From NCBI GenBank assembly GCA_008932965.1, contig WBXG01000011.1, forward strand, positions 3,877 through 35,876: a DNA stretch of 32,000 nt, read 5' to 3'. Under the pieces are notes generated by a model. The model worked only from the letters and a program-made list of their open reading frames with translations, ran no database searches and was not told where the DNA came from. This document shows, one piece after another, positions 1 through 32,000 of the stretch. Source of the stretch: Verrucomicrobiota bacterium. GTDB lineage: Bacteria > Verrucomicrobiota > Verrucomicrobiia > Chthoniobacterales > UBA6821. Within the stretch, counting starts at the first letter, position 1. Each line of letters starts with the position of its first letter. Position numbers and translations under genes: made by a program.

Positions 1-1
1 A

Positions 2-535
2 TTGGAAGATCTTTATCACATGGATTCCCACTCAAGCATCGTACGCCTTCGCTATTTTAATCCTATTGGAGCTCATCCTAGTGGACTCATCGGAGAAACT
101 CCCAGTGGAGTCCCCAATAACCTCATGCCCTACATCACCCAAGTTGCTGTGGGGATAAGAAAAAAACTTTCCATTTTTGGGAATGATTATCCAACTGTTG
201 ATGGAACAGCCGTGCGTGATTACATTCATGTGATGGACTTAGCGGAGGGACATGTGGCCGCGCTTCAAAAAACAGAACGCTCTTCGGGGCTCTCCACGTT
301 GAATTTAGGAACCGGTCGAGGTTCCTCCGTGCTTGAGCTAGTAGAGGCTTTTGAGGCTGCCACCGGAAAAAACATTCCTTATGAAATCGTAGCACGCCGT
401 GCAGGTGATGTCGCTGCTTGCTGGGCCGACCCTAGTGCTGCTCAAAAGCAATTAGGATGGGGGGCAACACGCGATCTAAGAACCATGTGTGCTGATAGTT
501 GGAATTGGCAACTGCGGGCTAGTTTTATTATTTAA
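2..535 (+). CDS. galE: UDP-glucose 4-epimerase, C-terminal part (5' end lies outside the window)
   Basis: The ORF is open to the window edge. The translation carries GalE-type C-terminal blocks: RYFNPIGAHPSG, PNNLMPY, VRDYIHVMDLAEGHVAAL, GTGRGSSVLE. Confidence 0.85.
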   Translation: MEDLYHMDSHSSIVRLRYFNPIGAHPSGLIGETPSGVPNNLMPYITQVAVGIRKKLSIFGNDYPTVDGTAVRDYIHVMDLAEGHVAALQKTERSSGLSTLNLGTGRGSSVLELVEAFEAATGKNIPYEIVARRAGDVAACWADPSAAQKQLGWGATRDLRTMCADSWNWQLRASFII

Positions 536-2957
536 TGGAACTGGCATTAGAATGGATCTTGGGCAATGCAATATATTTGGGTCTCCAGGTGGGAGTTTTC
601 ATAGAACCATCCCAGACATATTCAAATAATTTACTCACTGGAAAGAGAACTAGTCCAGGAAGTCCTTTAACATTAAGACGCATTTGCATGTTAATATGAT
701 CCTCAAGGTAAAAGATATCTCCATAGCCAATCATGCTAAATTCGGCACTTTGAATAGAAAGGTTTTTGGTGTGAATAATGCCACGTTGCACTGTAAAATC
801 TGCGGTTGCCTGGCGCGCTGCTTGATATCCTAAGCCTGGGTAAATATCGTTCATCAGTGTTGAGAGAGGACCAAAAATTGGCATTGCCAATACATTCCCA
901 TTTTTAATAAATAAATGCCCTTGGCCCTTCATGGCATAGTCATCCTTAGCTATTGTAGAAAAGTGGTAATTACCACTTAACCTTCCTTCAGATGTGTCGT
1001 GGTCAAAATAAAGTTTAGTGATGCTTTTAAAATCAATACTATCAAGATCGACATCAGCAGAGTAATGACCGTTGTCAGGTGCAATGGAGGCCGCAACTTG
1101 AAGTTTTACATTGCCGCCGAAAAGGGAGGCATCAGGAAGATAAATCAGAAGATCTTGTTTTTTAATCTGAATGGTACCATCTACTTTCGTGAATGTGAGG
1201 TTGCGCTTTATTAAAGTATAATCAAGGCCTTGAGGGGAATGAATTCGTAAATTCAAATCATTTTTTAAAGGATCCTTCAGGCCTAGTTTTCCAGTAACTT
1301 GAATTTCTGGAGGAGCGTGAAAGCGATAATCCTTTAGTGATTCTGCAATGCGAGGATCAATCCACATGAGAACAGTAATAGGATCGACTGCAGATTGAAT
1401 TTTAGGAAAAAGAATTTCTTGATTTTTAAAATCATAGACACACTCACCTGATGCCATTTTGCCACCAATTTTCGCTAAGATATTTTGAAAATCTAAAGCC
1501 CCCTCTTTCATTTGAAATGTAGACACAAGAGAATCAATCCAAGCCCCTCGCACCGAAGAAGAACCTAGGTCCAGTCTTCCTGAACCTGAAAAAGCAAGAG
1601 GGTCAAGCTTGGGAGCACTTCCTTCGAAAGTAACTTGAAGGGGATCTTTAAAATTGACCAAGGAGAGAAAATTTTGCAAAGAACCTTTTGCAGCAGGGAG
1701 AAGAGATTGTGGGAGGAGCGATAGATGAATTCTAAGACGATTATCTTGGGGGGCTATCATCAGATCGGCTTCTAAGGAGCCTGGCTCCCCAGTGAGTTGC
1801 AAATCACGAACAAGAAAACGTCCTCCTTGGTAAGTGCATCCAAAAGAAAAATGATCCATAGAAATACCCCTATAGATAAAACGTCCTGATGCTACATGAG
1901 CTTCCCCTTGAAGGACCGGAACCCCATTTTTCCAATGTGTAGCAAAGGCTCCTTCAAGATGAGGTGGGTCAATCCAAACAGACTCAGAAAGAGGATTTTT
2001 TGATAGAACAAGAGCAGAGAGAGACCCAATGTCACACATCCCTGAAAAATTCAAAGCAGCTTGACACTCTTTAAAGTCGGCATTTCCGGAAGCATGAAGC
2101 TCTCCTTTGCTATCATCTATGAATAGCTGGTTCAGCTTTAACAAGCCATTGGCGAATTCTAAATCTGCCCTGATTGCTGTGAAATTCCATGGACCATAAT
2201 GACACGGTCCTGCAATGAAAAGTGCATGATCAATTCGTAGTAATCCAGTGTTAGTTAAATCACCACTTGCTTCAATATCGAGGGTCGGGGCTCCTCCCTC
2301 CCATTCCATGCGTTGTAAGAGTTGCTGGACACGTTCAATAGTTTGAGCAATTTTTCCTGGCTCCTGAGAGGAGACTGCTTGTGGAGCAAATGTTTTGGGA
2401 TTAAGAAAATTACCGCTTGCATGAACATGGATGCCACAGAGATCAAAATGAGCATTACTTAGGGTCAACTGTCCTGGCGGAGAAACAATTTTGGCATCGA
2501 CATGATCCAGTCGCAAACGAGGCTCTTCCTTATTTCCAAGAGGAACATCAATAGAGGTGCGATTGAGCTGAAGTAAATCAATTTGAATGCTCCCTCGTGA
2601 AAGTGCTGATAAATTGGGGAAAATCGTTATTCGTTTGGCATGCACTAGAAGACGATGCGAAGGGTTTTTTTCTAATAGCTCAAGGCCCTCGGCAATGAGT
2701 CCATCGCTGAGACTAAAAAGAAGACGATGAATTTTTACTTCATAAAATTGACCAGCAAGTGCATTTTCAACACGGTGACGAACGCCATTTCCTAAGCCAT
2801 AAAAACGGGCTGTTAAAAGAAAAAGAGGGGTGCCTGCTAAAATCAAGATAACCACAAGCTGAGCAAAGCGCGCGATAACATGACGCAGCATGGCTTCAGT
2901 ATGATCGAGTATTAAGCTGAGGTTTTTTTTATTTTTAATCATCTTAACTATGCTCAT
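528..2957 (-). CDS. AsmA-family outer-membrane biogenesis protein (large periplasmic protein with an N-terminal anchor)
   Basis: 809-aa ORF with an ATG start. It has one N-terminal TM helix (LVVILILAGTPLFLLTA) followed by a long beta-rich region. The C-terminal block (FTVQRGIIHTKNLSIQSAEFSMIGYGDI...MQMRLNV...WDGSMKTPTWRP) resembles the AsmA-like C-terminal domain. Confidence 0.6.
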   Translation of the reverse strand: MSIVKMIKNKKNLSLILDHTEAMLRHVIARFAQLVVILILAGTPLFLLTARFYGLGNGVRHRVENALAGQFYEVKIHRLLFSLSDGLIAEGLELLEKNPSHRLLVHAKRITIFPNLSALSRGSIQIDLLQLNRTSIDVPLGNKEEPRLRLDHVDAKIVSPPGQLTLSNAHFDLCGIHVHASGNFLNPKTFAPQAVSSQEPGKIAQTIERVQQLLQRMEWEGGAPTLDIEASGDLTNTGLLRIDHALFIAGPCHYGPWNFTAIRADLEFANGLLKLNQLFIDDSKGELHASGNADFKECQAALNFSGMCDIGSLSALVLSKNPLSESVWIDPPHLEGAFATHWKNGVPVLQGEAHVASGRFIYRGISMDHFSFGCTYQGGRFLVRDLQLTGEPGSLEADLMIAPQDNRLRIHLSLLPQSLLPAAKGSLQNFLSLVNFKDPLQVTFEGSAPKLDPLAFSGSGRLDLGSSSVRGAWIDSLVSTFQMKEGALDFQNILAKIGGKMASGECVYDFKNQEILFPKIQSAVDPITVLMWIDPRIAESLKDYRFHAPPEIQVTGKLGLKDPLKNDLNLRIHSPQGLDYTLIKRNLTFTKVDGTIQIKKQDLLIYLPDASLFGGNVKLQVAASIAPDNGHYSADVDLDSIDFKSITKLYFDHDTSEGRLSGNYHFSTIAKDDYAMKGQGHLFIKNGNVLAMPIFGPLSTLMNDIYPGLGYQAARQATADFTVQRGIIHTKNLSIQSAEFSMIGYGDIFYLEDHINMQMRLNVKGLPGLVLFPVSKLFEYVWDGSMKTPTWRPKYIALPKIHSNASSIK

Positions 2958-3034
2958 GAGCCTGGCTATTTTATACTAAAACATACATCGAAATTGAAAA
3001 TAGGCCCTCTTGATTTCTGTTTGGGTTCAGGTTT

Positions 3035-3300
3035 TTAGACCAAATATTTCCTATCAATCACCTGCAGAAGCTAGGAAGCTAGGAAGCCAGGTCGATGCTG
3101 CATTAGACTCACATTGTGGCTTGAGCAGTATGTATGGCTACAGCCGTCTTCAAAATATGTGTCTGCGTTGACTCGCTCGCTCCCGCTCGTCTCGCCCTTT
3201 CAGGGCTGCCCCCTTAAAGCCAGGGCAGTCTCCACCGCGGTCTCCCGACCGCCGGTGGTTGCCCCATCAGTCTTGGCGGCCTCCTCTACCACGATCCATC
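3035..3300. repeat. MITE-like palindromic element, long variant with extra GC-rich modules (copy A)
   Basis: The left end TTAG-ACCAAATATTTCCTATCAATC resembles the family end TTAA-CCCGCATATTTCATACCGATC. The internal GGCTTGAGCAGTATGTATGGCTACAGCCGTC block is shared with other copies. 3167-3202 is identical to 31965-32000, and 3234-3256 is identical to 31610-31632. The right arm CCCCATCAGTCTTGGCGGCCTCCTC matches copies at 18198 and 13944. The right terminus is degenerate and overlaps the TPM gene 3' end. Confidence 0.5.
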
Positions 3301-4029
3301 AGCACCACCACCACCGCTCTCACCACCTCCCCCAGAAAAGCCGCCCCAATCATTACCACCACCAGTGCCTCCTCCAAGACCACCCCCTCCGATAAACCAG
3401 CCTCCACCGCCCCCATTTTTACCTCCAGAAGATCGCTTTTGAAAAAAAGAAATAATGATGATGAGTAAAAAAAACCCGATTGGAGAAAAGAGAAGCCTTT
3501 GCCAAGAAACGATTTGTTTCTTTTTTAAGGGGTTCTCGTTTTTATATTCCCCTGCTGTTGCTTTCATAATGGCATGGATGCCATCTAGGAGAGCTTGATT
3601 AGGGTTTCCTTGTTGAAAAAGAGGAGTCATTACCTCATCGATAATCTGCTTGCAAAGGGCATCTGGCAGTGCTCCTTCTAATCCATAACCAGTCTGAATA
3701 TGAATTTGATGCTCCTTCGCAAAGATGAGAAGTAAGACACCATTGCTATTTTTTTTCGTTCCCAAATGCCAGGTGCTATAAAGTTGTTGTGCATAATCAT
3801 CCAATGAAGTCCTGCTCGAAAATGTAGGTTCAATCACTACGACAATTTGATTCGAAGTCTGTTGATCAAAGCGTTCTAGTTGAGTATTGAGCTCCATAGC
3901 TACTTGAGGAGAGACCATACTGGCCTCATCATTAAAATAGTTTTTGGGTGATGGGGGTAATCCCTCTGCTCCTTGAAGAGGAATAAAACTCCATATTAGA
4001 AGAGCAAGAAAAAGGGTCAAGCGGGCCAT
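3286..4029 (-). CDS. TPM-domain (YgcG-like) membrane protein with a glycine-rich C-terminal tail
   Basis: Signal peptide MARLTLFLALLIWSFIPLQGA. A TPM-type core (YFNDEASMVSP...NQIVVVIEPT...GVLLLIFAKEHQIHIQTGYGLEGALPD). A TM helix (IGFFLLIIIISFF). A GGGGxxGGGG tail ending GSW. It lies next to a LemA gene, which is the classical pairing. Confidence 0.85.
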   Translation of the reverse strand: MARLTLFLALLIWSFIPLQGAEGLPPSPKNYFNDEASMVSPQVAMELNTQLERFDQQTSNQIVVVIEPTFSSRTSLDDYAQQLYSTWHLGTKKNSNGVLLLIFAKEHQIHIQTGYGLEGALPDALCKQIIDEVMTPLFQQGNPNQALLDGIHAIMKATAGEYKNENPLKKKQIVSWQRLLFSPIGFFLLIIIISFFQKRSSGGKNGGGGGWFIGGGGLGGGTGGGNDWGGFSGGGGESGGGGADGSW

Positions 4030-4100
4030 AGAGTTTTATATATATAGTCCAATTACTTAGAAATTACAGGCAGTTGACTTGATCTTCATAGAAAAAGGGA

Positions 4101-4202
4101 GCCTTCTCATTCCTTCATGATATCACAAGGTGCGTTGATTCTTTGGTCTCTTCGCAAGGGGTACGCATGGTGCTTCCATCGACAGTAGATAAATGTTTCT
4201 AG
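4101..4202. repeat. Degenerate, shortened MITE-like remnant between lemA and the TPM gene
   Basis: CTCATTCCTTCATGA resembles the left end. GCGTTGATTCTTTGGTCTCTTCGCAAGGGG resembles the internal block GCGTTGGTCTCGA..TGGGG of other copies. CGACAGTAGATAAATGTTT-CTAG resembles the right end CGATCAGTATGAAATATGCGGG-CTAG. Confidence 0.35.
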
Positions 4203-4253
4203 CAGGAGATGCCGGCTACCAATACCGGTGAGCATTCGCGTTGGAGAGTGATC

Positions 4254-4880
4254 TTATTTCTTATTGCTAAAATCAAACTTGACTGAAGGGGCTGTCTCTG
4301 AGGTTGGATTTGCAGTAAAATAAGGCTTTGGTCCATACCCCATGAATCCTGCAAGAAAGATTGCTGGAAAGGAACGTACTTTAATGTTGTAGACTTGAAC
4401 TGCGGTATTGAAACGCTCACGTTCTACAGAAATGCGATTTTCAGTTCCTTCAAGTTGTGCTTGGAGATCACGAAAATTCTGACTCGATTTAAGATCTGGA
4501 TAACGTTCACTAACAACTAAGAGGCGTGAGAGAGCCGTTCCAAGCTGTCCCTGTGCCTGTTGAAAAGCGGCAAGCTGGGCAGGGTCGGTCGGAGCTTGAT
4601 TGGTATTGAGCTGAGCACGTCCGACTGAAGCACGTGCCTCGGTTACCTCTACCATTGTAGATTGTTCAAACTGAGCGGCTCCTGCAACTGTCTGTACCAA
4701 GTTAGGGACTAAGTCAGCTCGGCGTTGATAGACATTTTGTACTTGTGCCCAGGCAGCATCTACCGATTGAGAAGCGCTCACAAGACCATTATAAATTCCT
4801 ACAACAAAGACGACGGAGGAAATGGCAAGGAATACTACAATAGCTGCGATAATAAGTAGGATACGAAACGAATTGTTCAT
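4254..4880 (-). CDS. lemA: LemA family protein
   Basis: N-terminal TM helix (ILLIIAAIVVFLAISSVVFVVG). It is followed by the LemA-type core (YNGLV...VDAAWAQVQNVYQRRADLVPNLV...ERYPDLKSSQNFRDLQAQLEGTENRI...R..FN..V..YN). I chose the internal ATG (MNNSFRI) at 4880. The ORF track extends it to 4931 with a non-ATG start. Confidence 0.85.
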   Translation of the reverse strand: MNNSFRILLIIAAIVVFLAISSVVFVVGIYNGLVSASQSVDAAWAQVQNVYQRRADLVPNLVQTVAGAAQFEQSTMVEVTEARASVGRAQLNTNQAPTDPAQLAAFQQAQGQLGTALSRLLVVSERYPDLKSSQNFRDLQAQLEGTENRISVERERFNTAVQVYNIKVRSFPAIFLAGFMGYGPKPYFTANPTSETAPSVKFDFSNKK

Positions 4881-5055
4881 AATAAAGAAGATCTCGGACA
4901 GGTTGTTCTTGGTAGTGTTAACAAGTGACACATGGTCGCCGTGAAATCAATATCCTTACTTGGTTCTGCTAGTGTGCACAATATTTTTATCTAAATCCTA
5001 GAATATCTATGAAATTGACATTCTAAGAATCAATCGAGTAGCTTAGAAAATTCTA

Positions 5056-5239
5056 TTAATCCAGAAACTTCATACTAATCGTAGCGAGAGGGCCGCGAAG
5101 CTAAGGTGGGCAAGGCGAGACCTGAATTCTGACGACAGCTGTGTAAGTATGCACTGCCCGAGGAAGGCTTCGAGATCAACGTAGTATCCAGTTGGCTTCC
5201 TACCTACCGTAAGTGATTGGCATGAAATATCCGGGTTAA
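5056..5239. repeat. MITE-like palindromic element, 184 bp (copy B, internal blocks inverted relative to copies H and L)
   Basis: TTAA-TCCAGAAACTTCATAC at the left end and CATGAAATATCCGGG-TTAA at the right. The reverse complement of the interior (CTGGATACTACGTTGATCTCGAAGCCTTCCTCGGGCAGTGCATAC) aligns with 31889-31935 of copy L. Confidence 0.7.
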
Positions 5240-5326
5240 AGCACAATGCTCGTTTTACGAACGTTCATGTAAAAATAGAAATGCTCCTTGGGCGCTTTTA
5301 ACTTTTCAAATTCCTCAATTTTTCAA

Positions 5327-6625
5327 ATGAAACTCTGTATTATTGGATCTGGCTATGTTGGTCTTGTGACGGGGGCGTGTTTTGCGGAGGTCGGCCACCA
5401 CGTTATGTGCGTCGATAATAACCCCAAAAAAATAGCGATGTTGTTGGCTGGCGAAATTCCTATTTATGAGCCAGGACTTGAAGAGCTCGTCACGCGTAAT
5501 GTGGCCTCAAAACGTTTGATGTTTACAAGTAGCATTCAAGAGGGAGTTGATCATGGAGAGGTTGTTTTTATTGCAGTTCCAACCCCACCTCAACCCGATG
5601 GCAGTGTCGATCTCTCCTATATTGAAGCGGTCGCCCGAGAAATTGCTGGTGTCCTCAAAGAATATCGAGTCATCGTTGACAAGAGCACGGTCCCTGTGAA
5701 AACCGGAGAGAAAGTTGCTGATACGATTCGACGTTACAACAAGACCGGTTCTCAATTTGATGTGGTGAGTAATCCTGAATTTCTTCGTGAGGGATGTGCT
5801 GTTGCTGATTTGATGAAACCAGATCGTATTGTCATCGGAAGCAACAATGACCGTGCCGTTGCGCTCATGAAAAAGATTTACGAACCTTTCATGTCTCCCA
5901 TTCTTGTCACCGACATTAATAGTGCAGAATTAATTAAACATGCAGCCAATTCATTTTTAGCGCTAAAAATTTCCTACATTAACGCTGTTGCAGCTATTTG
6001 TGAGGCTAGTGGAGCCGACGTGGAAAAAGTTGCCGATGGTATCGGCACGGATAAGCGTATTGGCCGTAACTTCCTCAATGCTGGTCTTGGCTATGGTGGC
6101 TCATGCTTTCCAAAAGATATCGCAGCCTTCATCTCCATTAGTCGTCAGCTAGGGGTTCCCTTCACCTTGTTAGAAGAAGTAGAGCGAATTAATACCTCTT
6201 CCTTAGAACGTTTTCTCACCAAGGTTCGTGAAGCCCTTTGGGTTTTACGCGATAAAAAAATTGCTGTTTGGGGATTAGCGTTCAAACCCGATACTGATGA
6301 TATTCGCTGCTCGGTCGCTATGGATCTTGTTGTTCAGCTACTCAAGGAGGGGGCACAGGTAACCGTCTATGATCCCAAAGGGATGGAAAAAGCTCAGGAG
6401 CTCGGAACTATTTCTAAGGCTATTTTTGCTACCTCTCCTCTAGAAGCCGCCAAAGATGCGGAAGCCCTCATCATTGCTACTGAATGGAGTGAATTTGCAA
6501 ATGTCGATTTTAGCTCTTTGAAAGAAAAAATGCATACCCCTTTGATTTTTGATGGTCGTAACCTACTCCATCCTGATGTGGTTCGAGAAGCTGGATTTAC
6601 CTATGTTAGCGTAGGAAGAGCATAA
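5327..6625 (+). CDS. ugd: UDP-glucose 6-dehydrogenase
   Basis: N-terminal Rossmann motif MKLCIIGSGYVGLVTGACFAEVGH. NPEFLREG. Catalytic-Cys block GLGYGGSCFPKD. C-terminal WGLAFKPDTDDIR. The ATG at 5327 is preferred over the upstream TTG at 5288. Confidence 0.9.
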   Translation: MKLCIIGSGYVGLVTGACFAEVGHHVMCVDNNPKKIAMLLAGEIPIYEPGLEELVTRNVASKRLMFTSSIQEGVDHGEVVFIAVPTPPQPDGSVDLSYIEAVAREIAGVLKEYRVIVDKSTVPVKTGEKVADTIRRYNKTGSQFDVVSNPEFLREGCAVADLMKPDRIVIGSNNDRAVALMKKIYEPFMSPILVTDINSAELIKHAANSFLALKISYINAVAAICEASGADVEKVADGIGTDKRIGRNFLNAGLGYGGSCFPKDIAAFISISRQLGVPFTLLEEVERINTSSLERFLTKVREALWVLRDKKIAVWGLAFKPDTDDIRCSVAMDLVVQLLKEGAQVTVYDPKGMEKAQELGTISKAIFATSPLEAAKDAEALIIATEWSEFANVDFSSLKEKMHTPLIFDGRNLLHPDVVREAGFTYVSVGRA

Positions 6626-6703
6626 ATCTCATCTCCCAAGGGATCATATGAAATCCCATGATCGATTCATGCAGCCAATGGTTCATTCATAAAACCCAAT
6701 CCT

Positions 6704-8560
6704 ATGGAACCCAAGAATAGGAATTCAGTTTCAGATCCCTGTTCTTTTCAGTACCGAGCTCCCATCGATCTTGAGATCGATGAAATCGAAATCAAAAATA
6801 TTCTGTTGCTTGGTTCCTGTTTGGCGAATTGCCTCTGGATGGGGTTGCACACTCATTTACCAACGCTCCGAGCGAAATATAAAATTGATCATTTGTTAAT
6901 CAACAACATCGCTCCCCTTCCTTCAAAATTGCCAAGACCGATCCAAGAGTACTCTTTTCAAATCATTCAGCCTCCACTGAGGACAGTTTTTCCCGAGAGT
7001 TTTTTTTTACGTTGTGATTATCAGGATACTAAAGCCGCTAAAAAAGCTTTTAAACAGTCGGTGAAGCTTCTTGAGTTATTTTTAGATAACGTTCTTCAAT
7101 ACCACAGAAAATATAGCCTCACCACCTTCATCACTAATTTTCTTGTACCTCAACAAAATCCCCTCGGAAGGCTTTTTCCTAAATATGACCTTAGGAATAT
7201 TCCCTTTTATGTGGAGGAACTCAATCGGCACTTATCAGCATTGATTGAAGAAAGAAACAATCTGTATCTTATCGATATCAACGAGATTGCGGCTAATTTT
7301 GGACGACGTTACATCCAAGATGATGTGCTCCATATCAGCAATCACGGATCGGTTGTGGAGGACTCTGATTTTGCATTCGATTTAAGACGTATCGAGAAGC
7401 CAACTCGCTTTTCCAAACAAAATGTTTTAAACACCTCTGGTTTTATCGATGCCATCATTCATGAAATTATCACTCATTATAAAATAGTCCGTCAGCATCA
7501 TTCTGTAAAAATTGTCATTTGTGATCTTGATGATACTCTTTGGCGAGGCGTGCTTGCAGAGGATGGGATCCATCTTGTGGGGCTGGAAGGCTGGCCCTTA
7601 GGTTTACTAGAAGCCCTTCTAGTTCTTAAAAAACGAGGTATTCTCCTTGCTATTGCGAGTAAAAATGAGGAGAAGCTGATCATTCAAAAATGGCCTGAGA
7701 TCTTTGGAGGTCACTTGCGGCTCGATGATTTTGTGGTTAGAAAAATTAATTGGAAGGAAAAGGCAGAGAATATTGGTGAGATTTTAAACGAGGTCCATCT
7801 TCTTTCAAGTAGTGCCTTGTTTATTGATGACAACCCTTTAGAGAGAGAAAAGGTGCAGCTTGCATTTCCTGAAATGAGAGTTCTAGGAGCCAACCACTAC
7901 ACATTAAGAAAAATTCTCCTTTGGGCTCCTGAATTACAAGTTCCCCAAATCACACATGAATCCCACCAACGCACGGAGAGTCTTAGAAAGAGAATCCCTC
8001 AAGCCAAACAGGGAATGAACATCAGTCGTAAAAAATTCTTAGATTCTTTAAAACTCAATATGGAATCCCTGAGGATAGATTCCATAGAGCATCCAGATTT
8101 TCCACGTGCTTATGAATTACTCAACAAAACGAACCAATTTAACACCACTGGCCAACGATGGAGATATGAAGAATGTCGCCTCTTCTTTGAAAAAAAAGGA
8201 TTTTTTGATGTTTTTAAAGTTAAGGATAAATTCACTAATTATGGATTAGTCGGGATTGTAGTGGTCAAGGATTACCATCTTGTACAAGTAGTCATGAGTT
8301 GCCGAGTAGTAGGGCTTGATTTAGAGAAGGGAATGCTTGTTCATGTGCTCAACCATGCCAATGGTCATCCTCTGACTGCCAATTTTATCAAGACAAAATC
8401 TAATCTTCTCTGCCATACCTTTTTTTCTGATTCGGGTTTCCTTAAAAACGGGAAAATGTGGTGCTATGATCCCCTTTCTAAAAAAAAATCAGCAAATCAC
8501 ATTTCTGTTGATACCATTCCCACGTGCAAAGGCGGAAAAGCTCATTCGGGCACGGCTTAA
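6704..8560 (+). CDS. FkbH-like HAD-superfamily (subfamily IIIC) phosphatase-domain protein with a C-terminal GNAT-like region
   Basis: HAD motif I ICDLDDTLWRGVL. Motif II-like LAIASKNEE. Motif III/IV-like FIDDNPLERE. Total size of about 620 aa and the trailing NKTNQFNTTGQRW block are typical of FkbH-domain proteins. Confidence 0.75.
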   Translation: MEPKNRNSVSDPCSFQYRAPIDLEIDEIEIKNILLLGSCLANCLWMGLHTHLPTLRAKYKIDHLLINNIAPLPSKLPRPIQEYSFQIIQPPLRTVFPESFFLRCDYQDTKAAKKAFKQSVKLLELFLDNVLQYHRKYSLTTFITNFLVPQQNPLGRLFPKYDLRNIPFYVEELNRHLSALIEERNNLYLIDINEIAANFGRRYIQDDVLHISNHGSVVEDSDFAFDLRRIEKPTRFSKQNVLNTSGFIDAIIHEIITHYKIVRQHHSVKIVICDLDDTLWRGVLAEDGIHLVGLEGWPLGLLEALLVLKKRGILLAIASKNEEKLIIQKWPEIFGGHLRLDDFVVRKINWKEKAENIGEILNEVHLLSSSALFIDDNPLEREKVQLAFPEMRVLGANHYTLRKILLWAPELQVPQITHESHQRTESLRKRIPQAKQGMNISRKKFLDSLKLNMESLRIDSIEHPDFPRAYELLNKTNQFNTTGQRWRYEECRLFFEKKGFFDVFKVKDKFTNYGLVGIVVVKDYHLVQVVMSCRVVGLDLEKGMLVHVLNHANGHPLTANFIKTKSNLLCHTFFSDSGFLKNGKMWCYDPLSKKKSANHISVDTIPTCKGGKAHSGTA

Positions 8561-9436
8561 AGGTTGTACCTCCTCTAGCAAAAGAGCTCCCTCTTTGCAG
8601 CAAAGAAGAATCTCTTGTTCCTCCGAGAGAAAAAAGGAGCCAGGTTGAGACTCCTTATTATGGGAGGGTCTCACTAGTGCAGAGAAAATTTTGAGCGCAC
8701 TTTTTTTTCCAGAAGGAAGGGTGACTACTCCATGGGCCCCTGGCTTTGGGTTCATGGCACGTATAAGGCGCTCTACTGCAATAGCAGAAGAGGACCAATC
8801 CAGAGCGGCATCCTCATAGTGGATGCGATGGGTGATGCTCCTTTCATTTTCAGTCTGAGGAAAACGAGGAGCAGATCCCTTTTTCAATAAATCCAATGCT
8901 TCTAAAAGAGCTATGGGAGAGAGCTCAGCAAGATGCTCACTCAACGTCCCAGAAGTTTCACGAGAAGTGATTGGGATTTTTTTTGTTAATAAAATATCTC
9001 CCGTATCTAAACCCTCATCCATGTACATAATTGTAATGCCACTATGAGTATCTCCAGCAATAATTGCCGATTGAATCGGGGAGGCACCACGATGTCGTGG
9101 CAAAAGAGAAGCATGAATGTTCAAGCAAGCATGAGTCGGTAACGTTAGAATCTCAGGGGGGACAATTTTACCATACGACATGGTTACGATCACATCGGGA
9201 TGTAAGGCTTGCAGGGAGTTAATAGCCTCAGCACTGCGTAGATTTTCTGGTTGAAGAATGGGTGCACCTGGGGCAATTTTTAAAAAGGATTCTTTGAGTG
9301 CAGGCGGTTTGAGCTCTTGATGACGTCCTACTAGCCTATCAGGCTGCGTTAATAAACCGATAAGTTCATAGTGAAGTGCAACGGCTCTCATTGCTTGTTC
9401 TCCAATACTACTCGTGCCAGCAAAAAGAATACGCAT
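8489..9436 (-). CDS. fmt: Methionyl-tRNA formyltransferase
   Basis: MRILFAGTS N-terminus. Formyltransferase active-site block NIHASLLPRHRGASPIQSAIIAGD. C-terminal EVQP...M.A.AF.RG domain. Confidence 0.9.
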   Translation of the reverse strand: MRILFAGTSSIGEQAMRAVALHYELIGLLTQPDRLVGRHQELKPPALKESFLKIAPGAPILQPENLRSAEAINSLQALHPDVIVTMSYGKIVPPEILTLPTHACLNIHASLLPRHRGASPIQSAIIAGDTHSGITIMYMDEGLDTGDILLTKKIPITSRETSGTLSEHLAELSPIALLEALDLLKKGSAPRFPQTENERSITHRIHYEDAALDWSSSAIAVERLIRAMNPKPGAHGVVTLPSGKKSALKIFSALVRPSHNKESQPGSFFLSEEQEILLCCKEGALLLEEVQPLSRARMSFSAFARGNGINRNVIC

Positions 9437-9468
9437 AAGGGTTCAGGTGCAACTTCTCATCTTGAGGG

Positions 9469-9681
9469 TTAGCCTGATCTTCTCATAGAGGCCATCCGTG
9501 CCATTCTTAAATCTCCTAGAGAAACTTCACGTTGACCTAGGGAGGAAGCACAGCCGGTGCAGAGGTAATCATAAATTTCTTTCTCAGGAAGAACAAGGAG
9601 CAGTCGTTCTCTCACTGGCATCGCCTTAGCACAACGCTGACAATAAAGAGAGGATGCTCGAAGATTTTCGAACTGATTCAT
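9469..9681 (-). CDS. Small zinc-ribbon-like protein (two CxxC pairs), function unknown
   Basis: 70-aa ORF packed tightly between adk (7-bp gap) and fmt (32-bp gap) on the same strand. It contains CQRC ... CTGC about 30 residues apart. Confidence 0.5.
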   Translation of the reverse strand: MNQFENLRASSLYCQRCAKAMPVRERLLLVLPEKEIYDYLCTGCASSLGQREVSLGDLRMARMASMRRSG

Positions 9682-9688
9682 GAGGCCA

Positions 9689-10273
9689 TTAGGAATTCAA
9701 GACGCCGCCTAGAATTTGGTAAAGGACTTCTACGGGAGAGAGAGAGGCATCGATATCATGCCTGGTCAAATTTTTATAATAATGAAGCATCGGCTTGGAC
9801 TCTTCTTCATAAACTAATAATCGATTTCTAATAATCTCTTCATTAGCGTCATCAAGACGATTTTCTTTGAGTGCACGGTTTTTGAGACGAGTTACTAATT
9901 TGTCACGATCTGGACACGAAAGATGAAAGATATGCTGAACATCGATATGATCTTTCATCAGCTCGGCCTGCTCCACATTTCTGGGAATACCATCGAGGAT
10001 AAGAAAATCCCGATTGGGTTTAAATTGTCCTGATTCTACCATGGTCTCGATCCATTGAGCCCAAAGCTGTACGGTAATTTCATCAGGAACTAATTTTCCT
10101 TTACTTGAGTATTTCAAAAATTCCTGACCTAGCTTGCTTTGAACATCAAGACCTCGAAACACATCTCCGCAGGCGCAATGGTAAAATCCTGGAATGGAAC
10201 CGAGCGTACGCCCCTGGGTTCCTTTGCCACTACCTGGAGCACCAAAAATAAGTAGAGTTTTAAAACGTGTCAT
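9689..10273 (-). CDS. adk: Adenylate kinase family protein (short form)
   Basis: P-loop LIFGAPGSGKGTQG. NMP-binding region (GDVFR...G.LVPDE). LILDGIPRNVEQAE. About 194 aa. Confidence 0.8.
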   Translation of the reverse strand: MTRFKTLLIFGAPGSGKGTQGRTLGSIPGFYHCACGDVFRGLDVQSKLGQEFLKYSSKGKLVPDEITVQLWAQWIETMVESGQFKPNRDFLILDGIPRNVEQAELMKDHIDVQHIFHLSCPDRDKLVTRLKNRALKENRLDDANEEIIRNRLLVYEEESKPMLHYYKNLTRHDIDASLSPVEVLYQILGGVLNS

Positions 10274-10301
10274 TATAAAGGGAATAATTTTGAGAGTTCA
10301 C

Positions 10302-10483
10302 TTCGCTCGCCTATTTCATACTGATTCTGAAACACCTTGCTAGGGCCTGATGTATACTCTTTCTGGATCGAATGCTCCTCGAGCAGTTTGCCTCACACAG
10401 TGGTTGTCAGGCTTCATCGCTCGCTTTGTCCTATCAGCATTGGCCTTCTCATCGTCACAATCAGTGCGATATATCAGGGGATA
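10302..10483. repeat. MITE-like palindromic element, 182 bp, diverged (copy C)
   Basis: Left end CTCGCCTATTTCATACTGATTC. The internal CTCCTCGAGCAGT block matches CTCCTCGGGCAGT of copy L. The right arm is CCTATCAGCATTGGCCTTCTCATCGTCACAATCAGTGCGATATATCAGGG. It starts 28 bp upstream of the adk start codon. Confidence 0.65.
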
Positions 10484-10549
10484 GATCTTAGTCATAAATA
10501 GTCGTGAAGAACACCAAAAAATGTGGTTTTGAAATCGTTTTTTATTCTG

Positions 10550-10590
10550 AATTCGCCTATTTCATCCAACGAGCCGAAGCCTCTTGCATT
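10550..10590. repeat. Solo left-end fragment of the MITE-like element
   Basis: ATTCGCCTATTTCATCC...GAAGCCTCTTGC parallels CTCGCCTATTTCATAC...GAAACACCTTGC of copy C, about 250 bp upstream. Confidence 0.35.
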
Positions 10591-10647
10591 ATCACCAAAG
10601 ACTTTTAAAATAATATCTCTATTCTAGCTTGAATTACACTAAGTACT

Positions 10648-11622
10648 ATGTTTAACAAGAAATCCCCTTCTTCTCGTCATCATCTCCCTGATTTTTCGAT
10701 TGGCCACTGGCGTCTAGATATGGTGACGTTCATCATCGGCATTCAGGGTGTCTTCATGGTTCTTACCGCCACCCTCATAAGCCTAGGTCATACTTCCTGG
10801 GTCAATGCCCTTTGCTATAATAGTGCTGGCGTTTGGCATGGACAGGTGCTGCGTCTCGTTACCTATGCCTTTGTAAATCCTCCAAGCCTTTGGTTCGCAC
10901 TAGAGATGCTCATGCTTTATTACTTTGGCCGTGAAGTAGAAAAAATCATTGGACCCCGTAGGTTTGCTACACTTTATATAGGGCTCATTCTTCTTGGTTC
11001 ATGCTTGCTACAGCTATTAAGTCTCTCAGGAGTATCAGAAAGGATGAGTGGAGCTCAGTCGGTACATTTTGCCATCTTTACTGCTTTTGTAGCAATATAC
11101 CCAGGGCTGCCATTTTTGTTTGGCATTGCAGCACGGTGGATGTTGGCTGTTTTCCTAGTCCTTTCTACACTTCAGTTTTTAGAGGGACATCAATTCGCAT
11201 CACTGGTGATTTTTTTATCAGAATCAGTGGCCGCCATCTTTTTTATGATAGTGCAAGGATATCGTGATTTACTTCCTCAAAATGGGATCTCCTTTCTCTC
11301 TCGCTATTCACACTATTTCGCTTTTTTTCGTAAGGGTTCAAAAGTTTCCTCCCCTGTTTCTCAAGGATCAGCGAGCTCTTCTTCCAACAACTCTGTTTTG
11401 GAGGCTTTCTCTACAACCACTTCATTTGTTCCAATTTTTGCAAATCAAAAACCTGCTGAGAAAACAGCACCAACGCCTCGTCCACTAGCAATCAACATTG
11501 ATGCTTTACTTGAAAAAATTAGCCAAGCGGGTATGGAAAGTCTCACTTCCAAGGAAAAAGAAGAGTTAGAAAAAGCAAGTAGTGCCCTTGTAGAGCGTGA
11601 TCGCATAGTGATTGGATCATGA
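10648..11622 (+). CDS. Rhomboid-fold membrane protein (divergent) with a soluble C-terminal tail
   Basis: About six hydrophobic helices. Rhomboid-like block LRLVTYAFVNPPSLWFALEMLMLYYFGREVEKIIGPRRFATLYIGLILLG, followed by RMSGAQSVHFAIF. It has a Ser-rich linker and a helical tail (IDALLEKISQAGMESLTSKEKEELEKA). Confidence 0.6.
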   Translation: MFNKKSPSSRHHLPDFSIGHWRLDMVTFIIGIQGVFMVLTATLISLGHTSWVNALCYNSAGVWHGQVLRLVTYAFVNPPSLWFALEMLMLYYFGREVEKIIGPRRFATLYIGLILLGSCLLQLLSLSGVSERMSGAQSVHFAIFTAFVAIYPGLPFLFGIAARWMLAVFLVLSTLQFLEGHQFASLVIFLSESVAAIFFMIVQGYRDLLPQNGISFLSRYSHYFAFFRKGSKVSSPVSQGSASSSSNNSVLEAFSTTTSFVPIFANQKPAEKTAPTPRPLAINIDALLEKISQAGMESLTSKEKEELEKASSALVERDRIVIGS

Positions 11623-11649
11623 TTGACTATCGCTGAGCTCAGATATCAC

Positions 11650-12405
11650 ATGCCACTTCCTCTCTCGATTGCGCTTATTTCCTACAATGAAGAAAAAAAT
11701 CTACGTCGCTGCCTGAGCAGCGTTGCGGATCTTGCCCGAGAGATTGTGCTCGTCGATTCAGGATCAACGGATGCAACACTCACTATTGCTAGTGAATTTG
11801 GAGCGAAAATTGCTCATCAAGAGTGGCTGGGTTATCAAGATCAAAAAAATCATGCTCTTGATTTTTGTACTCAAAAATGGGTTTTAGCACTTGATTGTGA
11901 TGAGGAACTCTCATCCGAACTAAAAAAGAGCCTGATCCAATTTTTTGAACATGGAGATTGTGATCGTTTTCATGGAGCGACCTTTCATCGATGCACTTGG
12001 TTTTTAGGTCGCTGGATTAGGCATGGGGATTGGTATCCAGACACAAAGCTGCGTCTTTTTCGTCGGGGTGATGGTGTTTGGGTGGAACCCATTCATGAAA
12101 CAGTGAGCCTCTTTGGACCAACTACCCATCTTAAGGGTGATTTACTTCACTATTCGTTTCCTTCGATGGAATCCTACATTAAAAAAATCCATCCTTTTGC
12201 TGAAGAGTTTTTTCAAAAACAAAAGAAAAAAAAATGGTCCCTTGGATCAACTATCCTACGACCCCTTTGGCGTTTCTTTCGTGCCTATGTTTTGCGTCGT
12301 GGCTTCCTAGATGGATTTCCAGGTTTGTGGATTGCAGTAGCAACCGGCTTCTCGGTGTTTGTACGCTATAGCAGAAGTTATGAAGCAGAATCAGATAGAA
12401 AATAG
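11650..12405 (+). CDS. Family 2 glycosyltransferase, LPS-core WaaE/KdtX-like
   Basis: SIALISYNEEKNLRRCLSSV...LVDSGSTDATLTIA...W.GYQDQKNHAL...WVLALDCDEELS matches the short (about 250 aa) GT2 core-glycosyltransferase pattern. An alternative TTG start at 11623 immediately follows the upstream stop codon. Confidence 0.85.
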   Translation: MPLPLSIALISYNEEKNLRRCLSSVADLAREIVLVDSGSTDATLTIASEFGAKIAHQEWLGYQDQKNHALDFCTQKWVLALDCDEELSSELKKSLIQFFEHGDCDRFHGATFHRCTWFLGRWIRHGDWYPDTKLRLFRRGDGVWVEPIHETVSLFGPTTHLKGDLLHYSFPSMESYIKKIHPFAEEFFQKQKKKKWSLGSTILRPLWRFFRAYVLRRGFLDGFPGLWIAVATGFSVFVRYSRSYEAESDRK

Positions 12406-12449
12406 TTCATCCTTTACCCATCTCATCATACTCATTAATATTTAACTCT

Positions 12450-13370
12450 ATGTCTTTACTCGTTCTTGGCTCGATTGCTCTTGATACCGTTAAAACCCCA
12501 GTGGAGGAGCGTTTAGAGCTCTTTGGTGGGACTGCTTCTTATGCAACCATCAGCGCATCTTTTTTTACTAGGTCACATCTTGTGGCTATTATAGGGGATG
12601 ATTTTCCGAAAGAATATTTAGAGGATTTCAAACAACGCAATATCGACCTTTCTGGTCTTCAAATAGTTCCAGGAAAAACATTTCGTTGGTCAGGAGAATA
12701 TTTCAACAATATGAACAATCGCAAAACACATTCAACCGATTTGAATGTCTTTGCCAATTTTACTCCAACGTTACCTAAAGCCTATCGCGAGCTTCCGTTC
12801 ATTTTATTGGCTAATATTGGTCCAGATTTACAATTACATGTCCTCGATCAGCTCCAAGCTCCTCGCTTTGTGATCGCAGATACCATGAACCTCTGGATCA
12901 ATATCGCTCGTGCTGATTTGGTAAAGCTTTGCAAACGTATTGACCTCCTCTCTATTAACGATAGTGAAGCTCGTGAGCTCACCGAGGAAAACAACTTAAT
13001 TAAAGCTGGGGCTCTTCTACGTGCGATGGGACCTCAATATGTTGTTATCAAAAAAGGGGAGCATGGCTGTTATCTTTTTGGTCCAGATCAATTTTTTAGC
13101 TGTCCTGCATATCCTCTAGAAAATATTAAAGACCCTACCGGAGCAGGCGATGCTTTTGCAGGGGGACTGGCTGGTTACTTGGCAAGCCATTCAAATGATA
13201 GTAACTCCAAGAAGCCTGTTGATTTTGAAACATTGCAACAAGCTGTTGTCTACGGAAGTATCATGGCCAGTTTTACCGTGGAATCCTTCGGTCCAGATCG
13301 CTTGCGTTCTGTAAAACAAGAAGAGATTGAAGAAAGATGGCAGGCATTCAAGAAACTGAGTGCTTTTTAG
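12450..13370 (+). CDS. PfkB-family carbohydrate/nucleoside kinase
   Basis: N-terminal LVLGSIALDTV...GGTASY and the PfkB signature 2 region DPTGAGDAFAGGLAGYL. Confidence 0.85.
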   Translation: MSLLVLGSIALDTVKTPVEERLELFGGTASYATISASFFTRSHLVAIIGDDFPKEYLEDFKQRNIDLSGLQIVPGKTFRWSGEYFNNMNNRKTHSTDLNVFANFTPTLPKAYRELPFILLANIGPDLQLHVLDQLQAPRFVIADTMNLWINIARADLVKLCKRIDLLSINDSEARELTEENNLIKAGALLRAMGPQYVVIKKGEHGCYLFGPDQFFSCPAYPLENIKDPTGAGDAFAGGLAGYLASHSNDSNSKKPVDFETLQQAVVYGSIMASFTVESFGPDRLRSVKQEEIEERWQAFKKLSAF

Positions 13371-13415
13371 AAACCTATCTCAAAAATAATGGTAGGTACC
13401 GGTTGAATCACAACT

Positions 13416-14639
13416 ATGGCTCAACGATCTCCCTCCTCTGTCCTGCTCATCAAGCTACGGCATCATGGAGATGTCCTTCTTGCTACACCGGTTGCCAGAG
13501 TGTTAAAGGCTCAGTTTCCCAATTGTCAGATCGATTTTCTCGTCTACGAAGGAACAGAGGCACTGCTAGAACACAATCCTGATCTACGTCAGGTTTGGAT
13601 CTGGCATCGAGCGGCCCGTGGGTGGAATCGTCTTAAAAAGATCCTTCATCTTTTTTTTCAACTACAGCACCAGCATTACGACTTGGTGATCCATCTTTCC
13701 GACCAGATGCAGGGGGCATTATTGGCAGCGCTTTTAAGGCCGCACCAATCTATTGGTATTGACTATCCCAAACGTCGTCATTTTTTTTGGAGCTCCTGCT
13801 TTACAACATTAGTTCCTCTGTTTCCAAGTAACACTCATCATACTGTAGAACAAAATCTAGCTACTCTAGCAGCAGTATTTCATGCTAGTCATGACACCAT
13901 AGGTGAGAGTACACACTCGTCAAGGAGGGCTTCGAGTTCAACACCCCATCAGCCTTCACAGCTTCCTCGTTACGATCAGTATGAATTATCCGGTCCAGAG
14001 ATAATTTTCAACAAGAGGTTCGTTCCCGAATCCCCCAATCACATGACGGATCCTATGTTGAGATGCCGATTGGTTATTAGCCAAGAAGACCGCTTATTTA
14101 TTCAAGAGCAGCTTCAAAAAACCTCATTTTCCACTCCCTATCTTCTCATTCATCCAACAGCACGCTGGTTTTTTAAGTGCTGGGAAGAGGAGTCCTTTGC
14201 AAAACTCATCGCCCATTTTGCCAATCAAGGCTGGTCTATTCTGTTAACCTCTGGCCCGGCCGTTGAAGAGCAAGCTATGGTTGCTACAATTTTAGAGAAA
14301 GTTCATTCCGACCGCATCTACTCACTTGCAGGTCAGTTAACATTAGGTCAGCTTGCAGCAGCAATTGAAGGAGCCACTCTTTTTATCGGTGTTGATTCTG
14401 TCCCAATGCATATGGCTGCAGCATTAGAGAAAGATGTCGTTGCTCTTTTTGGTCCAAGTAAAATCAATGAATGGCATCCTTGGATGACCCGCTATCACCT
14501 AGTGAAAGCCTCTGATTATGGTGATTTGATTGATCCAGATGATGTAAGAACAGAGACAGTAGTGCGCTATCTCTCTATGATTCCGGTGGAGGAAGTTATT
14601 TCAAAAGTTGAACAAATGTTACACCTTTCTTACTCGTAG
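13416..14639 (+). CDS. waaQ: GT9 LPS heptosyltransferase, heptosyltransferase III (WaaQ/RfaQ)-like, carrying an in-frame MITE-derived insertion
   Basis: VLLIKLRHHGDVLLATPVARVLKAQFPNCQIDFLVYEGTEALLEHNPDL is the KLRHHGD-type N-terminus of heptosyltransferase III. The C-terminal block is LFIGVDSVPMHMAAALEKDVVALFGPS. It is 407 aa, against 365 aa for the other GT9 in this window. The extra segment is encoded by 13866-13998. Confidence 0.85.
   Translation: MAQRSPSSVLLIKLRHHGDVLLATPVARVLKAQFPNCQIDFLVYEGTEALLEHNPDLRQVWIWHRAARGWNRLKKILHLFFQLQHQHYDLVIHLSDQMQGALLAALLRPHQSIGIDYPKRRHFFWSSCFTTLVPLFPSNTHHTVEQNLATLAAVFHASHDTIGESTHSSRRASSSTPHQPSQLPRYDQYELSGPEIIFNKRFVPESPNHMTDPMLRCRLVISQEDRLFIQEQLQKTSFSTPYLLIHPTARWFFKCWEEESFAKLIAHFANQGWSILLTSGPAVEEQAMVATILEKVHSDRIYSLAGQLTLGQLAAAIEGATLFIGVDSVPMHMAAALEKDVVALFGPSKINEWHPWMTRYHLVKASDYGDLIDPDDVRTETVVRYLSMIPVEEVISKVEQMLHLSYS
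13866..13998. repeat. MITE-like element copy inside the heptosyltransferase CDS (copy D), read through in frame
   Basis: CTAG-CAGCAGTATTTCATGC is the left end. GGGCTTCGAGTTCAAC is an internal block, as at 5166-5180. CCCCATCAGCCTTCACAGCTTCCTCGTTACGATCAGTATGAATTATCCGG matches the right arm of copy E (18198-18247) closely. Confidence 0.7.
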
Positions 14640-14654
14640 CGTTTCATAAATCCC

Positions 14655-15773
14655 GTGACAGATTCTCAACAACAACAGAATATTCTTTTTCTCATCGATG
14701 GACTATCAGGTGGTGGAGCTGAGCGTATCCTTCTGAACTTGGCGGCTGAAATGGTACAACAAAACCATCAGGTTACGATTATTTCCCTGCGTGACGATCA
14801 GGCTTATCCCATTCCATCTGGTGTCGATTATATTCTTCTGGAAGATCACTATCGAGGACCTTTCTGGCGCCAAACCGAAATCACACGACGTGCACGGACG
14901 TTAGATCGATTTCTTGATTCTTTTTTTCTTAATAAAAAGATCGATCTTGCTGTTTCTCATCTTCCCAAGACAGATCGTATTGTTGCTGCTTCTCGCTTTT
15001 TAAAAGAAGCCTGGATATGCCTTCATTGTGCACTTACAGCTGGAGAGCTCGAAAATAAAAAAGGATTTCAACGCTGGAGAAAACGGAAGCAACTCATCAC
15101 TACATATTCTGGCAGAAAATTGATCACTGTCTCACAAGCCTTACAGGAAGATGTGCATGCTATCGGCATTCGACCAACAGTCATGACAACTATTTACAAT
15201 CCACTCGATCTTGAGGATGTAGCTCATAAAGCTCAGGAAAAGTCGTCTTTTGAAAATGAAAAATTTCTTCTTCACGTAGGACGTTTTAATAAACAAAAAC
15301 GTCATGATCGTCTTTTTGAAGCTTTTAAATTAAGCAGCTATCCAGGAAAGCTGATTTTACTTGGCTCCGGAAGTGATCAAGAAATAAAGAGCATCCATCT
15401 GCTTGCAAAGAAATATCATATTGAAGACCGTCTTGTTTTGCCGGGATTTGTGAACAATCCTTATTCCTGCATGCGTGCCGCAGAAGCCTTAGTGCTCAGT
15501 TCCGATTATGAAGGACTGCCTAATGTCTTGGTTGAAGCACTTGCCTGTGGCACACAAGTCGTAAGTACAAATTGTCCTTTTGGACCTGCAGAAATTCTCC
15601 AAGGACCTTTATCTCAGGGGCTCTGTGATCTGACTCCGTCAGCCTTAGCAGCAGCTATGAGGCGTGTCCTGACCTCCCCTGTTCCTATTACCAAAACAAT
15701 GATTGCTCCTTTTTTGCTCCAAGAAAGCGTGCACCATTATTTAGAACTTTCCAATGATGATAAGAAAATTTGA
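14655..15773 (+). CDS. Family 1 (GT4-type) glycosyltransferase
   Basis: GTG start. ILFLIDGLSGGGAERILLNLA N-terminus. Donor-binding block SSDYEGLPNVLVEALACGTQVVSTNCPFGPAEIL. Confidence 0.85.
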   Translation: MTDSQQQQNILFLIDGLSGGGAERILLNLAAEMVQQNHQVTIISLRDDQAYPIPSGVDYILLEDHYRGPFWRQTEITRRARTLDRFLDSFFLNKKIDLAVSHLPKTDRIVAASRFLKEAWICLHCALTAGELENKKGFQRWRKRKQLITTYSGRKLITVSQALQEDVHAIGIRPTVMTTIYNPLDLEDVAHKAQEKSSFENEKFLLHVGRFNKQKRHDRLFEAFKLSSYPGKLILLGSGSDQEIKSIHLLAKKYHIEDRLVLPGFVNNPYSCMRAAEALVLSSDYEGLPNVLVEALACGTQVVSTNCPFGPAEILQGPLSQGLCDLTPSALAAAMRRVLTSPVPITKTMIAPFLLQESVHHYLELSNDDKKI

Positions 15774-16198
15774 AAAAATGATTGACTAGCCTTTTTTCGT
15801 TTTAGCATCATAGAAAAGATGTACAAACCAAGTATCCAAGAACATTTATCGCTGATATCACTGTCACTACCTTTTACAGTTATATCTTGCATGGTACTGT
15901 TCTTCTTTCATCCCTGTAAATTAAGTCACGAGCGAATGTGATTGCGTTCGACGGAACGCCATTAAAAAGAGGGATTTTATCCATTACTGGCTTCGTATTT
16001 AAACGAATCTATTAATCCCTACCGTTCAAAATTCATCTGATTAAGTCAATCAATCGTGTTGATCGTTAGTGAAATACTAATTTTCTTCCTTTCCTTTCTC
16101 ACTTGTTAGCAACGGAATGCTTGCTACCACTGACCAGGAGTCATGGTGCATTTTCATATCACAAAAAAACAATACTAATCCCTTTCAATATTAACAAA

Positions 16199-18070
16199 AT
16201 GTCTGCTTTAACTCAAAATTCATCCCCTAAATTCAATCTCCAGGTAGAAAGAAAAAGGCCTGTATGCTCTTCATGGCTAGCGCACAGATCGCTTCTTTTC
16301 ATAGCATCCTTATGGAGTATAGGGAGCGCCTCTGCTATTTTTATGATACTATTTTCTCAATCTCTCCATGCGCAGGAAATAGATCCAAAAACCGATCCTA
16401 TTGACACTGAGCTTTCAGGGCCACTTGCCGTAATTCCAGAAATGATCTCTGTGGAAGATGCTGGAAATCTCGCTGATCCTATTACTGGATTGGGCGCGGT
16501 ACAAGAAGCATTCCACATCGGAAAATACCCTGTAACTAATTTACAATGGACAACTTTTCTCAATGCTGTGCACGTTGTTGAGCAAAATCCTGAAGATCCC
16601 CGCAATCTTTATCATGAGGAGATGTTTCAGAAAAATATTGGATCTGCTCCCTTATCTAAGTTAACCGATGTTATAAGAACCAGAATTGATGCAACCAATT
16701 TTCTAGGTCACAAGATCACGGTTTTTTTCCCAAAAGACTGGGGAACTCCCTTAGGACACTATTTTGGTTCGCTTCCTGTGACAGGAATAAGCCTAGATGA
16801 CTGTAAGCGCTATCTCAATTGGTTACATCATGGGGCTCCAGATTTTTTAACCTTATGTCGAAAAGACCCATCGTTAGATCCCTTTACTTTAAGTGAAAAG
16901 CTCTTAGCTATAACAGAAACTGGAGCCTATGATTTTACAAATGGCAAAAATGGAGAGCTTATGGAAGGAGCGCGCTATTTTCTCCCTAATTTAAATCAGT
17001 GGTACAAGGCTGCTTACCATTACGGTGGAACAACAGATGCTACCTACTGGTCTTATCCTACTCAAAGCAATAAATTACCAACTCAAAGCAATAAATTACC
17101 AACTCAAACAATCATCCTTGAACTCTTCAAAAATCCTTCTAGTGCTAAAACAGGAGCTAATTTTGCACAAGTTTTTTATAATTATAAACGATATTATATA
17201 GATGGATGTTATGACATGGAGCATTTATTTAGTGATGAAACCATGCCTTCAAAAGAAAATGAATATTATCTTGCAACACCTGTCGGTTTTTTCACAGATT
17301 CACCCAGCTCTTATGGAACCTATGATCAAGGAGGAAATGTAAGAGAATGGACGAGCGATTCTGTAATAACGTTGCAAGGAGAAGAAATGATTGCTCCAGG
17401 AGGATCATTTGAAGAGTCCAGTGATCAATTATTAAGCACTAATGCAAACAAAAAATCTTTTCCCCCGTCCTGTAGAATTAAAACTATCGGTTTAAGAGTA
17501 TGCTCATTAGCGACTGTTGGTAATCTTAACAAAGATCCAATTTTGTCAGATGCTGCCTCGAACTCCCTTAACAGTTCCTTAATTCTTCAGTCATTTACAA
17601 ATGTAGCCATTGCACAAACGACAGCTTATGGTCTTGAAGCTGCTTTAGCAGTTGGTATTAAATATGTTAATACGGGAAGGATAATGACTCTGAGTGAAAT
17701 AGTGCGCCCTTTTACCTATCAGCGAAATATTGTAAATGGTATCTTAAGTGTTGTTCTTGTCATGGGTGAAACAGGTCGAGCAACAGTGGCTCCAATAAAA
17801 AAAGAGGACTTATGGAATATAGGATTCGTTGTTGCCTCTACCATAGCTACGATGCTCCTGACTGAAGGTTCTGCTTTCTTTGTTGAAGCCGCCGTAGGAG
17901 AAGTGCTCAACCTGCTCAAAAACTCTAATTTGATCACAATGACAGTTCAAAATAGCGTTACTGAATTAGCATGGCCCAGATTGATTACCAACATGTGGTA
18001 CATTGGCCTGAATACTTATCTGACAACAAAATCAGATTTAAAATATTTTGAAGAACAACAACTCAATTAA
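16199..18070 (+). CDS. FGE-sulfatase/SUMF1-domain protein with an N-terminal TM anchor and a hydrophobic C-terminal region
   Basis: TM helix LLFIASLWSIGSASAIFMILF. FGE-domain blocks HIGKYPVTNLQWTTFLNAV, GISLDDCKRYLNWL, YGTYDQGGNVREWTSD and IGLRVC. The last 170 aa or so contain several hydrophobic stretches (ILSVVLVMG, IGFVVASTIATMLL). The ATG at 16199 is preferred over the TTG at 16103. Confidence 0.75.
   Translation: MSALTQNSSPKFNLQVERKRPVCSSWLAHRSLLFIASLWSIGSASAIFMILFSQSLHAQEIDPKTDPIDTELSGPLAVIPEMISVEDAGNLADPITGLGAVQEAFHIGKYPVTNLQWTTFLNAVHVVEQNPEDPRNLYHEEMFQKNIGSAPLSKLTDVIRTRIDATNFLGHKITVFFPKDWGTPLGHYFGSLPVTGISLDDCKRYLNWLHHGAPDFLTLCRKDPSLDPFTLSEKLLAITETGAYDFTNGKNGELMEGARYFLPNLNQWYKAAYHYGGTTDATYWSYPTQSNKLPTQSNKLPTQTIILELFKNPSSAKTGANFAQVFYNYKRYYIDGCYDMEHLFSDETMPSKENEYYLATPVGFFTDSPSSYGTYDQGGNVREWTSDSVITLQGEEMIAPGGSFEESSDQLLSTNANKKSFPPSCRIKTIGLRVCSLATVGNLNKDPILSDAASNSLNSSLILQSFTNVAIAQTTAYGLEAALAVGIKYVNTGRIMTLSEIVRPFTYQRNIVNGILSVVLVMGETGRATVAPIKKEDLWNIGFVVASTIATMLLTEGSAFFVEAAVGEVLNLLKNSNLITMTVQNSVTELAWPRLITNMWYIGLNTYLTTKSDLKYFEEQQLN
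17060..17108 (+). repeat. 21-bp in-frame tandem duplication (2.3 units) inside the FGE-domain CDS
   Basis: ACTCAAAGCAATAAATTACCA is repeated exactly twice and followed by ACTCAAA. It encodes PTQSNKL PTQSNKL PTQ. Confidence 0.9.
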
Positions 18071-18251
18071 CCCGTATGTTTCATCCCGATCTACTGCGTA
18101 GATCGGGAAGTCATATGGATGCTGCGTTAGACTTGCATTTTGATTTGGGCAGTATGTACAACATACAGCCCTGCATCAAAATGCTCGCCTGCCTTACCCC
18201 ATCAGCCTTCGAGGCCTCCTCGTTACGATCATTATGAAATATGCGAGCTAG
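18067..18251. repeat. MITE-like palindromic element, 185 bp (copy E)
   Basis: TTAA-CCCGTATGTTTCATCCCGATC at the left end and GATCATTATGAAATATGCGAG-CTAG at the right. The internal block is GCTGCGTTAGACTTG...GGGCAGTATGTACAACATACAGCC. The TTAA contains the stop codon of the plus-strand FGE-domain gene. The CTAG contains the stop codon of the minus-strand hexapeptide transferase gene. Confidence 0.85.
18084..18108. repeat. Perfect 10-bp inverted repeat (hairpin, 5-nt loop) inside copy E
   Basis: TCCCGATCTA-CTGCG-TAGATCGGGA lies 14 nt after the FGE-domain gene stop codon. No U-tract follows, so I am not calling it a canonical intrinsic terminator. Confidence 0.6.
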
Positions 18252-18919
18252 CGTGCAAGAATCTGGTACTCCTCTTGCTTTTTTACAATGCTTTTTTCAG
18301 GTAGGATCCCATGCCATGAGACCATAGGATAGATTAAGCTCTCCCTTCCAATAATTGATCCTGGGCTCAATACAGCATTGCATCCAATTTCAACATAATC
18401 ACCAAGAATAGCACCAAATTTTTTGAGGCCAGTGGAAATTTTGAGGTTCTCTATTTTGATGATAATTTCCTGCCGATCTAATCGGACATTAGAAAGAATA
18501 ACACCTGCCCCAAGATGAGCACGGTAGCCTAAAATAGAATCGCCAACATAGTTAAAATGGGGGACCTGGACTTCATCAAAGAGGAGTGAATTTTTTAATT
18601 CACACGAGTTTCCAATAACCGAATTATTTCCAACAATAACATTTTCTCGAATATAACACCCTTTACGCAACTGACATCCTTCCCCAATCCAGGCAGGACC
18701 TAGAATTACAGCCCCCTCCTCAATAATGGTATTTTTCCCAATAAAGACATTTTTTCCAATATAAGAATTTCCATTCTTAATTCCATAATTTGCTGGAGTG
18801 AGGTAATCAGCAAGATAAGAAGAAATATTGGAAAGAATCTCCCAGACTCGCGAATTTCTGTTGATCAAAATCTGATGATCTGTATGGCGAAGATCAAGGT
18901 AAGCATTAGGATGAAACAT
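18248..18919 (-). CDS. Left-handed beta-helix (hexapeptide-repeat) transferase, sugar nucleotidyl/acyl-transferase-like
   Basis: Long run of hexapeptide repeats (IGKNVFIGKNTIIEEGAVILGPAWIGEGCQLRKGCYIRENVIVGNNSVIGNSCELKNSLL...VGDSILGYRAHLGAGVILSN). The ATG at 18919 (MFHPNAY) is preferred because the 19024 start would overlap the upstream GT9 gene by 50 bp. Confidence 0.65.
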   Translation of the reverse strand: MFHPNAYLDLRHTDHQILINRNSRVWEILSNISSYLADYLTPANYGIKNGNSYIGKNVFIGKNTIIEEGAVILGPAWIGEGCQLRKGCYIRENVIVGNNSVIGNSCELKNSLLFDEVQVPHFNYVGDSILGYRAHLGAGVILSNVRLDRQEIIIKIENLKISTGLKKFGAILGDYVEIGCNAVLSPGSIIGRESLIYPMVSWHGILPEKSIVKKQEEYQILAR

Positions 18920-18974
18920 AGAATTTAAAGGTACTGTATGAGGGCTGTTTGTTAGGAAAATAAACGAGATTATT

Positions 18975-20072
18975 TTATTTTTTAAAATGAAGTATCCGCT
19001 CCATTGCATCAAAAACTTTTTCAAAAGATATCTGACTCATCTCACTAAGCTGAGGATCTTTTTGTTTAAGTAGAAGTTCTTTTTCAGGCTTGGCAAGTTC
19101 GATGATTTCATGGCCCGGGGTATTGTCTAGTGGACCATACATACTAGTGGGGCTGCGGTAGTGGAGTAGCGCAAGAGTGGGGCAACCCACTGCAAAACCA
19201 AGATGCATCACGCCAGTATCTGTGCTCACAAGCATGGAAGCCTCCTTGAGGAGTGCGGCTGTCTCCTCTAAGGTTGTTTTTTGAACAAGATTGATGACCC
19301 AAGGAGTTGCTTTTTCAATAGCTATTCCTACCTCGTAATTGTCATGCCCCCCCGTTAAAATGATCTGATGAGGATATCTCTCCTTAAACCATCTGATGGC
19401 GTGAATATAAGATTCTACGGGCCAGTTTCGCCAGGAGAGTGTTTTACCTCCTCCTGTTTGAAAAATAATAAAAGGTTGTTTTAAAGCAGGGTGGTGTTGG
19501 TAGAGAAGTTTTACCTCCTCCTCCCTTACCTGATAAACCATACCTCGATCGACCTTTGCCCCACCGGCGGCAGTAGCTACTTTCAAGATTTCTTTCACAA
19601 TATGGGGTTCATCTTTCGTAACCACTGGATGTGAGAGAAGGAAGGAAAAACGTTGACAGCGCTCCACAGCGCCGAAAAAAGCATGTCGATTCAAAAGGTA
19701 TCCTAGTGGAACCGCCTCTTCATTGACATGCAGGGCAACAACTAGATCTGGTTTACTATTTCGAAAGTGCTGTAAAAGCTTGAATTGAGAAAGAGGCGAT
19801 TTACTCAGTGGAAGGACTTCATCTACGAATGGATGGTGACGTGCTACTGACCCACGTCGATGGTGTGCTGCGACAATGAGTTTGGACTGAGGATACCCCT
19901 TTTTTAAACTTTTTATTGCTGCTGAATCAAAAAGACTATCTCCAATTCCAGTTGTGCTAAAAACTAAAATGAGTTTAGGGTTCTTTGGGAGGGGCCATGG
20001 AACTGGTGGGAAGACCAATGCAAGAAGACGAAAAAAATGCTCATTAAAAAATCGAGTAATCTTGTTCCACAT
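18975..20072 (-). CDS. GT9 glycosyltransferase (ADP-heptose:LPS heptosyltransferase family)
   Basis: KLILVFSTTGIGDSLFDSAAIKSLKKGYP N-terminal block. C-terminal LVSTDTGVMHLGFAVGCPTLALL block typical of GT9. Confidence 0.85.
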   Translation of the reverse strand: MWNKITRFFNEHFFRLLALVFPPVPWPLPKNPKLILVFSTTGIGDSLFDSAAIKSLKKGYPQSKLIVAAHHRRGSVARHHPFVDEVLPLSKSPLSQFKLLQHFRNSKPDLVVALHVNEEAVPLGYLLNRHAFFGAVERCQRFSFLLSHPVVTKDEPHIVKEILKVATAAGGAKVDRGMVYQVREEEVKLLYQHHPALKQPFIIFQTGGGKTLSWRNWPVESYIHAIRWFKERYPHQIILTGGHDNYEVGIAIEKATPWVINLVQKTTLEETAALLKEASMLVSTDTGVMHLGFAVGCPTLALLHYRSPTSMYGPLDNTPGHEIIELAKPEKELLLKQKDPQLSEMSQISFEKVFDAMERILHFKK

Positions 20073-20216
20073 AAGTGAGCTGTTTTAACCTGAGTCGGGC
20101 TGTTGAAGAAGGTGATCTGTTACAACAAAAATCAGCTTCTGCATCCGTAAAGGAAACGCATGAAGGTAATATTTTATCAGCAAGAAGCAAATAATTGGGA
20201 CAGGGGTATGAAAAAA

Positions 20217-21782
20217 TTAAGGTTTTTTGAGTCTCATTCTGTTCCAAAAATGTTCTACAAAATAAGTCAATTGTTTGTGGGGTTTTTTAGGACGATTGCA
20301 TTCAATATAAACACCGCTCACTAACGTTTCGATTCCAGAAAGACCATCAAGTCTGATTTTGGGCCGCACAATAGAAAAATTAGTGTCATGTTTACGAAGT
20401 GAGTCATACCCCGGAGCAATATAGGCAGTGACCTCCACACGGTGATGTGCTACATGCACTTCCTCTACTAAGCCAATGGGAACCCCCAGATAGCGAACTT
20501 GTGTTTGTCCAGCCAGAAGCCCCTGGCCATCTTCAAAGCTCATCTTCAGTGGCTCTGGACTGAGTCGAGCGACTTGTTCACTCGAAAAAAGAGCAAAAGA
20601 TTTTCCTGATGTGGCAACAGGAGCTTGTTGAGGGCTCCAGGAATCATAAGCAATTCCCCCTTGAAGGAGCGATTGGAGGCTATCAACTTCCATGCTCACG
20701 ACTCCAGGTCCTGCTTGAATTCTTGTACCAGGAAGACGCCAGAAGAGGCTGTTCTCATGAACTGTATTGGCAAACTCTTTTTTAATGAAAATGGTGAGGA
20801 GCGGTTCTCCATTGTTGTTGATTTCTTTTTTGGTGACTTTCCCAACAACAATGCCGCGATAGAGAACGGGGGCATCAACGTAGAGTGTTGGAATTTCGTG
20901 AGCATACAACTCAAAGGTTATTCCTTCATTTCCCGAGCGTGCCTCTTGTTCGTTTGAAGCAAGATGAAATGACTCTCCGCTTTTCGCTTCTGCTGTTGGT
21001 GCTTCAAAGGTATCTATAGCAACCGTTCCTAAAAACATATTTTTAAGATTTTGAATATCTGCCTGAACACCCTTAGGGCTGATCTTAACGGAGGCAGCAG
21101 GAAGCATCCAAAAATGACTATTCTCATGAATAAGTTCGACAAACTGTTTCTGAATAGCAGCAATCACAACAGAATTTCCATCTCCCATTAGCTCTTTGCG
21201 CATGATTCCCCCAATAGTGATCCCTCGATAGGTAATTGAAGAGCCCTCCTCGAGATAAGGAATCTCTTGAGCAATAAGTTTAAGAACCAGTCCAGGAGCT
21301 TCTAAGGGGTGAAGTGGCATTTTTTCCATTCCTACAAAATGAGTGGTCTTGGGTCCTTCACCCAGACGCGCCTGGATCGAGTTTCCTTGAATAATAGAAC
21401 TGAGCCCCGAGGTTTTAGCTAAGCTGATAACAGGTTGATCGATCCAGTAGAGTGTTCCTGCTTGTGAAAGGAGTGCGGCAAATGCCTTCAACCTAATTTT
21501 CACAATAGCTTTGCTCAAATGCTCATCTAGTCTGACATCAATGACCTCTCCTGCTGCAACTCCACGGTAAAAAAGAAGTGTTTTGTGCGCTTGAATTCCT
21601 GGAGCTTCATGAAATTCCACCTCAATGATAGGTCCCTCTGACTTCCAATTATCCCAAAAAAACCAACCTGTTGTGAGAAGTGCTAAGAGTGGAAAAAGCC
21701 AGATCCAAGAGAGACGGGTGTTAGCATGGGCAATAATTTTCCCATGATCAACCAGGTGAGAGGAATGGTTTTCTGGCTGCAT
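20217..21782 (-). CDS. pqiB: PqiB-like multi-MCE-domain intermembrane transport protein
   Basis: N-terminal RLSWIWLFPLLALLTTGWFFW anchor followed by GPIIEVEFHEAPGIQAHKTLLFYRGVAAGEV. There are further MCE-like repeats (ITYRGITIGGI, VLYRGIVVGKV, VRYLGVPIGLV). At 521 aa it is close to PqiB size. Confidence 0.8.
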   Translation of the reverse strand: MQPENHSSHLVDHGKIIAHANTRLSWIWLFPLLALLTTGWFFWDNWKSEGPIIEVEFHEAPGIQAHKTLLFYRGVAAGEVIDVRLDEHLSKAIVKIRLKAFAALLSQAGTLYWIDQPVISLAKTSGLSSIIQGNSIQARLGEGPKTTHFVGMEKMPLHPLEAPGLVLKLIAQEIPYLEEGSSITYRGITIGGIMRKELMGDGNSVVIAAIQKQFVELIHENSHFWMLPAASVKISPKGVQADIQNLKNMFLGTVAIDTFEAPTAEAKSGESFHLASNEQEARSGNEGITFELYAHEIPTLYVDAPVLYRGIVVGKVTKKEINNNGEPLLTIFIKKEFANTVHENSLFWRLPGTRIQAGPGVVSMEVDSLQSLLQGGIAYDSWSPQQAPVATSGKSFALFSSEQVARLSPEPLKMSFEDGQGLLAGQTQVRYLGVPIGLVEEVHVAHHRVEVTAYIAPGYDSLRKHDTNFSIVRPKIRLDGLSGIETLVSGVYIECNRPKKPHKQLTYFVEHFWNRMRLKKP

Positions 21783-21821
21783 AGGGGTTAATGATAAGAA
21801 CGATGTATGGAAGAAGATGGT

Positions 21822-21887
21822 TTAACCCGCATATTTCATACTCATCACGGCCTCCTCGTCACGATCAGTATGAAATATCTGGGCTAG
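21822..21887. repeat. Mini (66-bp) derivative of the MITE-like element (copy F)
   Basis: TTAA-CCCGCATATTTCATACTCATCACGGCCTCCTCGTCACGATCAGTATGAAATATCTGGG-CTAG. Both termini are near consensus and almost all interior sequence is missing. Confidence 0.85.
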
Positions 21888-22033
21888 TTTTTCAGATTGG
21901 ATCAGGCTGAGTCAACTGCATCGATGTATTGTAGAGCAACTAAAAAATTTATAACCCCTAAAAAGGGAGCTCGTCATAGAATGTTCTTTGCGAGCATAAG
22001 GAAGACTTGCTTCTCTCTGGTTTTATAGGCATC

Positions 22034-22217
22034 TTAACTCGAATATTTCATACTCAATCCTTGCGGCTTGGGGAAAGCTCATTGTCACTGTGCTGGTCTC
22101 GATTGCGAGTGGGGAAGTAGGGCTCCTGCAGCCCCGCATCACAATCTTTCTCCCTCCTTGTACTAATAAGCTTTGCACGGCGCCTCATGACGCTTCAGTA
22201 TGAAATGCTCGGATTAA
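22034..22217. repeat. MITE-like palindromic element, 184 bp (copy G)
   Basis: TTAA-CTCGAATATTTCATAC at the left end and CAGTATGAAATGCTCGGA-TTAA at the right. The internal block is GCGGCTTGGGGAAAGCTCATTGTCACTGTGCTGGTCTCGATTGCGAGTGGGG, shared with copy H. It ends 60 bp before the mreB start. Confidence 0.85.
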
Positions 22218-22276
22218 GCCTCATAAACGCTACTGCAATTTTCATTCCATCACATAAATAAATAAATTTTTTTCTC

Positions 22277-23332
22277 ATGAGCCTCTTTTCAAAACTCCTT
22301 ACAAAATTCTTTGGTATTTTTTCCACTGATATTGGAATCGATCTTGGAACTGCAAACACACTTGTTTACTTAAAAGATCACGGTGTTGTCGTACGAGAAC
22401 CCTCAATTGTTGCAGTGAAAGCAGGAACGACTCACGTCCTTGCTGTTGGTGATGAAGCAAAGCGCATGCTAGGAAGAACGCCAGGTAACATTACGGCAAT
22501 ACGTCCGCTGAAGGATGGAGTCATTGCGGATTTTGAAATCACCGAAGCCATGCTACGTCATTTTATTACAAAGGCTCATAGTTCACGCCGTTTAATTCGA
22601 CCTAGGGTGGTGATTGCTGTTCCAAGTGGTATTACCGAAGTTGAAAAACGTGCTGTCAAAGATTCTGCATTGCATGCTGGGGCACGAGAGGTTTTTTTAA
22701 TTGAAGAACCGATGGCAGCAGCCATCGGTGTTGGTCTTCCAGTAACTGATCCGGCTGCTAATATGATTATCGATATTGGTGGAGGAACAACTGAAGTGGC
22801 TATCATTTCACTGGCAGGTATTGTTTTTAGTCGTAGTGTTCGTGTTGCTGGTGATGAACTCGATGAGGCCATTACCAATTATATCAAACGCACCTACAAT
22901 ATTCTTATTGGAGAGCGTACTGCAGAAGATATCAAATTGCAGATCGGTTCTGCATATCCTTTGGAAAAAGAAATGGCAATGGATGTCAAGGGACGTGATT
23001 TGGTAGCCGGGCTTCCTAAGACAATTCATATTACATCTCAAGAAATTCGCGAAGCACTAAAGGAACCAGTTTCTACTATTGTGAATGCAGTTCGCGTTAC
23101 TCTGGAACGCTGTCCTCCTGAACTTTCAGCTGATCTTGTAGATCATGGTGTTGTCCTCGCTGGAGGGGGGGCCTTGCTTCGTGGCTTAGATAAGCTTATT
23201 GCAGAGGAGACGGGCCTTCCAGTGCATGTCGCTGAAGACCCTCTGAGTGCTGTTGTGGAGGGAACAGGAAGAGCTCTTCAAGAAATTGCTTTTTTGCGTG
23301 CTGTCGCTTCACAGGATCGAACAAGGACGTAG
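22277..23332 (+). CDS. mreB: Rod-shape-determining actin homologue MreB
   Basis: [40 protein letters not shown] and [17 protein letters not shown], which are the phosphate, adenosine and connect motifs of MreB. Confidence 0.95.
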
Positions 23333-23503
23333 TCTTAGGTGTTGAGTGTAGCAGAGTATAGTGCTCATCATATTAGTGTAACTTTAGACAAATCTTAGTC
23401 TTGTGATTTTATTTCAAGAAAAAAACTCTGCTTATTGGGGGTCTATTAATTAGGGAGAGCTTGTTGCCGATGACTCTCATTGCTCTTTTATTTTAGAACG
23501 ATC

Positions 23504-24304
23504 ATGCCGCGCTCTCGAATATTTATTGTTGGTGCTCTTATTGGTCTAGCTCTTATTGTTTCATTCTTAAATGTCTCTGGACTTAAGGTGGCTCAAGAGA
23601 AACTGCTTACCTTTGTTGCTCCTGTTTTTTATTCAAGTGTATTTCTCAAAAAAAATATTACTGAATTTACAAAACATCGTATGACCTTGCATCAGCTTGA
23701 AGAAGCTAATAGCAAGCTTCTTTCAGAAAACAGAGAACTTAAGACAGAAAACCTAGTCCTACACGCTGCAGCAGATGAAAACAATCAGTTGCGAAACGCT
23801 TTAAACTATCGTGAAAAGTCAGCATTTAAATTAGTGCCAGCAACCGTCATTGCCCGAGATAATTCTACATGGTGGAACAGTTTTAAAATTGATCGTGGAT
23901 CTCGTGACGGCATTGCTCCTGATATGGTAATCATCACCGAGTGTGGCCTTGTCGGTAAAACAAGCGTCGTCACACCAGGTCTTTCAACTATTGTTCTCAT
24001 TACAGATGAAAGTTGTCTTGTCGCTTCGAAAGTGCAAGGCACTTCAGATCAAGGAATCTGTAGTGGCATCCGTATTCCAACAGGAGGGTTGCAGCTCAAT
24101 TTTTTAAATAAATTAGCTAATTTGCAAGCTGGACAAAAAGTTTATACGGCCGGGGTTAGTGGTGGTATTTTTCCATCTGGCATTGAAATTGGTACTGTGA
24201 AAAGCTTTTGCCTTCGGGAGCTCGATGGACAAGCCATTCTAGACCCCACCGTTGATTTTAGTAATCTAGAACATGTATTTGTTATTGTAGGCGCTAAGGA
24301 GTGA
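23504..24304 (+). CDS. mreC: Rod-shape-determining protein MreC
   Basis: It sits directly after mreB. N-terminal TM helix. Coiled-coil segment (LEEANSKLLSENRELKTENLVLHAAADENNQLRNAL). Beta-barrel region with GIAPDMVIITECGLVGKT and the YTAGVSGGIFPSGIEIGTV signature. Confidence 0.85.
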   Translation: MPRSRIFIVGALIGLALIVSFLNVSGLKVAQEKLLTFVAPVFYSSVFLKKNITEFTKHRMTLHQLEEANSKLLSENRELKTENLVLHAAADENNQLRNALNYREKSAFKLVPATVIARDNSTWWNSFKIDRGSRDGIAPDMVIITECGLVGKTSVVTPGLSTIVLITDESCLVASKVQGTSDQGICSGIRIPTGGLQLNFLNKLANLQAGQKVYTAGVSGGIFPSGIEIGTVKSFCLRELDGQAILDPTVDFSNLEHVFVIVGAKE

Positions 24305-24319
24305 AACATCTGGTTTAGA

Positions 24320-24868
24320 ATGAAACCTCTCACCCTTTTTCTTTTTCTTCTAGTAGTGCTGTTATTAACGATGAGTTTAGAAGCTCTTGTACCCTCCCTG
24401 GCGTTTCTAGGACAAGTTCATCTTGTTTTCTTTACGATCATTTTTTGTTTTGCAGCGTTAGCGCTTCCTTTTTTTGGATCCCTTTTTTTTGGGTTTATCA
24501 CAGGATTAATTGAAGGCTTGTTAGTGCTAGAAATCCATGGTCAGCACGTTGAAATTCGACTCGGCTGGTTTATAATCTTTTTTATGTTATGGGCATTTAT
24601 GCTCCAGCTTGTGAGCGATATCACTGACGGAGTTCGCTGGGAGCTGCACAGCCTGGGAGCTGGATTATGCACAGCTACTTTTCTTTTAGGAGAGTTCTTT
24701 CTTCTCTCGTTCTCAAGAGGAAATTTTTTTATCACCGGGGAGGTGTTCTTATTGAGTTTTTTGTCAGCTGGAATCTCATTAATCCTAGCTCCTCTTTTCT
24801 ACGGATGTGTACAGTTTTGGTTGTCTCCCCCCAAACAGAACAGTACGACTTATCTAACTCCACTGTAA
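24320..24868 (+). CDS. mreD: Rod-shape-determining protein MreD (polytopic membrane protein)
   Basis: 182-aa protein, almost entirely hydrophobic, lying between mreC and mrdA. The call rests on position and topology more than on motifs. Confidence 0.7.
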   Translation: MKPLTLFLFLLVVLLLTMSLEALVPSLAFLGQVHLVFFTIIFCFAALALPFFGSLFFGFITGLIEGLLVLEIHGQHVEIRLGWFIIFFMLWAFMLQLVSDITDGVRWELHSLGAGLCTATFLLGEFFLLSFSRGNFFITGEVFLLSFLSAGISLILAPLFYGCVQFWLSPPKQNSTTYLTPL

Positions 24869-24874
24869 TCAAGA

Positions 24875-27076
24875 ATGATTGTACAAAGAGAAGAGACAGC
24901 TTCCCATCGTCAGATCTTGATTTTAAGCAGTATTGCTATTGCTGTTTTTGCCATTTTAATACTCAGGCTTTCATATCTTCAGGTCATTCGTGGCAATCAG
25001 TACAAAGCAAAAATTAAAGGTAATTCTGAATTAACTGTTCGTATTCCTGCAGTGAGAGGAGAAATTTTTGATCGCAATGGAATCCCTCTTGTAGAAAATC
25101 GGGCTAGCCTTCAAGTAGATCTCTATTTGCCAGATATTGTTAAAGCTTACAAAGAAAATGAAGGAACCGTTCCAGTGATTACCTATCGGGCCTTCGACCA
25201 TGGAATGCCTATTAATAAGGAAGAAGCGGACATCGTTCAAATTGTTCAGACATCTGTAATTCCTCGTCTCGAAAAATTAGGCTTAGCCGGGGATTACAAC
25301 ACGCGAAAATTACAGCTTCAATATCGTAACAACAAAGAAGTCCCATTTTCATATCGAAAAGATCTCGATTTTGAAACGATGGCACGCTTTTGTGAAAATA
25401 GCCTCAATTTACCGGGAGTGAATGTCACACTAACGCCAGTAAGAAATTATGTTTATGGCGCCCTTGCTGCTCATCTTTTTGGCTACGTGGGATGGCCTAC
25501 AGAAATTGATCCTAAGGAAGCTAGTCAGTTTAATTTTTATGAGCCTGATGTGGTGGGTAAAGCACAGATTGAATTGGCTTATGATACCGTGTTACGAGGA
25601 ACACCTGGTCAACGCATTTTACAGCGTAATGCTCACGGAGGTATCGAAAAAGAAGAGGAGCAGATCAAGCCCAAGCAGGGGGCTAATGTTTATTTGACCA
25701 TTGATGCACGGATTCAATATATCGCAGAGCAAGCATTACGCGTTGTCGGAAGAGGGGCCATCGTGGTGCTCAATCCCAATAATGGAGATGTTTTAGCAAT
25801 GGCTTCTGTCCCATCCTTTGATCCCAATAAATTTGTTCCCACGATTTCTAAAAAAGATTGGGAATCCCTTGTTCATGATGAAACAGATCCTTTAACGAAC
25901 CGTGCTTTGAGTTCTTATGCTCCTGGTTCTATTTTCAAACTTTGCACTTCCTTGGCTGGCATTCGTGCCGGGATTGGAGATCGCGAATTTACCTGTACTG
26001 GAGGGGTCCAGTATGGCGACAAATTTATGAAATGCTGGGTCTTAACTGCGAAGCCACCGCTCCCCCCCCATGGAAAGCTTCATCTCAGCGATGCTATAAA
26101 AAAATCATGTAATGCCTTTTTTTATCAATATGGAAATGCTGCTGGAATTGATCAAATTGACTCTGTGGGAAAAATGCTAGGCCTTGGACAAAAAACAGGC
26201 TTACCTCTTAATAACGAAGCACCAGGAGTCTTGCCAGGACCGGAGTGGTTAGCCGCTAATGCTCCTCAAGAGCGTTGGAGCGCAGGTTACACGGCCAACG
26301 TTGCCATTGGTCAAGGTTTTGTACTAACAACACCTATACAGATGGGTCTTGTAGGTTCTACAGTAGCCAATGGTGGAATTTACTATCAACCCCGACTTGT
26401 AAAAAAAGTAGTCGCTCAAGATGGGATGATCCTTTCGGAAGAACCTACAAAAATTCGAAGTGATTTAAAAAAGGAGGGAGGTTTCACCGATAATCAAATT
26501 CAACAAGTGCGTCTCGGCATGTGGAAAGTAGTCAACGAAGATGGTGGGACCGCTCGAAAAGCACGCCTGGAAAAGAATATTGTAGCAGGGAAAACGGGAA
26601 CTGCTCAATTTTGGCGAGGCCGTAGCAAAGATAATCATACCTGGTTCATAGGATTTGCCCCTTATGAACATCCTAAGTATGTTGTCATAGTGCTTGTACA
26701 AGGTGCTAAATCTGGAGGAGCTGTGGCAGCTCCCCTTGCATCTAAAGTTTTACAAGAAATCTTTGCTATGGAAGCAGGAAAAGAGGTCAAGCTTACCCCG
26801 TTAAAGCCTGCTGTTGGAAATTTCAAGCATATCTCGAGTATTGATTTTTCAAATGCAACACCCTGCTCCTATGGTCCTGATATTGAACCCGGAGATTCTC
26901 CAGTAGACGCTTCTCCAAGATCTGGCTCCTCCTCTCGGGAGAATATGCCAACTCCTGACATCAGCGAAGATGCTGATGCACGAGGTCATGTCAAAAACAA
27001 ACAACAAAATCAAGGTGGCCTTCAAAAATTTTTCAATTTTCTGGGGGGAGGCCGATCCGCTGCTCCCAAAAATTAG
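24875..27076 (+). CDS. mrdA: Penicillin-binding protein 2 (elongasome transpeptidase) with a low-complexity C-terminal extension
   Basis: N-terminal anchor, then RGEIFDRNG. Transpeptidase motifs SIFK (SxxK), SCN (SxN) and KTGTAQ (KTG). About 100 extra Ser/Pro/Asp-rich residues follow the transpeptidase domain. Confidence 0.9.
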   Translation: MIVQREETASHRQILILSSIAIAVFAILILRLSYLQVIRGNQYKAKIKGNSELTVRIPAVRGEIFDRNGIPLVENRASLQVDLYLPDIVKAYKENEGTVPVITYRAFDHGMPINKEEADIVQIVQTSVIPRLEKLGLAGDYNTRKLQLQYRNNKEVPFSYRKDLDFETMARFCENSLNLPGVNVTLTPVRNYVYGALAAHLFGYVGWPTEIDPKEASQFNFYEPDVVGKAQIELAYDTVLRGTPGQRILQRNAHGGIEKEEEQIKPKQGANVYLTIDARIQYIAEQALRVVGRGAIVVLNPNNGDVLAMASVPSFDPNKFVPTISKKDWESLVHDETDPLTNRALSSYAPGSIFKLCTSLAGIRAGIGDREFTCTGGVQYGDKFMKCWVLTAKPPLPPHGKLHLSDAIKKSCNAFFYQYGNAAGIDQIDSVGKMLGLGQKTGLPLNNEAPGVLPGPEWLAANAPQERWSAGYTANVAIGQGFVLTTPIQMGLVGSTVANGGIYYQPRLVKKVVAQDGMILSEEPTKIRSDLKKEGGFTDNQIQQVRLGMWKVVNEDGGTARKARLEKNIVAGKTGTAQFWRGRSKDNHTWFIGFAPYEHPKYVVIVLVQGAKSGGAVAAPLASKVLQEIFAMEAGKEVKLTPLKPAVGNFKHISSIDFSNATPCSYGPDIEPGDSPVDASPRSGSSSRENMPTPDISEDADARGHVKNKQQNQGGLQKFFNFLGGGRSAAPKN

Positions 27077-27080
27077 AGCG

Positions 27081-27264
27081 TTAACCCGCATATTTCATAC
27101 CGATCTATTACGGCTTGTGGAAAGCTCATGATTACTGCGTTGGTCTCGAATTGTGATTTGGGCGGTATGTACTCATACAGCGGTCGTCGCAATCCATCAC
27201 CTTCCATGTCATCATCAGAATTCGCTGCGCTTCGTGACGAACCAGTATGAAATAGGCAGGCTAA
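27081..27264. repeat. MITE-like palindromic element, 184 bp, near-consensus ends (copy H)
   Basis: TTAA-CCCGCATATTTCATACCGATC at the left end and ACCAGTATGAAATAGGCAGG-CTAA at the right. It starts 4 nt after the mrdA stop codon. Internal blocks CTGCGTTGGTCTCGAATTG and GGCGGTATGTACTCATACAGCGGTCGTCGCAATCCATCACCTTC are shared with copy L. Confidence 0.9.
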
Positions 27265-27414
27265 AAGATTCATTTCCGCTTTTTCTCAAAAACAGTTCAC
27301 TTTAAAAGAAACTCAAGTTACCATAAAGAACTCGTTTGGAAAGAGCTCACCGGAAGATGTACAGCATTCCAAATTTTAAGAATCTCAAAATTTTTCACTT
27401 TTAACCGCTGTCTG

Positions 27415-29013
27415 ATGACAGCCCCTACTACTTTGAATATTATCGATACTGTAAAACGTTTTTTAGGCGTTAAGAAAAATGGGCCCAGAGTTAAACTCAT
27501 TATTAGTTCTGAAAAGCTCGAGACAAGGGTCGCACTCATGGAAGATGGTCTGCTTGAAGAGTACTCGATAGAACGTGATAGCGACCGAAATATCGTAGCC
27601 GGTATTTTTAAAGGAAAAGTTCGCAATATTGAGCATGGATTGAAAGCCATGTTTGTGGATATTGGTTTTGAAAAAAATGCCTTCTTGCATTTTTGGGATG
27701 CTGTGCCGGCAGCCCTTGACAGTGGTATTGAAGCTGTCCATCGCGGTAAAAACCAACAGGCTAAGAAAAAAATTACAGCTAAAGATATTCCATCCATTTA
27801 TCCAATTGGATCAGAGGTGATGGTTCAGGTGACAAAAGGCCCTATTGGAACCAAAGGACCACGTGTCACCACCAATATCAGTCTTGCTGGGCGCTACATG
27901 GTGCTTATGCCATTTAATGATCAATGTGGTATTTCACGCAAAATTGAAGACCCTAAAGAGCGCTTACGCCTTCGTGATATTCTCACCAACTTAGAATTAC
28001 CAGAGGGTATGGGGATTATTATTAGAACAGCGGGAGAGGGACAGCGGGCACGTTTCTTTGTACGTGATCTCCATTTTTTACTCGATCAATGGGGTTGTGT
28101 GGAGGAGGGGATGAAAACAAAACCAGCTGCAAGTACGTTGATGCTGGAGCCAGATTTGATTGCCCGTACAGTACGTGATTTTCTTACAGATACCGTTGAT
28201 GAGGTTAATATTGATGACCTTGGTGAGGCAGAGAGGATGCAATCACTTGTGGCACCTATTTCAAAACGTGCTCGCAAGCTAATTCATTATTATAGCGGGG
28301 CAAAACCAATTTTTGATCATTTTGGAGTTCAAGAGCAGATTGATAAAGCCTTTCTGCGCCAGGTTTGGCTTCCCTGCGGAGGATACCTTGTCATTGATGA
28401 AACTGAAGCGATGATCACCGTCGATGTCAATACCGGTCGTAACAAAGGAAGCAAAGATATGGAAAAAACGTTGCTTCAAACAAATCTTGAAGCCGTTGAT
28501 GAAATTGCTCGTCAACTTCGACTCCGAAATATTGGAGGGCTTATTGTCTGTGATTTTATCGATATGAAAAGCCGGAAAGATCAGCAGGCGGTCTATCAAC
28601 GTATGAAGGAACGACTCAGGCGTGATAAGGCTCGCACCCATGTCTTGCCGATCTCTGCATTGGGGCTGATGGAAATGACCCGCCAGCGTGCTCAGGAGAG
28701 TATTTCAAGCACCCGCTACACCCATTGTCCTTATTGTGGAGGCAAAGGTATTATTAAAAGTATGATGACCATGAGTGTAGAATTACAACGTGCCCTTCAC
28801 ACCTTAATGAAGCGTCATCAAGATGATATTCATGAATTTAAAGTTACTGTTCATCCTGAGTTGCTCCATCGTTTGCGTCATGAAGATGATGAGCTCCTAG
28901 CCGATATACAACGTCGTTATGCCGCTTGCTTAACATTCCGTGCCGATCCTGCTATTCATCTAGAGAAATTTGTCATAACGAACGCTGTTACGAGCGAAGA
29001 ACTAACAGTGTAA
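27415..29013 (+). CDS. rng: Ribonuclease G/E family endoribonuclease
   Basis: S1 domain (IVAGIFKGKVRNIEHGLKAMFVDIGFEKNAFLH). Catalytic blocks (LVIDETEAMITVDVNTG, GGLIVCDFIDM). Zn-link CPYCGGKG. It lies downstream of the mre genes, as in enterobacterial mreBCD-...-rng. Confidence 0.9.
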   Translation: MTAPTTLNIIDTVKRFLGVKKNGPRVKLIISSEKLETRVALMEDGLLEEYSIERDSDRNIVAGIFKGKVRNIEHGLKAMFVDIGFEKNAFLHFWDAVPAALDSGIEAVHRGKNQQAKKKITAKDIPSIYPIGSEVMVQVTKGPIGTKGPRVTTNISLAGRYMVLMPFNDQCGISRKIEDPKERLRLRDILTNLELPEGMGIIIRTAGEGQRARFFVRDLHFLLDQWGCVEEGMKTKPAASTLMLEPDLIARTVRDFLTDTVDEVNIDDLGEAERMQSLVAPISKRARKLIHYYSGAKPIFDHFGVQEQIDKAFLRQVWLPCGGYLVIDETEAMITVDVNTGRNKGSKDMEKTLLQTNLEAVDEIARQLRLRNIGGLIVCDFIDMKSRKDQQAVYQRMKERLRRDKARTHVLPISALGLMEMTRQRAQESISSTRYTHCPYCGGKGIIKSMMTMSVELQRALHTLMKRHQDDIHEFKVTVHPELLHRLRHEDDELLADIQRRYAACLTFRADPAIHLEKFVITNAVTSEELTV

Positions 29014-29039
29014 CGATCATGATGAAATATTCGGGTTAT
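29011..29039. repeat. 29-bp right-end stub of the MITE-like element
   Basis: TAA-CGATCATGATGAAATATTCGGG-TTAT matches the family right end (ACGATCAGTATGAAATATGCGGG-TTAA). It begins with the rng stop codon. Confidence 0.5.
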
Positions 29040-29067
29040 AATAGTCTCCCTTATTATTAGTGATACG

Positions 29068-29937
29068 ATGAAATTCTCACTAGCATCTAATCTGATCCTC
29101 TCTTCCTCAGAGTGGCAAATGATCATTTGTATGGGTGCAAGTCTCTGGCTTCTTTTTGAAGTATGGAGAGGATGGCAGCTCGGTTTTTTTCGAGGATTAT
29201 TAAAATTTCTGGCACTTATTGTAGCTTGGTTTGCAGGTTCAACAATAGTTGCAACACTGAGCACGCTATTTATTTTTTTATTTCACACTTCATCCTCACT
29301 GATTTCCTCAGTGGTTGGAGTTTCGGTAGGAATCATTATTTATTTCATTGTAAATTTCTTATCGGCGCTCCTTTTCAAAAAAACAAATCATTACCGAGGC
29401 TTTCTTCGAGGCCTCTTTGGAATTGGTGGAGCTTGTTGGGGGTTGTTGTTTGGTCTCTTTTTTATTTGGGGAACTATTTCTCTCATACGCAGCTTAGGTC
29501 TTGTTGGGGAGATGCGACTTTTGAAAGCGGAGCAACAAGGGCTTCCAGCGGTGAGTGACCCATTAGCCTGCAACCTCGTACGTATTAAAAAATCAATAGA
29601 GCTTGGCCCGCTCGGAGTCTGGTTTGTTCAAGTAGATCCGCTGACCTCTGCATTCTATGCAAACACAAAAAAAAGCATGATTCTACTTCAGGATCATGAT
29701 GCCTTTATTCGTTTTATGAATGCTCCAAACACACAGGAGCTTTTAGCTCAACCTCTCATGAAAAAAATGATCAATGATCCTCAGGTTCAACAAGCTATTT
29801 CTTCGGGAAATCTTTTTCAACTTGTCAAAAATAAAAATGTACAGCAAGCCTTGAGTGATCCAACCCTGTGGAAGCAATTAAAATCCTTTGATCTCTCTAC
29901 CGTCCTGAATCAGGCCTGTAAACAAGGTGAAGAGTAA
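29068..29937 (+). CDS. cvpA: CvpA-family membrane protein with an extended soluble C-terminal region
   Basis: N-terminal pattern LWLLFEVWRGWQLGFFRGLLKFLALIVAWFAG, followed by three or four further TM helices, is CvpA-like. The C-terminal 140 aa or so are hydrophilic. Confidence 0.6.
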   Translation: MKFSLASNLILSSSEWQMIICMGASLWLLFEVWRGWQLGFFRGLLKFLALIVAWFAGSTIVATLSTLFIFLFHTSSSLISSVVGVSVGIIIYFIVNFLSALLFKKTNHYRGFLRGLFGIGGACWGLLFGLFFIWGTISLIRSLGLVGEMRLLKAEQQGLPAVSDPLACNLVRIKKSIELGPLGVWFVQVDPLTSAFYANTKKSMILLQDHDAFIRFMNAPNTQELLAQPLMKKMINDPQVQQAISSGNLFQLVKNKNVQQALSDPTLWKQLKSFDLSTVLNQACKQGEE

Positions 29938-29980
29938 TGGGTAATGGGTAATGGGTAATGGGTAATGGGTAATGGGTAAT
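29935..29980. repeat. Heptanucleotide microsatellite (TAATGGG) x 6 plus a partial unit
   Basis: Perfect tandem TAATGGG units at 29935-29976 followed by TAAT. The first unit contains the cvpA stop codon. The array ends 95 bp upstream of the gatB start. Confidence 0.9.
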
Positions 29981-29991
29981 ATTCGGGCTAG
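29978..29991. repeat. Possible MITE right-end fragment abutting the heptamer array
   Basis: AATATTCGGG-CTAG is the same as the last 10 nt plus flank of the family right end (compare AATATTCGGG-TTA at 29026-29038). It is a short match, so support is weak. Confidence 0.3.
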
Positions 29992-30074
29992 ACTCAAAGA
30001 CGATTGCTAATTACCGTGATGCTTCCTAAATTTGTTGTGCTTATTACAGAAAAGAAAATATTTTTTCAAAATCC

Positions 30075-31568
30075 GTGCATCTAGAAAAAACCCCTCCATA
30101 CCTTGTCACTATTGGGCTTGAAGTGCACGCTCAGCTCAAAACCAAAACAAAAATGTTTTGCTCCTGCCCCGTGGAATATGGAGCTGAGCCCAATACTCAT
30201 CTCTGTCCCGTCTGTTTAGGACATCCAGGGGCTCTTCCTGTTATTAACAATGAGGCGCTTTGCTTGACAACATTAGCTGGCCTGATGCTTTCATGCGACA
30301 TTCCACCTGTCTGTAAGTTTGACCGCAAAAATTATTTTTACCCTGACATGCCCAAAAATTATCAGATTTCACAGTTTGATAAACCGTTGTGTCTCGGTGG
30401 TGCTGTTCCCCTGCATGAGCGGGCTTATCCTAAAGAAATTCAGAAAACCCCATTGGCTGAAGAAAAACAGATTCGTCTTACTCGGATCCATCTTGAAGAA
30501 GATGTTGCTAAAAGTTTTCATTTCGAGTCAACCAGCGGTATTGATTTTAATCGTGCTGGAACTCCCCTTATTGAAATCGTCTCTGAACCCGATATCACTT
30601 CACCAGAAGAAGCTTTTGCTTACCTAACGGCCCTCCGCCAAATTTTAATTTATGGTAATATCAGTGATGCTGATATGGAAAAAGGGCAGATGCGTTGTGA
30701 TGTGAATGTCTCCATACGCCCTCTGGATCAAAAAGAATTTGGGACAAAAATCGAATTAAAGAATCTGAATAGTATTAGTGGTGTCCGTCGTGCTTTAACC
30801 TATGAGATTGAGCGTCAGAGAGGCCTTCTTTCACAGGGAGAAAAGCTCTCTCAAGAAACACGCCGTTGGGACGATGATCGTGGTGAAACAACATTGATGC
30901 GTATGAAAGAATCAGCACATGACTACCGCTATTTTCCAGATCCTGACTTACTTCCTATTCATACCGAAGAGCTAGTTAGCATAGCAAAAAAAAGAATGCC
31001 TGAGTTGCCACAAGTAAAGTGTGCGCGCCTGATCAATGAGTGCGAATTAAGTCCCTATGATGCCGCAGTTCTTACCGAGGATCATGCTCTTGTAAACTAC
31101 TTTGAAGAAGCCATGCGTCTCTCCTCTCAAAAAGTCCGTCCTAAGATTCTTGCAAATTGGATTATCAATGATCTTTTGAGTGCTTTAGGGACGGCCTCCC
31201 TAAGTGTTAAGGAATCACCCATTACTCCGGAAGCCCTTGTGGAGTTGACTTCGTTGATTGAGCAAGGAGCTATTAGCGGGCGTCAAGGAAAAGAGGTTTT
31301 TGCAGAAATGATGAGCAGTCAAAAAAGCCCATCCTCGATCGTTGAGGAAAAAGGTTTACAACAAGTCAGTGATAGTGGTGCTATTGAAGGCTTCTGCGAC
31401 AGCGTTATTGAAGCAAATCCATCAGTGGTCGCAGATTTCAAAGCAGGTAAGGAGGCAGCCTTGAATTTTCTCAAAGGACAGGTCATGAAACTTTCTAAAG
31501 GCAAAGCAAATCCTGCGCTTGCTGGAGAAATCTTGTTAACCCGGATATTGCATACTGATGGTGATTAG
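30075..31568 (+). CDS. gatB: Aspartyl/glutamyl-tRNA(Asn/Gln) amidotransferase subunit B
   Basis: GTG start. IGLEVHAQLKTKTKMFCSC, CPVCLGHPGALPV, NYFYPDMPKNYQISQ, RIHLEEDVAKS, RCDVNVS, DYRYFPDPDL, and the C-terminal GatB/YqeY domain (FLKGQVMKLSKGKANP). Confidence 0.95.
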   Translation: MHLEKTPPYLVTIGLEVHAQLKTKTKMFCSCPVEYGAEPNTHLCPVCLGHPGALPVINNEALCLTTLAGLMLSCDIPPVCKFDRKNYFYPDMPKNYQISQFDKPLCLGGAVPLHERAYPKEIQKTPLAEEKQIRLTRIHLEEDVAKSFHFESTSGIDFNRAGTPLIEIVSEPDITSPEEAFAYLTALRQILIYGNISDADMEKGQMRCDVNVSIRPLDQKEFGTKIELKNLNSISGVRRALTYEIERQRGLLSQGEKLSQETRRWDDDRGETTLMRMKESAHDYRYFPDPDLLPIHTEELVSIAKKRMPELPQVKCARLINECELSPYDAAVLTEDHALVNYFEEAMRLSSQKVRPKILANWIINDLLSALGTASLSVKESPITPEALVELTSLIEQGAISGRQGKEVFAEMMSSQKSPSSIVEEKGLQQVSDSGAIEGFCDSVIEANPSVVADFKAGKEAALNFLKGQVMKLSKGKANPALAGEILLTRILHTDGD

Positions 31569-31692
31569 AAAGCCAAGAAAGTTGATGGGGTACCACCGGC
31601 AGTCCGAAGACCGCGGTCTCCCGACCGCCGGTAGTGTATGCATCAGGATTCGCTGCGCCTCACAACGAATCAGTATGAAATATGCGGGCTAG
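31536..31692. repeat. MITE-like palindromic element, 157-bp variant with a GC-rich module (copy K)
   Basis: TTAA-CCCGGATATTGCATACTGAT at the left end and GAATCAGTATGAAATATGCGGG-CTAG at the right. The interior contains ACCGCGGTCTCCCGACCGCCGGT, identical to 3234-3256. The left 33 bp form the last codons and stop codon of gatB. Confidence 0.85.
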
Positions 31693-31828
31693 CTTGAATC
31701 GTTTCCTGAAAAAGAGCATTCGATTTTATTTTGCAGTAAGAGGAAAATTTTCTCATTCCCAAAAAAAGAGCCACACTCAGAATCAGAACTGTAAAAAAAA
31801 CGATCAATAGGGAGTTGATTTTCTTCAT
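31670..31828 (-). CDS. Hypothetical 52-aa membrane peptide (weak call)
   Basis: My own translation gives ATG at 31828 and MKKINSLLIVFFTVLILSVALFLGMRKFSSYCKIKSNALFQETIQASPHISY, with the stop inside the right end of copy K. There is one clear hydrophobic helix but no obvious Shine-Dalgarno sequence. It is below the ORF-track size cutoff. Confidence 0.25.
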   Translation of the reverse strand: MKKINSLLIVFFTVLILSVALFLGMRKFSSYCKIKSNALFQETIQASPHISY

Positions 31829-31840
31829 GATTGTTGGAGG

Positions 31841-32000
31841 CTAGCCCGCATATTTCATACCGATTCTGCTGCGGCTTGCGAACACCTGATGGATACTGCG
31901 TCAGTCTCGAATTGCTCCTCGGGCAGTATGAAACATACAGCCGTCGTCGCAATCCATCACCTTCGTTGACTCGCTCGCTCCCGCTCGTCTCGCCCTTTCA
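31841..32000. repeat. MITE-like palindromic element, long variant, truncated by the window edge (copy L)
   Basis: CTAG-CCCGCATATTTCATACCGATTC at the left end. The interior parallels copy H (GCGGCTTGCGAA..., GTCTCGAATTG, GGCAGTATGAAACATACAGCCGTCGTCGCAATCCATCACCTTC). It then continues with the 36-mer GTTGACTCGCTCGCTCCCGCTCGTCTCGCCCTTTCA, also found at 3167-3202. Confidence 0.85.

Follow-up and report, generated by a model that had tools for sequence, protein, structure and literature searches.

The window, the whole stretch of 32,000 nt analysed here, comes from a freshwater Verrucomicrobiota genome of Chthoniobacterales-like affinity, and a short repeat recurs between its genes and, in one case, within one. 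That this repeat family is real, as the first-pass annotation had proposed, is evident from the 16-nt terminus CCCGCATATTTCATAC, the core of the terminal inverted repeat (TIR), which matches the window 14 times with up to three mismatches against 0.20 expected (the mean of 100 dinucleotide shuffles of the window), an excess of about 70-fold; the repeat blocks listed in that annotation were also found again independently. Using nhmmer profiles for the 176-bp class (from 45 copies) and the 257-bp class (from 17), we detected 10 solid copies and one marginal fragment, with element sequence amounting to about 1.7 kb (5.3%) of the window. About 14 copies or fragments had been claimed; three of the intervals in that count (4101-4202, 10550-10590 and 29978-29991) gave no nhmmer match at E<=10 and are not retained, and five copies do measure 182-185 bp with their flanks, as had been stated. 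The 10-11 dispersed copies in the window have no coding capacity.

The family has a size peak at 176 bp, further classes of 257-295 bp and mini copies of 58-125 bp, so that copies overall span 58-299 bp, within the length of under 600 bp that characterises MITEs; the 257-bp class is distinguished by an extra 83-bp GC-rich hairpin module. The first copy in the window (3036..3285, plus strand; nhmmer E 1e-42) belongs to this longer class, with the module mapped at 3168-3259 and 79% identity over 246 nt to L050. Its left TIR is degenerate (TTAG|ACCAAATATTTCC), its right TIR is absent, and it adjoins the stop codon (3286-3288, minus strand) of a TPM-domain gene. Full copies of the 176-bp class lie at 5057..5239 (minus strand; TTAA/TTAA flanks; E 2e-36), between two divergent genes, one of the LemA family and the other for UDP-glucose dehydrogenase; at 18067..18251 (plus strand; nhmmer 18067-18250, E 3e-43), between convergent genes; at 22034..22217 (plus strand; TTAA/TTAA flanks; E 1e-36), upstream of mreB; and at 27081..27264 (plus strand; TTAA/CTAA flanks; E 6e-51), between the genes for PBP2 and an RNase E/G-family protein. 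Another copy of this class (10303..10480, plus strand; E 9e-31), full-length but degenerate, has adk on the minus strand to one side and a rhomboid-family gene on the plus strand to the other, and the same adk/rhomboid intergenic region holds a 293-bp copy in the Kiruna MAG (L026:2290-2582).

The remaining copies are shorter or incomplete. A 125-bp copy with CTAG/CCAG flanks occupies 13866..13998 (unstranded; nhmmer 13903-13993, E 2e-9 and 1.5e-8), and a 58-bp mini copy at 21822..21887 (unstranded; TTAA/CTAG flanks; nhmmer 21822-21886, E 3e-8) is an inverted repeat made of two TIRs and about 25 nt. A 149-bp variant at 31536..31692 (plus strand; TTAA/CTAG flanks; nhmmer 31536-31691, E 5e-21) keeps part of the GC-rich module. 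The copy at 31841..32000 (plus strand; nhmmer 31842-32000, E 9e-45), of the 257-bp class and 97.5% identical to L093 from the Kiruna MAG, is cut by the window edge; it is complete (264 bp including CTAG/CTAG flanks) at L108:3294-3557, on a 5.3-kb metagenome contig that overlaps the last 3.5 kb of the window and encodes an identical 289-aa protein. The marginal fragment, at 29010..29038 (plus strand), is probably a solo right end (ACGATCATGATGAAATATTCGGG+TTAT; nhmmer E 0.03; a TIR match with three mismatches); it opens with the TAA that terminates the RNase E/G-family gene.

Termini, target sites and partner elements

The TIR is conserved over 16-20 bp as CCCG[C/G]ATATTTCA[T/C]AC, and its 16-nt core is nearly invariant across 45 aligned copies. 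Approximately 90% of copy flanks are YTAR tetranucleotides (TTAA, CTAG, CTAA, TTAG), with TTAA the commonest (37/96) and the TA core nearly invariant. Left and right flanks are identical in 57 of 96 copies, against a permutation mean of 23.9 and a maximum of 38 in 10,000 permutations; because identical YTAR flanks occur so far above chance (57/96 versus 24), they indicate a 4-bp target-site duplication at YTAR. The flanks of the other 39 copies are non-identical, which is unexplained, and this fraction is no lower in copies with near-perfect TIRs.

YTAR targets with a 4-bp duplication are classical for IS5, and CTAG targets with a TA duplication are classical for IS630. These target traits, the near-invariance of the TA core and the 40% of flank pairs that differ at the outer positions would suit mobilisation by another YTAR/TA-targeting family, namely the IS5 group or IS630/Tc1-mariner. 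We think this very improbable given that: (i) the outer flank positions behave as direct repeats and not as TIR partners, with a concordance per position of 79-85% where a 2-bp TA model predicts 59-68%; (ii) no transposase of these families was seen in a non-exhaustive inspection of TIR-bounded intervals longer than 400 bp; and (iii) at approximately 49 independent loci, the genes lying between the same 15-16-nt termini encode IS1380-family transposases.

A search for insertion sequences with the same inverted repeats led to these IS1380-family elements, which lie outside the window and outside the sampled closest MAGs. Four of them (L059, L039, L094 and L095), hosted by other Verrucomicrobiota and metagenome contigs, are about 2.0 kb long, carry the TIRs of the MITE within YTAR flanks, and encode a 478-484-aa IS1380-family DDE transposase that scores 346 and 323 bits against NCBIfam transpos_IS1380 (NF033539; cut-off 180) and 438 bits (2e-131) against Pfam DDE_Tnp_1_4 (PF13701). 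Among 80 metagenome loci that encode relatives, 45 have paired TIRs of the CCCG[C/G]ATATTTCA type with YTAR flanks, spaced 1.7-2.3 kb apart. Deletion derivatives that still contain transposase fragments were also found (L010, 459 bp; L081, 554 bp). The MITE has only the terminal 16-20 bp in common with the sampled IS elements; at the level of sequence its interior palindrome is unrelated to their interiors, and such comparison does not show the MITE to be a deletion derivative of them. With tblastn the IS1380-family transposase was absent from the window, in which the first-pass annotation had likewise seen no transposase, and from about 308 kb sampled from the Kiruna and Tobar MAGs. The partner is therefore documented only in other, mostly high-GC, genomes.

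TIRs, a 4-bp duplication at YTAR, the lack of coding capacity, dispersal and an IS1380 partner with the same ends together bear out the original reading of the repeats as MITEs. They are an undescribed, unusually dense family of an ordinary, known kind, and we are confident, short of certainty, that they form a non-autonomous DNA transposon family, most likely moved in trans by an IS1380-family DDE transposase encoded elsewhere. In this scheme the transposase would recognise the 16-20-bp TIRs and insert the element at a YTAR tetranucleotide, the 4 bp of which would become duplicated. We infer this mobilisation in trans, and the family may be active at present.

Distribution among genomes and palindromic structure

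The family is dispersed over many contigs and genomes, as profile and genome-wide searches established, and is not a duplication confined to the window. When 185,579 species genomes were scanned for the exact TIR, more than 93 stretches matched, most of them from MAGs of Verrucomicrobiota/Chthoniobacterales. Two related MAGs of 43% GC carry the 176/257-bp family at equal density: by nhmmer, the Kiruna MAG has 54 copies in the 175 kb sampled and the Tobar MAG likewise 54, in 133 kb, giving 108 copies in 308 kb on approximately 48 contigs. Density is about one copy per 3 kb, and the family takes up 5-9% of sampled sequence in three genomes. In 124 kb of the 57%-GC AS27 MAG, which shares only the TIRs, nhmmer detected no MITE copies, and none lies in the 13 kb examined from either of two syntenic relatives, L104 and L105 (42-43% GC).

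The window derives from a metagenome-type assembly and repeats can be assembled wrongly, so local duplication or an assembly artefact had to be weighed as the source of the repeats. This is effectively refuted, and we give it next to no credence: the flanks differ from copy to copy, eight independent assemblies (98.8-99.5% identity) contain the same copies, and more than 100 copies are scattered over the contigs of two other MAGs. Among those eight assemblies there was no presence/absence polymorphism, and recent movement of the family in this lineage is accordingly unproven. Nor was a clean nucleotide-level empty site found; in L043 the orthologue of the 3036-3285 site, instead of being empty, may contain a tiny remnant. 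Certain copies show 94-97% identity across genomes that have only 70-75% identity in their genes; provided MAG binning is correct, this suggests that copies have spread recently between lineages.

Each copy is a long imperfect palindrome, as had been described: the mean RNA minimum free energy is -70 kcal/mol compared with -45 for shuffles (mean z -6.2), and 82% of predicted base pairs are symmetric about the copy centre. An alternative scenario is that the copies are structured RNA or DNA hairpins selected by the host as transcript stabilisers, terminators or regulatory sites, their transposon-like ends being secondary. The folding itself would be expected in this case, as would the near-invariance of the central hairpin (GGCAGTATG..CATACAGCC), the greater stability (by about 6 kcal/mol) of native left and right arm pairings over between-subfamily chimeras, and the high identity of copies in genomes with much more divergent genes. 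Other observations argue against selection of this kind. Between 99.3%-identical strains substitutions are as frequent inside the elements as outside (0.56% versus 0.57%); RNAalifold yields a weak consensus (-13 kcal/mol), most of which is the TIR stem; and copies lie in either orientation and in every kind of gene context, one of them within a CDS. Rfam gave no match in the window at gathering score and only chance-level matches for one copy at E<=10, and in five related loci it found nothing besides a tRNA. As the target-site duplications and partner IS elements account for the ends directly, we regard host selection as an unlikely origin and retain the MITE interpretation.

Relation to known mobile elements

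In its ISfinder description the IS1380 family comprises elements of about 1.5-2 kb with short TIRs and a 4-5-bp duplication. The partner elements belong here by their transposase scores above the NCBIfam cut-off, their 15-16-nt TIRs starting CC, their 4-bp YTAR flanks and their length of 1.7-2.3 kb; they differ in having an additional conserved, divergent 71-aa ORF with a weak MazE/AbrB-like match, and the window copies differ in encoding nothing. A strict YTAR target and CCCG...CGGG ends are traits of this clade, the only IS1380 members we compared. IS1247, also of the IS1380 family, has 16/13-bp inverted repeats and a 5-bp direct repeat (PMC3281130).

There is precedent for bacterial MITEs tied to a DDE insertion sequence in MITEPye1/IS1182 of Paracoccus yeei (PMC11578231) and the MaeMITEs of Microcystis (PMC2779907). 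Like these, the present elements are short, non-coding and mostly intergenic, with IS-matching TIRs, target duplications and long stem-loops; they differ in their IS1380-family partner, their density and their Verrucomicrobiota host. No IS1380-type MITE turned up in full-text literature searches.

Correia elements have 26-bp TIRs and a TA duplication and are restricted to Neisseria, and RPEs are Rickettsia-specific sequence families. The first-pass comparison with both holds for density and for effects on genes, one in-frame insertion in a CDS among them, and fails for membership. Correia elements are similarly dense, palindromic and co-transcribed with neighbours, with internal-deletion size variants and no nearby transposase, whereas the present family has an identifiable partner IS; its 4-bp YTAR duplication and Verrucomicrobiota host exclude it from the Correia family, from which its TIR also differs. 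The likeness to RPEs is one copy read in frame in a conserved gene, the difference that this is the single copy, of about 11, within a CDS. REP/BIME sequences are 20-40-bp palindromes with a GTAG/CGTC head, no target-site duplication and an associated Y1 transposase (RAYT); we rejected them as the units here are 176-257 bp with TIRs and a duplication, and no Y1 gene lies between inspected termini.

Ends of the form 5'-CCC...GGG-3' are the canonical signature of the eukaryotic piggyBac superfamily. The present elements share with it a duplicated TTAA-type tetranucleotide target and CCCG...CGGG ends, and differ in that their target is the degenerate YTAR and not a fixed TTAA. The piggyBac transposases have been described as distant relatives of IS1380 (PMC10140906, PMC10813416). 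In Pfam at E<=10 the partner transposase matched only PF13701 and PF01609, with no piggyBac domain (DDE_Tnp_1_7), and it had no PDB sequence match; the predicted model used for fold comparison was poor (pLDDT 56). It is a speculative idea, with a small chance of being correct, that this IS1380-family clade and its MITEs may use piggyBac-like cut-and-paste transposition, whereby excision would take the 4-nt flanks along with the element for annealing at another YTAR site. As the target is degenerate, the two outer positions might not agree between donor and target, and the result would be flanks that are both valid YTAR yet non-identical. Such flanks are found in approximately 19% of copies (at least 18 of 96), including TTAA...CTAG on three clean window copies, and are no rarer in copies with near-perfect TIRs. 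If this pathway were true, the bacterial elements would record in nature a mechanistic step that piggyBac itself cannot reveal, and the TTAA and CCC...GGG signature would be tied to prokaryotic relatives. The likeness links IS1380-type elements to the signature of a genome-engineering tool.

Insertions in genes and at gene ends

The copy at 13866..13998 does lie inside a CDS, as originally claimed: in the heptosyltransferase III gene (13416..14639) it forms an in-frame insertion of 129 nt, or 43 codons, after EQNLATL; in protein alignment this insert is missing from P0002 (73% identical) and from most homologues. Of 45 full copies, 31 add 180 nt, a multiple of 3, although the multiple-of-3 and open-frame signals of copies are not statistically compelling. 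The hairpins may in addition have an effect on transcripts. At about 5-9% of sampled sequence in three freshwater Chthoniobacterales-like genomes, the family will break assemblies and confuse gene calls; it also offers more than 100 natural sites that display the clear preference of an IS1380-family transposase for inserting at YTAR.

Several window copies are placed exactly on stop codons. Because every YTAR contains TAA or TAG, regenerated by the duplication, stop codons are harmless landing sites, and we infer that many copies lie at exact gene ends since stop codons tolerate YTAR insertion and so serve as safe sites for it. The copy at 18067..18251 fills the gap between its convergent neighbours exactly, its left flank TTAA holding the TAA stop of the gene at 16103..18070 and its right flank CTAG the stop of the gene at 18248..19024 (minus strand). 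Several stops are thus supplied or occupied by the MITE, which has also created the C-terminus of GatB: gatB (30075..31568) ends within the 31536..31692 copy, which contains its stop and its last approximately 10 codons.

Repeat copies in the window and their anatomy

The MITE interpretation of the first-pass annotation was supported and can be sharpened: our evidence supports an IS1380-type MITE family that duplicates a 4-bp YTAR target (TTAA, CTAG, CTAA or TTAG) and has expanded in one low-GC Chthoniobacterales-like lineage. Its significance lies in its density, its stop-codon and in-frame insertions, and a candidate piggyBac-like reading of its discordant flanks. The claimed family with common termini is real, as the terminus CCCGCATATTTCATAC had 14 window matches (up to 3 mismatches) against a mean of 0.20 in 100 dinucleotide-preserving shuffles, and an unbiased repeat search found the termini and internal blocks again. 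The 14 intervals originally listed did not all fare equally. Using nhmmer at maximum sensitivity, with profiles from 45 aligned main-class copies and 17 longer-class copies, we found ten to be highly significant (3036-3285, 5057-5239, 10303-10480, 13903-13993, 18067-18250, 21822-21886, 22034-22217, 27081-27264, 31536-31691 and 31842-32000; E 2e-9 to 6e-51), whereas 29010-29038 was marginal (E 0.03; plausibly a solo right end) and 4101-4202, 10550-10590 and 29978-29991 gave no match at E<=10. The elements account for about 1.7 kb (5.3%) of the window, which has a GC content of 38-47% and is rich in housekeeping genes; mreB, PBP2, an RNase E/G-family gene, gatB, fmt, adk and LPS-core glycosyltransferases are present, and no tRNA was found in it.

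Two tandem repeats were also seen. A perfect heptamer array (GTAATGG, 6.7 units) at 29934-29980 begins at the stop codon of the ORF 29068..29937 and passes directly into TATTCGGGCTAG, which resembles a CTAG flank preceded by the final 10 nt of a right TIR; judging by this arrangement, the array may be a microsatellite in place of most of one copy. A 21-bp repeat (2.6 copies) lies at 17060-17112 within an FGE-sulfatase-like gene (16103..18070), and since a 99.3% identical contig (L096) is one unit short, this repeat is a within-population length polymorphism.

TIR-to-TIR distances, taken over the window and 93 related loci, had a sharp peak at 176 bp (170-179 bp, 54 pairs), followed by a class at 250-299 bp and a few minis of 58-130 bp. 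In the 45-copy alignment there was hardly any variation in the TIRs, in a central hairpin (GGCAGTATG..CATACAGCC) and in some short blocks, and the arms comprised several subfamilies and mosaics. In the 257-bp class, the 176-bp backbone is joined by a GC-rich hairpin module of 83 bp (window 3168-3259 and from 31966 to the window end at 32000, L093:5488-5571 and others). One hairpin of this module, CCACCGCGGTC-TCCC-GACCGCCGGTGG, is conserved, and the loop of a second stem, GGGCTGCC..GGCAGTC, ranges from 4 to about 40 nt. We considered this module as an independent nested element and rejected the idea for our sample, in which every occurrence was within a copy, at 53 nt from one TIR, and none was solo; it had no Rfam match.

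The proposal that each copy is a long imperfect palindrome held up in folding. Single copies formed long imperfect hairpins with a mean MFE of -70 kcal/mol versus -45 for shuffles (mean z -6.2), and 82% of base pairs were symmetric about the element centre. An arm-identity matrix had too little discriminating power (0.64 for self, 0.60 between subfamilies and 0.57 for shuffles) and for that reason a chimera folding test was substituted, in which native arm combinations were about 6 kcal/mol more stable than inter-subfamily chimeras. RNAalifold on the 45 copies recovered the TIR stem and central hairpin and hardly more, with little covariation. Rfam gave nothing relevant for the window at gathering score, for one copy at E<=10 or for five related loci. 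Reading frames open across the element, and element lengths divisible by 3, gave a suggestive signal that was non-significant once copy relatedness was counted.

Target duplication and a probable IS1380-family partner

Flanking tetranucleotides were YTAR in about 90% of cases on both sides (left flank, n=96: TTAA 37, CTAG 23, CTAA 14, TTAG 8). Left and right tetranucleotides were the same in 57/96 copies; when the pairing was permuted the mean was 23.9 and never exceeded 38 in 10,000 trials. The outer flank positions were concordant as direct repeats in 62/78 and 67/79 cases, and as complementary TIR positions in just 54/79 and 47/79. Because they behave as direct repeats and not as TIR partners, the duplication is 4 bp and not a 2-bp TA, and an IS630-like TA duplication is ruled out by this concordance. 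The copy at the window edge has CTAG/CTAG flanks, as read from the 5.3-kb metagenome contig through which it was completed; this contig overlaps the final 3.5 kb of the window and encodes an identical 289-aa protein. Among related loci we also saw head-to-tail dimers with one common YTAR and solo TIRs beside full copies (L011:159-524, L050:6496-6867, L026:2582-2604), arrangements which suggest that the duplicated flank of one copy can be reused as a target by another.

The 39/96 discordant flank pairs were not enriched in decayed copies (flanks were identical in 23/41 copies with at most one TIR mismatch versus 31/49 with 2-3). Three well-preserved window copies (18067-18251, 21822-21887 and 31536-31692) have TTAA as left flank and CTAG as right flank, a pair that needs two transitions with the TA core unchanged. 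One conceivable explanation, which we consider unlikely, is a piggyBac-like reaction in which the donor YTAR flanks would travel with the excised element and so give non-identical flanks. The piggyBac signature, a TTAA-type target with 5'-CCC...GGG-3' ends, is seen in the MITE family. IS1380 transposases have been described as distant prokaryotic relatives of piggyBac (PMC10140906, PMC10813416). The transposase described below has no piggyBac Pfam domain. A structural link could not be drawn: phmmer and profile searches of the PDB gave no match for the transposase, and its AlphaFold model (pLDDT 56) was too poor for comparison, making Foldseek matches from it meaningless.

Our reasoning for an IS1380-family partner starts from the ends. 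An exact YTAR+TIR scan of one genome per species returned more than 93 stretches; among the matches listed, MAGs of Verrucomicrobiota, Chthoniobacterales or 'Spartobacteria' supplied most, and Phycisphaerae/Planctomycetota a few. At two loci, TIR pairs about 2.0 kb apart surround a 478-484-aa ORF that matched NCBIfam transpos_IS1380 at 346 and 323 bits (cut-off 180) and Pfam DDE_Tnp_1_4 at 2e-131; by the curated model, the partner is an IS1380 family member. The family is described in ISfinder as having short IRs and a 4-5-bp duplication, and the partner fits both; corresponding values for IS1247, another member, are given in PMC3281130. The IS at L059 has CTAA/CTAA flanks, and two further full copies, found through homologous proteins, end in the same way and are flanked by TTAG/TTAG and CTAA/CTAG. 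At least 8000 metagenome proteins matched the transposase at E<=1e-50, mostly on contigs of about 2 kb, as expected of an assembly-breaking repeat. At 45/80 metagenome loci with transposase relatives there were paired CCCG[C/G]ATATTTCA[T/C]A-type termini with YTAR flanks, at a spacing of 1.7-2.3 kb, and related CCCGCATTTCTCAC termini accompanied more distant transposases (47-55% identity) in the metagenome scan.

Further derivatives bounded by these TIRs were found: (i) internally deleted copies that keep transposase fragments (L010, 459 bp; L081, 554 bp) and (ii) a 1087-bp element (L006:5827-6921) with the same termini, inverted repeats extended to about 70 bp and CTAG/CTAG flanks, which carries a 192-aa flavin-reductase-domain gene and no transposase and is thus a passenger-carrying derivative. 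In full-length IS copies, a conserved ORF of 71 aa is oriented divergently to the transposase gene (L094:1257-1472 (-), L095:1257-1472 (-), L059 ~3744-3950); it has a MazE/AbrB-type match that stays below threshold (E 0.008, 16.5 bits vs cut-off 24.7), and its product may be a DNA-binding accessory or regulatory protein. The 176/257-bp MITEs have only the terminal 16-20 bp in common with the sampled IS elements, and we therefore rejected an origin by deletion from these. The search for an IS with matching inverted repeats succeeded, but about 308 kb from two MITE-rich MAGs (Kiruna, Tobar) yielded no transposase, and neither did the window, where its absence had already been claimed.

In these respects the element behaves like IS-dependent bacterial MITEs such as MITEPye1/IS1182 (PMC11578231) and those of Microcystis (PMC2779907). 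The defining features of MITEs that are testable here were found, with orthologous presence/absence shown in part only. The earlier comparison with Correia elements and RPEs is apt for density, hairpin shape and gene effects and does not extend to membership, as the family belongs to neither of these nor to REP/BIME. Our searches of open-access full text returned no report of IS1380-type MITEs, or of MITEs in Verrucomicrobiota.

Distribution among genomes

The family is dispersed, as had been proposed, with 54 copies in 175 kb of the Kiruna MAG and 54 in 133 kb of the Tobar MAG; these are upper estimates because the sampled chunks were picked for containing a TIR. Both MAGs have 43% GC, the same MITE subfamilies and similar density. 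Window genes show 70-75% DNA identity to syntenic Kiruna contigs, and a 510-bp piece of the window matches the Tobar MAG at 92% identity. Certain copies share 94-97.5% identity with their Kiruna counterparts, well beyond the level of the genes, which suggests recent horizontal spread or contig mis-binning. Two syntenic relatives (L104 and L105, 42-43% GC) had no copy in 13 kb each, and a 57%-GC MAG (AS27) had none of the 176/257-bp MITEs despite 25 TIR-like sites. All copies were in place in eight independent assemblies 98.8-99.5% identical to the window, with equal substitution density within and outside copies. A locus taken as a clean empty site for copy 3036-3285 (L043) was withdrawn, since a 30-nt string there resembles fused TIRs, and an 809-aa protein tried as a route to sequence left of the window led to no record.

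Insertions within and beside genes

A heptosyltransferase III gene contains the copy at 13866-13998 as an in-frame, read-through insert of 129 nt (43 codons), made up of 125 bp of element and the 4-bp duplication. When 19 homologues were aligned, the added residues came after the conserved EQNLATL motif and were missing from the 73%-identical protein P0002 and most others. Homologous DNA at the insert site reads ACT CTT GC, one synonymous change away from a CTAG target. A different insert of about 50 residues occupies a second site in homologues from related genomes (L105:6720-6854; P0008, P0037); in L105 its edges are an 18-nt inverted repeat unrelated to the MITE family, so in-frame palindromic insertions seemingly entered this gene more than once. 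The second-site inserts of P0008 and P0022 had no nhmmer match and were rejected as family members.

Several copies coincide with gene ends: (i) one copy has a stop in each flank, the TAA of 16103..18070 on one side and the stop of convergent 18248..19024 on the other; (ii) the stop of the RNase E/G-family gene lies inside the flank of the solo end at 29010; (iii) the stop of 3286..4029 adjoins copy 3036-3285; and (iv) gatB ends about 30 nt within the copy at 31536. As any YTAR includes a stop triplet, which the duplication restores, a gene entered at its stop codon would remain intact and probably unharmed. In the gap between two copies (31693-31840, - strand), a 47-codon candidate ORF has its stop codon in the CTAG flank of copy 31536-31692 and is predicted to encode a small hydrophobic peptide (MKKINSLLIVFFTVLILSVALFLG...).

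Follow-up and report, generated by a model that had tools for sequence, protein, structure and literature searches.

The 32-kb window (the whole stretch of DNA analysed) contains a 407-aa open reading frame of the GT9 family and at least 10 copies of a palindromic repeat family, one of which lies inside this gene (Table 1). The encoded protein matched PF01075 (1.7e-41; 142.6 bits, cut-off 22) and TIGR02201 (419 bits, cut-off 170), in both cases split into two stretches. An AlphaFold2 (AF2) model gave a two-domain GT-B fold (pTM 0.82), and Foldseek placed this model in the GT9 fold, with 3tov, 1psw and WaaC at TMt 0.77-0.86. The protein resembles LPS heptosyltransferase III (WaaQ/RfaQ; TIGR02201) in exceeding the family cut-off and in its predicted GT9 GT-B fold, but has 43 extra residues inserted at its interdomain linker. 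It also differs from the enterobacterial RfaQ equivalog (NF007742), scoring under the cut-off of that model. Based on the profile matches and the model, we refer to the gene as a putative heptosyltransferase III.

A repeat copy inside the heptosyltransferase gene

The repeat copy, with its flanks, occupies nucleotides 13866-13998 (133 nt). Subtracting one 4-nt flank leaves 129 nt, or 43 codons, and the reading frame crosses the element without a stop. The element body and one target copy add residues 152-194 (AAVFHASHDTIGESTHSSRRASSSTPHQPSQLPRYDQYELSGP), and the tail of this peptide (PHQPSQLPRYDQYELSG) matches the family peptide PHQPSRPPRHDQYEISGL. An nhmmer profile of five intergenic copies, from which the ORF copy was left out, matched the right arm (13946-13995) at E=2.7e-7. 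Over all 133 nt, global alignment with the family consensus gave 93/122 identities (z=12, 500 shuffles). Relative to the 180-nt consensus, the element body is 76% identical over aligned columns and a net 51 nt shorter. A first-pass annotation, made from the letters of the window, had proposed that the interval is a 43-codon in-frame insertion carrying both ends of the family, and the coordinates, the empty sites described below and these alignment scores all agree with that proposal. Two details needed revision. The right arm, described as nearly identical to an intergenic copy, shares 86% identity with 18196-18245 over 50 nt. The left end retains the core TATTTCAT, but is degenerate; since the left arm by itself gave no nhmmer match, its boundary was taken from the empty-site comparison.

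The predicted RNA hairpin of the in-gene copy was on a par with shuffled sequences (z=-0.7). Because its left terminal repeat is weak and its hairpin no better than shuffles, this copy could have lost the capacity to be mobilised. Judged by its 24% divergence, internal deletion and lost hairpin, the copy is old. The insert is predicted to be a disordered loop in the linker between the two GT-B domains, the position suggested at first pass: in the AF2 model, pLDDT falls below 50 at residues 161-209 and is mostly above 85 in the two flanking halves, with the first eight insert residues (152-159) modelled as a helix continuation.

Table 1. The heptosyltransferase gene, its repeat copy and further family copies in the window
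Feature	Position	Strand	Basis
Host gene, 407-aa GT9 putative LPS heptosyltransferase III (WaaQ-like)	13416..14639	+	PF01075, TIGR02201, AF2 fold
Left 4-nt target duplication copy, CTAG; CTA = Leu151	13866..13869	+	Empty-site comparison with L092 and L001; YTAR flanks of family copies
Element body, 125 nt, forward, in the family's open frame	13870..13994	+	Alignment to consensus
Degenerate left terminal inverted repeat CAGCAGTATTTCATGC, consensus CCCGCATATTTCATAC	13870..13885	+	~10/16 matches, core TATTTCAT kept
Right terminal inverted repeat GTATGAATTATCCGGT, consensus GTATGAAATATGCGGG	13979..13994	+	Within nhmmer match 13946-13995
Right target duplication copy, now CCAG (one T-to-C change)	13995..13998	+	CCA = Pro194, G opens Glu195
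Predicted junction peptides of the 407-aa form: LATLAAVFHASH, YELSGPEIIFNK, NLATLAAVFHASHDTIGESTHSSR, YDQYELSGPEIIFNK			
Closest intergenic copy, 181-nt insert, TTAA...CTAG	18067..18251	+	nhmmer E=2.2e-45; RNA hairpin z=-5.8
Full-length copy, 180-nt insert, TTAA/TTAA	5056..5239	-	nhmmer, delimited
Full-length copy, 180-nt insert	22034..22217	+	nhmmer, delimited
Full-length copy, 180-nt insert	27081..27264	+	nhmmer, delimited
Family copy	10301..10482	+	nhmmer E=2.5e-41
Shorter copy, 153-nt insert	31536..31692	+	nhmmer, delimited
66-nt mini-copy, two terminal repeats only	21822..21887	+	nhmmer; hairpin z=-6.9
Shorter or variant copies	31842-end; 3036-3297		
Solo end	29010-29038		

Empty sites, persistence and repeated insertion

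In the close orthologues of L092 and L001, this position is an empty site. There the sequence is ACC CTC GAA AAG ATT ATA, compared with ACT CTA G / element / CCA G / AG ATA ATT in the window. Excising 129 nt from the window gives ACT CTA GAG ATA ATT (T-L-E-I-I), where L092 encodes T-L-E-K-I-I. The filled site carries a duplicated target, CTAG...C(T>C)AG, compared with a single CTNG in L092 and L001. In agreement, orthologues of 345-374 aa that lack the segment leave a clean gap of ~43 aa in a 27-sequence alignment, as anticipated at first pass. L001 has at least eight copies of the same repeat family nearby, yet its site is empty. Its empty site is therefore not due to a missing element, which goes against the first-pass alternative of a homologous segment in orthologues from genomes without the family.

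The filled form persists in the population. It was recovered in 15 contigs of a 99% variant, from several samples and assemblers and always 407 aa long, and the same sequence occurs in independent NCBI, JGI and Logan assemblies. The frame across the element is open in both variants compared. Outside the element, the two differ by six synonymous and three non-synonymous changes (9/1091 nt); inside it, by one synonymous and two non-synonymous changes (3/133 nt). Since the mainly synonymous differences outside the element are accompanied by retention of all 71 columns that are invariant in the 27-orthologue alignment, the gene is, at the sequence level, without sign of decay. A megablast comparison of the gene with plasmids gave no match.

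The same linker has been struck more than once. In L087, another member of the family has inserted, with orientation and frame unchanged, at a CTAG two codons downstream (L087 748-847, 96 nt added). This copy is flanked by CTAG...CTAA, and the corresponding empty site in L006 (CCA CTA GGT) has a single CTAG; by this comparison the L087 insertion is an independent event. The linker was also independently hit in L002. The younger in-gene copies have strong RNA hairpins (L087, z=-4.4; L002, z=-10; L088, z=-5.0; L089, z=-4.8). The L090 insert has no significant hairpin. Further copies of the L088 and L090 inserts were absent from the sequences searched, and only their inverted repeats suggest that they are mobile. 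In related genomes, three other palindromic families have hit this enzyme too, in the same two loops, which suggests that the habit may be widespread in Chthoniobacterales.

The repeat family is a MITE with a candidate IS1380 partner

Across 517 kb of related contigs we found 102 copies of the family. Copy lengths range from 66 to 213 nt. The modal copy is 176 nt, which with the 4-nt YTAR target makes a unit of 180 nt, or 60 codons. Copies end in terminal inverted repeats (CCCGCATATTTCATAC / GTATGAAATATGCGGG), of which the in-gene copy has a good right and a degenerate left one. Their size leaves no room for a transposase ORF, and on these sequence features the family is a MITE. YTAR occurs on both sides of delimited copies, with identical flanking tetranucleotides in only 14/30, and flank statistics do not separate a 4-nt YTAR from a 2-nt TA (IS630/Tc1-like) duplication. 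We prefer the 4-nt duplication because the probable partner is IS1380-like.

This partner was reached through the terminal repeat. At L093, positions 1170-3415 are bounded by perfect 25-nt terminal repeats beginning CCCGCATATTTCATAC, the terminal sequence of the MITE, and encode a 492-aa IS1380 transposase (PF13701, 3.4e-133; NF033539, 2.4e-106). An IS1380 transposase is carried by at least 12 of the ~80 loci reached via the terminal repeat, these elements having been found through that repeat itself and on contigs with a G+C of 0.53 versus 0.42. Members of the IS1380 family typically generate 4-5 bp duplications and have CC ends (ISfinder). The MITE and the IS1380-family elements share the first 16-19 nt of their terminal repeats and ends that start with CC, and may share a 4-nt flanking duplication. 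They differ in that the MITE lacks a transposase, measures 176 nt compared with ~2.2 kb, and is unrelated to the IS interior past the ends. IS1380 is thus a candidate autonomous partner family. An IS5-family origin, first suspected from the CTAG target, was set aside when the transposase was typed as IS1380. Elsewhere in the window, no other intragenic palindrome was convincing, and an Rfam scan of the window returned no family.

The family is compatible with coding and recurs in other genes

When the YTA of the target is read as a Leu codon (frame 0), the consensus is free of stops in both orientations; the other frames contain 1-5 stops. New stops in forward frame 0 numbered 10 against 32 expected (O/E 0.31), compared with O/E values of 0.85 and 0.96 for the two remaining forward frames, under a uniform mutation model and among copies that are related to each other. 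Full-length in-frame copies were found in PheT (L099), GlnD (L102), RNase HII (L149) and a 478-aa ORF (L134), in each case with Pfam domains on either side or within a split domain. An exhaustive profile search added aldose 1-epimerase, DR2241/Fer4_23 and 5-FTHF cyclo-ligase as hosts. Every intragenic copy that we found adds a multiple of three nucleotides and is stop-free, and such copies make up ~5% of the 102 sampled.

The family peptides follow the pattern LTRIFHTD...PHQPSRPPRHDQYEISGL. In the exhaustive search, a profile of these peptides matched 198 protein clusters; a word-indexed protein search with the consensus peptide returned short hypothetical ORFs only and missed the long hosts.

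The family may be more than tolerated: selection could have kept it translatable, in which case free-living bacteria would harbour a transposon that has evolved to be 'gene-compatible'. We put this at somewhat under even odds. The idea draws on the 60-codon unit, the consensus open both ways and the three-fold depletion of stops among mostly intergenic copies. If it is correct, this would be an analogue of the Rickettsia palindromic elements (RPEs) for which transposase family, target and frame are identified, opening protein-coding selfish DNA to experiment.

A tolerated passenger loop is the favoured reading

We interpret the locus as an in-frame MITE insertion at the interdomain linker of a gene that is probably still translated, with the added loop tolerated as a passenger (probability about 0.88). 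The strongest competitor is co-option, in which the 43-residue loop is now functional and kept by selection, for example as a longer hinge between the Rossmann-like domains or as a contact with the membrane or a partner. Fixation of the insert in 15/15 contigs of the 99% variant, the modelled helix continuation at its start and the independent hits on the same linker in L087 and L002 would all fit. Recurrent hits are, however, also explained by CTAG sites in a permissive loop, and the closest orthologues function without the insert. The segment is also predicted to be disordered and, although the numbers are small, it has diverged more, and mostly by non-synonymous changes, than the rest of the gene. 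On balance we regard co-option as unlikely.

The next possibility is a pseudogene, or a gene whose translation does not run through the element, with the open frame a coincidence of recent insertion. Chance would keep 43 codons open ~10% of the time. This copy is not recent, though, being diverged, internally deleted and without its hairpin, and its frame is open in two variants. The host protein retains 71/71 family-invariant residues, substitutions outside the element are mainly synonymous and the TIGR02201 score is far over the cut-off. These signs of an intact gene speak against the decay that the first-pass annotation had allowed for, and make this explanation improbable.

We give still less credence to removal of the element after transcription or during translation (intron-like, by bypassing or intein-like), which would yield a mature enzyme without the insert. 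The strong hairpins of the younger in-gene copies could be taken to favour it, but removal would not require inserts to be stop-free multiples of three, as all intragenic copies found are; the hairpin of the window copy is lost, and the Rfam scan gave no intron or ribozyme match in the window. Finally, although the region is variable among orthologues, an ancestral fast-evolving linker with a chance resemblance to the repeat, or an assembly chimera, is barely credible given the similarity scores (E=2.7e-7, z=12), a peptide matching the family translations, breakpoints exactly at CTAG and the same sequence in independent NCBI, JGI and Logan assemblies.

For the tolerated in-frame insertion, we propose the following history. 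An IS1380-type transposase supplied in trans would have placed the MITE into a CTAG within the linker codons, duplicating CTAG. Because the unit is 180 nt long and its consensus has no stops in the Leu-codon frame, insertion into a YTA-Rxx site would lengthen the protein without truncating it. The added Ser/Pro/His-rich peptide, predicted to be disordered and in a surface linker, would have been tolerated by the enzyme and so not purged by selection. Afterwards, in-frame loss of a net 51 nt would have occurred, and little of the hairpin potential would have survived. Translation most probably continues, giving a 407-aa enzyme that bears a 43-residue, presumably neutral passenger loop.

Relation to known intragenic repeats

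To our knowledge, selfish DNA in frame within essential genes is a textbook oddity known almost entirely from Rickettsia, where the mobilising enzyme and mechanism are unknown. The in-gene behaviour of RPEs was described by Ogata et al. (2000, 2002), as summarised in PMC10969869. Both systems consist of palindromic repeats of ~100-180 nt in many copies, with a sizeable minority in frame inside unrelated housekeeping genes, where they encode a recognisable family peptide at loops or linkers compatible with the fold. The verrucomicrobial family differs in the phylum and lifestyle of its hosts, which are free-living Chthoniobacterales of fresh water and not obligate intracellular Alphaproteobacteria, and in having an identifiable YTAR duplication, terminal repeats and a candidate IS1380 partner. 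Its intragenic share is also lower, at ~5% of copies compared with about half for some RPE families in the summary given by PMC10969869. By analogy of behaviour, the element works like an RPE; we file it as an analogue and not as a member, since it would be a separate family, in another phylum, for which no sequence relationship to RPEs is expected. The first-pass description of its behaviour as RPE-like gains from the further in-frame copies in PheT, GlnD, RNase HII, aldose epimerase and others. The accompanying claim, that such tolerance is rarely reported outside Rickettsia, is overstated: a 2024 review (PMC10969869) calls in-frame MITE fusions 'not unusual', with RPEs as the extreme case.

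Other intragenic bacterial MITEs, namely ERIC and further enterobacterial small mobile sequences (Delihas 2007), Coxiella QMITE1/2 (PMC5896051) and Anabaena MITEs, are likewise non-autonomous, have terminal inverted repeats and sometimes produce in-frame fusions or C-terminal extensions. Unlike these, the verrucomicrobial consensus is open in both orientations. The in-frame Coxiella cases mostly concern hypothetical proteins or gene ends (PMC5896051), whereas full verrucomicrobial copies lie within clearly defined domains or linkers of PheT, GlnD, RNase HII and the GT9 enzyme. Among the papers covered by our literature search, none tied RPE-like elements to Verrucomicrobia.

RPE-like behaviour extends to abundant free-living freshwater Verrucomicrobia. 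Since their target is defined (YTAR, read as Leu-Xxx), their 60-codon unit is open both ways and IS1380 is a candidate partner family, these repeats offer a tractable system for asking how a transposon can be made harmless to coding sequence, how often passengers give rise to new loops or linkers, and where in a protein they are permitted. There are also consequences for annotation. Orthologues of unusual length in this clade deserve a check for inserts of this kind, and at least 198 clusters annotated as 'hypothetical proteins' in public MAGs appear to be translated copies of the repeat.

A decayed MITE copy in the GT9 heptosyltransferase gene

The window holds a cluster of envelope-sugar genes, one of which is the 407-aa GT9 ORF that carries the copy under study. 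The sequence there reads CTAG-CAGCAGTATTTCATGC ... GTATGAATTATCCGGT-CCAG, as the first-pass annotation had described it, and the family's terminal inverted repeats are YTAR-CCCGCATATTTCATAC ... GTATGAAATATGCGGG-YTAR, with at least 10 copies in the window. A profile based solely on five intergenic copies matched the ORF copy's right arm (E=2.7e-7), and the full 133 nt, aligned globally with the consensus of 180-nt copies, gave 93/122 identities, 12 SD above shuffles. The left end is degenerate and was not detected on its own in the profile search; the copy falls short of the modal element by a net 51 nt (17 codons), and its RNA hairpin is no stronger than those of shuffles (z=-0.7). Among intergenic copies, several hairpins reach z=-3 to -7 and three others are near zero. 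Its shortness, left end and hairpin mark the ORF copy as an old, decayed family member.

Orthologues were used to distinguish insertion from ancestry. Among 26 aligned orthologues (typically 345-374 aa), none less than 99% identical has the inserted segment. At the site the window reads ACT CTA G-[125 nt]-CCA G-AG ATA ATT, and the two nearest orthologues without the insert, L092 and L001, read ACC CTC GAA/CAA AAG/AAA ATT ATA. Taking 129 nt out of the window gene leaves T-L-E-I-I, compared with T-L-E-K-I-I in L092. The edge tetranucleotides, CTAG on the left and CCAG on the right, fit a duplication of 4 nt in which one transition occurred later, and the target duplication may have been 4 nt or 2 nt long. 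Since L001 (Chthoniobacterales MAG Tobar2m-G38) has at least eight family copies within 20 kb, one directly downstream of its GT9 orthologue, its empty site is not attributable to a missing element.

Predicted position of the insert between the two halves of the enzyme

The host ORF matched Pfam Glyco_transf_9 and NCBIfam TIGR02201 ('putative LPS heptosyltransferase III'; 419 bits, cut-off 170), each in two separate stretches; against the enterobacterial RfaQ model it scored under the cut-off. The database proteins nearest to it belong to metagenome-assembled genomes of Verrucomicrobiae and Chthoniobacterales. In an alignment-based AlphaFold2 model of the 407-aa protein (mean pLDDT 83.5, pTM 0.82), residues 161-209 are the sole segment with pLDDT <50; the insert spans residues 152-194, the first eight of which prolong a helix. 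As the model matches the solved GT9 enzymes 3tov, 1psw and WaaC (target-normalised TM-scores 0.77-0.86), the predicted location of the insert is between the N- and C-terminal Rossmann-like halves, in agreement with the interdomain position first proposed for it.

All 71 alignment-invariant columns (71/71) are kept in the window protein, and a 99%-identical variant of the gene, recovered on 15 contigs (several runs, several assemblers), encodes 407 aa every time. Its 12 nucleotide differences from the window gene comprise nine outside the element (six synonymous, three non-synonymous) and three inside (one synonymous, two non-synonymous), a pattern consistent with a functional gene whose passenger is under weaker constraint, the counts being too small for a formal test. 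The insert may be neutral or co-opted, its sequence being compatible with either, and the 407-aa product that carries it is a predicted translation.

An IS1380-associated family with an open frame

We measured 30 well-delimited copies from the window, L001 and ~80 metagenome loci retrieved via the terminal repeat, a sample that over-represents contigs whose terminal repeat is perfect. The modal insert of 180 nt (176 plus 4) occurs in 11/30, insert length is divisible by three in 16/30, and the flanks are TTAA, CTAA, CTAG or TTAG. One retrieved locus (L093) contains an element of 2.25 kb that is bounded by perfect 25-nt terminal repeats, whose start is identical to that of the MITE repeats, and that encodes a 492-aa transposase (PF13701, 3e-133; NCBIfam IS1380 transposase, 2e-106); an IS1380 transposase adjoins the terminal repeat in at least 12 of the loci retrieved by that repeat. 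Both observations identify the repeat, by sequence, as a MITE of an IS1380-family element. Its mobilisation would be in trans by the IS1380 transposase, with IS copies known from other loci.

The consensus of 180-nt copies is stop-free from the Y of the left YTAR in both orientations (forward, LTRIFHTD...PHQPSRPPRHDQYEISGL; reverse, LTRIFHTDRDEE...GDRYEICGL), and the remaining frames contain 1-5 stops. Because xxY-TAR is a stop, YTAR can lie within genes only as YTA-Rxx or xYT-ARx, and insertion into a YTA-Rxx site would add 60 codons and zero stops. The window copy has the forward orientation and the YTA-Rxx frame, and its tail, PHQPSQLPRYDQYELSG, aligns with the family peptide. When 23 copies aligned to the consensus were compared with a uniform-mutation simulation, new stops in forward frame 0 were depleted (10 observed, 32.1 expected; O/E 0.31), with 0/1000 simulations as low. 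O/E was 0.85 and 0.96 in forward frames 1 and 2, and 0.71, 1.78 and 1.17 in reverse frames 0, 1 and 2. This suggests that selection keeps the element frame open, and is no more than suggestive, given the relatedness of the copies and the crude mutation model.

Other forms of the repeat were observed. A mini-copy in the window consists of two terminal repeats only and forms a strong hairpin (z=-6.9). Two larger variants have an extra G+C-rich module, CTCGCTCGCTCCCGCTCGTCTCGCCCTTTCA, which is 98% identical between them and is adjoined by the palindrome ACCGCGGTCTCCCGACCGCCGGT; they may be a composite or nested element. In L001, two head-to-tail copies share a flanking CTAA (18197-18200); both are open in one frame, just upstream of a lipoprotein-like ORF.

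Recurrence in other genes and in the same gene

Of the 102 family copies (517 kb), eight are flanked on each side by at least 150 nt of open frame, and four of these are clear full-length intragenic insertions; the intragenic fraction, ~5%, is a rough estimate since the sample favours perfect-terminal-repeat contigs. The four, which represent both orientations, are in PheT (separating the tRNA-binding domain from B3/4), a GlnD-type uridylyltransferase (between ACT domains), RNase HII (splitting the Pfam domain at profile position ~35) and a 478-aa ORF with no assigned family. An exhaustive profile search of 1.84 billion representatives matched 198 clusters, most of them short ORFs called on intergenic copies. 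Matches were internal in aldose 1-epimerase (domain split), a DR2241/Fer4_23 protein and 5-formyl-THF cyclo-ligase; those at the N-termini of DHQ synthase, shikimate kinase and type I dehydroquinase may reflect mis-called starts.

In the 576-aa protein P0208, a repeat copy links a Vut_1 transporter domain to an FtsX permease domain, either as a real gene fusion through an open element or because read-through of an intergenic copy has merged two genes. Many 45-110-aa 'hypothetical proteins' (K9M81_, QE493_, DVB29_; among P0121-P0294) of Chthoniobacterales/Verrucomicrobiae MAGs are repeat translations, many starting at a conserved internal Met (MDAAL...), and are probably annotation artefacts unless the repeat truly encodes a peptide.

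The GT9 gene itself has been entered repeatedly. Orthologue P0030 (L087) contains a 100-nt CTAG...CTAA family copy (96 nt added; z=7.9 against the family consensus) in the same orientation and frame as the window copy and two codons downstream of its site; relatives (L006) have a single CTAG at that position. Four further Chthoniobacterales GT9 orthologues (L002, L088, L089, L090) have palindromic inserts, all in frame, that belong to other sequence families and fall in two loops. That of L002, in the same linker, is a near-perfect hairpin (z=-10) with partial copies elsewhere on its contig. The other three occupy a second loop, after residue ~292 in L089, whose element has CTAAGAACCTGTATTCATG terminal repeats and related copies in four other loci. 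L088 has the repeat TTAGACTTCTTACGAAACTC and L090 a weaker one; no further copies of either insert were found among the collected sequences, and both are only putatively mobile.

Comparison with known elements

The feature in the window has every testable defining feature of a MITE, and we class it as one. It works like a Rickettsia palindromic element (RPE), but the resemblance is one of behaviour: coming from a different phylum, the verrucomicrobial family is classed as an analogue outside the RPE families. In-frame MITE fusions are 'not unusual', with RPEs the extreme case (2024 review, PMC10969869), and Coxiella QMITE cases are mostly terminal or in hypothetical proteins (PMC5896051). None of the papers searched ties such elements to Verrucomicrobia. 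The family-level open frame and the recurrence are of more interest than the single window copy.

Element copies at gene ends and other observations

One intergenic copy lies exactly between two convergent ORFs, and its flanks hold both stops: TTAA provides TAA for the + gene, and CTAG, on the - strand, TAG for the - gene. This suggests that the element entered where the stops of the two genes were shared or overlapped, and that the duplication restored both of them. Three further ORFs terminate within family copies or a solo terminal repeat, and repeat-supplied C-terminal tails and stops seem common. A tandem heptanucleotide, GGGTAAT (~7 units), begins at the stop codon of an ORF and is possibly slippage-prone. 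The FGE-sulfatase-domain ORF has a perfect tandem duplication, PTQSNKL-PTQSNKL.

Coordinates of element copies and neighbouring features
Sequence	Feature	Position	Strand	Remarks
Window	GT9 host ORF	13416-14639	+	407 aa
Window	MITE copy in GT9 ORF	13866-13998
Window	Right arm of that copy	13946-13995
Window	Intergenic copy	18067-18251
Window	FGE-sulfatase-domain ORF	16103-18070	+	655 aa
Window	Convergent ORF	18248-19024	-
Window	Mini-copy	21822-21887		66 nt
Window	Module-bearing variants	3036-3300; 31842-32000
Window	Further occurrence of palindrome	31587-31635
Window	Copy	31536-31692		End of ORF 30075-31568; last ~11 codons element-derived
Window	Solo terminal repeat	29010-29038		End of ORF 27415-29013
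Window	Copy	3228-3297		End of ORF 3286-4029 (-)
Window	GGGTAAT tract	29926-29980		From stop of ORF 29068-29937
L001	Head-to-tail copies	18017-18380
L002	GT9 hairpin	10445-10542		98 nt
L089	GT9 element	~8755-8915
L088	GT9 insert	~7120-7262
L090	GT9 insert	~10748-10885
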